A program made the translations under genes and the position numbers. DNA of 64,000 nt from an uncultured Alphaproteobacteria bacterium (GTDB taxonomy: Bacteria; Pseudomonadota; Alphaproteobacteria; Sphingomonadales; Sphingomonadaceae), in NCBI GenBank assembly GCA_942492965.1, contig OW818656.1:1998360-2062359 (forward strand), read 5' to 3'. A model generated the notes under the pieces. The model had not been told where the DNA came from. It saw only the letters and a program-made list of their open reading frames with translations, and did not search any database. Numbering within the stretch: the stretch's first letter is position 1; every line of letters begins with the position of its first letter. Positions 1 through 64,000 of the stretch are shown here, one piece after another.

Positions 1-1
1 G

Positions 2-2062
<2,061 letters not shown>

Positions 2063-2128
2063 CGCCGGGTTCAGTGCAGGCGCGCGCCCGCCGCGTTCGT
2101 GGGCGCGCCATCACCTTCGGAGAGCGTG

Positions 2129-3475
2129 ATGTCTGATGCCACGCCTCGCAAAGCTGCGGCGCTTGAGAGGCTGCGCGCCCGCACGCGGGGTTCGGCGGCG
2201 ATGCGCCCGCGCGCCGAGCGCCTGCTCGCGCTCGAGGCCGTCCCCACCTTCGCGATGCCGGTGCCGCTCTACATCGAAAGCGGCGAAGGGGCGTGGATGA
2301 CGGACGTGGACGGCAACGCCTATCTCGATCTCGCGATGGGCTTCGGGTCGCTCATCCTCGGCCATCGCCCGCCCGAGGTCGTGGCCGCGATGCACAGCCA
2401 GATCGACAAGGGCTGGCACACGATTCTGCCGGGCGCCGCGCAGATCGAACTTGCTGAGCTGCTCGCGGAGGCGGTGCCGTGCGCGGAGAAAGTCGCCTTC
2501 CAGAATTCAGGTACGGAAGCCACGATGTTCGCGATGCGGCTCGCACGCGCGTTCACGGGCAAGGATCGCGTCGCAGTGTTCGGCGGCGGCTATCACGGCA
2601 CGCACGATTATGCGCTGATACAGGAAGACCCGACGACGCCCGAAGCGGCGCCGGGCACCAAGACGATCGGCGGCGGCATTCCCGGCGCGGTACGCGACCA
2701 GACGATGCTCGCGCTGCCCTATCGAAACGCCGCCGCGTTCGATCTGATCCGCAAGCACCGCGATGCGCTGGCGCTGGTCGTGATCCAGCCCGTTCAGAAC
2801 ACCGTGCCGCATCTCGACAACGGCGCTTACTTACGCGAACTCAGGGCCGTGTGCGACGAGGCGGGCGTGCTCCTGATGTTCGACGAGGTGGTGACGGGTT
2901 TCCGCATCGCCTACGGCGGCGGGCAGGTTTACTACGGCGTCACGCCCGATCTCGCGGCGTTCGGCAAGATCATCGGCGGCGGCACGGCGGTGGGCGCAGT
3001 CTGCGGCCGCGCCGATATTCTGGGGCTGCTCGCCAGGGGCGGCCCGGCGGGCGTTTTCGCGGGCGGAACCTTCAACGGCAATCCGCTCACGATGAGCGCG
3101 GGTGCGGCAACGCTGCGTGCGCTGAAGGCGCGCAAGGAGACGCTCTACCCTGCGCTGGAGGCGCGCGGCGCGCGCCTGGCGGGGGCGGTTGCCGCGCACT
3201 GCGAAAAGCACGAAATGGATGTAACGCTGATGCACGCCGCGTCGATCCAGTGCTTTCATTTCCGCAAAGGCCCGATCCGTTCGTTCCGCGAAACCTACCC
3301 GAGCAACCGCGCCGCCGAAGAGGCGTTCTACGCGCTCGTGCTCGATCGCGGCGTGCTGCTGCCGAGCTTCCACGTCTACTTCCTTTCCGCCGCGCATGAC
3401 GACGCGATGATCGACCGCGCGACCGGCGTCTTCATCGAGGCGCTCGACGATTGTCGCGCCGACGGGCTGCTCTGA
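2129..3475 (+). CDS. Class-III PLP aminotransferase (glutamate-1-semialdehyde aminomutase-like)
   Basis: GGGYHGTHD, FDEVVTGFR and FGKIIGGG motifs. ATG 2129 lies 6 nt after GGAG. The ORF-track start at 2099 is an upstream alternative. Confidence 0.85.
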   Translation: MSDATPRKAAALERLRARTRGSAAMRPRAERLLALEAVPTFAMPVPLYIESGEGAWMTDVDGNAYLDLAMGFGSLILGHRPPEVVAAMHSQIDKGWHTILPGAAQIELAELLAEAVPCAEKVAFQNSGTEATMFAMRLARAFTGKDRVAVFGGGYHGTHDYALIQEDPTTPEAAPGTKTIGGGIPGAVRDQTMLALPYRNAAAFDLIRKHRDALALVVIQPVQNTVPHLDNGAYLRELRAVCDEAGVLLMFDEVVTGFRIAYGGGQVYYGVTPDLAAFGKIIGGGTAVGAVCGRADILGLLARGGPAGVFAGGTFNGNPLTMSAGAATLRALKARKETLYPALEARGARLAGAVAAHCEKHEMDVTLMHAASIQCFHFRKGPIRSFRETYPSNRAAEEAFYALVLDRGVLLPSFHVYFLSAAHDDAMIDRATGVFIEALDDCRADGLL

Positions 3476-5013
3476 TGGAGAGCAACGCCCCGTTGGCCTG
3501 GGATCTGCTGGACGCGCAGGCGAGAACGCATGCCGACAAGGATTTTCTGCGCTTCCACAGCGGGCGTGTCAGCTACGCGGCGTTTCGCACGCTTGCCGAA
3601 ACGACGGCCGGTCGGCTGCACGCTGCCGGTGTCCGCCCCGGCGACATCGTGCCGACCTTATTTCCGAACGGGATCACCGCCGCCGCGACATGGTTCGCGC
3701 TCATGCGGCTGGGGGCAGTGTGGGCGCCGATCAACACGGAGTTTCGCGGCGCGCAGCTTGTCGCCGCGCTGAACGCCACGGGCGCGCGGCTGATCCTCGT
3801 CGATCCGGCTTATGTCGATTTGATCACGGGCATTCTCCCCGAAGTTCCCGCTGTCGGGGATGTGGTCGTTTCCGGCGTACCGACACACGATGTCGGTGCC
3901 GTGCGCTTTCGCACGCTTGAAGATATTCCGTCGGCGCCCGCACCCCGCGCCGAGGTGGAGCGCACGGCGATCGCCATGATCCAGTTCACGTCGGGCTCGA
4001 CGGGCGTATCGAAGCCCGTGCAACTCAGTCACGGCTATCTCGTCGGACAGGCGCGGCTCACCTCGCGCTACTTCGATCTGAAGGAAAGCGACGTCGTTTA
4101 CTGCCCGTTCCCGCTCTATCATTGGGACGCGACCATCGGCACGGTGATGGGATCGCTTGTCATGGGCGCGACGGCGGCGCTCGGCGAACGCTTCAGCGTT
4201 TCGCGCTTCTGGGATGATATCCGGGCCTTCGACGCCACCATGTTCGATTTCATGGGCTCGACGCTCACCTTCCTCTATCAGCGCCCGCCTGATCCGCGCG
4301 ACCGCGACCATCGCGTGCGCCTTGCGTGGGGGCTCCCGATGCCCGAATTCCGCGCGGATTTCGAAGCGCGCTTCGGCTTCCCGCTCTACGAGGGCTATGG
4401 CAGCACCGAAGGCGGCGTTTGCGTCTTCCAGAGCATCGGCGAAACCTATCCCAAGGGCAGCTGCGGGCGGGTCGCCCCGGAGTTCGAATTGCGATTGCTC
4501 GATGATGCGGGAAATCCGGTGCCCACCGGCGCGGTCGGCGAGATCGTCACGCGGCCCCGCGATCCCACGCTGATGTTCAGCGGCTATCTCGGTATGCCGG
4601 AAGTGAACGCGGAACTGATCCGTGATGGCTGGTACTACACCGGGGATCTCGGGAAACTCGATGCGGCGGGCAATCTCTATTTCGCGGGGCGGAAGAAGGA
4701 TATCATTCGCCGCCGCGGCGAAAACATGTCGGCCCTCGAGATCGAGCGCGGCATCGAAACGCATCCTGCGGTGTTCGAAGCGGCGGCGTTCGGCGTGCCG
4801 AGCCCCGCAACCGAGGAGGATGTCGCCGTCGCGGTCGTGCTTCGCCCCGGCGCGGCGCTCACGGATGGCGCGCTGCGCGCCTACTGCGAAGGCCGCATGG
4901 CGCGTTACATGGTGCCGGAGCACGTCGTCTTTCTAGATGCGCTGCCGAAGACGCCGACCGAAAAGATCGACAAGCCCGCGCTGAAACGCCTGTTTGCGGA
5001 AACACGCGGATGA
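3475..5013 (+). CDS. AMP-dependent synthetase/ligase (acyl-CoA synthetase family)
   Basis: IQFTSGSTGVSKPV, YGSTEGG, YYTGDLG and GRKKDIIRRRGENMS motifs. The ATG overlaps the upstream stop (TGATG). Confidence 0.85.
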   Translation: MESNAPLAWDLLDAQARTHADKDFLRFHSGRVSYAAFRTLAETTAGRLHAAGVRPGDIVPTLFPNGITAAATWFALMRLGAVWAPINTEFRGAQLVAALNATGARLILVDPAYVDLITGILPEVPAVGDVVVSGVPTHDVGAVRFRTLEDIPSAPAPRAEVERTAIAMIQFTSGSTGVSKPVQLSHGYLVGQARLTSRYFDLKESDVVYCPFPLYHWDATIGTVMGSLVMGATAALGERFSVSRFWDDIRAFDATMFDFMGSTLTFLYQRPPDPRDRDHRVRLAWGLPMPEFRADFEARFGFPLYEGYGSTEGGVCVFQSIGETYPKGSCGRVAPEFELRLLDDAGNPVPTGAVGEIVTRPRDPTLMFSGYLGMPEVNAELIRDGWYYTGDLGKLDAAGNLYFAGRKKDIIRRRGENMSALEIERGIETHPAVFEAAAFGVPSPATEEDVAVAVVLRPGAALTDGALRAYCEGRMARYMVPEHVVFLDALPKTPTEKIDKPALKRLFAETRG

Positions 5014-6370
5014 GCGCGCCCGGCCTTCGCCGCACGCTCACGCCCATGCAGCTGGCGGCGATCGGCATGGGCACGACGATCGGCGTCGGCTGGATCGTCG
5101 TCACCGGCGGCTGGATCGCGCGCGCGGGCCCGCTTGGCGCTGCGCTCGCGTTCCTCATCGGCGGCGCGGTGATGGGCCTCGTCGCGCTTTGCTATGCCGA
5201 GGCCGCCGTGCGCGCGCCGGAAGCGAACGGAGAGTACGGCTACGTTTCGATGGCGTTCGAGCGCGGCTGGGGCTTCGTCGTCGGCTGGAGCGCGCTTCTC
5301 GGCTACGTCGGCATTTGCGGCTTCGAAGGGCTGGCGCTGGCGTGGCTGCTTGGGGTGCTTATGCCGGATTTCACCGGGCCGACGCTCTACACGTCGGTCG
5401 GCGTGCCGGTGCGCCTGCTCGATCTTGCCGTCATCATCGGCGGCGCGTTGTTCTTCACCGCGATCAACCATTTCGGCGCGCGCGAATCGGCGCGGGTGCA
5501 GGTGGCGGTCACGGTCGGCAAGGTGTTGCTCAGCTTCGGCTTCGTCGCGATCGGTTTCGGTGGCGGCGCACCCGCCAATCTTGATCCCGCGTTCCTGCCC
5601 GCGGAAACGCCGTGGCAGGGCGTGCTCGCCGTGCTCGTTATGGTGCCGGCGTGGTTCTGCGGCTTCAACGCGCTGCCGCAGGCGCTGGGCGAGGCGCGGG
5701 AACGCCCGGCGGCACGCGCGCTCGCCGCTTTGCTCGGCATGGTGATCCTGCTCACCACGCTCTTCTACGTCTCGGTCATCACCGCGACAGCCTTCGCTGC
5801 GCCGCGCGGCGTGCTTGACGGCGCGGAGCTTCCGGTCGTGGCGGCGATGGAGGCGGTGGCAGGCCCGTGGGGCGGCCGTATCGTGCTCGTCGCGGGTGTC
5901 GTCGCGTTGCTCAGCGCTTGGAACGCGGCGATGTTCGCGGCCTCGCGGCTGCTCTACGCGCTCGCGCGGGACGGCGCGCTGCCCGCAGCGCTCGCGCGCG
6001 TGCATCCGAAGAACGGCACGCCGTCGATCGCCGTGGTGTTCGTGGGCGTGATCGCGCTCCTTGGTGGCCTCATGGGCCGGGCGTTTATCGAGCCGCTGGT
6101 GCAGATCGGCGCGATGGGATTCGCGGTCGCCTTCATCGGCGCCTGCCTGTCGAGCCTTGCGCTTCGGCGCGGCGCAGGCGGCAGCCGCTTTCCGGTTTTC
6201 GCGGCATGGGTGGGGGCGCTCGCGCTCGGAGGTGTCGCCACCTATTCGGCGTGGACGATCCTTGCGAACGTGGGCGAACGCCTGCCCGAAGCTGCGGCGC
6301 TGGCGCTTTGGGCAGGTCTCGGCGGGGCGATGTGGGCATTCGCGCGCGCGCGGAAGGAAAGGGGATTCTG

Positions 6371-6371
<1 letters not shown>
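5010..6371 (+). CDS. APC-superfamily amino-acid permease
   Basis: Polytopic hydrophobic protein with an APC-like N-terminus (LTPMQLAAIGMGTTIGVGW). ATGA overlap with the ligase stop. Confidence 0.8.
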
Positions 6372-9186
<2,815 letters not shown>

Positions 9187-9204
9187 GACGCAGCTCGGTG
9201 CCGT

Positions 9205-10254
9205 TCAGGCGGCGTGCGCGGCAGCCTTGGGGGCAGCGGCGGCTTCGAGTTCGTCCTCGCCCACCACGCGGTTGCGGCCGGTCGCCTTCGCCCGGTAGAG
9301 CGCCATGTCGGCGCGCTCGACAAGTGTGTCGACCGTGTCGTTCCAGCGCAGCTGCGAGATGCCGAGCGACAAGGTGATGCGCCCCACTTCCTTGTTGCTG
9401 TTCTTGGCGCGGACGCTGCGCGACGAGATGTAGTCGCGGATCTGCTCGCAGATGTCGTGCGCGGCCTGCAGCGTCTTGCCCGGCAGCACGATCACAAATT
9501 CTTCGCCGCCGAAGCGCGCGGGGTAGCCGACGCCATGCGAAAGCTGCTCGAGGCTCTGGCCGACAAGGCGCAGCACCTCGTCGCCCATGCGGTGGCCCCA
9601 GGTGTCGTTGAACTGCTTGAAGTGGTCGATGTCGCAGAAGGCGACGCAGAGCGGCTTGCGGTCGGCGAGCGCCCGGCCCGCCTGCGCTTCGAGGTATGAG
9701 GTGAACGCCTTGCGATTCGAAAGACCGGTCAGCGGATCGGTGCGGCTTTCGGTGCGCGCCGTTTCCAGATCCTGCTTCAGGATGTTGATCTCCTGGCCAG
9801 AGATCGCGAGTTGGGCTTCCAGCCGCTCGGTCTTGTCGATCATCGCGCCGGTGGCGGAGACGAGGTCGGCGAGCAGTGCGCGCTGTGTGTCGATGTCGGC
9901 GGCGGCGTTGATGCTGTCCGAGCTTTCACGCAGCGTACGGCTGTAATCCTTGGCGTCGCCGCCGGTTTCCTCGACGAAGTGCGCCATGCGCTTCAACTGC
10001 GTCTGCGTCTGATCGATGAGCGTGCTGAGGTCGGACGGCATCGAGGCGCCGTAGAGTTCGCGGCGGATGTTGTGCATCGCGCGTGTCGAAACACGGCCGA
10101 CCGTCTGCATCACCGCGTCCACGGCAACGCGCAGCTCGGGATCGGAACCCGTGACGTAGCGATACCAGAATTCGTAGTTCGCGGGCGTGGGCGAAATCCC
10201 TCCAGCCTCCATGTGCTGTCGGATATCCTCGAAAATCTGGCCCGAATCTGTCAT
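9205..10254 (-). CDS. Diguanylate cyclase (GGDEF domain, coiled-coil N-terminus)
   Basis: C-terminal RFGGEEFVIVLPG and DIDHFKQFNDTWGH motifs. Confidence 0.85.
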   Translation of the reverse strand: MTDSGQIFEDIRQHMEAGGISPTPANYEFWYRYVTGSDPELRVAVDAVMQTVGRVSTRAMHNIRRELYGASMPSDLSTLIDQTQTQLKRMAHFVEETGGDAKDYSRTLRESSDSINAAADIDTQRALLADLVSATGAMIDKTERLEAQLAISGQEINILKQDLETARTESRTDPLTGLSNRKAFTSYLEAQAGRALADRKPLCVAFCDIDHFKQFNDTWGHRMGDEVLRLVGQSLEQLSHGVGYPARFGGEEFVIVLPGKTLQAAHDICEQIRDYISSRSVRAKNSNKEVGRITLSLGISQLRWNDTVDTLVERADMALYRAKATGRNRVVGEDELEAAAAPKAAAHAA

Positions 10255-10393
10255 TTATCGCCCGCCGAGTGTCCCCTGAGACCTTGTCTGCGGCTTTCCG
10301 TGCCCGTTTCGGCACACGGAAACACCACTGACCGGCCCATTCGTCGGAACCTATGGCAGGCTCTGGTTAAAATTTCCGAAAAGTAAGACGAAA

Positions 10394-11878
10394 TCAGCCG
10401 CGTGCGGATACGGAAAGGAAGTCGGGGAGAGGGCCATTCCAGCCGCCATCGTCCGTCTCTTCCTCGCGGGCCGGACGCGGAGCCGTCCGGGGCGCTGCCT
10501 GGGGCGCCGTCTGAGGCTCTTGCAGGGGTGCCGGTTCTGCGCGCGCCGCTTCGGGTGGCCGTTCGCCGCCCCTGGCGCGTTTTCCGCCCCGCGCGCGGCT
10601 GCTTGCCGGGCGGGCGTCCTTGCCCGCATCCTGGCCTGCGTCCGTGCCCTTGTCTGCACGCTTGTCGGCGCTTTTGTCTGCGACAGCGGCCTGCTGCGGC
10701 ACCGCACCGCGGCGTTCGACGCGGGCGCCGATCAGCTTCTCGATGTCGGCGATGAGTTCGGCGTCGGCAGGCGTGACAAGCGTGACCGCAATGCCGGTCT
10801 TGCCGGCGCGGCCGGTGCGCCCGATGCGGTGCACATAGTCCTCGGCGTTGAACGGCACGTCGAAGTTGAAGATGTGGCTGACGCCCTTGATGTCGAGGCC
10901 TCGGGCCGCGACGTCGGAGGCGACGAGGATCGAGATGCGGTCCGCCTTGAAGTCCTCCAGCGTCGACAGGCGGTCGCGCTGCTCCATGTCGCCGTGAATC
11001 TGCCCCGCGCGGAAGCCGTCGCGCTTCAGCGACTCGACCAGTTCCTTCACGTCGCGCTTGCGATTGCAGAAGACGATCGCGCTCGTCACCTCGTCGGCGC
11101 GCAGCAGTTCGCGCAGCGCCTGCTTCTTCTCGCGCGCGCCGGTCATCAGCAGCGACTGCGCGATGTTGGCGTTGGTGCTCGATTGCCGTTCCACCTCGAT
11201 CATGCGCGGGTCGTTCAGGAATCGGTCGGCGAGTTTCTTGATGGGCGGCGCCATGGTGGCGGAGAACAGCAGACTCTGCCGGTTCGGGCCGAGCAGCGAG
11301 CAGATGCGCTCCACATCGGGAATGAAGCCCATGTCGAGCATCCGGTCGGCCTCGTCGATGACGAGAATGTCGACGCCCGACAGCAGGATCTTGCCGCGCT
11401 CGAACTGGTCGAGCAGGCGGCCGGGGGTCGCGATCAGCACGTCGACGCCCTTTTCCAGCGCCTTGTCCTGATCGCCGAAGCCGACGCCGCCGATCAGCAG
11501 CGCCATCGAAAGATTGTGGTTCTTGCCGTATTTCAGGAAGTTCTGCGCCACCTGATCGGCAAGTTCGCGCGTCGGCGCGATGATCAGCGAACGTGGCATC
11601 CGGGCGCGGCCGCGGCCGTGGGCAAGGATGTCGATCATCGGCAGCACGAAAGAGGCGGTCTTGCCGGTGCCGGTCTGCGCAACGCCGATGATGTCGCGGC
11701 CCATCAGAACAAGCGGAATCGCTTGCCGCTGAATGGCGGTAGGCTCGGTGTAGCCGCTGTCTTCAACAGCCGCGAGAAGCTCGTCCGAAAGGCCGAGGGC
11801 GTGAAAGCTCAAATTCAATGACCTTGTGCAGGCGTTAACAGAATGCCTTGCGCCGCGCTTTTGGCGCTTCCCCGCCAA
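10394..11878 (-). CDS. rhlE: DEAD-box ATP-dependent RNA helicase (RhlE-like) with a basic Ala/Pro-rich tail
   Basis: AQTGTGKT, VIDEADRMLDMGF, SAT and HRIGRTGRAG motifs. The true start may be a TTG at 11818 or 11812 (..LNLSFHALGL). Confidence 0.9.
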   Translation of the reverse strand: MAGKRQKRGARHSVNACTRSLNLSFHALGLSDELLAAVEDSGYTEPTAIQRQAIPLVLMGRDIIGVAQTGTGKTASFVLPMIDILAHGRGRARMPRSLIIAPTRELADQVAQNFLKYGKNHNLSMALLIGGVGFGDQDKALEKGVDVLIATPGRLLDQFERGKILLSGVDILVIDEADRMLDMGFIPDVERICSLLGPNRQSLLFSATMAPPIKKLADRFLNDPRMIEVERQSSTNANIAQSLLMTGAREKKQALRELLRADEVTSAIVFCNRKRDVKELVESLKRDGFRAGQIHGDMEQRDRLSTLEDFKADRISILVASDVAARGLDIKGVSHIFNFDVPFNAEDYVHRIGRTGRAGKTGIAVTLVTPADAELIADIEKLIGARVERRGAVPQQAAVADKSADKRADKGTDAGQDAGKDARPASSRARGGKRARGGERPPEAARAEPAPLQEPQTAPQAAPRTAPRPAREEETDDGGWNGPLPDFLSVSARG

Positions 11879-11921
11879 ATGTCAAGAAAACTGCGCGACG
11901 CAGCGACAACGGGCCGCGCTC

Positions 11922-13343
11922 TCAGCGGACGATCTGCACCCGGTCGCGGCCGCTCGACTTGGCAAGATACATCGCCGCGTCGGCGGCTTTCAGCACGTCT
12001 GCGGGCACTCGCCCTCGCGCCAGCGCCGCCACGCCGACGCTGATCGTCACCGGCACGACGCCCTCGGGCATGTCGTCCGTGTCGGAGCAGGCTTTGCGCA
12101 GCGCCTCGCACAGGCCTGCCGCCTGATCGAGGCTGCGGCCGGGCATCAGCACCGCGAATTCCTCGCCGCCGAGCCGCCCGACCAGGCCATGGCGCCCGAC
12201 GATGGCCATCGCAAGCGCGCCGACATGACGCAGCACGGCATCACCGACGTCGTGGCCGAAGCGGTCGTTCACGGACTTGAAGTGATCGACATCGAACAGC
12301 GCAACCGAAAAGGTGGTGCCGTTGGCGTCGGCAGCCTCGCCGGCGGCTTCGAGCCGGGCGAGGAACATGCGGCGGGATGCGGTTCCGGTCAGCTCGTCGG
12401 TGGAAGCTTGCCGCTCCGCGATCGCGGCGAGCGCATCGCGCTCGTCGAGCACCGAAGCGACGGGAAGCGCGGGCAGGAAGGCGACCGCGAGGAAGAACTG
12501 GAAGAAGTAGATTCGGTCCGCAAGGTCGCCGGGCATCAGCGCGATCGGCCCGGAGCCGATGGTGGTGAAGTAGGAGCCGATGCACGCGACCGTGACGATC
12601 GCGACCGTGGCGCCTGCCGAGCGCAGGCGGAAGGTCGTCAGCAGCATCGGCGGCAGCAGCAGGAACAGCATCGGCCAGCGCGTCTGCGCGAAGACGAGGA
12701 CGCTGAGGCCCGTCACGAGCGCGAACAGCGCCACGGCTTCCACCGCGCTGCGGCCCTGCAGGAACGAGCGTTTCCCCGACCAGATCGCGAAGACGATCAG
12801 CAGGATGGGCGTCACCAGCAGTAGCCCGAGCGTGTCGGAGGCGAACCACGACAGCCAACTGCGCCCCATCGCCTCGTCCACAGCCGCCGACATGAACGGT
12901 GCGCTGAGCGATGCCGAAAAGGCGGCGGCGACGATCGATGAGCCGATGAACTTCAGCAGATGGTCAGGATGCTCGAGTTGTAGCGGTCCGCCGATCAGGC
13001 GCCTGGTGAGGAGGGCGGCGAGGGCGGCTTCGGCGATGTTGAGCGCGGCGAAGGGCGCGGCGGCGAAGGCGGGGTAGCCGCCCAGAAGATTGGCCGCGAA
13101 CCCCGCGATCCAGACCGAAATGACGTAGGGAAGCCAGCGCCGTGTCGGCACGACGAGCAGTGCGGCGAGCACCAGCGCGTTCGCCGCCCATACCGTCGCC
13201 ATGCCGACAGACCAGCCCGTCAGGCGGATGTTGATGAGCGCGACGACGAAATGCGCAAGGCCGATGACGAGCGGGCCCGTGGTGAACGGACCCTTCGCCC
13301 GCACCGCGCGCTTCTCGGTCATGTAGAAGCCTTGATTCAGCAT
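11922..13343 (-). CDS. Membrane-integral sensor diguanylate cyclase
   Basis: About 290 aa of multi-TM N-terminus followed by a GGDEF domain (DVDHFKSVNDRFGH, LGGEEFAVLMPG). Confidence 0.8.
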   Translation of the reverse strand: MLNQGFYMTEKRAVRAKGPFTTGPLVIGLAHFVVALINIRLTGWSVGMATVWAANALVLAALLVVPTRRWLPYVISVWIAGFAANLLGGYPAFAAAPFAALNIAEAALAALLTRRLIGGPLQLEHPDHLLKFIGSSIVAAAFSASLSAPFMSAAVDEAMGRSWLSWFASDTLGLLLVTPILLIVFAIWSGKRSFLQGRSAVEAVALFALVTGLSVLVFAQTRWPMLFLLLPPMLLTTFRLRSAGATVAIVTVACIGSYFTTIGSGPIALMPGDLADRIYFFQFFLAVAFLPALPVASVLDERDALAAIAERQASTDELTGTASRRMFLARLEAAGEAADANGTTFSVALFDVDHFKSVNDRFGHDVGDAVLRHVGALAMAIVGRHGLVGRLGGEEFAVLMPGRSLDQAAGLCEALRKACSDTDDMPEGVVPVTISVGVAALARGRVPADVLKAADAAMYLAKSSGRDRVQIVR

Positions 13344-13396
13344 GAGTCCCCGCCCGTTTAGGGCGCGATATAGCGCGGAACCTGAATTTAGCCTTT

Positions 13397-13433
13397 ACAA
13401 AAAATGCAGGCGGAACCGAAGTCCCGCCTGCAT
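13397..13433 (-). terminator. Rho-independent terminator of the TonB-dependent receptor gene
   Basis: On the minus strand, TGCAGGCGG-loop-CCGCCTGCA is followed by TTTTTTG. It lies 20 nt after the stop at 13453. Confidence 0.7.
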
Positions 13434-13452
13434 TCCTGTGTGAACCTCTATC

Positions 13453-16356
13453 CTAGAACTTGAAGCCGGCACCCACGCCGTAGCGGCGCGGCTCCAGCGT
13501 GAAGACGTTGGTGAAGAGGCCCGAGGAGGCGTCGGTCACGTAGAGGCCGGTGGTGGCGTTGTTGTCCAGAAGGTTCTGGACGAAGCCCCGGATGTACCAG
13601 CGGTCGTTTGCGCCGTTGAGCTGCAGCTGAGCGTTGATCTGCGCGTAGCCGGACACCTTGTTGACCGGGCCGTTGAAGATATTGCCGTAGCTGTCGCCCG
13701 TGTAGGTCAGGTCGACGCGGGGGACGAGCGACATGCCGTTGTCGAAGTCCGCCGTATACTGGGCACCCACCGAGAACTTGTAGTTCGGCGCCTGCGGCAG
13801 CTTGTTGCCCTTGATGTTGACGGGGACGCCCGCGCTTTCGACCGTGAAGTTGGCGCCCGCATTGGCGGCGAGCACCGAGCAGATGCTGAACGCACCCGTT
13901 GCGGTGAGACCGCTACTGGGACCGAACGACGTTGGGCCGGCAAGACCCAGGCCCGCGTTCACCGCGGAGACGAAGCCGTTAACAGCGGCGACGTTACCTG
14001 CGACATTCGGCACGACCGCGCAGTTCGAGCCGTTCGAGATGTCCTTGATGATCACCGCGTCGGAGCGTCCGCCCGAAGGATCGCGCGGGTTCGAGAGGAA
14101 CTTGTCGCTCGAAACCTTGGTGTGCAGGTAGCTGAAACCGATGTTGAACAGCAGGCCCCGCGTCGGGCTCAGGATGGCGTCACCCTCGATGCCGTAGATG
14201 TCGGCATCGACGTTGTCGTTCACCGAAGTCCGCGCCACGATGCGGCTGAGCTGCAGGGCCTTGTACTTGTAGTAGAAGGCCGTGAGGTTCAGCTGCAGCG
14301 TGCCGTCGAGGAAGCTGTTCTTGGAGCCGATTTCGAACGAGTCGATGAACTCCGGCTCGAAGCTGTCTGAAACCTCGAAGATCGGCGACAGCGGCGGGTT
14401 GATGCCGCCCGATTTGTAGCCGCGTGAGTAGGATGCATAGACGAGATTGTCGTCGGTGATCTTGAAATCGAAGACCGCTCGGCCCGTCCATTCGCTGAAC
14501 GAGACCTTGCGGTTCTGGAAGAGCTGGTTGCCCGCCAGGCCCGGATCGGCATCGAACAGGCCGACGAACGGCGAGTCGTAGGCGTTATCGAGGCCGTGCG
14601 GCACGAGGAAGTTGGCAAGCGTCGTGCGGGCCCGCACGTTCTTCTTATCGCTGTTGTAGCGCAGGCCCACCGTCAGCTTCGCGCGGTCGCTGAACTCGTA
14701 ATAGGCCTCACCGAAAATGCCGTAGGATTTCAGGCGGAAATAGTCGGTATTGTTGCGGTACGACGGCGTCGCGAGATAGCTCGGCGGCAGACCGTTCGCA
14801 TAGGCGTTGAACGCGCCGAGGATGCCGGTCGCGTAGTCAAGACCGAAGGCGTTCACGTAGTAGCTGTTTTCGGACAGCTTGAGGTCGGCGTATATGCCGC
14901 CGACGAGGAAGTTGAGCGGCCCGTCGAAGTTGCTGGAGAGGATGCCTTCGATCGACCAGTCCTTGCTGGTCTGCACGGAGCGGTCGAAGTCCTGCGGGGT
15001 CGTCGCGCAGGTCGAATGGCCGCCGTAGCTGCCGGTTCCGGTGGGTTCGGCGTTCGACGTACAGAGCACGCCGCCCGGACCATCCGGGATGAGCGCGGCG
15101 GCGACGGGTGCGAGATAGGCCTGAAGCCCCGGCGGCAGCGGGATCAGGCCGTTCGCACCGGCGTAAAGCGCCGTCAGGCCAGGTGTGAAGCCGGCACGGT
15201 TCTGCACGGACAGGTTGTAGTCCTGCATCGAATCGACCGTGCTCTTGTGATAGAGGCCGGTCAGCTGCGCGGTGAACGCGCCGATGTCCTGCGTGATGCG
15301 CGCCTGATACTGCTCCTCGTCGGTGAAGTAGGTCGGCGTGAAGTCGGTGTTCACCTTGCGCACGTCGGCCGGGTTGGTGAAGCCGGCATAGACGTCGGGG
15401 CCATAGATACTGCCGAGGCCAAAGCTGGACGGGATGCCCTGCACGGTCAGCAGTTCGCGCGAGGTCAGCAGCGAGGCGATCGTCGCGTTGCCGTTCAGCG
15501 TCTCGAACTTCAGGCTGTCGGGCAGACAGCCGAGCACGCCGGTGGGATCGCGGTGGCACATCTGCTTCTGGATGCGGGCGCGGTTGTCTTTTTCGCGGAA
15601 ATAATACCCCATCAGGTCGATGGTCGTGGAGTCGGTCGGCTCCCAGCGCAGCGAGCCGCGGATCGCGTACATGTCGCGGTCGTCGATGTCGTTGCCGTCG
15701 TAAAGGTTCTCGGTATAGCCGTCGCGCTTCAGATAGAAGCCGGCGAGGCGGACGGCGAGCGTGTCACCGATCGGCAGATTGATCATGCCTTTCAGCTTGT
15801 AGGCGTTGAAATTGCCATATTCGGCATCGCCAGCAGCGCCGAAGCTGCCAAGTTCAGGCTTCGCGGTCACGATGTTGACCACGCCCGAGGTCGCATTGCG
15901 GCCGAACAGCGTGCCTTGCGGGCCGCGCAGCACCTCGATCCGCTCCATGTCGAAGAATTCGGTCTCGAAAAGGCGCGTCTGCAGCAGCGGCGTATCGTTC
16001 ACGTGGATCGCGGTCGCGGAATCGCAGGTCACGCCGACGCAGAGGTCGCCGATACCGCGGATCGTGAAGCTGGATGCGGTGAAGTTGCCCTTGCTGAACG
16101 ACACGTTCGGCAGAGTGAGCTGAAGGTCGCTCGAATTCTCGATCTGTTGGCGTTCCATCGCCTGTGAGGAGAAGGCGCTGACCGCGATCGGCACATCCTG
16201 CAGCGATTCCGCCTGGCGCTGGGCGGTGACGATGATGGTTTCGATGCCGGAATCGTCTTGCTCGGTCACCTGCGCGAACGCGGGCGAAGAGACGAGGACG
16301 GCAAGCGCGGAAGCGCTGGAAACGAAGACACTACGGGCGCGGAAACGTGACTGCAT
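13453..16356 (-). CDS. TonB-dependent outer-membrane receptor
   Basis: Signal peptide MQSRFRARSVFVSSASALAVLVSSPAFAQ, plug motif IEVLRGPQGTLFGRNA, C-terminus ..GVGAGFKF. ATG 16356 is preceded by GGGAGGG. The ORF-track start at 16578 is an extension. Confidence 0.9.
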   Translation of the reverse strand: MQSRFRARSVFVSSASALAVLVSSPAFAQVTEQDDSGIETIIVTAQRQAESLQDVPIAVSAFSSQAMERQQIENSSDLQLTLPNVSFSKGNFTASSFTIRGIGDLCVGVTCDSATAIHVNDTPLLQTRLFETEFFDMERIEVLRGPQGTLFGRNATSGVVNIVTAKPELGSFGAAGDAEYGNFNAYKLKGMINLPIGDTLAVRLAGFYLKRDGYTENLYDGNDIDDRDMYAIRGSLRWEPTDSTTIDLMGYYFREKDNRARIQKQMCHRDPTGVLGCLPDSLKFETLNGNATIASLLTSRELLTVQGIPSSFGLGSIYGPDVYAGFTNPADVRKVNTDFTPTYFTDEEQYQARITQDIGAFTAQLTGLYHKSTVDSMQDYNLSVQNRAGFTPGLTALYAGANGLIPLPPGLQAYLAPVAAALIPDGPGGVLCTSNAEPTGTGSYGGHSTCATTPQDFDRSVQTSKDWSIEGILSSNFDGPLNFLVGGIYADLKLSENSYYVNAFGLDYATGILGAFNAYANGLPPSYLATPSYRNNTDYFRLKSYGIFGEAYYEFSDRAKLTVGLRYNSDKKNVRARTTLANFLVPHGLDNAYDSPFVGLFDADPGLAGNQLFQNRKVSFSEWTGRAVFDFKITDDNLVYASYSRGYKSGGINPPLSPIFEVSDSFEPEFIDSFEIGSKNSFLDGTLQLNLTAFYYKYKALQLSRIVARTSVNDNVDADIYGIEGDAILSPTRGLLFNIGFSYLHTKVSSDKFLSNPRDPSGGRSDAVIIKDISNGSNCAVVPNVAGNVAAVNGFVSAVNAGLGLAGPTSFGPSSGLTATGAFSICSVLAANAGANFTVESAGVPVNIKGNKLPQAPNYKFSVGAQYTADFDNGMSLVPRVDLTYTGDSYGNIFNGPVNKVSGYAQINAQLQLNGANDRWYIRGFVQNLLDNNATTGLYVTDASSGLFTNVFTLEPRRYGVGAGFKF

Positions 16357-16676
16357 GACGAGTACCCTCCCAAGGTTACCGTTGCATCCGCGCGCCGGTT
16401 CTGGTGTGGCGCGTCGGACCGCGGAGGAAGGCCAGCTCATCACAGCGATAGCCTCCCCTATACCGCTCGTATGGCATAGAAACCCGGATTCAAGGGCTTG
16501 TCCAGCGATGCCGCGCCGCCCCCCGGTTTTGAACAGGTATACTGACAAGGCTGACAGCAAACCGTTGCCGGATTGCAACGCTTGTGGCCTTGCGGACTAT
16601 CGGTTTTTGCAGGGTGCATTCCGCAAAACGTTGCAGCTTCCGCAAGGCTGGGCTTTCCCCTAAAGCGGGCGCCGCT

Positions 16677-18101
16677 ATGGCGACACAACCCGAAACCACC
16701 GTCCTCGACCTCTTTCGTGACGTTGCCGGACCCGGCGGCTGGTCCGACGATCCTGATCGGCTCGCGCCCAAGCTCACCGATTGGCGCGGCCAGAAGACGG
16801 GCGTCTCTCCGCTGCTCCTCCTGCCGCGCGACACGGAGACGCTGGCACGCATCGTGAAGATCGCGAACGAGACGGGGACACCGCTCGTGCCGCAGGGCGG
16901 CAACACCGGCCTCGTCGGCGCGGGTGTGCCCGAGGAGGATGGCCGCGCCGTCCTCGTCTCGATGGATCGCATGAACCGCATCCGCGCACTCGATGCGACA
17001 GGCTTCACCGTCGTCGCCGAGGCGGGCGTGATCCTGGAGGTATTGCACAAGGCCGCCGAGGACGCGGACTGCATGTTCCCGCTCTCGCTCGGCGCCAAGG
17101 GCTCGGCGACCGTTGGCGGCCTCATCTCGACGAACGCGGGCGGTGTTCAGGTGCTCCGCTACGGCAACATGCGCGCGCAGGTCATCGGCCTCGAAGCCGT
17201 GCTGCCGGATGGCAGCATCCTCGATCAGCTCACACCGCTCCGGAAGGACAATACCGGCTACGATATCAAGCAGCTTCTGATCGGCGCCGAAGGCACGCTC
17301 GGCTTCGTCACTGCGGCGTCGCTGCGGCTGGTGCCGGCACCGCGCGAGGTTGCGACGGCGTTCGTTGCGCTCGACGATCCGCACACGGCGCTCACGCTGC
17401 TCGCCCGTCTCAAGGCGGCGACCGGCGACAACCTCGATTCCTTCGAGCTGATCCCGCGCCACGGCATCGATCTCGTGCTGCAGCACATCCCCGGCGCGCG
17501 TGATCCGCTGTCGGACGTCTATCCGTGGTACGTGCTTGTCGAGGCGACCTCCGCGATGGCCGGGGAGACGCAGCGTCAGGCGCTGGAAACGGGGCTCGCC
17601 GCCGCGTTCGAGGATGGGCTGGTGCGCGATGCCGCGCTTGCTGAAAACCGCGCGCAGAGCCTCGATTTCTGGCGCCTTCGCGAGGAGCTGCCCGAAGCCG
17701 AACGGCTCGACGGGCCTTCGGTGAAGCACGACGTCTCGGTGCCCGTTTCCGACATGCCGCGCTTCATGGAAGAGGCGACGCGGATCATCGAGGCGGACTG
17801 GCCGGGCACGCAGGTGATGGCGTTCGGCCACCTCGGCGACGGCAACGTCCACTATAACGTCAAGACCTCCGAACCCGGCCCGCGTACTGAGCTGATGGCG
17901 CGCCGCTACGAACTCAGCGAGCAGGTTTACGACATCGTCGCGCGGTACGGCGGCTCGATCAGCGCCGAACACGGCATCGGAACCTCGAAGGCAAAGACGC
18001 TCGCGCGCCTCGGCAACCCCGCGAAACTCGCCGCGATGCGCGCCGTGAAGGCCGCGCTCGATCCGAACAATATCATGAACCCGGGCAAGATCTTCGTCTG
18101 A
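16677..18101 (+). CDS. FAD-linked oxidase (GlcD / D-2-hydroxyacid dehydrogenase family)
   Basis: FAD-binding PCMH-type N-domain (PQGGNTGLVGAGVP) and C-terminal SAEHGIG..LDPNNIMNPGKIF. Confidence 0.85.
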   Translation: MATQPETTVLDLFRDVAGPGGWSDDPDRLAPKLTDWRGQKTGVSPLLLLPRDTETLARIVKIANETGTPLVPQGGNTGLVGAGVPEEDGRAVLVSMDRMNRIRALDATGFTVVAEAGVILEVLHKAAEDADCMFPLSLGAKGSATVGGLISTNAGGVQVLRYGNMRAQVIGLEAVLPDGSILDQLTPLRKDNTGYDIKQLLIGAEGTLGFVTAASLRLVPAPREVATAFVALDDPHTALTLLARLKAATGDNLDSFELIPRHGIDLVLQHIPGARDPLSDVYPWYVLVEATSAMAGETQRQALETGLAAAFEDGLVRDAALAENRAQSLDFWRLREELPEAERLDGPSVKHDVSVPVSDMPRFMEEATRIIEADWPGTQVMAFGHLGDGNVHYNVKTSEPGPRTELMARRYELSEQVYDIVARYGGSISAEHGIGTSKAKTLARLGNPAKLAAMRAVKAALDPNNIMNPGKIFV

Positions 18102-18112
18102 GACCGGGTGCG

Positions 18113-18181
18113 TCCCTCGACTTCGCTCGGGATGAAACACCTTTTTACTCTACGATCATCATCCCGAGCGAAGTCGAGGGA
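18113..18181. repeat. REP-like perfect palindrome (23-bp arms, 23-nt spacer)
   Basis: TCCCTCGACTTCGCTCGGGATGA ... TCATCCCGAGCGAAGTCGAGGGA, located between two convergent genes. Confidence 0.8.
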
Positions 18182-18194
18182 CATACCCCACCCG

Positions 18195-19526
18195 TCAGCG
18201 CACAGGCACCCCGAACAAATCCGTCTCGTCCGCGTCCTCGATGCGCACGCGCACGATATCACCCGGCGCCGCATCGGCATCGCGCAGCAGCACCTGACCG
18301 TCGATCTCGGGCGCGTCCCACTGCGAGCGCCCCGTCGCGCCGCCCTCGTCATCGGCCTCGTCGATAATCACATCGATCTCGCGGCCCACGCGGCTTTGCA
18401 GTCGCGCGGCTGAAATCCGCGCCTGCGCTTCCATGAAGCGGCGCCAGCGCTCGTCCTTGATCTCTTCGGGAACCGCGCCGTCCAGCGCATTCGCCGCCGC
18501 GCCCTCGACAGCCTCGTATTTGAAGCAGCCGGCCCGGTCGATGCCCGCGTCCTCCAGCCAGTTCAGCAGATACTGGAAGTCCGCTTCGGTCTCGCCGGGA
18601 AAGCCGACGATGAAGGTGGATCGGATGGCAAGGTCAGGCACGATTGATCGCCACGATCGAATCCGCTCCAGCACCTTCGCCTCGTTCGCAGGCCGCGCCA
18701 TGCGCTTCAGCACCGCAGGGCTCGCGTGCTGGAACGGAATGTCGAGATAGGGCAGCACCAGCCCATCGGCCATCAGCGGCATCAGCTGGTCGACGTGCGG
18801 ATAGGGGTAGATGTAGTGCATGCGCACCCACGCGCCGAGCTTGCCCAGATCACGCGCCAGATCGGTGATGTGCGCGCGATATTCGCGCCCCTCCCATTTC
18901 GACATCGCGTGCCGGATATCGACGCCGTAAGCGGACGTGTCCTGGCTGATGACGAGCAGTTCCTTCGTGCCCGCCTCCACCAGCTTTGCCGCCTCGCGCA
19001 CCACGGCCGCCGCCGGCCGGCTGACGAGATCGCCGCGCAGCGAGGGGATGATGCAGAACTTGCAGCGGTGGTTGCAGCCTTCGGAAATCTTCAGATACGA
19101 ATAGTGGCGCGGCGTCAGCTTCAGCCCTGCCTCGGGCACCAGATCGACGAACGGCGAGGGCACCGGCGGCGCGGCCGCGTGCACGGCGTCGACGACCGCC
19201 TCATACTGATGCGCGCCCGTTACCGCGAGCACGCCCGGAAAGCGCGCGCGGATGGCGTCGGCTTCGTTGCCCATGCACCCGGTCACGATCACGCGGCCGT
19301 TCTCGGCGATCGCCTCGCCGATCGCGGCAAGGCTCTCTTCCTTGGCCGAATCGAGGAACCCGCAGGTGTTCACCAGCACCACGTCCGCGCCCGCATAATC
19401 CGGGCTCATCGCATAGCCGTCCGCGCGCAGCTTGGTCAGAATCCGCTCGCTGTCGACCAGCGCCTTCGGGCAGCCGAGCGACACCATGCCGACCTTCGGC
19501 GGCTGAGGGAGCGTTTTCACGGTCAT
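18195..19526 (-). CDS. rimO: Ribosomal protein S12 methylthiotransferase
   Basis: MTTase N-domain [13 protein letters not shown], radical-SAM [12 protein letters not shown]-terminal TRAM domain. ATG at 19526. Confidence 0.9.
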
Positions 19527-19598
19527 GAGAGGCGCGCCAGTGAAGCAAGACGCGCCGAAAGGCAAGGGGGAGGCGGGGCGCCCGATCACACTCCACGG

Positions 19599-19662
19599 TC
19601 ATACCGGCGCAGGCCGGTATCTATAACCACGGTCCGATGGATACCGGCCTGCGCCGGTATGA
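19599..19662. repeat. REP-like perfect palindrome (23-bp arms, 18-nt spacer)
   Basis: TCATACCGGCGCAGGCCGGTATC ... GATACCGGCCTGCGCCGGTATGA. This is a different family from the 18113 element. Confidence 0.8.
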
Positions 19663-19682
19663 CAGTAGGTAAGAGACTAAAT

Positions 19683-20045
19683 TTAAGGCGATATTCGATC
19701 TGATACAGCGAGGGCTTCCGCCTCAGCAAGCAGGGATTTGAGCATTTCCATGCCTTCACTCTGTACGGGCAGATCGATCTCTACGGCTCTTCTTCTGATG
19801 GCTTCCAGTTTGGAATTCGCGATCGGGATGGAAATGAAGTCATCCCAATCCCATTCACCTCCCGTACTTTCAATAAAGGCGCTCAAATAACGCGCGACCT
19901 CTTCGGCAGACCTTTCAAGCCGGCGCTTGAAAGGCATTGTTACCAGCCTGACAACAAACGCAATGGGAACAAGCATGACAGCAAACAAGACGCCGAGGGC
20001 ATTTCTCCACAACGCGTTCTTTGACGACATTAAACTATGCCGCAT
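19683..20045 (-). CDS. Hypothetical membrane-anchored small protein (orphan)
   Basis: It is the only long ORF in an AT-rich patch. One N-terminal TM helix (ALWRNALGVLFAVMLVPIAFVVRLV) plus an ~80-aa acidic domain (GGEWDWDDF). I recognise no family. Confidence 0.5.
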   Translation of the reverse strand: MRHSLMSSKNALWRNALGVLFAVMLVPIAFVVRLVTMPFKRRLERSAEEVARYLSAFIESTGGEWDWDDFISIPIANSKLEAIRRRAVEIDLPVQSEGMEMLKSLLAEAEALAVSDRISP

Positions 20046-20121
20046 TCTTTGAGTCTAAGCACGGCGCTATTGCTTGCAACGGCCAAAATTTGCGGTTCCA
20101 AGCGCGATTGTCCTTCTCGCC

Positions 20122-21165
20122 TCATCCCACCCCAGGCAAATGCGGCAGCGGGTCGACCGGCTTCTTGCCTTGCCGGATCTCGAAATGAAGCTGCGGCTCG
20201 TCCACCGAGCCGGTCTTGCCGACGCGGGCGATAGGGTCGCCCTGGCGCACGGTGTCGCCGCGGATCACGAGCAGGTCTTCGGCGTGGGCATAGGCCGTCA
20301 CCCAGCCGCCGTCGTGCTTCAGCAGCACGAGGTTGCCGAAGCCCTCAACGGCGTTTCCGGCGTAGGCGACGACGCCGTTCGCCGCCGCGCGGATCGGCGC
20401 ACCGGCAGAGGCGCGGAGGTTGATGCCGTCGTTGTAGAGGCCGCCGGATTTCGCGCCGAAACGGCTGATGAGCTTGCCTTCCACCGGCGTGATGAAACGG
20501 CCGTTGAATGCCGGGGTCGGCGGCAGTGCGGCAACCGCTTGCGGCGGCGCGGTTTCGCCCGCCGGGTGCGCCGCGGCGGCGGCTTCGGTCGCGGCGGGCT
20601 CGCTGCCGGTGATCAGGTCGTCGATGTTGAGCGTGAAGGCGGCGGCGCGTTCGGCGAGCGTCATTTCGCGCACCTGCGCCTTCGTCGGCAGCCGCAGCCG
20701 CTGGCCGACGCGCAGCGTGTAGGGCGCCTTCAGTTCGTTGGTGGTGACGATGCCTTCCCAGTCCGCGCTGTAAGCGCGCGCGATGGTGATGCCCGTCTCA
20801 CCCGCCTTCACCGTGTGATAGCGCCCGCCGGGGATTGTCAGCACCTGCCCCACTTCGATCGTATAAGGCGGCGCGATCCTGTTCGCCTGCGCGATGGCCT
20901 GCACCGATGAACCCGTGCGCTCGCCGATGCGGGAGAGCGTATCGCCGCGCACGACGGTAACGGTTTGCTGCGGCACGTCCACCGCATCCGCCACCACCTT
21001 CACCGGCTTCCACGGCGCGCGTTTCGGTGTGGCGGGGGTCGTGGGTACAGGTGTCGCGGTGCGCTCGATCGGCGTCTTCGGTGTCGGCACCGGAAACTGC
21101 GGTCGCGACGGGGCCGAGCAGGCAGCGGCGAGAAGCAGGGCGAAAGGAACGGCGAAGCGGAACAT
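20122..21165 (-). CDS. LysM-domain M23 metallopeptidase (NlpD-like)
   Basis: Lipoprotein-like signal (LLLAAC), two LysM repeats, C-terminal M23 domain (GINL.., HAEDLLV, LHFEIRQG). Confidence 0.85.
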   Translation of the reverse strand: MFRFAVPFALLLAAACSAPSRPQFPVPTPKTPIERTATPVPTTPATPKRAPWKPVKVVADAVDVPQQTVTVVRGDTLSRIGERTGSSVQAIAQANRIAPPYTIEVGQVLTIPGGRYHTVKAGETGITIARAYSADWEGIVTTNELKAPYTLRVGQRLRLPTKAQVREMTLAERAAAFTLNIDDLITGSEPAATEAAAAAHPAGETAPPQAVAALPPTPAFNGRFITPVEGKLISRFGAKSGGLYNDGINLRASAGAPIRAAANGVVAYAGNAVEGFGNLVLLKHDGGWVTAYAHAEDLLVIRGDTVRQGDPIARVGKTGSVDEPQLHFEIRQGKKPVDPLPHLPGVG

Positions 21166-21214
21166 GGGAGTGTCTCTAACCCGCCGCGACGCGGATTTGA
21201 ATCGTCGAAAGCGC

Positions 21215-21982
21215 CTAGCCGAGGTGTTTCACCGCATCGCGCAGTGCGTCCAGCGTCTCGTAGTGCGTGAGGTCGAGGTGGAGCGGCGTCACCGCGATCA
21301 GGCCCTCGTGCGTCGCCTGCAGGTCGGTGAGGTGCCCGGCTTCCGTCGCCTCCCGGCCAAGGCCGAACCAGTAGTATGTGAAACCGCGCGGGTCGACGCG
21401 CTCCTCGATGGCGGTGGCGCCGTAGTCGCGGAAGCCCTGTTCGGTCACGCGCACGCCCTTCACCGCGTCCGGCGCGACGGCGGGGAAGTTCACGTTCATC
21501 AGCACGCCCTTCGGCCACGTCTTCGCGGCAAGCGCGCGGACCACGGTGGCACCCCACTTCGCTGCGGTCTCGAAGGCCTGCACCGCGCGCATCTCGCCAA
21601 GGCACTGGCTGAGCGCGATGGCGGGCACGCCGTAGAGCGTCGCTTCCATCGCCGCCGACACCGTGCCCGAATAGGTGACGTCTTCGGCGAGATTCGCGCC
21701 GCGGTTGACGCCCGAAAGCACGAGATCGGGCGGATTGTCCTTCATCAGCAGGCCAAGCGCCATCATCACGCTGTCGGTGGGTGTCCCGCGCACCGCAAAG
21801 CGGCGCTCGCCGTGCTTCTGCAGGCGGATCGGCTGCGTCAGCGTCAGCGAGTGCCCTGCGCCTGACTGTTCCTCGGCGGGCGCGACCACCCAGATGTCGT
21901 CGCTGAGTTCGCGTGCGATGGCTTCGAGCACCGCCATGCCGGGGGCGTGATAGCCGTCGTCGTTGGTGAGCAGAATCCTCAT
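21215..21982 (-). CDS. surE: 5'/3'-nucleotidase SurE
   Basis: [15 protein letters not shown] and SGVNRGANL motifs. Confidence 0.9.
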
Positions 21983-23250
21983 GGCCGCAGCGCCTCCAGC
22001 CCGCCCATGTATGGCCGCAGCGCGTCGGGGATGGTCACCGACCCGTCTGCCTGCTGATAGTTTTCCAGTACCGCGACGAGCGTGCGGCCGACCGCGAGCC
22101 CGGAACCGTTCAGCGTGTGGACGAACGCCGTGCCCTTCTCGCCCGCCGCGCGGTGGCGCGCATTCATGCGCCGCGCCTGGAAGTCGCCGCAGTTGGAAAC
22201 GCTCGAAATCTCGCGGTAACAGCCCTGTCCCGGCAGCCAGACCTCAAGGTCGTAGGTCTTGCGCGAGGCAAAGCCCATGTCTCCCGCGCACAGCAGCATC
22301 ACCCGGTAGGGAAGGCCGAGCGCCTGCAGGATTCCCTCCGCGCATTCGGTCATGCGTGCGTGCTCGGCTTCGGACTGGTCCGCCGACGCGATCACCACCA
22401 TCTCGACCTTCTCGAACTGGTGCTGGCGGATCATGCCCTTGGTGTCGCGCCCCGCCGAGCCCGCCTCGGCGCGGAAGCAGGGAGAAAGCGCGGTCAGGCG
22501 CAGCGGCAGGCTCGCGGTGTCGAGGATCTCGCCCGCCACAAGGTTCGTCAGCGACACCTCGGCGGTCGGGATCAGCCAGCGGCCGTCCGTGGTCTGAAAC
22601 AAATCTTCGGCGAACTTCGGAAGCTGGCCGGTGCCGTACATCGCTTCGTCGCGCACCAGGAGCGGCACGGCGGTTTCGGTGAAGCCGTTCTCCACCTGCC
22701 GGTCGAGCATGAACTGTGCGAGCGCGCGGTGCAGGCGGGCAACGCCGCCGCTCATCACCGCGAAGCGCGCGCCGGAAAGCTTGGCCGCGCGTTCGAAATC
22801 GAGGCCCAGCGGGGCGGCGACGGCATCGTGCTCCTTCGCCTCGAAATCGAAGGCGCGTGGCTCGCCCCACGTTTTCACCACCACGTTCGCGGTCTCGTCC
22901 GGTCCCTCCGGCACATCCGCGGCGGGAAGGTTCGGAATGGCCGAAAGCCGCGCGTTCAGCGCCTCGGAAAGTTCGCGTTCCCCGGCTTCGAGGTCGGGGA
23001 TGCGCGACTTGAGTTCGTTCACTTCGGTCATCAGCGCGGCGGCGGCCGCTTCGTCCTTCTGCGCCTTCGCGGCGCCGATCGCCTTCGAGGCCTCGTTGCG
23101 CCGCGTCAGCGCGGCCTGCAGCGTCGTCACCGTCTCACGCAGCGCGGCGTCCTCGGCAAGGATTGCCGATGACAAAGGGGCAAGCCCCTTCCGTGCTAGA
23201 CCCAGATCAAATTCGGCGGGGTTTTCCCTGATAAAGCGGATATCATGCAT
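21979..23250 (-). CDS. serS: Seryl-tRNA synthetase
   Basis: [11 protein letters not shown].., class-II motifs ([41 protein letters not shown]). 4-nt overlap with surE. The ORF-track start at 23841 is an extension. Confidence 0.95.
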
Positions 23251-23343
23251 GGCGAAGGCTCTATGGAACGGGCGCGTTTGGCCCGCAACCGGTTTCGCCG
23301 TGCTTCGTTGAAGCTTCACACACAGGCAGAAAAGGGAGCCGCC

Positions 23344-23784
23344 ATGATCCTCCAGCACAAGACAGAGATTTGCGTCGCAGACGGGCGCAAGCTGCTGCTG
23401 CTCGTCAATGAAGGCGACACGAAGTTCCCCGATCTGCAGGTGATCCGCGAGGAAGCGCAGGAACTGCTGCCCGACCGCGAGCTTTCGACCGACAGGCCGG
23501 GCCGCAGCTTCCAGAGCGTCGGCGCGCGGCGCAGTAGCTATGAGGAGACTGATTTCAAGCAGCTCGCCGAGGATCGTTTCGCCGCCGAGGTCGCCGAAAT
23601 CCTGAAAAAGCGCGCGCTCGGCGGCAAGACCGACCGTCTCATCATTATCGCGCCGCCAGCGACGCTCGGCGAGATGCGCAAGCATTATCACAAGGAGGTC
23701 GCGGACCGGATCGTCGCCGAGATCGCCAAGGAAGCGACGAATCTGCCGCCCGATGCCATCGCCGCGATGGTGGAGGCCGCGTAA
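23344..23784 (+). CDS. Host-attachment-family protein (function unknown)
   Basis: [20 protein letters not shown].. and [19 protein letters not shown] resemble that family from memory. ATG 23344 follows AAGGGAG. Confidence 0.6.
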
Positions 23785-23827
23785 GTCTGCTTGGCGGGCA
23801 TGGACGTCCGCGCTATGCGAGGCGTCC

Positions 23828-24748
23828 ATGCAGCCCGCCATCGAAATCCGCGACCTCGAAAAAACCTATTCGGACGGCAAGCGCGCCCTGAAAGGCGTCA
23901 GCTTCGACGTGCCGCGCGGCCAGATTTTCGGCCTTCTCGGCCCCAACGGTGCGGGCAAGTCCACGCTCATCAACATCCTCGCGGGCCTTGTGAACAAGAC
24001 CGGCGGCACCGCGCGCATCTGGGGCTTCGACATCGATGAAGACCGCAGGAATGCCAAGCGCGCCATCGGCATCGTGCCGCAGGAAATCCTGTTCGACGCC
24101 TTCTTCACGCCGTTCGAGACGCTGGAGATTCACGCCGGGCTCTACGCCGTGCCGAAGGCCGAGCGCCGCACGATGGAAATCCTCCGCGCGCTCCGGCTGG
24201 AGGACAAGGCGCATGCCTACGCGCGCACGCTTTCGGGCGGCATGAAGCGGCGGCTCCTCATCGGCAAGGCGCTTGTCCACAATCCGCCGATCCTGATTCT
24301 CGACGAGCCGACCGCGGGCGTCGATATCGAGCTGCGACAGCAGCTCTGGTCCTATGTGCGCCAGCTTCACGCGGCGGGCACGACTGTGGTGCTCACCACG
24401 CACTATCTGGAAGAGGCCGAGGAGCTCTGCGACCGCATTGCCATCATCAACCACGGCGAGGTGGTGGCAAACGACGAAACGCACGCGCTCCTCGCCAGCG
24501 CTCAGGAAAAGTGCCTGATCGTCACGGTGGACCGCGACCTCGACAGCCCGCCCGCCGGTCTCCCGGCCGGGAAGACCGAGCTGAAGGGCACGCGTCAGCT
24601 CATCCTCACCTACAATCGCGGCGCGCTCACCGCAGGCGATCTTCTGCAGGCGATCAGCGCCACCGGCCTCGGCGTCGTCGATGTCTCGACGCGCGAGGCG
24701 GACCTTGAAGACGTGTTCCTTCACCTCACGCGGCAAGTGGCCGCCTGA
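23828..24748 (+). CDS. ABC transporter ATP-binding protein (ABC-2 type)
   Basis: Walker [10 protein letters not shown], signature LSGGMKRR, Walker [13 protein letters not shown]. Confidence 0.9.
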
Positions 24749-26337
24749 TGCAGTTCGACGTCCTCGTCATCGGCTCCGGCGCTGCGGGGCTCACCTGCGC
24801 GCTCAACCTCGCGCAGCATTTCCGCGTCGGGGTGTTGTCGAAGGCGGACCTGTCCGCCGGATCGACGTCGTGGGCGCAAGGCGGCATCGCGGCCGTGCTG
24901 GAGCCGGGCGATACGTTCGAAAGCCACATCGAAGACACGATGGTGGCGGGCGCGGGGCTCAACCACCGCGACATCGTCGAGTTCGTCGTTGAAAACGCCC
25001 CCGCCGCGATCGAGCGCCTTGCCGAGATCGGCGTGCCCTTCAACGCGGGCGGCACCGAGCGCTGGCACCTGACGCGCGAGGGCGGCCACAGCCATCGCCG
25101 CATCGTCCATGTCGATGACGCGACGGGCTGGGCGGTGCAGCAGGCGCTCGAAAAGGCCGCCGCCGCGAACCCAAATATCACGCTGCTGCCGGACCGGGTC
25201 GGCATCGATCTCGTCACCAGCCGTCACGGCGAACGCTATTCGGGCGACGGACATGTCTGGGGCGTCTACGCGCTGGACCGCACCACCGGCCGCGTCGAGA
25301 CGCTGACGGCGCGCGCCACGGTACTCGCCACCGGCGGGGCGGGCCGCACCTATCTGTTCTCCACCGCGCCGCGCGGCGCCACGGGGGACGGCATCGCCAT
25401 GGCGTGGCGCGCGGGCTGCCGCGTCGCCAACATGGAGTTCATGCAGTTCCACCCCACCTGCCTCTACAATCTGGAGGTCAAGAACTTCCTCATCACCGAG
25501 GCGGTGCGCGGCGAAGGCGGACACCTGAAGCTTCCCCCCGGCGTCGCCGGCGGCGGCGAGCGCTTCATGCCGCGTTTCGATTCGCGCGCCGAGCTTGCGC
25601 CGCGCGATATCGTCGCCCGCGCCATCGACCACGAGATCAAGCGTCTCGGCCTCGATTACGTGCATCTCGATATCAGCCACATGGGCGCCGATTTCGTGAA
25701 GGGCCACTTCCCGAACATCTACGAGAAGCTGCTCTCGCTCGGCATCGACATGACGAAGGATCCGATCCCGGTCGTCCCCGCGCAGCACTATACGTGCGGC
25801 GGCGTCGTCATCGACCGCGACGGCCGCACCGATCTACCCGGCCTCTACGCGGCGGGCGAGGTCAGTCACTCCGGCCTCCACGGCGCCAACCGCCTCGCCT
25901 CCAACTCGCTCCTCGAATGCTTCGTGTTCGGCGAGGCGGCGGCAAAGCATATCGCTGCGAACTGGGACGGGCTGGCCGCGCCGCCACCGATCCGCGCGTG
26001 GGACGAAAGCCGCGTCACCGATTCGGACGAAGAGGTCGTCATCAAGCAGAACTGGACGGAAATCCGCCGGTTCATGTGGAACTATGTCGGCATCGTCCGC
26101 ACCACCAAGCGGCTGGAACGCGCGCAGCACCGCATCAAGCTGCTCACCGGAGAGGTCGAGGATTTCTACGGCCACTTCCGCGTCACGCCCGATCTCATCG
26201 AGCTGCGCAATCTGCTCACGGCCGCCGACCTCATCGTCCGCTCCGCCCTCCGCCGCCACGAAAGCCGCGGGCTGCACTACACGCTCGATTACCCGCAGCC
26301 GTCGCCGGTCGCCGAGGACACGGTACTGATCCCATGA
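24748..26337 (+). CDS. nadB: L-aspartate oxidase
   Basis: VLVIGSGAAGL dinucleotide fold, HYTCGGV, GANRLASNSLLE. The start overlaps the ABC stop (TGATG). Confidence 0.9.
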   Translation: MQFDVLVIGSGAAGLTCALNLAQHFRVGVLSKADLSAGSTSWAQGGIAAVLEPGDTFESHIEDTMVAGAGLNHRDIVEFVVENAPAAIERLAEIGVPFNAGGTERWHLTREGGHSHRRIVHVDDATGWAVQQALEKAAAANPNITLLPDRVGIDLVTSRHGERYSGDGHVWGVYALDRTTGRVETLTARATVLATGGAGRTYLFSTAPRGATGDGIAMAWRAGCRVANMEFMQFHPTCLYNLEVKNFLITEAVRGEGGHLKLPPGVAGGGERFMPRFDSRAELAPRDIVARAIDHEIKRLGLDYVHLDISHMGADFVKGHFPNIYEKLLSLGIDMTKDPIPVVPAQHYTCGGVVIDRDGRTDLPGLYAAGEVSHSGLHGANRLASNSLLECFVFGEAAAKHIAANWDGLAAPPPIRAWDESRVTDSDEEVVIKQNWTEIRRFMWNYVGIVRTTKRLERAQHRIKLLTGEVEDFYGHFRVTPDLIELRNLLTAADLIVRSALRRHESRGLHYTLDYPQPSPVAEDTVLIP

Positions 26338-26342
26338 TCGGC

Positions 26343-26390
26343 CTCCCTCTCCCCGGCGGGGAGAGGGTTGGGGGAGAGGGGCAAACAAAG
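26343..26390. repeat. GC-rich three-arm REP-like element, copy 1
   Basis: CCCTCTCCCC-GGC-GGGGAGAGGG-TT-GGGGGAGAGGGG-CAAACAAAG, directly after the nadB stop. Confidence 0.7.
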
Positions 26391-26449
26391 AACCGCGGAG
26401 CCGTCCGCGCCGCTCGCCAACGCCGCACCCGCTTGCTAAACGCACCTTC

Positions 26450-29266
26450 ATGACCGACTCCCCCCAGCATCTCTACCTCGTCGATGGGTCGAGCTTCATC
26501 TTCCGCGCCTACCACCGCCTGCCGCCGCTCACCGATCCGGAAGGCACGCCGGTCAACGCCGTGTTCGGCTTCACGGCGATGCTGTGGAAGCTGATCGAGG
26601 AGCTCAACAGGGGCGAGGGGCCGACGCATCTGGCGGTTATCCTTGATGCCTCGAAGCGCAGCTTCCGCATGGAGATCTACCCAGAATACAAGGCGAACCG
26701 GCCGGAACCGCCCGAGGACCTGATCCCGCAGTTTCCGCTGATCCGTGATGCCGTGCGCGCCTTCTCGGTGCCGTGCATCGAGGAGATCGGCATCGAGGCC
26801 GACGATATCATCGCCGCCTACGCCGTGAAGGCGCGCGAAGACGGCATGAAGGTCACCATCGTCTCGTCGGACAAGGACCTGATGCAGCTCGTCGGCGGCG
26901 GCATCGACATGCTCGATACGATGCGCGACCTCCGCATGGACGTGGCCCATGTCGAGGAGAAGTTCGGCGTGCCGCCCGAAAAGGTCGGCGACGTGCTGGC
27001 GCTGATGGGCGACGCGGTCGATAATATCCCGGGCGTGCGCGGCGTCGGCCCGAAGACGGCGACGCAGCTCATCCAGGAATATGGCGATGTCGAGACGCTG
27101 ATCGCCCGCGCCGGTGAGATCAAGCGCGACAAGCTGCGCGAGATGATCCAGTCGAGCGTCGACGCCATCCGTATGTCGCGCGTGCTGGTCACGCTGAAGA
27201 CCGACTGGCCGCTGCCCGAGCCGATTTCCGAATTCGCGCTGAAGGATCCGCCACACGAACCGCTCGCCGCCTTCTTCCAGAAGCACGGCTTCCGCACGCT
27301 GCTGGCGAAGCTCGGCAAGCATAGCGCGGAGGAAATGTCCGCCGGGCGCGGCGGCGCGCCGCTACCGGCGCCCGACGCCTTCTCGCCGGCGCTGCTGCCT
27401 TTCGAGCACGACAAATACGAGACCGTGACGACGCTCGAAGCGCTCGACGTCTGGATCGCGGAGGCTTTCGCGGCGGGCACCGTGGCGGTCGATACCGAAA
27501 CCGACAGTCTCGATGCGATGCGCGCCAATCTCGTCGGCGTCAGCCTAGCGACCGCGCCGAACCGCGCCTGCTACATCCCGCTCGGCCATGTCGCCGTCGA
27601 AGGCCTGCTCGGCGAAACGCCCGTGCAGGTGGACCGCGCAGAGGCGCTCGCCCGCCTGAAGCCGCTGCTCGCCGATCCGGCGACGCTCAAGGTCGGCCAG
27701 AATCTCAAGTACGACATGCTCGTGCTGTCGCGTCTCGGCATCACCATCGCGCCGTTCGACGATACGATGCTGATCTCCTACGCGCTCGATTCGGGCAAGG
27801 CGCAGGAAAACGGAGGCCCCGTCGGCCACGGCATGGATGCGCTTTCGGTGCGCACGCTCGGCCACACGCCCGTCGCGTTCAAGACCGTCGCGGGCACCGG
27901 CAAGGCGCAGGTCACCTTCGACAAGGTGCCGCTCGATGCCGCCACGAAATACGCCGCCGAGGATGCCGACTGCACGCTGCGCCTCTGGCAGCACCTGAAG
28001 CCGCGCCTGTGGAGGGAAAAGGTCACGCGCGTCTACGAAACCCTCGAACGCCCGCTCGTCCCCGTACTGATGCGCATGGAAAGCCGGGGCATCAAGGTGG
28101 ACCGCGCTGCGCTCGCGCGGCTCTCGGCGGATTACGCGCACGGCCTCGAACGGCTGGAGGGCGAAATTCACGCGCTCGCCGGCGCCCCGTTCAACGTCGC
28201 CTCGCCGCGCCAGCTCGGCGAAATCCTGTTTGAGCAGATGGGCCTGCAGGGCGGCAAGAAATCCGGCAAGACCGGCGCTTACTCCACCGATGTCGATGTG
28301 CTCGACCGCCTCGCCGGCGAAGGCGTCCCGATCGCGCAGAAGGTGCTGGACTGGCGCCAGCTCGCCAAGCTCAAGTCCACCTATACCGATACGCTGCAGG
28401 AGCAGATCAACCCGCAGACGGGCCGCGTCCACACCAGCTACGCGCTCGCGTCCACCACCACCGGCCGGCTCTCGTCGACCGATCCCAATCTCCAGAACAT
28501 CCCGATCCGCACCGAAGAAGGCCGCAAGATTCGCGACGCATTCGTGCCGGAGGACGGCAACGTGCTGCTTTCGGCCGACTACAGCCAGATCGAGCTGCGC
28601 CTGCTCGCCGAGATGGCTGAGATTCCCGCGCTCCGTCAGGCTTTCGCGGACGGTCTCGACATCCACGCGATGACCGCGTCCGAAATGTTCGGCGTGCCCA
28701 TCGAGGGCATGGATGCGTCGGTGCGCCGGCAGGCGAAGGCGATCAACTTCGGCATCATCTACGGCATCTCGGCGTTCGGCCTCGCGCGCAACCTCGGCAT
28801 CGATCGCGGCGTCGCGGGCGACTACATCAAGCGCTATTTCGAACGCTTCCCCGGCATCCGCGATTACATGGAGCGCACCAAGATGAGCGCGCGCGATCAC
28901 GGCTATGTCGAGACGCTTTTCGGCCGCCGCGTCCACACGCCGCTGATCAAGTCGTCGAACCAGGCCGAGCGCGCCTTCGGCGAGCGCGCCGCGATCAACG
29001 CGCCGCTGCAGGGCACAGCAGCGGACATCATCCGCCGCGCCATGGTCCGCATCGAGGATGCGCTCGAAGCCGAAAACCTGTCCGCCGCACGGATGCTGCT
29101 GCAGGTGCACGACGAACTCGTGTTCGAGGTTCCCGTGGACAAAGCGGCAGCGGCGGGCGTGGTCATCAAGCGCGTGATGGAGGATGCCTGTGCGCCGATC
29201 GTCGAAATGACGGTCCCCCTCGTCGTCGAGGTCGGCACCGGCCAAAACTGGAACGCCGCCCATTAA
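26450..29266 (+). CDS. polA: DNA polymerase I
   Basis: 5'-nuclease N-terminus (LYLVDGSSFIFRAYH), 3'-5' exonuclease domain, and pol motifs DYSQIELR and QVHDELVFE. Confidence 0.97.
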   Translation: MTDSPQHLYLVDGSSFIFRAYHRLPPLTDPEGTPVNAVFGFTAMLWKLIEELNRGEGPTHLAVILDASKRSFRMEIYPEYKANRPEPPEDLIPQFPLIRDAVRAFSVPCIEEIGIEADDIIAAYAVKAREDGMKVTIVSSDKDLMQLVGGGIDMLDTMRDLRMDVAHVEEKFGVPPEKVGDVLALMGDAVDNIPGVRGVGPKTATQLIQEYGDVETLIARAGEIKRDKLREMIQSSVDAIRMSRVLVTLKTDWPLPEPISEFALKDPPHEPLAAFFQKHGFRTLLAKLGKHSAEEMSAGRGGAPLPAPDAFSPALLPFEHDKYETVTTLEALDVWIAEAFAAGTVAVDTETDSLDAMRANLVGVSLATAPNRACYIPLGHVAVEGLLGETPVQVDRAEALARLKPLLADPATLKVGQNLKYDMLVLSRLGITIAPFDDTMLISYALDSGKAQENGGPVGHGMDALSVRTLGHTPVAFKTVAGTGKAQVTFDKVPLDAATKYAAEDADCTLRLWQHLKPRLWREKVTRVYETLERPLVPVLMRMESRGIKVDRAALARLSADYAHGLERLEGEIHALAGAPFNVASPRQLGEILFEQMGLQGGKKSGKTGAYSTDVDVLDRLAGEGVPIAQKVLDWRQLAKLKSTYTDTLQEQINPQTGRVHTSYALASTTTGRLSSTDPNLQNIPIRTEEGRKIRDAFVPEDGNVLLSADYSQIELRLLAEMAEIPALRQAFADGLDIHAMTASEMFGVPIEGMDASVRRQAKAINFGIIYGISAFGLARNLGIDRGVAGDYIKRYFERFPGIRDYMERTKMSARDHGYVETLFGRRVHTPLIKSSNQAERAFGERAAINAPLQGTAADIIRRAMVRIEDALEAENLSAARMLLQVHDELVFEVPVDKAAAAGVVIKRVMEDACAPIVEMTVPLVVEVGTGQNWNAAH

Positions 29267-29267
29267 A

Positions 29268-29314
29268 CTCCCTCTCCCCGCCGGGGAGAGGGCCGGGGAG
29301 AGGGGTAAACAAAG
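29268..29314. repeat. GC-rich three-arm REP-like element, copy 2
   Basis: CCCTCTCCCC-GCC-GGGGAGAGGG-CC-GGGGAGAGGGG-TAAACAAAG, directly after the polA stop, in the same orientation as copy 1. Confidence 0.7.
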
Positions 29315-29415
29315 CCTCTGTCACGCATCCGACATTTGTCTGTCACCAAAGCGTCATCGAACGCGCCTAGGGGCGGCGTCAGAACAGGTCATCCTTGAAG
29401 CGGAGACGAAATCCC

Positions 29416-30510
29416 ATGCGCACCACCAGCCTTGCACTTGCCGGTATCGGTCTTCTGGCGCTCGCCGCCTGCGATTCGTCCCCCGCGCCCACACCGCCGC
29501 AGGGCGGTGACACGGCTGCGACCGGCGGCGTCAATGTCTCCGGCCCGGCGCTGCGCATTGTCGGCTCGTCCACCGTTTATCCGTTCACCACCGCGGTCGC
29601 TGAAAACTTCCGCCGCAAGTATCCGGCCGCAGCCGCGCCGATCGTCGAATCGACCGGCACCGGCGGCGGCATCAAGCTGTTCTGCGGCGGCGTCGGCACG
29701 CAGCACCCGGACATCGCCAACGCCTCGCGCCGCATCAAGAAGAGCGAGGTCGAGCTTTGCAACGCGAACGGCGTGAAGCAGGTCGTCGAGATTCAGGTCG
29801 GCCTTGATGGTCTGGCGCTGGCACAGGCGAAGTCGGATGCGGATCTGGCGCTCACCACCCGCCACGTGTTCCTGGCGCTTGCCGCGACGAAGCCGGATGG
29901 CTCGAAGAACACGGTGAAGACGTGGAACGAGGTCGACCCCAAGCTGCCGAACCGCAAGATCGAAGTGCTCGGCCCTCCGCCGACGTCGGGAACGCGCGAT
30001 TCGTTCAACGAACTCATCATGGAAGCGGGCTGCAGCACGTTCCCCGAGCTCAAGGCGCTCAAGGAATCCAACGAGGACGAATACAAGTCCCGCTGCACGC
30101 GTCTTCGCGAGGACGGCGTCTATGTCGAAGCCGGTGAAAACGATAACCTCATCGTCCAGAAGCTTGTCGCCAACCCGCTCGCGCTCGGCGCGTTCGGCTA
30201 TTCCTATCTCGAGGAAAATCTCGACAAGCTGAAGGGCGTCACGCTCGATGGCGTCGCACCCGAATATGAGGCGATCGCGAGCGGCAGCTATCCGGCCTCG
30301 CGCGCGATGTTCATCTATGTGAAGGGCGAGCACGCCCGTGCGAAGCCCGCGCTCACCGCGTTCCTGCAGGAATACACAAGCGATGCGGCATGGGGTCCCA
30401 CCGGCTATCTCAAGGCGCGCGGTCTCATCGCATCGCCGGACGCTGTCCGCAGCGCAACCGCAGCGGCAGCCGCTGCGATGACGCCGCTCGACATCACCGC
30501 GCTCAAGTAG
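29416..30510 (+). CDS. PstS-family periplasmic substrate-binding lipoprotein
   Basis: Lipobox LLALAAC. GSSTVYPF and ESTGTGGGIK motifs are typical of phosphate-binding PBPs. No pstCAB genes are adjacent. Confidence 0.7.
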   Translation: MRTTSLALAGIGLLALAACDSSPAPTPPQGGDTAATGGVNVSGPALRIVGSSTVYPFTTAVAENFRRKYPAAAAPIVESTGTGGGIKLFCGGVGTQHPDIANASRRIKKSEVELCNANGVKQVVEIQVGLDGLALAQAKSDADLALTTRHVFLALAATKPDGSKNTVKTWNEVDPKLPNRKIEVLGPPPTSGTRDSFNELIMEAGCSTFPELKALKESNEDEYKSRCTRLREDGVYVEAGENDNLIVQKLVANPLALGAFGYSYLEENLDKLKGVTLDGVAPEYEAIASGSYPASRAMFIYVKGEHARAKPALTAFLQEYTSDAAWGPTGYLKARGLIASPDAVRSATAAAAAAMTPLDITALK

Positions 30511-30513
30511 GCG

Positions 30514-30789
30514 TCAGTTCAGCCTGAGCTCGTGATCGACAAAGCGGTATTCGGCCGCGCGGATCGATGCGCCGTGCATGATCCGCACCGAATGCAGCAT
30601 TCCGTCGATGCTGTGCGACCAGAAATCTAGGAACCGGATCAGCCGTGGAAAGCGCGGCGCCATGTCCAGCGTCTGCCACGTGAAGCTCTGCAGCACGTGC
30701 GGATGATCCGGCATATGGTAGAGGATATCGGCGGTCAGCGGGCGCCAGTCCTGCATCTGCCGGGTGAAGTCGTCATCAGCGCCGCGCAT
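30514..30789 (-). CDS. Usg-family protein
   Basis: LTADILYHMPDHPHVLQSFTWQTLDMAPRFPRLIRFLDFW matches the Usg signature from memory. ATG at 30789. Confidence 0.6.
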   Translation of the reverse strand: MRGADDDFTRQMQDWRPLTADILYHMPDHPHVLQSFTWQTLDMAPRFPRLIRFLDFWSHSIDGMLHSVRIMHGASIRAAEYRFVDHELRLN

Positions 30790-30916
30790 CGCATGCTCCC
30801 TTCCACGCAAACCTGGAACCGGTGCACAGGGAATCATGCCGTAACACGGCTGTAAATAACGTTAACGGCCGGGCTCCTGTCTCGCCCTGCTTGCCGATTG
30901 CTGGTAGCCGTGCGGC

Positions 30917-31282
30917 ATGAAACGCTTTCGCATCATCACGTTCGCCGCCGGAAGCCTGCTCGCTGCCAGTGAACTCGCCCGCTGGTGGGGCAATCCGCGC
31001 CTCGTGCCGCTCGCCTTTGATGAGATGCTGGTGGGCGTCGGCCTCGCGCTCGCCGCGCTCCTGACGAAGCGCCTCGGCCCCTCGGCGCTCGCCGCCGCAT
31101 GGGGCACGTTTTGCGGCCTGATGCTGTCGCTGCTCGTCCCGACGCTCGATCACCTGCTCCATGGCCCGCCCAAGCAGAGCGCCGGTTTCTACGGCGTCGT
31201 CCTCACGGCCATGTTGTGCCTTGGCCTCGCCGCGCTCGCCCACGCGCTGACCAGCGCCCGCGAAGGCGGCCGCGCGCGCTGA
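30917..31282 (+). CDS. Hypothetical 4-TM membrane protein
   Basis: High-GC3 codon pattern and four hydrophobic segments. The competing minus-strand ORF is Arg/Ala-rich junk. Confidence 0.55.
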   Translation: MKRFRIITFAAGSLLAASELARWWGNPRLVPLAFDEMLVGVGLALAALLTKRLGPSALAAAWGTFCGLMLSLLVPTLDHLLHGPPKQSAGFYGVVLTAMLCLGLAALAHALTSAREGGRAR

Positions 31283-31323
31283 GCCGGGTCCTTTTCCCTG
31301 TCGAATTTGCGGTGGCATCGCCG

Positions 31324-32061
31324 ATGGTGGCCTGTTACGCGGAAACGAGGGCTGCGGACGGCGAGGGGGAGATTGATTGTGCGGCGTTCGCTGTCCCTTT
31401 GTACAAGACACGCGACACGATACGCCGGTTGGATCGTGCACTAACCCAGGGGCCAACATTGCGACGCAAGACGCCGATCCAGAGCCGGGCGAAAGTCACC
31501 TCCGAGGCCATATTGGAGGCCGCCGAGATCATCATCCTGAAAGAAGGATATGAAAAGGCGACCACCAATTACATCGCCGAGAGGGCGGGGGTCAGCATCG
31601 GGTCGCTGTATCAGTATTTTCCGAACAAGGACGCAGTGCTGTCGGCGTTGATCGAACTCAAGGTGTCGACCGTCGCCAACAGTGTCCGCGCCATCCTGCG
31701 GGACACGATGGACCTGCCGCTACCCGACGCGAGCCGTAAGATACTGACCTATCTTCTCCAGAGCTTTCGCGAAAACAAGGTGCTTCTCTATTCGCTGGCC
31801 AAGCAGACCCCCGAGCTTGTGGAGCTGACGCAGAATCTTTCGGTCGAAAAATTCACCCACATGACGAACAAGGCCTTTTTCGAACAGCATGGCGATGAGA
31901 TATCGGTGAAGAACATCGATCATTCGCTCAACATTCTGGAAATCGCCGTGCTGTCAAACATACGCCGCTATATCCGGGACGAGCCGCCGGGCCTAAACGA
32001 CGAGGAATTCATCGACGAAATGGTCCGTCTGGCGATGGGGTATCTGAAGGGTCCGGCCTGA
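31324..32061 (+). CDS. TetR-family transcriptional regulator (paralogue 1)
   Basis: HTH region ATTNYIAERAGVSIGSLYQYFPNKDAV. The start is uncertain: in-frame TTGs at 31399, 31429 and 31459 would give a more typical ~200-220 aa. Confidence 0.85.
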   Translation: MVACYAETRAADGEGEIDCAAFAVPLYKTRDTIRRLDRALTQGPTLRRKTPIQSRAKVTSEAILEAAEIIILKEGYEKATTNYIAERAGVSIGSLYQYFPNKDAVLSALIELKVSTVANSVRAILRDTMDLPLPDASRKILTYLLQSFRENKVLLYSLAKQTPELVELTQNLSVEKFTHMTNKAFFEQHGDEISVKNIDHSLNILEIAVLSNIRRYIRDEPPGLNDEEFIDEMVRLAMGYLKGPA

Positions 32062-32081
32062 GAGGGCGGCGCGCGTGCCCC

Positions 32082-32888
32082 TCAGGTGCGTTCGTCCAGG
32101 AAATACATGGCGATCGATGCACGGTCGAAAACCTCGGCTTCGTCGCGCGAGAGCGCCGCATCGACGTGCGGATCGGCGCGCTGGGCCAGAAAATGCTGGA
32201 AGTCCGCTTCGGTCCAGAACCACACTTCCGTCATCACGTCGATCACAGGCGTTTCGGATGGCATGGGATAGGTGCGGCGATATTCGGCGAAGGTCGGCAG
32301 GCTGTCCTTCGTCAGCACGCTGAGCGCCAGCGCGCAGTGGCCATTTTCGTAACGGTCGATGAACTGATCGCGCGTCATTCCGGCTTTCTTCCGGATCAGG
32401 CCGATCAGTTTGATGGCCGGCCTTCCGGCATGGCCGGCGGGGTGTGGCTGCAGTGTGGCGGCGGGCGTGACGTATTCTTCGCATTCGAGGATGGTCATCG
32501 TCCCCGGCGCGAACAGGCACGCCTCGCTCTCAAGGATAGCCGTCTCGGTCGCCGGGTCGGCGAGCGCCCTGCGAAGCGGCCGGGCATCGCTGTACCAGAG
32601 CTGGGTGACGACATCAAAATCCGGCCCCTCATCGCGCCCGCGCGACACCAAGGGATGATCGACGACATAGTTGCGGCGATAGTCGGAGAAGAAGGGGAGC
32701 AGCGACCGTACGAGCGGCGCATGGTCGTTCTCGTAGCGGTCGATCAGCACCGCGCGCGGAACGTCGGGCCTGAATTTTACCAGAACCACCTGCTTGATCA
32801 CGCCGCGCTCTCCCGATCTCGATCCTGTTGCCGCAGCAGGCGCCGAAACCATCAGCGCCATCGCAGCCAGGAATTCCCTTCGCTCCAT
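32082..32888 (-). CDS. Tandem EthD-like domain protein with a twin-arginine signal
   Basis: MERREFLAAMALMVSAPAAA (RRxFL). Two internal repeats share IDRYEN-H, YRR-Y and DV-T--W. Confidence 0.6.
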   Translation of the reverse strand: MERREFLAAMALMVSAPAAATGSRSGERGVIKQVVLVKFRPDVPRAVLIDRYENDHAPLVRSLLPFFSDYRRNYVVDHPLVSRGRDEGPDFDVVTQLWYSDARPLRRALADPATETAILESEACLFAPGTMTILECEEYVTPAATLQPHPAGHAGRPAIKLIGLIRKKAGMTRDQFIDRYENGHCALALSVLTKDSLPTFAEYRRTYPMPSETPVIDVMTEVWFWTEADFQHFLAQRADPHVDAALSRDEAEVFDRASIAMYFLDERT

Positions 32889-32895
32889 CACCTCC

Positions 32896-34605
32896 CTATG
32901 CCCGCTGCGCCTGCGAGGCGATATGGTTGGCGGCGATGAACGCGAAGACGGTCGCCGGGCCAAGCGTGCCGCCTGCACCGGGATAGCAGTTGCCGAACGG
33001 CGACCCGGCGCAGTTGCCGGCCGCGTAAAGCCCGGCGATCGGATCGCTGCTTTCCGCGAGCACGCGCCCTTCGGCGTCGGTCTTCAGTCCGCCCTTGGAG
33101 CCGAGGTCGCCAAGATCGATCTGCACGGCGTAGAACGGTGCCTGGTCGATTGGCCCCATGCACGGGTTCGGCCCCACGTCCGGCTTGCCGAAGAACTGGT
33201 CGAACCGGTTTTTCCCGCGCCCGAATTCCGTGTCATTGCCGCTCGCGGCGAAGCCGTTCATCCGCGCGACCGTCTCCCTGAGCGCCGCCGGATCGATGGC
33301 CATCTTGCTCGCGAGCTGCTCGATGCTGTCCGCCTTGAAGATATAGCTATCCCACCATTCGGGCGGCAGGCTGCGGTCGGGCATGATGAAATCGGGGAGG
33401 ATCGCACCGCACGCGTATTTGCGGCGAAATTTGGCATCGAAAACCATCCAACAGGGCGTGTTCGCACCGGTCGCTTTCTGGTCCGCGATCATCGCCTGGC
33501 CGAACTGGTCGTAGGAGCAGCTTTCATTGACGAAGCGGCGGCCGAGCCGGTTGACGCAAAGACTGTAGGGATGGCGGTGATCGAAGAACATCGGCTGCGC
33601 GAGGTCGAGGTTGGCGACGCTGCGCGACGGCAGCTGCATGCTGGGCGCCCACCAGTTTGCGTCCAGTGTTTCGGTCGCCGCGCCGATCCGCTTCCCCGCG
33701 ACCAACGCATCGCCGACGTTCATGTCTCGGGGAGTCAGGCTCCAGTTGCAGCGCGTCGCGACCGGCAGATATCTGTCGCGCAGCAACTGGTTCTGCTCGA
33801 ATCCGCCAGCCGTCAGGATCACGCCGTGACGCGCGCCGATTCGGTCTGTCTTGCCTTTCGACATGGTTTTGATGCCGGTCACGCGTCCGTCTTCGACGAT
33901 GAGGTCGGCAAGCGCGCAGTTGAGTATCATGGGGATGCCGCGCTCGCGCATGGCCTGCCGCAATCCGCCGACCAGTGCGCGACCCATCGTCAGCCGGCGA
34001 TCGATGGCGGTCCGGCCGCGCCATGGCCAGTCGAGCCAGTATTTCAGGATGAGTTTCGCGGCGGTCCATTGCCAGCCGAACTTGCGCGCGGCGAGTGCGA
34101 ACGATTGCTGCAGGTTCAGCGCATAACGGTCGAACAGCTTGTAGCCCGACGGGGAGGGACGCAGCAGATGAAAATCGTTCCCCAGCCTCGCGCCATCCAT
34201 CTCAACCGGGAACAACGATCGCCCCGTTGCGGCGCCCGGCGCCTCGGCGATGTAATCGGGAAAGTCGGGGATAGAGATCATCGCCACGCCGACCGCCGCC
34301 ATGTAGCGGATCATGTCGGGGCCGTTGTCGACATAGGCGGCGAGTTTGTCAGGCCGGAAGGCATCCTTGCTCACGGCGTTCAAATAGGTGAGCGCTGCCT
34401 CGCGACTGTCCTGTTTGGCGCCGATGCCGTGGCCTGGAATCCAGATGCCGCCGCCGGAGGTGGCCGACGTGCCGCCATAAAGCGATGATTTTTCGATAAC
34501 GACAGGCCGCAGGCCAAGGTCGTGCAGGCGGACGGCGGCGAGAAGGCCGGCCGCGCCGGCGCCGCATATGACAACATCGAACTCTGCCGCTCCGTCTGGC
34601 ATCAA
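32896..34605 (-). CDS. FAD-dependent dehydrogenase, 3-ketosteroid-delta1-dehydrogenase (KstD)/fumarate-reductase-flavoprotein-like
   Basis: DVVICGAGAAGL..EKSSLYGGTSATSGGGIW N-terminus and C-terminal YAAGNCAG..YPGAGGTLGPA. Confidence 0.8.
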   Translation of the reverse strand: MMPDGAAEFDVVICGAGAAGLLAAVRLHDLGLRPVVIEKSSLYGGTSATSGGGIWIPGHGIGAKQDSREAALTYLNAVSKDAFRPDKLAAYVDNGPDMIRYMAAVGVAMISIPDFPDYIAEAPGAATGRSLFPVEMDGARLGNDFHLLRPSPSGYKLFDRYALNLQQSFALAARKFGWQWTAAKLILKYWLDWPWRGRTAIDRRLTMGRALVGGLRQAMRERGIPMILNCALADLIVEDGRVTGIKTMSKGKTDRIGARHGVILTAGGFEQNQLLRDRYLPVATRCNWSLTPRDMNVGDALVAGKRIGAATETLDANWWAPSMQLPSRSVANLDLAQPMFFDHRHPYSLCVNRLGRRFVNESCSYDQFGQAMIADQKATGANTPCWMVFDAKFRRKYACGAILPDFIMPDRSLPPEWWDSYIFKADSIEQLASKMAIDPAALRETVARMNGFAASGNDTEFGRGKNRFDQFFGKPDVGPNPCMGPIDQAPFYAVQIDLGDLGSKGGLKTDAEGRVLAESSDPIAGLYAAGNCAGSPFGNCYPGAGGTLGPATVFAFIAANHIASQAQRA

Positions 34606-35378
34606 AGGCTGTAGCCCCCGTCGAGGGTGAGGGTTTGCCCCGTCACATAACGGGCCCGGTGCGAGGCGAAGAACAGGACAGCTTCGGCGACCTCTTCAGC
34701 CGTTCCCAGCCGTTTCAGTGCGGAATTGCGTTTCGCCGCCTCGATATAAGCGTCGTCGTAGGCGACGCCGATCAGCTTGCGGAACAGCCCGGCATCGATC
34801 AGCCCCAGCGCGACCGTGTTGGCACGAATGCGGTTCCGGCCCTCCTCGCGGGCGATTCCCGTCATCAGGGCGCCGATGGCCGCCTTCGGGATGACCGAAA
34901 GCGCATCCTTCGCGGGCCAGCGCAGCAGCCCGGTGGTGCTGATGGTCACGAAGCTGCCGCCCGCCTGACGCATATGCGGCAACAGCGCCTGCACGACGTT
35001 GAAAAAGCCGTTGGTGTCGGCGTCCATCACCTGCCGGAATTCCTCGGGGCCGATGTCGCCGATGAACTTCATCGCGATGTGCGAACCGCTGGCATTGACC
35101 AGCGTGTGCACGCGTCCATGCGCCGCGATGATCCGGGCGCAGGTGTCGGCAACCTGGGCACCATCTTCTATCGCGAGCGGATAGGCCGAAGCGGCGCGGC
35201 CAAAGCCCCGAACGGTCGCGACGACCGCGCTGGCCGCCGCCTCGTTGCTGCGATAGGTCAGCACGACATCGGTGCCGGCGGCCGCCAGCTTTTCGCAGAT
35301 CGCGCTGCCGATGCCGCCGCTGCCGCCAATGACCAGCGCCACGCCGTCGCCATCGGGAAAGTCCGGGGACGCCGTCAT
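34602..35378 (-). CDS. Short-chain dehydrogenase/reductase
   Basis: VIGGSGGIGSA Rossmann motif, C-terminal GQTLTLDGGYSL. ATGA overlap with the upstream ACAD. The 584-aa ORF in the track is read-through of a stop-free frame. Confidence 0.85.
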   Translation of the reverse strand: MTASPDFPDGDGVALVIGGSGGIGSAICEKLAAAGTDVVLTYRSNEAAASAVVATVRGFGRAASAYPLAIEDGAQVADTCARIIAAHGRVHTLVNASGSHIAMKFIGDIGPEEFRQVMDADTNGFFNVVQALLPHMRQAGGSFVTISTTGLLRWPAKDALSVIPKAAIGALMTGIAREEGRNRIRANTVALGLIDAGLFRKLIGVAYDDAYIEAAKRNSALKRLGTAEEVAEAVLFFASHRARYVTGQTLTLDGGYSL

Positions 35379-36535
35379 CAAAAGCTCCTCGAGATGATTT
35401 CTTTCATGATCTCGTTGGTGCCGCCGTAGATCATCTGCGCCCGCGCGTCGGTCCAGGCGCGCGCGACAGGATATTCGAGCATGTAGCCATAGCCGCCATG
35501 CAGCTGGACGCATTCGTCGAGAACGCGGTTCTGGAGTTCGGTGCACCACCATTTCGCCATCGCCGACGCTTCGGCGTTCAGCGCCCCGGCGCAGGCGAGA
35601 TCGATGCAGCGGTCGATATAGACGCGCGCGATCTGCGTCTTCGTCTTGCATTCGGCGAGCTTGAACTTGGTGTTCTGGAAGTCGATCAGTTTCTTGCCGA
35701 AGGCTTCGCGCGACTTGGTGTAGTCGATGGTCGATTCCAGCGCGACCTCGCAGCCCGCGACCGCGCGGATCGCGATCATCAGCCGCTCCCACGCCAGTTC
35801 CTGCATCAGGTATCGCAGCCCCTCGCCCTGCCGTCCCAGCAGGTTGCTCCTCGGAACGCGGACGCTGTCGAAAAACAGCTCGGCAGCGTCCTGTGCCTTT
35901 TGGCCGACCTTGTCGAGCGGCAGGCTTTTCGACACGCCTTCGCGCGTCGCCTCGACGAGAAACAGCGACAGGCCGCCCGATCCATCCTCTTGCTCGGTCT
36001 TGGCCGCGACGATGATGAGGTCGGTGATGTAGCCGTTGGTGATGAAGGTCTTGGAGCCGTTGATCAGATAATCGTCGCCGTCGAGGACTGCGCGGGTTGA
36101 AATGGCCCGCAGGTCCGATCCGCCGCGCGGCTCGGTCATCGCCAGCGAGCCGATGACTTCGCCGCGCGCCATGCGGGGCAGCCATTCGCTCTTTTGCGCC
36201 TCGGTGCCGAATCGCTCGATATAGCCCGCGACGATCTCCGAATGCATGACAAAGCCCGGCCCTGCCGCATTGGCGCGCTGCTGTTCCTCGATCAGCACCG
36301 CGCTGTACTTGCGGTCGGCCCCGGCGCCGCCGTACTGCTCCGGCGTCGTCACGCACAGGAAGCCGTGCTTGCCAGCCTCCAGCCAGACGTCGCGATCAGT
36401 GTGGCACTGCTTGTTCCAGCGATCGAGGTTCGGGATGACATTGTCCTGCATGAACCGGCGCACATTGGTGCGAAACAGCTCGTGCTCTTCGGCGAAGAGG
36501 GTTCGATCGATGGGCAGAAAATCCATGCCGGCCAC
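35378..36535 (-). CDS. Acyl-CoA dehydrogenase
   Basis: Full three-domain ACAD (LAMTEPRGGSDL, FITNG, QLHGGYGYMLEYPVARAWTDAR, IYGGTNEIM). Confidence 0.9.
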   Translation of the reverse strand: MAGMDFLPIDRTLFAEEHELFRTNVRRFMQDNVIPNLDRWNKQCHTDRDVWLEAGKHGFLCVTTPEQYGGAGADRKYSAVLIEEQQRANAAGPGFVMHSEIVAGYIERFGTEAQKSEWLPRMARGEVIGSLAMTEPRGGSDLRAISTRAVLDGDDYLINGSKTFITNGYITDLIIVAAKTEQEDGSGGLSLFLVEATREGVSKSLPLDKVGQKAQDAAELFFDSVRVPRSNLLGRQGEGLRYLMQELAWERLMIAIRAVAGCEVALESTIDYTKSREAFGKKLIDFQNTKFKLAECKTKTQIARVYIDRCIDLACAGALNAEASAMAKWWCTELQNRVLDECVQLHGGYGYMLEYPVARAWTDARAQMIYGGTNEIMKEIISRSF

Positions 36536-36599
36536 TGAATATCCCTCAAATCAACCATCTGCGGAAAAAACGATGTCCGACCGCTACATCCCGATGGCG

Positions 36600-36614
36600 C
36601 TCAACTTGAACTCG
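36600..36614 (-). promoter_or_regulatory. Cluster box CGAGTTCAAGTTGAG (sense on minus strand)
   Basis: One of 10 related 15-mers. It lies ~65 nt upstream of the ACAD start at 36535. Confidence 0.5.
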
Positions 36615-36653
36615 TTTTCGATAGGCTTTGACTCATTTCCAGGCACCGCCTCG

Positions 36654-37811
36654 TCAGTTCCTGAGCACCAGCGCGCCGTTGGGAGTCGTGTCGCAGGAGG
36701 TGACGAGGCAGGTCGATGCGCCCTCGATCTGCGTCAATGCCTCACCGCGCAATTGCTTCACAGCTTCGCTCATCAGGTTCATGCCATGCAGGTAGACTTC
36801 AGCCAGGCTGCCGCCCGACGTGTTGACCGGCAGGCGCCCGCCCGGCCGCAGCGTCCCGTTCGCGATGAAGTCCCCGGCCTCGCCCCGGCCGCAAAACCCA
36901 TAGGCTTCGAGGCTGAACAGAACGAGCGGCGAAAAGGCATCGTAGATCTGCGCGACATCGATGTCAGCGGCCTTGATGTCGGATTGGCGCCACAGGTTCG
37001 CGGCGCAGGTCCACGATGAGCTGCGCAGCGGATCGGCGCTGTGATAATCGGTCATCAGCTGGTGCTGCGGTTTCATGCCCTGCGAAAAGGCGTGGATATG
37101 CACGGGCGGCTTCCGGCAATCCGCCGCCCGATCGCTGCGCACGAGCACGAGCGCGATGGCGCCGTCGCTTTCAAGGCAATTGTCGAACAAGCACAGGGGA
37201 TCGGAGATCATCCGCGCGCTTAGATAGTCCTCCATCGACAGCGGCCGTGCGCCCATAAGCGCCCTGGGATTGTTATGCGCATAGGCGCGCATGGACAGCG
37301 CCACTTCGGCCAGTTGCTCGTGCGTCACCCCATAATCATGCATGTAGCGCCGCGTCAGCACGGCGACTTCGTCGACGGGGCGGAGCAGGCCCTGCGGCCG
37401 CGTCCATTTCCAGTGGTCGTCGACGGAGGCGCGAACGCCTGCCCACAGCCGCTTGGAAGGGTCGCCGCGTTTGCGCGAACGCCACACCACGCCGACGTTG
37501 GCAACACCTGCGGCGATCGCCAGCGCGAGCTGGCCGACCGCGCCGCAACCTGCGCCGCCGCCGTGCGGCGATTGCGACAGGAAGTGCACCCCGCCCATGC
37601 CCACGCTGCGCGCGATCTCGAACTCGGGTGTCTGTTCATAGGTATAGCACGACAGCGCATCGACTTCGCTGGGCTGAATGCCCGCATCGTCGAGCGCCGC
37701 CTTGATCGCGCGGCAAGCCAGCAGGAATTCGGACTCCTCCAGGCGCCTCGCGAATTCGGTTTCGCCGATCCCGACGATCGCGGTCTGGTCTTTCAGCATC
37801 ATGGTCTCCAC
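36654..37811 (-). CDS. SCP-x / lipid-transfer-type thiolase-family protein
   Basis: AIVGIGETEF.. N-terminus and thiolase fold length, with a C-terminal NTSGG-containing region (VNTSGGSLAE). Confidence 0.8.
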   Translation of the reverse strand: METMMLKDQTAIVGIGETEFARRLEESEFLLACRAIKAALDDAGIQPSEVDALSCYTYEQTPEFEIARSVGMGGVHFLSQSPHGGGAGCGAVGQLALAIAAGVANVGVVWRSRKRGDPSKRLWAGVRASVDDHWKWTRPQGLLRPVDEVAVLTRRYMHDYGVTHEQLAEVALSMRAYAHNNPRALMGARPLSMEDYLSARMISDPLCLFDNCLESDGAIALVLVRSDRAADCRKPPVHIHAFSQGMKPQHQLMTDYHSADPLRSSSWTCAANLWRQSDIKAADIDVAQIYDAFSPLVLFSLEAYGFCGRGEAGDFIANGTLRPGGRLPVNTSGGSLAEVYLHGMNLMSEAVKQLRGEALTQIEGASTCLVTSCDTTPNGALVLRN

Positions 37812-37817
37812 GTCGCG

Positions 37818-40800
37818 CTATTCGGCCGGCACCAGCAGCTCGGCCCGGGATGCCGTGGCATAGCGTTCCCGTAGCGCCGCCAGATGCGCGCGCGCCTTCG
37901 CGAGGCTCTCGTCCTTCACGACATCATAGCCGCGGATCAGTTCGGGATAGGACGCGATCTCCACCGCGATATCGTAAGTCGCGGGCGTCATGTCCTTCAG
38001 CAGATCGTCGATCATCGCTTCATACTCGGCGATCAGCGCACGTTCCGCGCGGCGATGCGCGTCGTATCCGAACGGGTCGAGCGGCGTTCCGCGAAGGAAT
38101 TTCAGCCGCGCGAGGATCATATAGAGCAGCATCGTGCCCCGACCGAACGTCCGCTTGGGATAGCGGCCGGTGCGCTTGTCGCGCCGCTGCAGGATCGGCG
38201 GCGCCATATGGAACTCAAGCCGCAGGTCGCCCTCGAATTCCTGTTTCAGCGCTTCAAGGAAGCTGCCGTCGCTGTATAGCCGGGCAACCTCATACTCGTC
38301 CTTGATCGCCATCAGCTTGAAGGCGTAGCGCGCGACCGCTTTGGTCAGCGCCTGTGTCTTGCCGACACGCGCGTCGGCCCGGCGGACGCGCTCGATCAAC
38401 GCACGATATCGGTCCGCATAGGCGCCGTTCTGATAGCGCGCCAGCTCATCCGCCAGCCGCGCGGCGAGCGTGTCGGCATCCTCCGTCTGCAAGACTTCGT
38501 CGGACACGCCCTGGCCAAAGGCCATCGCTTCGACCGCAGGAAGATCCGCTGCGGCGAGCCGCCCCCAGGTGAGGGCGGCCGTGTTCATTTCGACGCTGAC
38601 GCCATTCAGCTCGATGGCCCGCAGCAGCGCGGCGAGGCCGACTGGCAGCCAGCCCTTCTGCATGGCGTAGCCGACGAGGAAGAGGTTTGTGGCCACCTCA
38701 TTGCCAAGCAATGCATAGGCAAGGCGGCCCGCGTTGACGAATTCGGCATGGTCATCGCCCAGCAGGCCGCGAATGCCCGCCATCATCCCCTCGGCGGTCA
38801 GGTTGAGATCGGGATTTCTCGCGAAGGCCGATGTCGGCATGACGCGCGTGTTCACGACCGCCCGGCTTTTGCCGGCGATCATTTTCGACATGACGTCCTG
38901 CCCCGTGGTCACGACGATGTCGCAGCCCAGAACGACATCGGCGGCAACGATGCGGGTCGCGTGCAGCTGCTCCGGCAGGGCGGCGATCCGCACATGGCTG
39001 GTGACGGGGCCGTTGCGCTGCGCGAGTCCGGCAACATCAAGGACGGAGCATCCCTTGCCTTCGAGATGCGCGGCCATGCCCAGCAGCGCGCCGATGGTCA
39101 CGACACCGGCGCCGCCAATTCCGGTCACCAGCAGGCTGAACGGCTGCTCGCACGCCGCGACCTCGGGCTCCGGAAGGCGCGCGGCGCATTCAGCCGCCTC
39201 GGCGGGCAGTGCCGCGCCGTGTCCGGCCGTGCGTTTGCGCGGTGTGCCCCCGTGCACGGTGACGAAGCTGGGGCAATAGCCCTTCTTGCACGAGAAGTCC
39301 TTGTTGCAGGCGGACTGGTTGATGCGCCGCTTGCGGCCGAAGGCGGTTTCGACGGGTTCGATGGCGATGCAATTCGATTGCACGCCGCAATCGCCGCAGC
39401 CTTCGCAGACGCGCGGATTGATGAAGATGCGCCGGTCGGGATCGACGGCGGAACCGCGCTTGCGGCGGCGGCGCAGTTCGGTTGCGCAGAACTGCTCATA
39501 GACGATGATCGAGACGCCCTCGATCTCGCGCAGTTCCTTCTGCACATCGTCCAGCCTGTCACGGTGGTGGATGGTGACGCCGGGCGCGAAGGCGTAACCT
39601 TCGGCATATTTCTCGATATTGTCGCTGACCACCGCGATCCGGCGGATGCCCTCGGCATGGACCTGCCGCGTCAGTTCGTCGACGCGCACATTGCCTTCGA
39701 TCTGCTGACCACCGGTCATGGCGATCGCGTCGTTGACGAGGATTTTGTAGGTGATGTTCACGCCTGCGGCGACCGCGGCGCGGATCGCCAGAAGGCCCGA
39801 ATGATAATAGGTGCCGTCGCCCAGATTCTGGAAGATGTGCTTGCGTTCGGTGAAGGGCGAAAGGCCGATCCAAGGCGCGCCTTCGCCGCCCATCTGGAAC
39901 AATGTCGGCGTGTTGCGCTCGGGCAGGAAGGTCGCCATGCCGTGACAGCCGATACCGCCGAACGCCACACTGCCTTCCGGCACCTTCGTCGACGTGTTGT
40001 GCGGGCACCCCGCGCAGAAGATGGGCAGTCGCATGAGTCCGCCGCCCGTCGCGGCACCCGCCACGGCAGGGGCGGCAACGGGCAGCGCCGCGCTGCCCAG
40101 TCGTGTCAGGACTGCCCGGATGATTCCCGATAGCGCCGCCGCATTCAACTCGGCCTCGGCGGGGATCAGCGGCGCACCCCGTTCATCCTGCTTGCCCAGA
40201 AGGAGGGGCGCTTCCTTGTCGTTGACGAACAGGCTGGCGAGCTGCGTCTCGATCACCGGCCGCTTTTCTTCCACGACGAGGATCGCCCGATAGGCGCGGG
40301 CGAATTCGGAGATCAGGTCGGGCTCCAGCGGCCACGGCATGGCGACCTTGAAAACGCCGACGCCGATCGCGCGGCATCGGTCGTCATCGAGCCCGATTTC
40401 CTCCAGCGCCTGCATCACATCGAGATGCGCCTTGCCCGTCGTGACGATGCCGACCAGGCCGGCCTCGCCCTGGATGACGGCCCTGTGAATGACGGCCCTG
40501 TTCAGCCGGTTCGCCTTCACGAACGTCTTCACTGCGGGAATCCGCTGCTGATAGTGGCGCTGCTCGACCATCACGGGGTGGATGCCCCAGCCGACATTCA
40601 GCCCGTTTTCCGGCAGGCCCGGGATGTCGGGCAGGGTGATTTCGACCTGATCGCCCGCAATGTTGACAGACGCCGAACTCTCGATCGTGTCGGTTACGCA
40701 TTTCATGCCGATCCAGCAGCCCGAAAAGCGCGACAGGGCGATACCGCAGAGCCCGTAATCCAGATAATCCTGAACCGTGGCGGGATTGAAATAGGGCATG

Positions 40801-41324
40801 CCGTAATGGATGAAGGCATGGTCGCTCTGGTGCGCGACAGTTGAGGATTTCGCGCCGTGGTCGTCTCCGGCCAGCACGAGGACGCCGCCATGCTTCGACG
40901 ATCCGGCATAGCTGCCGTGCTTCAGTGCATCGCCGGCGCGGTCGACGCCCGGCCCCTTGCCATACCAGAGTGCGAACACGCCGTCATAGCGGGCCTCGCC
41001 GAACAGGTCAGTCTGCTGCGACCCCCACACGGCGGTCGCTCCCAGCTCCTCGTTGATTCCCGGTTGGAAGACGATGTGGTGCGCGTCGAGATCGCGCTTC
41101 GCGGCCTTCAGCGCCGTGTCATAGCCGCCAAGCGGCGATCCGGTGTAACCCGATATGAAACCGGCGGTGTTGAGCCCGTTCGCGAGGTCGCGGCTGCGCT
41201 GCATCATCGGCAGGCGCACGAGCGCCTGCGAGCCCGACAGGTAAACGCGGCCATTGGTTTTCCGATAGCGGTCGTTCAGCGCATAATCGCGCAGGCCCGG
41301 TGCCGTTTTTTCAGGCGTTGTCAT
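37818..41324 (-). CDS. Fused indolepyruvate/2-oxoacid:ferredoxin oxidoreductase family protein (~1168 aa)
   Basis: GYTGSPLGGYD, GGEGAPWIG, and Cys clusters CEGCGDCGVQSNC and CNKDFSCKKGYCPSF. ATG 41324 overlaps the DUF35 stop (ATGA). Confidence 0.85.
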   Translation of the reverse strand: MTTPEKTAPGLRDYALNDRYRKTNGRVYLSGSQALVRLPMMQRSRDLANGLNTAGFISGYTGSPLGGYDTALKAAKRDLDAHHIVFQPGINEELGATAVWGSQQTDLFGEARYDGVFALWYGKGPGVDRAGDALKHGSYAGSSKHGGVLVLAGDDHGAKSSTVAHQSDHAFIHYGMPYFNPATVQDYLDYGLCGIALSRFSGCWIGMKCVTDTIESSASVNIAGDQVEITLPDIPGLPENGLNVGWGIHPVMVEQRHYQQRIPAVKTFVKANRLNRAVIHRAVIQGEAGLVGIVTTGKAHLDVMQALEEIGLDDDRCRAIGVGVFKVAMPWPLEPDLISEFARAYRAILVVEEKRPVIETQLASLFVNDKEAPLLLGKQDERGAPLIPAEAELNAAALSGIIRAVLTRLGSAALPVAAPAVAGAATGGGLMRLPIFCAGCPHNTSTKVPEGSVAFGGIGCHGMATFLPERNTPTLFQMGGEGAPWIGLSPFTERKHIFQNLGDGTYYHSGLLAIRAAVAAGVNITYKILVNDAIAMTGGQQIEGNVRVDELTRQVHAEGIRRIAVVSDNIEKYAEGYAFAPGVTIHHRDRLDDVQKELREIEGVSIIVYEQFCATELRRRRKRGSAVDPDRRIFINPRVCEGCGDCGVQSNCIAIEPVETAFGRKRRINQSACNKDFSCKKGYCPSFVTVHGGTPRKRTAGHGAALPAEAAECAARLPEPEVAACEQPFSLLVTGIGGAGVVTIGALLGMAAHLEGKGCSVLDVAGLAQRNGPVTSHVRIAALPEQLHATRIVAADVVLGCDIVVTTGQDVMSKMIAGKSRAVVNTRVMPTSAFARNPDLNLTAEGMMAGIRGLLGDDHAEFVNAGRLAYALLGNEVATNLFLVGYAMQKGWLPVGLAALLRAIELNGVSVEMNTAALTWGRLAAADLPAVEAMAFGQGVSDEVLQTEDADTLAARLADELARYQNGAYADRYRALIERVRRADARVGKTQALTKAVARYAFKLMAIKDEYEVARLYSDGSFLEALKQEFEGDLRLEFHMAPPILQRRDKRTGRYPKRTFGRGTMLLYMILARLKFLRGTPLDPFGYDAHRRAERALIAEYEAMIDDLLKDMTPATYDIAVEIASYPELIRGYDVVKDESLAKARAHLAALRERYATASRAELLVPAE

Positions 41325-41791
41325 TGCGTTTTCCCGAAATTCCGTCCGGTCTGAATGCCCAGACACCAGAAGGGCAGCGCGCAGTCCTCCGACACCTTCC
41401 GGAACAGCAGCCGAACCGGCTGTCCGATCGCGACGTCGGCGGCGGTGAGGCCGGTCACGCTGCCTGCGTCGTCGGCGACGGCCATGCCCGCGATGCGGAT
41501 CGCGGGATGCGTGCCCAGCGCGCCAATGATGGTCACATAGGGCGCCATCGCCTCGAACGCTGGCAGCAGAGGGAGCGCGGGGCAGGCGAAAGACCAGACG
41601 GTCCCTTCGGGTGCGACCTCGTTCCAGATGCTGTCCTCAGACTGGCAGTGCGGGCACATCGGGCGCGGTGGAAACCGCATCTCTCCGCAAGCGTCGCAGG
41701 TCTGGACGACAAGCCGGCCTTCGAGCGCGTTTGTCCAGAACTCCCGGTCGAGCGGATTGTCGGTCGCCGGCAGGGGCAGCGTCTCGATCAT
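41321..41791 (-). CDS. DUF35 Zn-ribbon/OB-fold protein
   Basis: CDACGEMRFPPRPMCPHC rubredoxin-like knuckle followed by an OB-like C-terminus. Confidence 0.75.
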   Translation of the reverse strand: MIETLPLPATDNPLDREFWTNALEGRLVVQTCDACGEMRFPPRPMCPHCQSEDSIWNEVAPEGTVWSFACPALPLLPAFEAMAPYVTIIGALGTHPAIRIAGMAVADDAGSVTGLTAADVAIGQPVRLLFRKVSEDCALPFWCLGIQTGRNFGKTQ

Positions 41792-42579
41792 CGCGCAGGG
41801 CCTTCGCCGCTATAGGGCGCCCAGCGCGGCGCGCGCTTTTCCGAAAAGGCGCGAACGCCCTCGGCAAAATCGTGCGACTGGTTGTGCGCGACGATGGCGT
41901 TCCAGCCAAAATCGGCCGCGTCGTGCAGTCCCCGCTCCTTGGCGCCCCAGATTGCCCGCTTGGTGTGCGCCATCGCGCTCGGCGAGTTCCGCCGGATCCG
42001 GTCCGCAAGGCCATGGGCACGCGCGGTCAGCTCCGCATGGGGGCAAAGCGCGTCCACCATGCCCAGGCGAAAGGCGTCGTCCGCGCCGATCGTCTCGCCG
42101 CGTCCGCCCAGCGCCATGCGCAGCACCGCACCCATCGGCATGCGCCGGGCGAGCACCGCCGTTTCCAGCGCCGATATGAGGCCGACGCTCACATGCGTAT
42201 CCGAAAATTCGGCGTGATCGCACGCCAGCACGATGTCGCACTCGGCGACAAAGTGCAGGCCGCCGCCGATAACCGCGCCGTTCACCGCGCAGATCACTGG
42301 CTTCCACACATTGTTCTGAAGCGGCGTCCAGCGGATCGATTCAAGGGTCGGCCGCCCGGATTGATCGACGATCATTTCGGGAAGGTCGGTGAGGTCGGCG
42401 CCGCTGCAAAAGGCCTTCTCGCCCACCCCCGTCAGGATCGCGACGATCGCGGACGGATCGGCATCGAACGCCCGCCACGCCGCCGGCAGTTCCCGGCTCA
42501 TCACGCTGTTCACGGCGTTCAGCCGCTGCGGCCGGTCAAGTTCGATAACCGCCACGCCGTCTGCGACCCGGTATTTCAA
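41788..42579 (-). CDS. Enoyl-CoA hydratase/isomerase (crotonase fold)
   Basis: VAVIELDRPQRLNAV and GVGEKAFCSGADL motifs. Confidence 0.85.
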   Translation of the reverse strand: MKYRVADGVAVIELDRPQRLNAVNSVMSRELPAAWRAFDADPSAIVAILTGVGEKAFCSGADLTDLPEMIVDQSGRPTLESIRWTPLQNNVWKPVICAVNGAVIGGGLHFVAECDIVLACDHAEFSDTHVSVGLISALETAVLARRMPMGAVLRMALGGRGETIGADDAFRLGMVDALCPHAELTARAHGLADRIRRNSPSAMAHTKRAIWGAKERGLHDAADFGWNAIVAHNQSHDFAEGVRAFSEKRAPRWAPYSGEGPAR

Positions 42580-42674
42580 AGTCTCGAAGCGAATGTCCTG
42601 TTCCTCTTCCGAAATCCCGGCCGCACGGGCGCGCTTCGCGGATCATCCGGGGGAGGTTATGGAGGGTGCGACAA

Positions 42675-42730
42675 CTCAACATAAACTCGCATTCCCGCCC
42701 CTTCGCGAGCGAAAGCGAGTTTATGTTGAG
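42675..42730. promoter_or_regulatory. Perfect 16-bp inverted pair of the cluster box in a divergent promoter region
   Basis: CTCAACATAAACTCGC-N24-GCGAGTTTATGTTGAG, between the ECH start (42579, minus) and the FAD dehydrogenase start (42809, plus). Confidence 0.6.
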
Positions 42731-42808
42731 GCGGCCCGGACGTCTTTTCCGCAGTGTTTGCAGGGTCGATCGGCTTGCCGCAAACATGTGGAGTGACAGC
42801 GGAGAACC

Positions 42809-44539
42809 ATGCAAAGTTCGGGAAATTCGTCTGGTTCGGTTGCATCGAAGGACGCCGACTACGACGTGATCGTCGTGGGATCGGGCGCGGCGGCATTGCT
42901 CGCCGCAGCGCGCTCGGCCGACTTCGGCGGCCGGGTTCTGGTTCTTGAGAAAGAGTCGAAGTTCGGCGGCAATTCGGCCACGTCGGGTGGCGGCGTCTGG
43001 GTGCCGAACAATCCGGACATCGCTTCGGTGGGTGTCGCCGACAGCGATGACGATGCCTTCGCCTATTTGCGCACCGTCATTCCGGCGGACCAGATCGGCG
43101 ACGACATCATCTGGACCTATATCCGCACGGCACCCCGGATGATCGACTATCTTGGCCGCATCGGCGTGCCCTATCGTCCGGTGGCGAAATATCCCGACTA
43201 TTATCCCGACGCCCCCGGCTGGAAACCCGGCGGACGCACCATGGATTGCGCGCCCGTGGACGGGGGGCAACTCGGCGAGCATTTGCCCCTGCTGCGCCAG
43301 ATGCCGCCCGCATCCAAGGCTTTCGGTCATATCAACCTGTCGATCACCGAAGCCTCGAAGGTGCAGGCCGTCGCCGCCGGCTGGCAGCGGATCGCCGCGA
43401 GTGCGGTGTTTCGCTACATGTTCGATATCGGCGCGCGGTTGCGCGGCGCGCGCGACCGCCGCCTGTGCATGGGCGAGGCACTGGTCGCCCGGCTGTTTCT
43501 CGCGATCCGCCAGCGCGGCATCGAACTGCGCCTAGGCAGCCCGGTGTCGGGCCTTGCCTGCGAAGGTGGCCGGGTTTGCGGCGTTGTGGTGCCGGGCGAG
43601 GCCGGCGAGCCGCGCGTGCTTCGCGCCCGGCGCGGCGTGATCGTGGCGGCGGGCGGATTCGAAAAGAGCGAGACGATGCGGCTGGAGCATCTGGCCGCGC
43701 CGACCTCGCCCGACTGGTCGGCAGGCAGCGCCGGCAACACGGGCGATCTGATCGCCGCGGGGCGCCGTATCGGTGCCGCCACGCGGCTGATGAACGAGGC
43801 ATGGTGGGCGCCCTCGGTGCGATGGGGCGACCGCACTGTCATCCTCTTCTTCGAAAAATCGAAGCCCGGCCTGATGATCGTCGATCGCACGGGCAAGCGC
43901 TTCATGAACGAATCGATCACCTATAATTCCTACGGGAAATGCATCTACGGCGACAATTACGACCAGACCGGCCGGGTGCCCGCCTTTGTCATCTTCGACG
44001 CCCGCTACCGCGCCCGCTACATGTTCGGCGGGCTTCTGCAATCGAGCATGTCGCCCGACTGGATGAACCCTGGCGCCTTCGGCGAAAGCGGCATGCTGAC
44101 AAGGGCCGCGACGCTCGACGAACTGGCGTCGAAGCTGGGTATCGATGCCTCGGGCCTGCGTGCATCCACCGACGAGATGGCGCGGTTCGCCAGAAGCGGC
44201 GTCGACGAGGCATTCGGGCGCGGCAGTGACGAGCACGACCGCCAGTATGGCGACGCGAAGGTCGCGCCCAACCCCTGCCTCGGGCCGATCAACAAGGCGC
44301 CCTTTTACGGCGCGCGAATCTACCCCGGCGATATCGGCACCAAGGGCGGCCTGCTGATCAACCGGGATGGACAGGTGCTCGATGAAACCGGCGTGCCGAT
44401 CGAAGGCCTCTACGCGGCGGGCAACAGCAGCGCTTCGATCATGGGCGACAAATACCCCGGCGCCGGCTGCACCCTGGGGCCGGCGCTGACGATGGCCTAT
44501 CGCGCCTCGGCGCGGGCGATGGGCGCGAACGAGGATTAG
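42809..44539 (+). CDS. FAD-dependent dehydrogenase, KstD-like (paralogue of 32896..34605)
   Basis: DVIVVGSGAAAL..EKESKFGGNSATSGGGVW and YAAGNSSA..YPGAGCTLGPA. GGAGAACC precedes the ATG. Confidence 0.8.
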   Translation: MQSSGNSSGSVASKDADYDVIVVGSGAAALLAAARSADFGGRVLVLEKESKFGGNSATSGGGVWVPNNPDIASVGVADSDDDAFAYLRTVIPADQIGDDIIWTYIRTAPRMIDYLGRIGVPYRPVAKYPDYYPDAPGWKPGGRTMDCAPVDGGQLGEHLPLLRQMPPASKAFGHINLSITEASKVQAVAAGWQRIAASAVFRYMFDIGARLRGARDRRLCMGEALVARLFLAIRQRGIELRLGSPVSGLACEGGRVCGVVVPGEAGEPRVLRARRGVIVAAGGFEKSETMRLEHLAAPTSPDWSAGSAGNTGDLIAAGRRIGAATRLMNEAWWAPSVRWGDRTVILFFEKSKPGLMIVDRTGKRFMNESITYNSYGKCIYGDNYDQTGRVPAFVIFDARYRARYMFGGLLQSSMSPDWMNPGAFGESGMLTRAATLDELASKLGIDASGLRASTDEMARFARSGVDEAFGRGSDEHDRQYGDAKVAPNPCLGPINKAPFYGARIYPGDIGTKGGLLINRDGQVLDETGVPIEGLYAAGNSSASIMGDKYPGAGCTLGPALTMAYRASARAMGANED

Positions 44540-44612
44540 CGATCGAGGTTCGGCTTTGCCGGATAGTTGAAGGATGAGGAAACGGAACGTGGCGAGATCC
44601 AAGGACTATAAC

Positions 44613-45668
44613 ATGGGCGAATTCGACTTTCCGCGAGGATGGTTCATGATCGCCGAAGCGTCCGAACTGAAGGGCGCGCCGTTGCCGCTACGCTTCTTCG
44701 GCAAGGATTTTGCGCTGTTTCGCGGCCAGAGCGGGCGGCTCGTGCTGCTCGACGGTCATTGCAGCCACATGGGCGCGCATCTCGCCGCATCGTCCAGCGC
44801 CTCGATCGCGGTTCATGGCGAACAGATCGAGGGCGATTCCATCCGTTGCCCCTATCACGGCTGGCGTTTCAGCGCGGACGGCGAAGTGGAGGACATTCCG
44901 GGTTTCGACGGGCCGTGCCCGAAGGCCGCGAAAATCCGTTCATACCGCGTCGAGAACGTGATGGGCGCGATCATGATGTGGTACGATCCCGAGGGCGGGG
45001 AGCCGGAGTTCGATCCGCCCCGGCTGGCTGAGTGGGATCGGCCCGACTGGATCAACGGCGCCTATGACCATCTGGGTACGCTGGACGTCCACCCTCAGGA
45101 AATCCTCGACAACATGGCGGATTCCAATCATCTCGGCCCGACGCACGGGTCTCCCTGCGAATATTTCGAGAACGAATTCGATCGTCATCTCTATTATCAG
45201 CGGCAGGGCGGATTCCGCCGGGAATATGATGCCTATCTGATGACCTTCACCTGGTACACAGGCCCCGGCCTGCTGCTTTCAAGGCAGGCGATCGGCGACA
45301 TCCGCTCGATCGAGTTCATCTTTCACACGCCGGTCGAGGACGGTGTGACGAAGGTGTGGCACAATAACCTGCTTCGGGCGGCGAGCGATACCCCCGGCGA
45401 AGAGGACAGGGCCCGCGCGAAGCATCTTCAGGCCGAGGTGCTGGCAGCATTTGGGCAGGATTTCGATATCTGGCGCAACAAGGTGCCGGCCCTGCAGATC
45501 ATGAGTCTGCCGACCGAACGCAACTTCCGGCTCGGGCGCACATGGTACCGGCAGTTCTACAATCCGCGCAGCGAGGCCGCGGCGTTCCACGCGCGGATCG
45601 AGGGAAAGCACATCCCGATCCACAAGCTGGAACCCTATGAAATTGCGCTGGAGCTGGAACGCACCTGA
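44613..45668 (+). CDS. Rieske non-heme-iron oxygenase, KshA-like
   Basis: Rieske CSHMGAH...CPYHGWRF. Mononuclear-iron motif DNMADSNHLGPTHG. Confidence 0.8.
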   Translation: MGEFDFPRGWFMIAEASELKGAPLPLRFFGKDFALFRGQSGRLVLLDGHCSHMGAHLAASSSASIAVHGEQIEGDSIRCPYHGWRFSADGEVEDIPGFDGPCPKAAKIRSYRVENVMGAIMMWYDPEGGEPEFDPPRLAEWDRPDWINGAYDHLGTLDVHPQEILDNMADSNHLGPTHGSPCEYFENEFDRHLYYQRQGGFRREYDAYLMTFTWYTGPGLLLSRQAIGDIRSIEFIFHTPVEDGVTKVWHNNLLRAASDTPGEEDRARAKHLQAEVLAAFGQDFDIWRNKVPALQIMSLPTERNFRLGRTWYRQFYNPRSEAAAFHARIEGKHIPIHKLEPYEIALELERT

Positions 45669-45681
45669 TGTGCGTTCCAGC
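45653..45681. terminator. Perfect 12-bp-stem hairpin spanning the Rieske gene stop codon (convergent junction)
   Basis: GCTGGAACGCAC-CTGAT-GTGCGTTCCAGC. No U-run, so the terminator role is inferred only. Confidence 0.45.
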
Positions 45682-45698
45682 CCTCTCGCGGGGGCGTT

Positions 45699-46493
45699 TC
45701 AGCGCCCGGTGAACTTCGGCTTTTCCTTGTTCTGGAGAGCTTCCAGCGCGATCCGGTGATCGTCCAGCAGCTGCGTGACGTTCTCGTAGGCGGCGGCGCG
45801 GTCGATGATCGCGTTGGCTGTCACTTTCAGCCCCGCGTTGATCGATGCCTTGGTCCATTTGATCGCGTGGGTCGCGCCCCTTGCAAGACGCTTCGCCATC
45901 TTCGCGACGGTTTCGTCCAGCGCGTCGGCCGGAACCGCTTCGGTGATCAATCCCATGGCGGCGGCGTCCGGCGCGGAAATCGCATCGCCGGTCAGCAGAT
46001 AGCGACGCGCGCGCGCATAGCCGATGAGCTGCGGCCACATGACCGCGCCGCCGTCTCCCGCGACGAGGCCCACCGAGACGTGCGGATCGGCGAACACCGA
46101 ATGGTCGGACGCGTAGACGAAATCGCAATAGAGGGCGAGCGAACAGCCGAGCCCGATAGCCGGTCCGTCGACCTTCGCGATGATGGGCTTTTCAAGATCG
46201 AGAAGCGAGTTCTGGATCTTGCGATCCTGCCGGATGCCGGCGCTTGTCGCGACGGGGTCGCCGTGGAGCGTCAGCAGCCATTTCAGATCGCCGCCCGCAC
46301 AAAAGGCGCCGCCCGACCCTGCGAGGATGACGACATCGACGCTTTCATCCCGATCGACATCGTCGAAGATCAGCGAAAATTCACGATGGAGATCGTGATT
46401 GATCGCGTTCTTCGCTTCGGGGCGATTGACCGTGATGGTCAGGATCGACCCATCCTGCTCGATGCGAAGCGCTTTGTAGTCGTCATAGTTCAT
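45699..46493 (-). CDS. Enoyl-CoA hydratase/isomerase
   Basis: ILTITVNRPEAKNAI and GSGGAFCAGGDLK motifs. Confidence 0.85.
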   Translation of the reverse strand: MNYDDYKALRIEQDGSILTITVNRPEAKNAINHDLHREFSLIFDDVDRDESVDVVILAGSGGAFCAGGDLKWLLTLHGDPVATSAGIRQDRKIQNSLLDLEKPIIAKVDGPAIGLGCSLALYCDFVYASDHSVFADPHVSVGLVAGDGGAVMWPQLIGYARARRYLLTGDAISAPDAAAMGLITEAVPADALDETVAKMAKRLARGATHAIKWTKASINAGLKVTANAIIDRAAAYENVTQLLDDHRIALEALQNKEKPKFTGR

Positions 46494-48142
46494 GCCTGAT
46501 CATCCTCGATCGTTTCACTTGGGTTCGGCCGGCCGAGGCCCAGCCGCTGCGACATCTGCTCACGGAGCAGGAATTTCTGGATCTTGCCCGAGGGCGTCAG
46601 CGGGAAGGTGTCGATGAATTCGACATATTCGGGCACTTTCCACCGCGAAATCCGGTCGAAGCACCACTGCCTTATCGCTGCGCCGCTGATGTCGGTGCCG
46701 TCGCGCAGGCAGACGACCGCGCAGGCCACCTCGCCATATTTTTCGTCAGGTACACCGACGACCGCGACATCGCGGATCGCCTCATGCTCCTTCATGTAGG
46801 TTTCGATCTCCACCGGAGACAGGTTCTCGCCGCCGCGGATGATCATTTCCTTCTTGCGCCCGACGATCGATACAAACCCGTCGTCGTCCATCCGGGCGAG
46901 GTCGCCGGACGCGATCCAGTCCGGCCTCTCGCCGCCCGCCGCGGCGCCGTAGCCCAGCATGCCGCCCGGGCCGCTGTAGAACAGCTCGCCCGTCGCATTG
47001 CGCGGCACGGCCTGGCCGTTGCTGCCACGGATCGACACGCTGACCCCGGTGAGCGGCGTGCCGCTCGTCCGGATCTTGCGCTCGGCGCTGTCGCCGGGAA
47101 CGGTCGTCGTCGTCACGCCGCAGGTTTCGGTCTGGCCGTAGCAATTGATGACATCGGCGCCGAAAACATCCTGACAACGGTGGAGAAGGTCCTTCGTCAC
47201 AGGCGCCCCGCCGACGATGATCCGCGTCAGCGTGCCGAGCGCGCGGTGGCGGACCGAGGGGTCGTCGAGCATCGCGATGAGCATGGTCGGCACCCCGATG
47301 AACGCCGTGCATTCCTCGCGTTCCAGGATGTCGAGCGTGATGCCGGGCTTGAAGATGTAGAGCGGCAGCGATGTCGCGCCGACCAGCGCGGCGCCGGGCA
47401 GCGAATTGCCCGACCCGCCGACATGGAACAGCGGAAAGCCCGGACACACCCGGCTGCCTTCGCCTAGGCCCCATATATGGTACGAGTTTCGCGCCGTGGT
47501 CGTGATGGCCCGGTGCGACAGGCGGACCGCCTTCGGCACACCCGTCGTCCCCGACGTATACTGGATCATCATGATGTCGTCGGGATCGACGGCGACCGGG
47601 ACGGGGCCTTCCGTGTTCCGCTGCATCAGGTCGGTCCAGATGCTGGAGAAGCTGTGCACATGACGCAGCGCCGGCGCATCCGCCCGGGCCCGGGCGATCG
47701 TCGCTGCGGGAGATTCGCCGCCGATCAGGTCGGCATGGAATATCGCCGCCGCACCCGAATCGCGCAGGGCGAACGCCAGCTCGTTCAGCCGATACAGCGG
47801 GTTGAGCGCGACGAGCACCATGCCGGCCTTGGCGATCGCATATTCCAGAAGCACCCATTCCGGGTGGTTCGGTCCCCACAGTGCGATGCGGTCGCCTGGC
47901 TCATGCCCCAGCGCCAGCAGAACGGCCGCCAAATGCCCGGCATCGGCGTCCAGTTCGGAATAGGTCCAGGCCCGGTCCTCTATGGCAGGCTGATGGCGGT
48001 AGACGACGGCTTGCCGGTTTCCCCATTTGCGTGCCGATTCCGTCAGGGCGGCGCCCAGAGCCAGGCCGTCGCACGGCAGCGCGGCGGGCTGCACGGCTGC
48101 CGGCGCGATCCATTCGGACAAGGGGGCTGCGGGGTTGGTCAC
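46490..48142 (-). CDS. Acyl-CoA synthetase (AMP-forming)
   Basis: IQYTSGTTGVPKAV, YGQTE and GDLARMDDDGFVSIVGRKKEMIIRGGENLSP motifs. 4-nt overlap with the downstream ECH. Confidence 0.9.
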   Translation of the reverse strand: MTNPAAPLSEWIAPAAVQPAALPCDGLALGAALTESARKWGNRQAVVYRHQPAIEDRAWTYSELDADAGHLAAVLLALGHEPGDRIALWGPNHPEWVLLEYAIAKAGMVLVALNPLYRLNELAFALRDSGAAAIFHADLIGGESPAATIARARADAPALRHVHSFSSIWTDLMQRNTEGPVPVAVDPDDIMMIQYTSGTTGVPKAVRLSHRAITTTARNSYHIWGLGEGSRVCPGFPLFHVGGSGNSLPGAALVGATSLPLYIFKPGITLDILEREECTAFIGVPTMLIAMLDDPSVRHRALGTLTRIIVGGAPVTKDLLHRCQDVFGADVINCYGQTETCGVTTTTVPGDSAERKIRTSGTPLTGVSVSIRGSNGQAVPRNATGELFYSGPGGMLGYGAAAGGERPDWIASGDLARMDDDGFVSIVGRKKEMIIRGGENLSPVEIETYMKEHEAIRDVAVVGVPDEKYGEVACAVVCLRDGTDISGAAIRQWCFDRISRWKVPEYVEFIDTFPLTPSGKIQKFLLREQMSQRLGLGRPNPSETIEDDQA

Positions 48143-48214
48143 GCTGATGGTCTTGATCCGTAATCCGGGTTCGCACCGCGGCTGCGAACGTCGCTGGATT
48201 AACCCTGCGCGACG

Positions 48215-48293
48215 CTCACCTTAAACTCGTTTTAGGTCGTTCCGGGCGGCGCCCGCATCCAGCCATGCGAGGCTTATGCGAGTTCAAGTTGAA
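48215..48293. promoter_or_regulatory. Two inverted cluster boxes in a divergent promoter region
   Basis: CTCACCTTAAACTCG (48215-48229) and CGAGTTCAAGTTGAA (48279-48293), between the ligase start (48142, minus) and the ACAD start (48388, plus). Confidence 0.5.
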
Positions 48294-48387
48294 CAGCTTT
48301 CTCCCTAGTCGAGGCGCGGGACATTGATCATCGAGAAGGACGCGTGCGGGGCGGGGCATGGAGCCGGGCCGCATTGTCGGGAAACCT

Positions 48388-49551
48388 ATGAACAGCTTAT
48401 CCGAGGCCGACCATATCCTGATGCTGCGCGAGACATTGTCCCGCTTCATCGAAAGGGAAATGCCGCTCGATCTCGTCAGGAAATGGGATCACGACAATCA
48501 CTTTCCGCGCGATGTGCATCGGAAGCTGGCGGAGCTGGGCCTGATGGGCCTCACCGTGCCAGCCGAATATGGCGGCGGCGGCCGCGATGTGCGCGCGACG
48601 ATCGTGGCGATCGAAATGCTGTGCGGCCGAAGCATGGCCGTCGGCGGACCCTATATCCAGTCGGCCTGCTATGCGGGTCTCAACATCGCCGAGGTCGGCA
48701 GCGAGCGCCAGAAGCGCGAGATCCTGCCCCGGGTCGTCAGCGACGGCCTGATTTTCGCGTACGGCATCAGTGAACCCGATGTTGGCGCGGACGTCGCTTC
48801 GGTGCGGGCGACGGCCAGGGTCGACGGCGACCGGCTGATCATCAACGGATCGAAGCGCTTTTGCTCGGGCGCGAAAATTTCGGACTATATTTACACGCTG
48901 GTGCGCACGGGGCCGCAGGAAGACAAATACCGCAACCTCACGCTGGTGCTGGTTCCCTCCGATGCCGATGGCCTCACTTACGAGGCGCAGGACGCCATGG
49001 GCCTGAAAGGCACCGGGACCTACGACGTGAGTTTCGCCGATGTTGCGGTCCCGATGGAAAACGTGGTCGGCGAAGCGGCGGGCTGGAACAATGCGTGGTC
49101 GATGCTGCTCGGCCCCGGGCTCGATATCGAAAAGATGGAAGTCGCCGCCATGGCGCTGGGCATCGCGTCCGCCGCGGTCGAGGAGGCGTGGGCCTATGCG
49201 CAGGAGCGCATTCAGTTCGGCCAGCCGATCTCCGCGTTCCAGTCGATCCGGCACATGCTGGCCGAGGTGCAGACAAAGCTGCACGCCTGCCGCGTGCTGA
49301 CCTATCAGACCGCCGACACGCTGGACCGCGAAGGCAGGGCCTCGCTCGAAACGTCGATGGCCAAGCTGTTCGTATGCCAGGCGGCTCAGGAGATCGTCCT
49401 CGCCTGTCAGCAGGTTCTGGGCGCCTATGGCTATATCAAGGAATTCGACATGGAGCGGCATGTCAGGGACATATTGATCATGCCCATCCTTGGCGGATCG
49501 TCGGCGATCCAGAAGAATAATATCTGCAACATGATGAAGTTGAAGAAATAG
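48388..49551 (+). CDS. Acyl-CoA dehydrogenase
   Basis: Full ACAD fold (YGISEPDVGADV, KRFCSGA, QVLGAYGYIKEFDMERHVRD, ILGGSSAIQ). An alternative start exists at 48358. Confidence 0.85.
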   Translation: MNSLSEADHILMLRETLSRFIEREMPLDLVRKWDHDNHFPRDVHRKLAELGLMGLTVPAEYGGGGRDVRATIVAIEMLCGRSMAVGGPYIQSACYAGLNIAEVGSERQKREILPRVVSDGLIFAYGISEPDVGADVASVRATARVDGDRLIINGSKRFCSGAKISDYIYTLVRTGPQEDKYRNLTLVLVPSDADGLTYEAQDAMGLKGTGTYDVSFADVAVPMENVVGEAAGWNNAWSMLLGPGLDIEKMEVAAMALGIASAAVEEAWAYAQERIQFGQPISAFQSIRHMLAEVQTKLHACRVLTYQTADTLDREGRASLETSMAKLFVCQAAQEIVLACQQVLGAYGYIKEFDMERHVRDILIMPILGGSSAIQKNNICNMMKLKK

Positions 49552-49554
49552 CGC

Positions 49555-49875
49555 ATGCCCAAAATCACTTTCATCACGCATGATGGAGCGCAGCATGTGG
49601 CCGAGACCGAAGTCGATGTGTCGGTCATGAAGGCGGCGATCGGCAACATGGTCCCGGGCATCGATGCCGATTGCGGCGGCGCGTGCGCCTGCGCCACATG
49701 CCATGTTTACGTGGATGCGGCATGGATCGGCAAAACGGGTGCGCCAGACGAGATGGAGCAGGCGATGCTCGAATATGTTTCTGAGCCCGGCGGCGGTTCG
49801 CGTCTCTCGTGCCAGATCACCGTGACCGAGGAGCTGGACGGCCTCGTCGTCCGGCTCCCGAAGCAGCAGGGATGA
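49555..49875 (+). CDS. [2Fe-2S] ferredoxin, adrenodoxin/putidaredoxin type
   Basis: [12 protein letters not shown] plus a distal LSCQI cysteine. 106 aa. Starts 3 nt after the ACAD stop. Confidence 0.85.
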
Positions 49876-49879
49876 AGGG

Positions 49880-50185
49880 TCAGGCTGCCGGGGGAACACC
49901 TTCGGCCAGCAACAGATCCGTCGTCACCCCGCTGGCCTTTCGCAGCGCGATCATGCGCGCGTAATCCGGATCGGAGTACCAGGCCTGTGCCGCTTCACGA
50001 TCGGGGAATTCGATCAGCACCAGCGCGTGGCCCGGCGGCTCGGCGCCTTCCAGCCTTTCGGCCTCACCGCCCTTGATCAGGTAGCGACCACCATGTTTTT
50101 CCACGAGCGGCTCCGTGACGGAGCGATACTCCCGGTACCAATCCCAGTTCTCGACGATCAGCTTCCCGAATATATATGCCGGCAT
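49880..50185 (-). CDS. DUF1330-family protein
   Basis: MPAYIFGKLIVENWDWYREY..GGRYLIKGG..LIEFPDREAAQAWYSDPDY matches the DUF1330 pattern from memory. Confidence 0.65.
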   Translation of the reverse strand: MPAYIFGKLIVENWDWYREYRSVTEPLVEKHGGRYLIKGGEAERLEGAEPPGHALVLIEFPDREAAQAWYSDPDYARMIALRKASGVTTDLLLAEGVPPAA

Positions 50186-50227
50186 GGTGGCTCCATCTTC
50201 TTTGGTTGCCGCATATCAAGGCCGGTC

Positions 50228-50341
50228 CTCACAATGAACTCGCATGGGGTCCGGCGCAGGTGCAGGCAGCGACAAAGCAGTCCATTGCCGAATTGCCGAC
50301 GCGCGGCTTTTGCGACACTATCGGGCCGAGTTTATGTAAAG
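50228..50341. promoter_or_regulatory. Two inverted cluster boxes in a divergent promoter region
   Basis: CTCACAATGAACTCG (50228-50242) and CGAGTTTATGTAAAG (50327-50341), between the DUF1330 start (50185, minus) and the TetR start (50362, plus). Confidence 0.5.
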
Positions 50342-50361
50342 TCGATGGGATCAAGTTGCCG

Positions 50362-51012
50362 ATGACGCCCCCTGCAGACACGCCCGCTGCCGCTCAAGGC
50401 GAAGTGGCTGATGTTGGACGCCGAAAGAATCCAAAACAGCAGCGGGCAATGGTCACCGCCGAAGCGATCACGCAGGCCACCGAGCAGATCATCGTTCGAG
50501 AAGGCTTCCAGGCCGCGACGACCAACCGGATCGCCGAGGTGGCGGGGGTCAGCGTCGGATCGCTGTATCAGTATTTTCCGAACAAGCAGGCGATCGTCAA
50601 GGCGCTCATCGAAGAGACGGTGACGAAGGCCGCGGCGCGCATCCGCGAAGCGCTGCGCAATTCGATGGAAGAGCCGCTGGAGCCGGCGCTGCGGCGTGTC
50701 ATGACGCTGCTGCTCGAAATCTACAAGGAAAACCATTTCATCCTGTTCCGCATTCTGGATCAGGTGCCGGAACTGAAGAAATACACGTCAAGCCTGTCGG
50801 TCGAGAACTACACGCATTCGACGAACCTGGCTTTCCTGGAGCAGCATCAGGCGGAGATCAAGGTGTCGGACCTGCGCACCGCACTGCTGCTCGTCGAGCG
50901 CGCGACGATCCAGAACATCGAGTATTTCCTGGCGCATAATCCCACCAACATCACCGAAGAGCAGCTCATCGACGAAGTGACGCGAATGGCGGTCAATTAT
51001 CTGACGAAATAG
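50362..51012 (+). CDS. TetR-family transcriptional regulator (paralogue 2)
   Basis: HTH ATTNRIAEVAGVSVGSLYQYFPNKQAI. Aligns colinearly and without gaps to the TetR at 31324. Confidence 0.85.
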   Translation: MTPPADTPAAAQGEVADVGRRKNPKQQRAMVTAEAITQATEQIIVREGFQAATTNRIAEVAGVSVGSLYQYFPNKQAIVKALIEETVTKAAARIREALRNSMEEPLEPALRRVMTLLLEIYKENHFILFRILDQVPELKKYTSSLSVENYTHSTNLAFLEQHQAEIKVSDLRTALLLVERATIQNIEYFLAHNPTNITEEQLIDEVTRMAVNYLTK

Positions 51013-51781
51013 CCTGATCGGATATGCGCGCCCTGATGGCCGCCAGCCGGTTCCGAACGAAGGGCGAGTGCAGCAGCTGGTGGAAGCTTTCGGCCTCCTG
51101 CCGCATCGCGGCATGGATCGCCGCGCGCTCATCGGCCTTGAGCAGCGTCTTGGTCATGACGACGGCGTCCAGCGAGAGCGCTGCGATGCCGCCCAGAACC
51201 CTGAGCGCGTGAGCCTCCAACTCTTCACGCGGCACCGCTTCGTTGACAAGGCCGAGGTCCACCGCCGTTCTCATGTCGCAGCCGCGTTCGTTAAGCAGGA
51301 TCGCCATCGCCCGGCGGTGCCCGGCCAGCCGCGGCAGCAGCAGGCTTGAAGCGAACTCCGGGATCAGCCCCATGTCGGCGAACGGAAAGACGATCCGGGC
51401 CTCGGGCACGCCGTACACCATGTCGCAGTGGAGCAGCATGGTGGCACCGATGCCGACGGCGTTGCCGTTCAGCGCCGCCGCGATAGGCTTGGGGAAGTCT
51501 ACCAGGGCCTTCATGAAGTGAAAGGACGGCTTTTCATCATAGGCCATCTCCAGCCCCTGCGCGAAGCCTGCCACGTCATGGCCGGCCGTGAAGATCGCGC
51601 CGGTTGAGGCGAAGAGGACGCAGCTGATATCCTCGTCGTGTTCGGCGATATCCAGAAGCGCGACCAGTCGCCGGTACATGTCGTAGCTGATCGCGTTCCG
51701 CTTGCTTTCGCGGCTCAGCCGGATCGTCATGATCCGGTCCGCGACAGCGACCTCAATGCCCGTGGGTTCCGTTTCGACCAT
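50993..51781 (-). CDS. Enoyl-CoA hydratase/isomerase-family protein
   Basis: IMTIRLSRESKRNAI and STGAIFTAGHDV motifs. ATG at 51781 (the ORF-track start at 51874 is an extension). Confidence 0.8.
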   Translation of the reverse strand: MVETEPTGIEVAVADRIMTIRLSRESKRNAISYDMYRRLVALLDIAEHDEDISCVLFASTGAIFTAGHDVAGFAQGLEMAYDEKPSFHFMKALVDFPKPIAAALNGNAVGIGATMLLHCDMVYGVPEARIVFPFADMGLIPEFASSLLLPRLAGHRRAMAILLNERGCDMRTAVDLGLVNEAVPREELEAHALRVLGGIAALSLDAVVMTKTLLKADERAAIHAAMRQEAESFHQLLHSPFVRNRLAAIRARISDQAISSDN

Positions 51782-51836
51782 TGCCCGCCTTTGTCCGTCA
51801 CTCGGTTTCCGGGCACGGACACTGGTATCCGGGCGG

Positions 51837-51888
51837 CTAAGGTTAAACTCGCTTTCCCGGCGCGCGGGGAACACGAGTTTATTATGAG
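51837..51888. promoter_or_regulatory. Two inverted cluster boxes in a divergent promoter region
   Basis: CTAAGGTTAAACTCG (51837-51851) and CGAGTTTATTATGAG (51874-51888), between the ECH start (51781, minus) and the P450 start (51966, plus). Confidence 0.5.
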
Positions 51889-51965
51889 CCGCCCCGCCGA
51901 ATAGGCTCCGCGACGATTGAAGGCGTGAAAAAGCGCTGAAACAGGCTGATCCGGGGTGATCGTGA

Positions 51966-53147
51966 ATGGAATATGACCCTTTTTCCGACGCGGCGATGCG
52001 CGATCCGCACGCGCTTTACGATGCGCTGCGGAAGAACGACGGGCCGTATTTCATTGAAAAATACAATGCATGGGCGCTCGTCCATTTCGACGACATCTGG
52101 AAGGTCAGCGTCGAGCACGAGGCCGATATCACGTTCACGGCGGGGCAGCCGCTGACGAATGTTTTGCTCGGTGAACCGGTGCCCCACGCCTTTCCCAGCA
52201 TGGACCTTCGGGACCATCGCAAGTGGCGGCGCATTGTCCATGCCGACTACACGAAGTCGAATGTGGAACAGGACCGCGAGCGGATTACTGCACTGGCGCG
52301 CGCGCTGTTGCAGCCGTTGGCGGAAAAAGGCGCCTTTGATTTCTACACGGATTACGTGAACCGGCTGTTCGCGATCAACGCCGGTTATAACCTCGGGCTT
52401 TCGCCGGAGGATTCGATCGCGTGGCGGGCGCTGATCGATGAAACCATGCACCGCGAGAAGGGGCAGGTCGGCACCTCCTCGGCGCGCAATCAGGCCGCCG
52501 CTGCCACGCTGTTTCAGCGGCTGCACGCCTATGTCGCGAAACTCCGGGATCAGCCGGAGCTGGCGGGTGGCCATATCCGGAAATATCTTGAGGCGGAGGT
52601 CGAAGGGCGCCGTCTCGATGATCAGGATATCGTGAGCATCCTCGTCATCTTCCTGACCGTTGGGTCGGGCACTACGCCCAACGTCTGTGCCGGCGCCGTC
52701 TATTATCTGGCGCAGCATCCCGCGCAGCAGCAGGCCGTGCTAGACGATCTGACGCTGACGCTGCGCGCTTATTTCGAGGCCGCGCGCTACGATCAGCCGA
52801 CGAACATCCTGTGCCGCCGCGCGACCAGCGATTTTTCGGTCAGCGGCCGGCAGATCAAGGCCGGCCAGAACCTGCTGATGGTCTATGCATCCGGCAACCG
52901 CGACGAGGCGGAGTTCGAGCGCGCCGGCGAATTCGATATCTTCCGGTCCTACAAGCGCGATCTGACCTACGGCATCGGCGGCCATAAATGCCTGGGGATG
53001 CATCTCGCCACCATGGCGGGGACCATCGCGCTCGAAGAGTTTTTCAAGGTTTCAGGGCGCTACACCGTCGATACGGCGCGCTGCACACGGGCTTACGGGG
53101 AATTTCTGTCGGGCTTCGACCATGTGCCCGTGCAACTCGGCGCGTAG
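51966..53147 (+). CDS. Cytochrome P450 monooxygenase
   Basis: Heme-thiolate loop YGIGGHKCLGMHLA, I-helix GSGTT, ExxR region. Confidence 0.9.
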   Translation: MEYDPFSDAAMRDPHALYDALRKNDGPYFIEKYNAWALVHFDDIWKVSVEHEADITFTAGQPLTNVLLGEPVPHAFPSMDLRDHRKWRRIVHADYTKSNVEQDRERITALARALLQPLAEKGAFDFYTDYVNRLFAINAGYNLGLSPEDSIAWRALIDETMHREKGQVGTSSARNQAAAATLFQRLHAYVAKLRDQPELAGGHIRKYLEAEVEGRRLDDQDIVSILVIFLTVGSGTTPNVCAGAVYYLAQHPAQQQAVLDDLTLTLRAYFEAARYDQPTNILCRRATSDFSVSGRQIKAGQNLLMVYASGNRDEAEFERAGEFDIFRSYKRDLTYGIGGHKCLGMHLATMAGTIALEEFFKVSGRYTVDTARCTRAYGEFLSGFDHVPVQLGA

Positions 53148-53180
53148 GCCGGAAACCGCCCCCAATTCAGGAGTAATCTC

Positions 53181-54152
53181 ATGTCCATTCGCAGCCTGGG
53201 ATATGTCGGCTTCGGCGCGCCGGACCCAAGGGTCTGGCTCGATTATGCCACCAAAATCATCGGCTTGATGCCGGCGCGCGCCTGCGCGGGCGAAGATTGG
53301 GGCATACCCGCGATTCCGGGGGCGGGCCCGAAGAGCGGCGGCAGCGGTATCGCCGACGACGGCAGCATCTATCTGAAGATGGATGAGTGGCAGTGGCGTA
53401 TCGCCGTCCACCCCGATGAGGAAAACCGGGGAATCAAGTATCTGGGATTCGAGGTGGAGGATCAGGCCGACCTTGAGGCCCATGTCGAAAGGTTGCGGTC
53501 CGCCGGCTTCGCGGCCGAAATGGGAACCGCGGCGCAGGCCCGGCAGCGCGCCGTGACCGCGATTGCCCACACCGCCGATCCCTGCGGCAATGCGATCGAG
53601 CTGTTCCACGGTCCGATCGTCGACAGAAAGTTCGCGTCGCCGCTTGGCATGGAATTCCTCGCCGGTGCGCTCGGGATCGGTCACGTCAATTTGCTGGCGT
53701 CGCGCCACCTTGAGGCCGCGCAGGAATTCTACACGCGCGTCCTCGGCTTCAGCCTGGTCGATTATATCCATTTCGGCAGCGGCAATTCCGCCAATTTCTA
53801 TGGCTGCAACGCGCGCCACCATTCGATCGGCCTGCTGAAGGTCGGTGATGTGCGAGGCGTCCACCACATGATGATCGAGGTGACCGAAGTCGATATGGTG
53901 CTTCAGTGCCTCGAACGGGTCACAGACGCGGGCATCGAGATCACCTCGACGCTCGGGCGTCATGTCAACGACAACATGCTGTCCTTCTACATGCGCTCGC
54001 CTTTCGGTTTCGAGGTGGAGATCGGCTTTGGCGGGCGGATGATCGACGACAGCTGGACACCCAATCAGTTCGTCGAGGGCGACATCTGGGGGCATCGCGG
54101 CCTGGACCCCGAGACGATCGAGAAGAATCTCGCCTCGGCGCCGCGCGGATAG
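53181..54152 (+). CDS. Type-I extradiol ring-cleavage dioxygenase (two-domain VOC, BphC/HsaC-like)
   Basis: GYVGFG.., GIGHVNLL, HHSIGLL, HHMMIEV, and SFYMRSPFGFEVEIG with the iron-ligand pattern. AGGAG precedes the ATG. Confidence 0.85.
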   Translation: MSIRSLGYVGFGAPDPRVWLDYATKIIGLMPARACAGEDWGIPAIPGAGPKSGGSGIADDGSIYLKMDEWQWRIAVHPDEENRGIKYLGFEVEDQADLEAHVERLRSAGFAAEMGTAAQARQRAVTAIAHTADPCGNAIELFHGPIVDRKFASPLGMEFLAGALGIGHVNLLASRHLEAAQEFYTRVLGFSLVDYIHFGSGNSANFYGCNARHHSIGLLKVGDVRGVHHMMIEVTEVDMVLQCLERVTDAGIEITSTLGRHVNDNMLSFYMRSPFGFEVEIGFGGRMIDDSWTPNQFVEGDIWGHRGLDPETIEKNLASAPRG

Positions 54153-54161
54153 GAGGATTTC

Positions 54162-54572
54162 ATGACCGCCAAACTCGCCTGCGACCAGATCGACGTCGGC
54201 ATCGTTTCGGCTGCGATCGAGGGTCCGCTGCGCTTCTATCACGAGCTTCTGGGCTTCCCGCTCGCCGGCAGAGTAGAGATTCCAAATGTCGGCCAGATCA
54301 CGCGCATCCAGATCGGCAACAGCGTCCTGCGCGTCCTCATTCCGGTCAAGCCGCCAGCGCCGGCCGCACGGGGTGACGTTTTTTCCGACCGTGTCGGCAT
54401 CGGCTATGTGGCGCTGAAAATCTCCAACCTCTCGGAAACGGTGCATCGTGTCGTGGGCGCGGGTTATATCGTCAGCGTGCCGATCCGGACGCTTCGCCCC
54501 GGCGTGCGCGTCGCGCTGGTCGAGGATGCCGACGGCAACACCGTTGAACTGATGGAGCAGGACGCAGCGTGA
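54162..54572 (+). CDS. Single-module VOC/glyoxalase-family protein
   Basis: FYHELLGFPL... and DADGNTVELMEQ are typical VOC ends. Confidence 0.7.
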   Translation: MTAKLACDQIDVGIVSAAIEGPLRFYHELLGFPLAGRVEIPNVGQITRIQIGNSVLRVLIPVKPPAPAARGDVFSDRVGIGYVALKISNLSETVHRVVGAGYIVSVPIRTLRPGVRVALVEDADGNTVELMEQDAA

Positions 54573-55759
54573 ATTTCTCATTTGCCGAAGAAGAGCTGGC
54601 GTTCCTCGAGCGGTTCCAGACCTATCTGGAAGGTGAGAAGCAGCGACCCGACGCGAACATCGTGTTCGCGCCGTGGCGGGAAACCGATTCCTGGCTCGTC
54701 GATTCGCCCGAGCGCCGCGAGTTCATGAAGCGGCTGGCCGAAGCCGGTTATATCGGCATGTCCTGGGCGCGCGAATATGGCGGACGGGAAATGCCCGGCG
54801 TATATGATTATCTACTCAACGAGGAGCTTTCGAGCCAGGGCGCGCCGATCATCGGCAAGGGCGTCGGCTGCATCGGCAAGACGATCATCGCCCACGGATC
54901 GGACCGGCTAAAGCAGGAATTCCTGCCTCAGATCCTTGCCGCCGATATCGAATTCGCTCTCGGCTATTCGGAGCCCGGTGCCGGCTCCGACCTCGCCGCG
55001 CTGAAGCTGCGCGCCGAACGCCGCGGCGATCGCTGGGTTCTGAACGGGCAGAAGATGTGGACCACGTCCGCCCATTTCGCGGATTGGTACTGGGTGGCGG
55101 CGCGTACCGACACGGACGCGCCCAAGCACAAGGGCATCAGCGTGTTTCTGGTCCCCATGGATCATCCGGGGCTGACGATCACCGAAATCAAGACGATGGG
55201 CGACCACCGCACCAATCAGGTCTTCTTCGATGATGTCGACGTGCCGAACGACTATCTGGTCGGCGAAGAAAATGCCGGCTGGCAGTACGTATGCGAAGCA
55301 CTCGATTACGAACGCTTCGCGCTTTACACGGTCGGGCCACTGTTGCTGCGATTCCAGGCGCTGGTGGAATTGCTGAAGCTGACCCACAGGGACGGCGTGC
55401 CGCTGGCGAGCGCCCCGGCCGTCCGGTCGCAGGTCGCAGACATCGCCTGCGACGTTGAAACCGCCAAGATGCTGCAACGGCGCGTGATCGCCCGGGCGAT
55501 CAAGGGCGAGGTGCCGACAGTCGAGGCGGCGATGTATAAATATTACAGCACGCAGCTCGGCCGACGGATCGCCAATTATGCGATCGATTGCCTGGGTCCC
55601 CTCGGGCTCTTGAAGGCCGGCGCACCGCACGCGCCGTTCGGGGGCAAGTGGGAAATGTCGGACCGGGCCACGGTCGTCGATACGATCGGCGGCGGCTCGT
55701 CCGAAGTGCAGAAGAATATCGTGGCCCGGCGCGGGCTGGGGCTGATGGTCGGAGCATAA
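54569..55759 (+). CDS. Acyl-CoA dehydrogenase (first of adjacent pair)
   Basis: GYSEPGAGSDLAAL, KMWTTSAH and IGGGSSEVQKNI motifs. 4-nt overlap with the upstream VOC gene. Confidence 0.85.
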   Translation: MNFSFAEEELAFLERFQTYLEGEKQRPDANIVFAPWRETDSWLVDSPERREFMKRLAEAGYIGMSWAREYGGREMPGVYDYLLNEELSSQGAPIIGKGVGCIGKTIIAHGSDRLKQEFLPQILAADIEFALGYSEPGAGSDLAALKLRAERRGDRWVLNGQKMWTTSAHFADWYWVAARTDTDAPKHKGISVFLVPMDHPGLTITEIKTMGDHRTNQVFFDDVDVPNDYLVGEENAGWQYVCEALDYERFALYTVGPLLLRFQALVELLKLTHRDGVPLASAPAVRSQVADIACDVETAKMLQRRVIARAIKGEVPTVEAAMYKYYSTQLGRRIANYAIDCLGPLGLLKAGAPHAPFGGKWEMSDRATVVDTIGGGSSEVQKNIVARRGLGLMVGA

Positions 55760-55761
55760 AG

Positions 55762-56862
55762 ATGGATCTCGATCTGAACGAAGAGCAGCAATTGCTGTGC
55801 GATACGGTTCGGCGGATTTGCGAAGCGACCTTCGATGCCGGGAAGGTCCGCGCGCTCGAAGCCGAAGACGACAAATTGAACCGCCCGTTCTGGACGGAGC
55901 TTGGCGCGGCGGGGCTGTGCGGACTTCGCATCGCCGAAGCCCATGGCGGCGCCGCGATGAGTGCGCTCGATCTCGCGCTGGTCAGCGAGGAGTTCGGCCG
56001 TGCGCTCGCGTCGTCCCCCTTCCTGTCCAGTTGCATCCTTTCGGCCCGCATCCTGGCGTCGCTGGCGCCGGTCGACGTGCAGGATGAATATCTGCACGCC
56101 ATCGCGGCAGGCGCGCGGATCGTGATTCCCGCGTGGCAGGGGAATGACCTTGGTGCCGACACCGCGCGGGCCTCGATCGATGCCGCGCGCGCCACGCTTT
56201 CCGGGGAAATGTTGCTCGTTCCCTTCGCCAGCGTCGCCGATCTGTTCCTTGTCCACGCGTGTGGTGAGGGCGGTGGATGCTGGACGCTGATACCGGCGGA
56301 CGCCGGCGGCGTTTCCATCAAGGCGCAGCCCAACTATGCCTCGCAGGCGCTGTTTGCCGTCCGTTTCGATGATGTCGAAATCGATCCGGTGCGCAGCTTC
56401 CCCGATGGGGAGACGCCTGGTGCGGACGCCGCCGTCTTCGGCGATGTTCTGATCGCGGTCGCGGCGGAAGCGGTGGGTGCGGCGGACCGGCTGCTCGCGC
56501 TGACGGCGGATTACGCCAACCAGCGCCAACAGTTCGGCCGGCCGATCGCAGGCTTCCAGGCCGTGTCGCATCCGCTGGCGGAGTGCGCCACAGAGCTGGA
56601 GGGCGCGCGCTATCTGGTCTATCAGGCGGCGTGGGCGAAGGATGGCGGTATGCCGCACCACCACCTCGCGCAGATGGCGAAGCTGAAGGCGACGTCGCTG
56701 TTCCGCCGGCTGGCGACGGTGAGCGTTCAGGTCCATGGCGGCATCGGCTATTCGACCGAAGCCGAGCCGCAGCTTTTCTACCGCCGATCGAAATTTCACG
56801 AACTGATGTACGGGACACCGGCGGAACTCAGGGCGCGGATATCCGATCATGTCTTCGCGTGA
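55762..56862 (+). CDS. Acyl-CoA dehydrogenase-family protein (second of adjacent pair)
   Basis: MDLDLNEEQQLL.. and QVHGGIGYSTEAEPQLFYRRSK. Starts 2 nt after the previous stop. The arrangement resembles heteromeric steroid FadE pairs. Confidence 0.8.
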   Translation: MDLDLNEEQQLLCDTVRRICEATFDAGKVRALEAEDDKLNRPFWTELGAAGLCGLRIAEAHGGAAMSALDLALVSEEFGRALASSPFLSSCILSARILASLAPVDVQDEYLHAIAAGARIVIPAWQGNDLGADTARASIDAARATLSGEMLLVPFASVADLFLVHACGEGGGCWTLIPADAGGVSIKAQPNYASQALFAVRFDDVEIDPVRSFPDGETPGADAAVFGDVLIAVAAEAVGAADRLLALTADYANQRQQFGRPIAGFQAVSHPLAECATELEGARYLVYQAAWAKDGGMPHHHLAQMAKLKATSLFRRLATVSVQVHGGIGYSTEAEPQLFYRRSKFHELMYGTPAELRARISDHVFA

Positions 56863-56877
56863 TCGGCGGCCGGTGAG

Positions 56878-57411
56878 ATGAACCGGGAAACCGGCCCTGA
56901 CGATGCGCTGGACGCGGCTGTCGCCCGGTTCATCGGCAAGCCCCAATATGTGTCGGACCTCGGCATTGCGGCCAACGCGCTGTCGGTGCGCGCCATGTGC
57001 GCGGCAGTCGAGGATGCCAGCGCTGTGCACTGGAACGAGGCGGAGGCTGTCGCCCTACTGGGCGCACCTTATGCGCCGGCAACGATGCTGGCCGCCTGGG
57101 GCCGGCCTGAGCTTTGGGAGCCGGGCCAAAGCGAGCCGCTACGGGCGCTGCAGGCGCATTTCGATCTCAAGGACCTGCTTGGGTATCCCGCCTCCGTCGC
57201 GGTGTCGAACAGCCTCATTTTCTACGCGCCCGTGAAGATCGGTGATCGGCTGCGGACACAGCAGGTCGTGCGGGACATCGGCGACATCAAGGACACGAAA
57301 CTGGGGCGGGGCCGCTTCTGGACGGTCGAGATGCAATATCTTGATGAGGCCGGCGATCTGGTCGGGGTCGAGCGCTACGAGTTCTTCGGATTTCGAAAGG
57401 ACGCGCCGTGA
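56878..57411 (+). CDS. MaoC-N-type hotdog protein (ChsH1-like hydratase subunit)
   Basis: Length and C-terminal hotdog pattern (IGDRLRTQQVV..GRGRFWTVEMQY..VERYEFFGF). Confidence 0.65.
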   Translation: MNRETGPDDALDAAVARFIGKPQYVSDLGIAANALSVRAMCAAVEDASAVHWNEAEAVALLGAPYAPATMLAAWGRPELWEPGQSEPLRALQAHFDLKDLLGYPASVAVSNSLIFYAPVKIGDRLRTQQVVRDIGDIKDTKLGRGRFWTVEMQYLDEAGDLVGVERYEFFGFRKDAP

Positions 57412-57887
57412 CGCAGCTGCTGATCGCGGACGTCGCGGCAGGCGCGGCGCTTCCGGCGTTGATCTATGACGTGACCGCGACCCGGCTGATCGCCGGCGCG
57501 CTCGCGAGCCGTGATTATTCGCCGCTCCATCACGACCGTACCTATGTCGTCGATGTGGCGGGGCAGCGCGACATCTTCGCCAACACCCAGTTTCAGGCCG
57601 CGCTCATCGAGCGCTATCTCGGGGATTGGTCCGGCCCGCTGGGGCGGATCGCCCGGATGCAGTTCCGGATGAAGTCGTCGATCTTCGCGGGCGACCGCGT
57701 GCTGCTCGGCGGCGTCGTCGAACAGGTGCATGCCGAAGGGCCTTGCGGTGCCTCGGCGGCGGTCAACATCACCCTGTCGGTGGAGGGCCGGCTCGCGACG
57801 ACGTGCGAGGCGCTATATGCCCTGCCGGCGTCGGCGGGCGACAATCCGTGGGCAAGGCGCGGGATGCAGTGGCTTCAGCCCGATTGA
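57408..57887 (+). CDS. MaoC-like dehydratase hotdog protein (ChsH2-like subunit, without DUF35)
   Basis: YSPLHHDRTYV..GQRDIFANT motif. 4-nt overlap with the preceding hotdog gene. Confidence 0.7.
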   Translation: MTQLLIADVAAGAALPALIYDVTATRLIAGALASRDYSPLHHDRTYVVDVAGQRDIFANTQFQAALIERYLGDWSGPLGRIARMQFRMKSSIFAGDRVLLGGVVEQVHAEGPCGASAAVNITLSVEGRLATTCEALYALPASAGDNPWARRGMQWLQPD

Positions 57888-57898
57888 TCGCGCGCGAC

Positions 57899-57940
57899 TT
57901 TTCTATGCTGTGATGTGAATTTTCTATGCTGTGATGTGAA
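57899..57940. repeat. Perfect 21-bp tandem duplication (2 copies)
   Basis: TTTTCTATGCTGTGATGTGAA x2. Copy 2 (57920-57940) contains the last codons and stop of the minus-strand SDR (..FHITA*). Confidence 0.9.
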
Positions 57941-58697
57941 AGCCACCGTCGATGCCGATATGCTGTCCCGTGATGTACGAGGCCGCGTCGGACAGGAAGA
58001 AGCAGGTCGCAGGCGCGACGTCCTCGGGCGCGGAAAAGCGGCCGAGCGGGATCGCTTCGAGATAGCGGTCGCGAAACTTCTCCTGCCGGATGGTCTCGGT
58101 CATCGCGGTTTCAACCAGGCCATAGCAGACGCTGTTGACGTTGACGTTATAGCGGCCCCATTCGCGCGCCGCGCTCATCGTCAGCCCCAACATGCCGGAT
58201 TTTGCTGCGCCATAGTTGATCTGCCCGAACGTGCCGCGGCGTCCGGCGTCGGATGACACGTTGACGATCGACCCTGGATTCTGATCGCCCTTCTTCGCCT
58301 TGTCGACAAGGAAACGCCCGACGGCCTGCAGGCACAGGAAGGCGCCGGTCAGGTTCACGTCGATAACCGCCTGCCAGTCGGCGCGCCGCATGTCGGTGAT
58401 CATTGCCGCCCTGACGATGCCCGCGTTGTTCAGCAGGCCGTTCACATCGCCGAAGGTCGCGGCGGTTTCCGCCACGACGCCAGCGATGAAATCCTCGGCG
58501 GTGATGTCCCCCGCGAAGCACTGCACCCGCTTCGCGTCCTGCGCGCCGAAGCTCTCGTTGAGCGCCGCCGCGTTGATATCGACAGCGGCGACGCGCGCGC
58601 CCATCAAAAGCGCATGGTCGGCGAGCGCCTTGCCGATGCCCTGCGCGGCGCCGGTGATGATAATGACTTTGTTCTCAAGCGATGCGGGATTGTGCAC
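57924..58697 (-). CDS. Short-chain dehydrogenase/reductase
   Basis: ITGAAQGIGKAL, NNAG, YGAAKSG. GTG 58697 lies 6 nt after GAAGGA. The ORF remains open up to 58763. Confidence 0.8.
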   Translation of the reverse strand: MHNPASLENKVIIITGAAQGIGKALADHALLMGARVAAVDINAAALNESFGAQDAKRVQCFAGDITAEDFIAGVVAETAATFGDVNGLLNNAGIVRAAMITDMRRADWQAVIDVNLTGAFLCLQAVGRFLVDKAKKGDQNPGSIVNVSSDAGRRGTFGQINYGAAKSGMLGLTMSAAREWGRYNVNVNSVCYGLVETAMTETIRQEKFRDRYLEAIPLGRFSAPEDVAPATCFFLSDAASYITGQHIGIDGGFHITA

Positions 58698-58726
58698 GCG
58701 CGTTCCTTCGTGAATGCGATTCGAGA

Positions 58727-59932
58727 TCAGCTGTCCAGCAATCCAAGGATGGAGATGCTGCACACATTATTGTTCGGGAAACCGCCGAGATTGTGGGTCA
58801 GCGCCCTGCGCGGCCGGGAAAGCTGGCGATCCCCGGCCCGGCCGAGCAGCTGGTTGTAGCTCTCGTAGACCATCCGCAGCCCGGAGGCGCCGATCGGGTG
58901 GCCGAAGCATTTGAGGCCGCCGTCGATATTACTCGCGACCTCCCCGTCCGCATCGAATTTTCCCGCGAGCACATCGCGATACCCCTCGCCGGGTTTGGAC
59001 AGCCCCAGATCCTCCATCGTCACCAGTTCGGTGATCGAAAAACAGTCATGCACCTCGACCATGTCGAGTTCGCGCACGGGATCGGCGATGCCGGCTTCGC
59101 GATAGGCCCTGGCGGCGGCGATCCGCGTCGTGTGCGCGTAGCTGCCGTCCCAGCCATTGTGCGACATTTCCGATCCGTTGCTCAGCGACAATTGCATCGA
59201 CTTGACGCTGACGAGATCGCCTGTCCGGCCCAGCCGCTTCGCCATTTCCGGGCTGGCCACGATCGCGCAGGCCGATCCGTCGCTGACGCCGCAGCAGTCG
59301 AACAAACCGAGCGGGTAGGCGATCATCGGCGCGTTGATGATCGCCTCCTTCGAAAGCCGCCGCCGCAGATGCGCCTTGGGGTTCTTGGCGCCGTTCTCGT
59401 GGCTTTTCCACGATACGTGCGCCATCGCTTCCTTCAGCGTATCGAACGTCAGCCCGTGGCGCGTCATATAGGCGCTGGCGAACTGGGCGAACGAGCCCGG
59501 CGCGGTCACGCCCGGCTGCCAAAGGTCGTTGAACGTGCCCCTGCTGCGTTCGGGAAGGCCGCCATAGCCGGTGTCCTTCAGCTTTTCGACGCCGAGCGCG
59601 AGCGCGATGTCGGCCGCGCCGGCCGCGACCGCATAGACGGCGCCACGCAGCGCTTCCGATCCCGTCGCGCAGAGATTTTCCACGCGCGTCGCGGCGATGT
59701 TCGGCAGGCGCAATGTCTGCGACAGCGACAGTGCCGACTTGCCCAGGTTCTGCTCGTCCATCGAAAGGCCGAACCAGGCCGCGTCGATCTGGTCGCGATC
59801 GATGCCGGCATCGGCGATGGCTTCGCGGAACGATTCGGCCATCAGGTCTTCGGCGCTGCAGTCCCATCGTTCGCCGAAGCGCGAACAGCCCATGCCGATG
59901 ATGGCAACCTTGTCCCTTATGCCCTCAGCCAT
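58727..59932 (-). CDS. SCP-x / lipid-transfer-type thiolase
   Basis: VAIIGMGCSRFGE and NLCATGSEAL (nucleophile Cys region), with C-terminal GHPIGASG. An alternative start exists at 59956. Confidence 0.85.
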   Translation of the reverse strand: MAEGIRDKVAIIGMGCSRFGERWDCSAEDLMAESFREAIADAGIDRDQIDAAWFGLSMDEQNLGKSALSLSQTLRLPNIAATRVENLCATGSEALRGAVYAVAAGAADIALALGVEKLKDTGYGGLPERSRGTFNDLWQPGVTAPGSFAQFASAYMTRHGLTFDTLKEAMAHVSWKSHENGAKNPKAHLRRRLSKEAIINAPMIAYPLGLFDCCGVSDGSACAIVASPEMAKRLGRTGDLVSVKSMQLSLSNGSEMSHNGWDGSYAHTTRIAAARAYREAGIADPVRELDMVEVHDCFSITELVTMEDLGLSKPGEGYRDVLAGKFDADGEVASNIDGGLKCFGHPIGASGLRMVYESYNQLLGRAGDRQLSRPRRALTHNLGGFPNNNVCSISILGLLDS

Positions 59933-61391
59933 GCGCTGTTCCTTCTTCTTCTCCATGCACGGGTGCGGCTTTCCAGAAATATCGATGGAACTGCCGCTTG
60001 GGATCTTTTTCCTTGATACGGAAAACGAAGCGGACGGGCAGGCCGACGCGCAACTGGCCCGGTTCGAAATCGGTGAATTCCATCATGATGACGCCGCCGT
60101 CGTCGAAGGTGACATTGCCGTACATCAGCGGCGGATTGGCGGAGACGGCCAGCCAGTCCTCGGTGTAGGATTTGACCGTGGCGACCTTGTGCTCGAAGGG
60201 TTCGTCGATCAGCGTGTCGAACTGCCGGCATTCGGGGTTGACGCAGCAACGGCCCTTGGGAAATTGCCGTGTCCCGCACGCCGTGCACAGGCCGCCCACG
60301 AAGCCCGTCGCCGTCTTGCGATGACGATTGAATGCGGACAGCGCCGTCCGGTTGTCGCGCTCGGCGCGGATACCCCAGTCGATGTCGATCTGGTCGTTGA
60401 ACGACAGGAAGCGCAGATAATTGTCATCGTCGACGCCCCCGTCCAGCTGACTGCGGATCGAACGAACGGGCGCCTGCTTGCCGACCGCATCCGTGGTTTC
60501 GAACAGCAGCGCCTGGGCGCCCTGCGCGATGTTCACCAGCAGGATTGTCTCGCCGGGCGCGGCCGTCTCCAGCGCGTGGCACAGCAGCAGCAGCGCGTGC
60601 GCTGAGCCTGTGTCACCGCATCCGGCCTCGAGCACATCGACGAGCCGCGCCTCGGGAATACCGCTCAGTCCCGCGATCTGGCGCGCGGCGGCGCGGCCCG
60701 CCCCTGCGAGCACGAGATGGTCGATATCGTCGGCGCCCAGATTGGCGGCGGCGAGAATCGCCGCGATTGCCGGCGGTGCGGCCTTCATCTGCCCCTCGTC
60801 GCGCACCCAGCGCTCTTCGAGGAGATAATCGGTTTGCGCCCCCGCTGTGCGGTAATGGTCGACGAAGTCGGTCGCGCTCGAATGCGCGGCAAGGACGCGC
60901 GCGATGACATTGTCGGTGCCGGTCGTCACCGCCGCCGCGCCGTGACCGAGCGACAATTCCTGCACGGACGCTGCCTTCGCCAGCCGCTTTTCGGAAGCGA
61001 CCGTCAGCGCCGGCCGTTCGCATTCCAGTGCATTGATCAAAGCGGTCACGCCGCAGCCGAGGAAGCCGGTCACGTCGCTGCAGCGGACATCGGCGGGTCG
61101 GCCGAGCGCTTCGTTCAGGATCACCGAATTGGCGCGGTCGGCGAAGGGCGCCGTGGTGCTGGCGAACTGGATGAGGCCAAGCGGCGTGTCATCCGCGCCC
61201 GCCAGGCAAAAACGGCTCGCCTCGACCGCCATCGTCAGGCTGTCCTCGTCATGCGAACAGATGGTACGGTGGCCCTTGCCATGCGCCGCCAGTGCGGGAT
61301 TGGCCCATTTGCCCGCATCGACGACCGCCTTGCGCAGGAGCCGCCGCCTCGGGAGATAGCCCGCGATCGAGGTGATACCGGTTCTGAACAT
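59925..61391 (-). CDS. HMG-CoA-synthase/KAS-III-like domain fused to a C-terminal DUF35 Zn-ribbon/OB fold
   Basis: N-terminal ~340 aa is thiolase-superfamily condensing-enzyme-like. The C-terminus carries CTACGTRQFPKGRCCVNPEC plus an OB-like tail. Confidence 0.7.
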   Translation of the reverse strand: MFRTGITSIAGYLPRRRLLRKAVVDAGKWANPALAAHGKGHRTICSHDEDSLTMAVEASRFCLAGADDTPLGLIQFASTTAPFADRANSVILNEALGRPADVRCSDVTGFLGCGVTALINALECERPALTVASEKRLAKAASVQELSLGHGAAAVTTGTDNVIARVLAAHSSATDFVDHYRTAGAQTDYLLEERWVRDEGQMKAAPPAIAAILAAANLGADDIDHLVLAGAGRAAARQIAGLSGIPEARLVDVLEAGCGDTGSAHALLLLCHALETAAPGETILLVNIAQGAQALLFETTDAVGKQAPVRSIRSQLDGGVDDDNYLRFLSFNDQIDIDWGIRAERDNRTALSAFNRHRKTATGFVGGLCTACGTRQFPKGRCCVNPECRQFDTLIDEPFEHKVATVKSYTEDWLAVSANPPLMYGNVTFDDGGVIMMEFTDFEPGQLRVGLPVRFVFRIKEKDPKRQFHRYFWKAAPVHGEEEGTAHG

Positions 61392-61463
61392 TTTCTCTCC
61401 GCTCTGTCACCCGGCCGCAGGCCGGGCGGTGCGCCGCTGCCAGCCTGCCTAGGAACGCGGGCG

Positions 61464-61478
61464 CTCAGGTAAAACTCG
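61464..61478 (-). promoter_or_regulatory. Cluster box CGAGTTTTACCTGAG (sense on minus strand)
   Basis: Lies ~73 nt upstream of the ATG at 61391. Confidence 0.45.
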
Positions 61479-61549
61479 TTTAGCGCTGCCGCGAAGGTGA
61501 GTATTTCGTGAACCGGTTTCGGGCGTAGCCTTCCCTCCGGGAGGGTACG

Positions 61550-61939
61550 ATGGCCGGGAGCGAGGGGATGTCAGGATTCAATGCGTTGCTCGGGGTCCGG
61601 CACCTCGGCATTCGCGAAGATGGCTACTGGATCGAGATCGAAGCGGGCAAAACCCATCTGCACGACCAGCGTCTGGTGCATGGCGGCGTAATTCTGGCGC
61701 TGCTCGACACCGCCATGTCGCGCGCGGTCCGCCACGCGCTGGATGCCGGCAGCTATCGGCCGACCATCGAACTGACCGCGAGTTTCCTGCGCCCGCTGAC
61801 GCCGGGCATCGCGCGCGCCTTCGGCCGTGTGATGCACGCCTCGAAAAGCCTGTCGCGCGTCGAGGGCGGGGTTGTGGACGCTGCAGGGCGGATCGCCGCC
61901 ACGGGCCGCGCCACCTTCATGAAGGTGAAGGGCACGTGA
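61550..61939 (+). CDS. PaaI-family hotdog thioesterase
   Basis: HGGVILALLDTAMS motif. 129 aa. Confidence 0.8.
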   Translation: MAGSEGMSGFNALLGVRHLGIREDGYWIEIEAGKTHLHDQRLVHGGVILALLDTAMSRAVRHALDAGSYRPTIELTASFLRPLTPGIARAFGRVMHASKSLSRVEGGVVDAAGRIAATGRATFMKVKGT

Positions 61940-61948
61940 GCGTGGCCG

Positions 61949-62785
61949 CTATTGGTCGGTGAATTTCGCCGGGCGTTTGGCGATCGCGGCGGCGATGGCT
62001 TCGTCGTGATCGGCGGTGTGATGAGCAAGCGCCTGATAGGCCGCCGAAAGCTCGAGGAGCGGGCCAAGCTTCATGTCCTGCCCCTCGCGCAGCAAGCGTT
62101 TGGCGAGGCGCGTGGCGTGTCCGGGGTTCGCGGCAATCGACGCGGCGATGGCGCGGGCGCGGCCCATCAGATCCGCCGCCGGCATCGTTTCAGAAACCAG
62201 GCCGAACTCGAGCGCCTTGGCGGCATCGATAGTGTCGCCGGTCAGCGTCATCTGGGCGGCGCGCGCCATGCCGACGACGCGCGGCAGCAGCCAGGCGCCG
62301 CCGTCGCCCGGAACGAGGCCAAGCTTCACGAAAATCTCCGCGAACACCGCGTCGTCAGCGGCGATCCGGATGTCGCACATCAAGGCAAGGTCGAGTCCGG
62401 CGCCGATCGCCGGGCCGTTGATGGCGGCGATCACCGGCACCTCCAGCTCGTGGAGAGCGGCCGGGATCAGCTGGATCCAGGTGCGATATTTGTTGCGCAG
62501 CGCATAGGGCGATCCGGCGAACATGCCGGCCTTGTCCTGCATGTGCTTTACGTTTCCGCCGGCGCAGAACGCCTTGCCGGCGCCGGTCAGGATCACGGCC
62601 CGGATCGTCGTGTCGCGCGTCACGTCGGCGCAGAAATCCCGTATCTCCTCGCTGTGCGACAGTTCGGAAATGGCGTTTCGCTGGTCGGGGCGATTGAGCG
62701 TGGCGGTCACGACGGGGCCATCGCGCTCGACAAGAAGAAAAGGGTCCATGGCGCAATCGGCTCCAGTTTGAAGGGATGGGTTCAT
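61949..62785 (-). CDS. Enoyl-CoA hydratase/isomerase
   Basis: VVTATLNRPDQRNAI and GAGKAFCAGGNVK motifs. An alternative start exists at 62749. Confidence 0.85.
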   Translation of the reverse strand: MNPSLQTGADCAMDPFLLVERDGPVVTATLNRPDQRNAISELSHSEEIRDFCADVTRDTTIRAVILTGAGKAFCAGGNVKHMQDKAGMFAGSPYALRNKYRTWIQLIPAALHELEVPVIAAINGPAIGAGLDLALMCDIRIAADDAVFAEIFVKLGLVPGDGGAWLLPRVVGMARAAQMTLTGDTIDAAKALEFGLVSETMPAADLMGRARAIAASIAANPGHATRLAKRLLREGQDMKLGPLLELSAAYQALAHHTADHDEAIAAAIAKRPAKFTDQ

Positions 62786-62816
62786 TGAGCGTCTAGGCAG
62801 GCTGCATCACCGCCGC

Positions 62817-62838
62817 CAATATTGATTTTCGAAACAAT
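62817..62838. promoter_or_regulatory. AT-rich dyad, candidate LysR operator
   Basis: CAATATTG-ATTTTCGAAA-CAAT, in the 71-bp divergent region between the ECH (minus) and LysR (plus) genes. Confidence 0.35.
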
Positions 62839-62856
62839 GATACCTGGGAACTATCG

Positions 62857-63756
62857 ATGGAGCTTCGCCAACTGCGCTATTTCACGGTCCTGGCGGACGC
62901 GCTGAATTTCCACCGCGCGGCCGAGCGGCTCCACATGTCGCAGCCGCCGCTCACCGTGGCCATCCGCAAGCTGGAGGAGGAGCTGGGAATCCGGCTGTTC
63001 ATCCGCGAAACGCGCGGCGTCCGGCTGACGGAGGCGGGGCGCGCCGCCCTGCCAGCGGCCCGCGCCGCGCTGGAACAGGCTGGCCGCGTCAGGGCGGCGG
63101 CGAACCAGGCGAAGCTGGGCGAGAGCGGGACAATCGCGGTCGGCTTCGTCGGATCGGCGATCAGCGCCGTCCTGCCGCGCATCGTGCCCGCGTTCCGCGC
63201 GCGCTTTCCGCACGTCGATCTGCGGCTGGAGGAAATGACGAGCGTCTCGGTCGGCGAGGCGCTGATGGTGGGGCAGCTCGATGTCGGTCTGGTTCGCCTG
63301 CCGATGTTGCGGCCAGAGGCGCTCGACATCAGCGTCATCGAGCGCGACCGGCTGGCGGTCGCGGTTTCGGAGACGCACCCGCTGGCGCGGCAGTCGGTCG
63401 TGGCGTTGGCAGATCTGGCCAGCGAGCTGCTGCTGCTGCATGGCCCTGTCAGCGTGCTGCGAACCGTCGTCCTGCTGGCTTGCCAGCGCGCGGGTTTCAC
63501 GCCGCGCATCGCTCAGGAAGCGACGCAGGTGCCGACGCTGCTCAGCCTCGTGCAGTCCGGCCTTGGCCTCGCGCTCGTTCCGGCGTCGATGGCGCCGATC
63601 GCACCCAAGGGGGTCGTGCTGGTTCCGCTCGCCGAGCCGGTGGAGATCGAGATGGGGGTCGCCTGCCGGCGGGATGCCGGCCCCCTCGTGGAGAATTTCG
63701 TCGCCGTGGCACGCGCCACAACCGATACGCAATCGATATCGTTGGGGATGAAGTAA
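62857..63756 (+). CDS. LysR-family transcriptional regulator
   Basis: MELRQLRYFTVLADALNFHRAAERLHMSQPPLTVAIRKLEEELG winged HTH plus a substrate-binding domain. Confidence 0.9.
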   Translation: MELRQLRYFTVLADALNFHRAAERLHMSQPPLTVAIRKLEEELGIRLFIRETRGVRLTEAGRAALPAARAALEQAGRVRAAANQAKLGESGTIAVGFVGSAISAVLPRIVPAFRARFPHVDLRLEEMTSVSVGEALMVGQLDVGLVRLPMLRPEALDISVIERDRLAVAVSETHPLARQSVVALADLASELLLLHGPVSVLRTVVLLACQRAGFTPRIAQEATQVPTLLSLVQSGLGLALVPASMAPIAPKGVVLVPLAEPVEIEMGVACRRDAGPLVENFVAVARATTDTQSISLGMK

Positions 63757-63845
63757 ATATTTGAAAGCCGGACGGCGCGGCGTTCTCTGCTGGGCAGCGC
63801 CGGAGCCTTCGGCCCCGCCATGGGAGAGGAACGCTGTTCGACACC

Positions 63846-64000
63846 TTGAACCTTGCCGTGCTGCCGGATGAGGATGAAGCTATCCGTCCGATTGTTCGCG
63901 CGCTTGCCGATTCCGTCGCCGGCACCCCCGCCGATATCCGCGCCCGGTCGTGGCTGGGGTTCGATGCCGCGTTCAGCCGCAAGCTGGGCGAGGCGGGCCT
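63846..64000 (+). CDS. Probable acyl-CoA dehydrogenase, N-terminal fragment (runs off window)
   Basis: Open frame ..LNLAVLPDEDEAIRPIVRALADSVAG..FDAAFSRKLGEAG resembles ACAD N-termini. A TTG start at 63846 lies downstream of GGAGAGGA. Too short to appear in the ORF track. Confidence 0.4.
   Translation, partial: MNLAVLPDEDEAIRPIVRALADSVAGTPADIRARSWLGFDAAFSRKLGEAG

Follow-up and report, generated by a model that had tools for sequence, protein, structure and literature searches.

A direct-repeat box over putative −35 regions of steroid-degradation promoters in a sphingomonad, a probable operator of TetR-family regulators

The window analysed here, a 64,000-nt stretch of Sphingomonadaceae DNA, contains a steroid-degradation cluster in which a short, oriented box is found at nine or more promoters, over the predicted −35 region of each. 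This box, initially described as a 15-mer, belongs to a longer conserved unit of 20 nt (positions −3 to +16) with the consensus AAwRCGAGTTyAWnnTGAGc. Two 9-nt half-sites, AAwRCGAGT and AWnnTGAGc, make up this unit as a direct repeat in tandem, following each other in the same direction one helical turn apart, in the layout [AAwRCGAGT]-Ty-[AWnnTGAGc], with a period of 11 nt. G2, A3 and TGAG are invariant, and the AA before the C is variable. The box is probably the operator of TetR-2 and/or TetR-1, two TetR-family proteins encoded in the window, and would block sigma-70-type promoters. If this is true, it provides a first testable model for the switching-on of steroid-degradation genes in Proteobacteria, in which the box would work like the operators of KstR and KstR2 while being neither. 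No description of the motif was found in the searchable literature.

The presence of the box in the window is confirmed. Coordinates and strands of all ten 15-mers reported in the initial annotation proved correct, and each copy is intergenic and oriented towards the downstream gene. The exact pattern CGAGTTYAWNNTGAG has six matches in the window versus 0.00 expected (100 shuffles), and the remaining four copies are near matches. With up to two mismatches there are 12 matches versus 2.66 expected, namely the ten sites and two unrelated coding ones (3086 and 54718). The distances to the start codon, given earlier as 20–95 nt, were measured as 64, 95, 78, 72, 64, 42, 20, 55, 77 and 72 nt for boxes 1–10, taken to the start of the longest open reading frame, with the ATG of ECH_8 re-placed by hand to 51781. 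Nine of the sites, all within 28 kb, score 23–32 bits on a position weight matrix (PWM) built from orthologous sites, and a control scan of 1.27 Mb of unrelated loci gave a single match of at least 20 bits.

The suggested connexion of the box with transcription starts was supported by a −10-like TA (TAnnnT-like), which in 41 of 50 sites begins 12–13 nt past the 15-mer; at other offsets, a TA starts in about 1.3 sites each. This distance puts TTyAWn at the −35 hexamer position, 17–18 nt upstream of the TAnnnT-like −10, so that the box would extend from about −44 to −25 relative to the predicted transcription start. Because a strict E. coli-type scan found no promoter at any box, the −35/−10 assignment derives from the conserved TA only. 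The −10 hexamers are clear in the Zhongshania locus L086, which is of lower GC (TAGTAT, TAGAAT, TACGAT). The strict orientation, the fixed distance to the TA and the position of the invariant bases at the expected contacts of sigma region 4 would also suit a dedicated promoter element, an extended −35 read by an alternative sigma factor with no repressor involved. This appears improbable: the downstream element resembles an ordinary TAnnnT −10 (TAGAAT and TAGTAT in L086) 17–18 nt from TTyAWn, the invariant CGAG and TGAG fall outside the hexamer position, and no sigma or anti-sigma gene was found in the window or among the genes listed for the related loci examined. Furthermore, at distant TetR genes the same half-site occupies a different promoter position, covering the −10 and the transcript start, which fits a repressor site and not a sigma element.

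Box 1 (AAAACGAGTTCAAGTTGAGC, 36599–36618, minus strand, 30.4 bits) is found upstream of the ACAD_1-SDR-KstD-like operon, where it follows the thiolase gene and would mark an internal promoter; its candidate −10 is TAGCGG (36581–36586) and it is conserved in loci L002, L082, L086 and L087. Box 2 (AATGCGAGTTTATGTTGAGT, 42674–42693, minus strand, 30.0 bits) precedes the ECH/ChsH2-like/POR-DUF6537/thiolase operon, and box 3 (AAAGCGAGTTTATGTTGAGG, 42712–42731, plus strand, 28.9 bits) precedes KstD-KshA. Both have orthologues in L081, at 1486–1504 and 1539–1557, respectively. Box 2 lacks the TA at offset 12–13 and has CATAAC at offset 14–15; no −10-like TA was found at the usual distance from box 3, either in the window or in the L081 species. 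The highest-scoring site is box 4 (AAAACGAGTTTAAGGTGAGC, 48214–48233, minus strand, 32.3 bits), upstream of the genes for a FadD3-like CoA ligase and an ECH, with the candidate −10 TAATCC (48196–48201) and conservation in L081–L087, L001 and L189. Box 5 (TATGCGAGTTCAAGTTGAAC, 48275–48294, plus strand, 27.3 bits; candidate −10 TAGTCG, 48306–48311), upstream of ACAD_5-ferredoxin, is conserved in L081, L082, L085, L086, L087 and L088, and more weakly in L083 and L001. Box 6 (CATGCGAGTTCATTGTGAGG, 50227–50246, minus strand, 23.4 bits; candidate −10 TATGCG, 50210–50215), upstream of the DUF1330 gene, shares its intergenic region with the divergent TetR-2 gene and is the sole conserved block of that region in the seven species compared. 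Box 8 (AAAGCGAGTTTAACCTTAGC, 51836–51855, minus strand, 26.6 bits), upstream of ECH_8, has its TA at offset 9 instead of 12–13, and its orthologue was found in L081 only. Box 9 (AACACGAGTTTATTATGAGC, 51870–51889, plus strand, 28.0 bits; candidate −10 TAGGCT, 51902–51907), upstream of the P450/extradiol dioxygenase/ACAD/MaoC operon, is conserved in L081, L082, L083 and L001. Box 10 (TAAACGAGTTTTACCTGAGC, 61463–61482, minus strand, 27.7 bits; candidate −10 TAGGCA, 61446–61451), upstream of the HMGCS-like/thiolase/SDR operon, is conserved in L084, L085 and L088 although rearranged.

Nine of the ten boxes initially listed thus stand, one is not supported and a weak one had been overlooked. The unsupported copy is box 7 (15-mer at 50327–50341; GGGCCGAGTTTATGTAAAGT, 50323–50342, plus strand), upstream of TetR-2. 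This doubtful site scores below 11 bits, lacks the AA and the TGAG, and has only CGAGTTTATGT in common with boxes 2 and 3. Comparison with six orthologous loci showed no conservation of the region around it. Only 20 nt separate it from the TetR-2 ATG, and it overlaps a TTGCGA-17-TATGTA that by eye looks sigma-70-like. Upstream of the PaaI thioesterase gene, where no box had been seen, there is a weak eleventh candidate (AAGGTGAGTATTTCGTGAAC, 61494–61513, plus strand, 17.9 bits), divergent from box 10, with TAGCCT at the right distance (61526–61531) and 37 nt to the ATG at 61550. The reported absence of the box upstream of TetR-1 and at the LysR/ECH pair holds, as the upstream region of TetR-1 contains no half-site and the PWM scan gave no box near the LysR gene or its divergent ECH gene. 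As to the gaps in the divergent pairs, 49 and 84 nt are right, whereas those given as 19 and 24 nt are actually 26 and 22 nt.

In 12 further steroid-cluster loci the nine boxes recur at the corresponding promoters, even where the gene order is different. These loci span Sphingomonadales, Emcibacter, Halieaceae, Zhongshania and Steroidobacteraceae, i.e. alpha- and gammaproteobacteria, and the promoters concerned are those of the CoA ligase, ACAD_5, DUF1330, ACAD_1, HMGCS-like, P450, KstD and ECH genes. Such conservation refutes an origin of the boxes by chance or composition, or as a short mobile or REP-like repeat devoid of regulatory meaning, an explanation to which we attach next to no probability. 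Exact 20-mers do turn up by chance in unrelated DNA when whole collections are scanned: among the matches listed for metagenomes, at least 120, 118 were of this kind, so that they outline no regulon, and there were 11 viral hits. However, zero exact matches are expected in the window, no longer repeat was found around the boxes, and position and orientation, together with the coupled downstream TA, are conserved over two classes of Proteobacteria while no conservation was detected in the flanks across the compared loci.

Two candidate binding proteins are encoded in the window. TetR-2 (50362–51012, plus strand, 216 aa, Pfam TetR_N) has syntenic orthologues in L081–L085 and L001; its AlphaFold model has a pLDDT of 88.5, and no solved relative of its effector domain was found. 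TetR-1 (31462–32061, plus strand, located by tblastn, start codon not fixed) is a paralogue 49% identical to TetR-2, with orthologues in L002, L084 and L087. The helix-turn-helix of TetR-2, TTNRIAEVAGVSVGSLYQYFPNK, is common to distant homologues and near-identical to that of TetR-1, TTNYIAERAGVSIGSLYQYFPNK; since the distant loci were fetched via the peptide GSLYQYFP, this identity is partly due to selection. These loci (L005–L080) represent an uncharacterised TetR subfamily with the helix-turn-helix ...AGVS(V/I)GSLYQYFP(N/S)K, with PDB 2oer as the nearest solved member. Arrays of the half-site AATGCGAG immediately precede 73 of the 76 distant TetR genes; A[AT]NN[CT]GAG is found there within 160 nt upstream of the gene, at 14 per kb versus a background of 1.76 per kb. 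The profile of this half-site correlates with the box in only two registers, separated by 11 nt (r = 0.79 and 0.62, values inflated by the six positions that the regular expression fixes), all other registers giving |r| ≤0.23. The box is a direct repeat that matches the TetR-family half-site, and the earlier view of an oriented, non-palindromic element holds. The boxes consist of two direct copies and cover the −35 at many catabolic promoters. The distant arrays, in contrast, sit at the gene of the regulator itself, over its −10 and transcript start, and generally contain an inverted pair; their recurrent form combines one such pair with one direct copy ('><<' build, spacings 14 and 13). The effector domains also differ, overall identity being 30–40%. 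In Halieaceae loci, the box lies upstream of the TetR gene itself.

Of the three options initially proposed, an operator of the TetR paralogues is best supported, by the shared half-site and the near-identical helix-turn-helix. The box could also be the site of a regulator encoded elsewhere, e.g. an activator recruiting RNA polymerase to poor −35 hexamers, with the cluster TetRs acting on other sites; we regard this as unlikely. It would account for the weakness of the −35-like hexamers (TTyAWn) and the empty strict promoter scan, as activation could be needed, and for the boxes of L086 and L088, where no TetR gene was found within the 21 kb examined. Direct-repeat sites are also common for response regulators and AraC-type activators. 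However, the half-site is the autoregulatory one of TetR homologues with the same helix-turn-helix, in the loci examined the boxes are not accompanied by any other regulator gene, and the adjoining LysR and divergent ECH genes are without a box. Class II activators are usually centred near −41.5. With its centre at about −34.5 and its reach to −25, the box lies too far downstream for such an activator, and occlusion fits better.

We infer that a TetR repressor binds an operator that forms part of the −35/spacer region in the sigma-70-type promoters of steroid-catabolic operons, covering about −44 to −25 and keeping RNA polymerase off; either paralogue, or both, might bind. The fixed orientation of the box would follow from its direct-repeat build and overlap with the −35. 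In divergent regions each promoter would have its own copy, and the spacing between copies would therefore be free. Presumably, a steroid-derived metabolite releases the repressor; by analogy with KstR2 and FadR-type TetRs, a CoA thioester such as HIP-CoA may be the likeliest inducer.

The possibility that the box is an operator of KstR or KstR2, actinobacterial regulators transplanted into this cluster, is refuted. Among the genes with a box, those of widest conservation (FadD3-like CoA ligase, enoyl-CoA hydratases, acyl-CoA dehydrogenases) do resemble functionally the KstR2 regulon of Actinobacteria, devoted to HIP and rings C-D (PMC5380842). Further likenesses to KstR2 are a cluster-encoded TetR-type regulator, the recurrence of one short motif before numerous steroid-catabolic operons, frequently between divergent genes, and a plausible acyl-CoA effector. 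However, the KstR2 motif is the palindrome AnCAAGnnCTTGnT, unrelated to our direct repeat and without a match at any box, and boxes also precede KstD/KshA, P450/dioxygenase and side-chain-type genes. In Actinobacteria, all of these are under KstR. As proposed for the box, KstR controls KstD/KshA-type genes from operators that overlap promoters, but its operator TnnAACnnGTTnnA fits one box of ten, box 4, by an accident of AAAC-GA-GTTT, and the AA before the C that KstR requires is variable here, whereas G2, A3 and TGAG are invariant. The initial impression that the box is unlike both operators was therefore right. As to the proteins, KstR (3mnl) ranked 46th in the fold search (TM 0.47), neither regulator is among the best 60 sequence matches, no KstR-type NCBIfam assignment was obtained, and the cluster TetR protein is not a close homologue of KstR2. 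These findings leave a KstR or KstR2 operator with only a minute probability.

Other TetR-type systems share features with the proposed operator. In the sphingomonad Caenibius tardaugens, the oestrogen (edc) cluster is repressed by the TetR protein EdcR, which controls steroid catabolism from an operator overlapping divergent-operon promoters (PMC8700777). EdcR serves another gene cluster, however, and its operator, unlike the box, is a palindrome over the −10 (TnnCnnTACnAnTnGTAnnGnnA), with no match in the window even when two mismatches are allowed. FadR-type TetRs of Thermus and Bacillus, which sense CoA thioesters, are among the top structural matches (TM 0.60–0.64), but their operators are pseudo-palindromes. 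TetR homodimers normally read dyad-symmetric sites, and a direct repeat read by a symmetric dimer would be atypical. Mce3R demonstrates that asymmetric sites can be read by TetR-like proteins (PMC11667970); its asymmetry is due to the fusion of two TetR units in one protein, unlike TetR-1 and TetR-2, which are single-domain proteins of the ordinary kind. Among the distant TetR loci, those of Nocardia carry AATGCGAAT-TG-AATGCGAGT, the same 11-nt direct-repeat build as the box.

The ten oriented 15-mers (CGAGTTyAwnnTGAG) that the initial annotation reported between positions 36600 and 61478 were all located at their places in the window. The exact pattern matches six times there (0.00 expected), and twelve times with up to two mismatches (2.66 expected), ten of the twelve being the reported sites. 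As described, every one of the ten is intergenic and faces a gene, 20–95 nt before the longest-ORF start; two of the gaps quoted for the divergent pairs, 19 and 24 nt, are really 26 and 22 nt. Across 39 aligned sites the conserved unit comprises positions −3 to +16, AAwRCGAGTTyAWnnTGAGc, with A−2, G2, A3, G4, T5 and A14 invariant. Information content is close to zero in the 30 nt 5′ of this box and, apart from a downstream TA, everywhere outside −3 to +16.

Nine of the ten proposed members stand. The exception is box 7 (50327–50341, +), 20 nt before the ATG of the TetR-2 gene (50362–51012, +), which scores less than 11 bits, has neither AA nor TGAG and is situated where the species do not align; we leave it out of the set. 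The sole conserved block of the TetR-2/DUF1330 intergenic region is box 6, which is oriented towards the DUF1330 gene. Box 7 overlaps a sigma-70-like arrangement recognized by eye, TTGCGA-17 nt-TATGTA (50295–50345, +), which is not kept in the orthologues and may be the promoter of TetR-2 (ATG at 50362). One weak site was added to the set. The PaaI thioesterase gene had been described as lacking a box, yet a candidate, AAGGTGAGTATTTCGTGAAC (61494–61513, +; 17.9 bits), lies 37 nt before its ATG, faces away from box 10 of the HMGCS-like operon and is followed at the canonical distance by TAGCCT.

The description of the box as oriented and non-palindromic also holds. The consensus has no dyad and consists of two 9-nt half-sites, AAwRCGAGT and AWnnTGAGc, in direct orientation and 11 nt apart. 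Individual copies do contain palindromes: GTTCA-N3-TGAAC is perfect in box 5, upstream of the acyl-CoA dehydrogenase (ACAD_5)–ferredoxin genes, and in its orthologues, and AAAC-GA-GTTT is present in boxes 1, 4 and 10. A dyad reading was rejected as a general rule, the right arms being invariant where the left arms vary.

The window has a G+C content of 65%. Its left half carries housekeeping genes (TonB receptors, MiaB, SurE, SerRS, PolA and others), and a steroid-type catabolic cluster runs from about 31.4 kb to its end. This cluster encodes two KstD-like flavoproteins, a P450, an extradiol dioxygenase and a KshA-type Rieske oxygenase that has a KshA_C domain, together with ChsH2-domain proteins, Ltp-type thiolases, a FadD3-like CoA ligase and numerous enoyl-CoA hydratases and acyl-CoA dehydrogenases. 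It also has genes for a DUF1330 protein, two TetR proteins and one LysR protein. No cluster similar to it was found in the plasmid collection.

Syntenic loci were obtained, as pieces of about 20 kb, through homologues of TetR-2 and ACAD_5. Those compared come from Citromicrobium (L001), Sphingosinicella (L002), Halioglobus and Haliea (L003, L004), a JGI metagenome contig (L081), Rhizorhabdus wittichii (L082), Erythrobacter aurantius (L083), Emcibacter (L084), Sphingopyxis (L085), Zhongshania borealis (L086), a Steroidobacteraceae MAG (L087) and Parasphingopyxis marina (L088). The proteins of the Sphingosinicella MAG are 82–98% identical to those of the window, which places the source of the window among the sphingomonads. 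A look-up of TetR-2 orthologues in Sphingomonas sp. KC8 and Croceicoccus estronivorus found no gene record. With a PWM built from the window sites, the same promoters proved to be boxed in all twelve loci. Boxes are kept where gene order is rearranged: L084, L085 and L088 retain the one before the HMGCS-like operon, and in L086 the box persists though the DUF1330 gene is co-oriented with ACAD_5.

The background rate of the PWM was taken from 76 unrelated control loci (L005–L080), which carry distant TetR homologues: they gave one match of at least 20 bits in 1.27 Mb, against nine of at least 23 bits within 28 kb of the window. The housekeeping half, where no box had been seen, contains no match of at least 23 bits. 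The single strong control match, AAGGCGAGTTGTACCTGAGC (L015, 18570–18589, +; 21.4 bits), has TAGGCG at offset 13 and lies 8 kb from a distant-type TetR gene in a Steroidobacteraceae MAG; a search of this locus for orthologues of the window cluster genes detected none. A metagenome scan for AAWRCGAGTTYAWNNTGAGC gave at least 120 matches, among which 118 were due to chance, lying in unrelated DNA that was often AT-rich or coding; the steroid clusters listed were L189 and L207 only; all viral contigs together gave 11 matches to a pattern of this type. Thirteen of the chance loci listed (L095, L104, L145, L159, L163, L170, L173, L180, L188, L194, L199, L202 and L204) share AAAGCGAGTTCATyATGAGCCTGTG(T/C)sAACAGCT(C/T)ATGGG(C/T)G, and evidently represent one conserved gene of unrelated organisms that contains the pattern by accident.

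The conservation across loci, the rarity in the control loci and the absence from the housekeeping half together argue that the box is a genuine cis-element under selection, as opposed to a mobile repeat. A mobile or REP-like repeat was rejected, the copies having no common sequence outside the core and the TA; a repeat finder likewise detected no longer repeat family around the boxes in the window. We also rejected a structured RNA or riboswitch, given that the Rfam search of the window returned no RNA family and that the box would lie 5′ of the transcription start.

The only conserved feature downstream of the box is the TA. In 41 of 50 sites its first base is 12 or 13 nt beyond the 15-mer, compared with about 1.3 occurrences at each other offset; boxes 2, 3 and 8 have no TA at that distance. 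Aligned on it, the sites show a hexamer TA(G)nnT, which at the lower-GC Zhongshania locus takes the forms TAGTAT, TAGAAT and TACGAT. The spacing between TTyAWn (box positions 5–10) and TAnnnT is 17–18 nt in most sites. A scan with the strict Escherichia coli-type sigma-70 consensus, for which these hexamers are too weak, called no promoter at any box. If the TA is read as a −10 element, we infer that TTyAWn would occupy the −35 position and that the box would extend from about −44 to −25, with its centre at about −34.5. The box would then always be oriented with its gene because it overlaps the −35 of the promoter, and divergent pairs would be freely spaced because each promoter has its own copy. 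The alternative, that the box itself provides the −10 element (YAWNNT), was rejected, since no −35 is found upstream of it and the conserved TA lies downstream.

Among the options raised initially for the factor recognizing the box, we favour the TetR paralogues of the cluster. Of the 13 genomic loci with boxes that were examined, 11 include a TetR gene (the exceptions are L086 and L088). TetR-1 (31462–32061, +) shares 49% identity with TetR-2, and the helix-turn-helix of the two is the same. The L087 contig carries the TetR-1 type only and Sphingopyxis L085 TetR-2 only; Emcibacter, like the window, has both (L084, 15244–15846, −, and 10001–10624, +), and there the TetR-1-type gene lies directly upstream of the boxed HMGCS-like operon. 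One helix-turn-helix is common to three TetR clades, namely TetR-1, TetR-2 and the Halieaceae type, and in the Halieaceae loci a box points to the TetR gene.

A TetR-2 alignment scan of genome contigs listed mostly distant homologues (30–40% identity), retrieved via the generic peptide GSLYQYFP and originating from Bradyrhizobium, Burkholderiales, Myxococcota, Nocardia, Mycobacterium, cyanobacteria and others. The DNA-reading region, (S/T)TN(R/Y)IA..AGVS(V/I)GSLYQYFP(N/S)K, is nearly identical in TetR-1, TetR-2 and these distant homologues, an identity that stems partly from the retrieval peptide. Directly 5′ of the TetR gene, nearly all of the distant loci listed carry an array, for example AGAATATGAGCGATCACTCGCTTTTGATACTCGCATTGG. 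In 73 of the 76 listed loci the 160 nt before the TetR gene contain the half-site A[AT]NN[CT]GAG, whose density there is 14 per kb, versus 1.76 per kb in the remainder of these loci. The array seen most frequently has an inverted pair (offset 14) followed by a third, direct copy (offset 13); the Nocardia loci have two direct copies only, AATGCGAAT-TG-AATGCGAGT, with an 11-nt period.

The distant consensus half-site, AATGCGAG(T/C), corresponds to the 5′ part of the box, AAwRCGAGT, and recurs in weaker form 11 nt downstream as the 3′ part, AWnnTGAGc; the GSLYQYFP-type half-site AA(T/A)(G/A)(C/T)GAG is thus found in the box twice, as AAwRCGAG and AWnnTGAG. Compared with the box, the distant half-site profile gives r = 0.79 and 0.62 in precisely these two registers and |r| ≤ 0.23 in all others. 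This half-site match, the helix-turn-helix shared with the distant TetRs and the Halieaceae box before a TetR gene single out the cluster TetRs as much the strongest candidates for binding the box, which is probably the operator of TetR-2, TetR-1 or both.

The distant homologues apparently belong to a large, uncharacterised TetR subfamily that spans many phyla, including Flavobacteriaceae, and whose array of three half-sites, AATRYGAGC-N4-GCTCRYATT-N3-4-TACTCGCATT, covers the −10 and the start of the TetR gene itself. It lies about 20–110 nt upstream of that gene, for example at 9880–9960 in both L013 and L007 and at 9915–9945 in L048. The divergent neighbours vary, from an alpha/beta hydrolase in L010 to MpaB/Lcp-like oxygenases in L048.

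How aerobic steroid degradation is regulated is well known for Actinobacteria (KstR, KstR2) and poorly known for Proteobacteria. The box resembles the KstR and KstR2 systems in being a single, here putatively TetR-bound, motif repeated before many steroid operons; it is a member of neither. The 14-bp KstR palindrome TnnAACnnGTTnnA has one match in the 64 kb, at 48221–48234, which is box 4 (TTAAACTCGTTTTA), upstream of the CoA ligase gene. The KstR operator needs an A where the other boxes have G or T; the match is a coincidence that could lead a motif scan to miscall a KstR site. The KstR2 palindrome AnCAAGnnCTTGnT has no exact match in the window, and none of its four one-mismatch matches is at a box. 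The claim that the box is unlike either operator is therefore upheld, with box 4 as the only point of contact. Compared with the HIP (ring C/D) regulon of KstR2, the boxed genes include the FadD3-like ligase (below the curated cut-off), enoyl-CoA hydratases and acyl-CoA dehydrogenases, and also KstD, KshA, the P450 and the extradiol dioxygenase.

The cluster TetRs themselves are not closely homologous to KstR or KstR2. KstR (Rv3574) is absent among the best 60 PDB sequence matches, and the proteins received no NCBIfam assignment. The effector domain of TetR-2 has no solved sequence relative, and a fold search with the TetR-2 model (pLDDT 88.5) returned generic TetR neighbours only, the KstR structure 3mnl ranking 46th (TM 0.47) and acyl-CoA-binding FadR-type TetRs being among the nearest (TM 0.60–0.64).

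PsrA-type sites follow the consensus (G/C)AAAC-N2-4-GTTT(G/C); the N2 form, SAAACNNGTTTS, the one searched, has no match. Allowing up to two mismatches, the window has no match to TnnCnnTACnAnTnGTAnnGnnA, the operator that EdcR uses in the oestrogen cluster of C. tardaugens (PMC8700777). A study of the testosterone cluster of the same organism noted no regulator near it and a high basal expression (PMC6895838); this cluster is absent from the ACAD_5 homologues listed. No description of the motif was found in the searched literature, which excluded most subscription journals, and the motif strings, searched in full texts, turned up only in primers and similar contexts.

In the mechanism that we propose, a repressor would bind both half-sites of the tandem, cover the −35 and the spacer and thereby block RNA polymerase, until a pathway metabolite frees it from the operator. 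A CoA thioester is a weak but plausible candidate for this ligand, because the most widely conserved boxed genes encode the FadD3-like ligase, enoyl-CoA hydratases and acyl-CoA dehydrogenases, and because FadR-type TetRs, which bind acyl-CoA, rank among the structures closest to the TetR-2 model. TetR operators are in general dyad-symmetric, whereas the box has its half-sites in direct orientation, an architecture that would be unusual for the family. One possibility is that two dimers occupy each box, as in the dimer-of-dimers complex of CprB (PMC4150764).

A more elaborate scheme, which we consider rather unlikely, is that homodimers of single-domain TetRs read, in place of a palindrome, head-to-tail half-sites spaced by one helical turn, in an operator that proteobacterial steroid degraders have fused to every pathway −35. 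TetR-1 and TetR-2, with the same DNA specificity and different effector domains, would then compete for it, so that two intermediates jointly gate the 9,10-seco pathway. One motif would in that case do the work that is divided between KstR and KstR2 in Actinobacteria.

As a mark of pathway promoters in Sphingomonadales, Emcibacter, Halieaceae, Zhongshania and Steroidobacteraceae, the box allows regulon prediction and should help to recognize steroid-degrading clusters in metagenomes. The putative repressor/operator pair would be open to direct testing and could form the basis of steroid biosensors. The box thus bears on both bacterial steroid catabolism and TetR biology, linking in a large TetR subfamily of many phyla.

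Two groups of boxed genes deserve mention in their own right. The acyl-CoA dehydrogenase/2Fe-2S ferredoxin gene pair (48358–49875, +), the adjoining DUF1330 gene (49880–50185, −) and the box co-occur in loci of both alpha- and gammaproteobacteria, the ferredoxin having been lost from some. Inside a boxed operon, between the ChsH2-like and Ltp-type thiolase genes, lies a gene (37818–41366, −) for a 1182-aa protein resembling indolepyruvate/pyruvate:ferredoxin oxidoreductases (TPP_enzyme_C, POR and DUF6537 domains), an enzyme type unexpected in an aerobic steroid cluster. This protein is 88% identical to its counterpart in the Sphingosinicella MAG and 63% identical to those of the Halieaceae steroid clusters.
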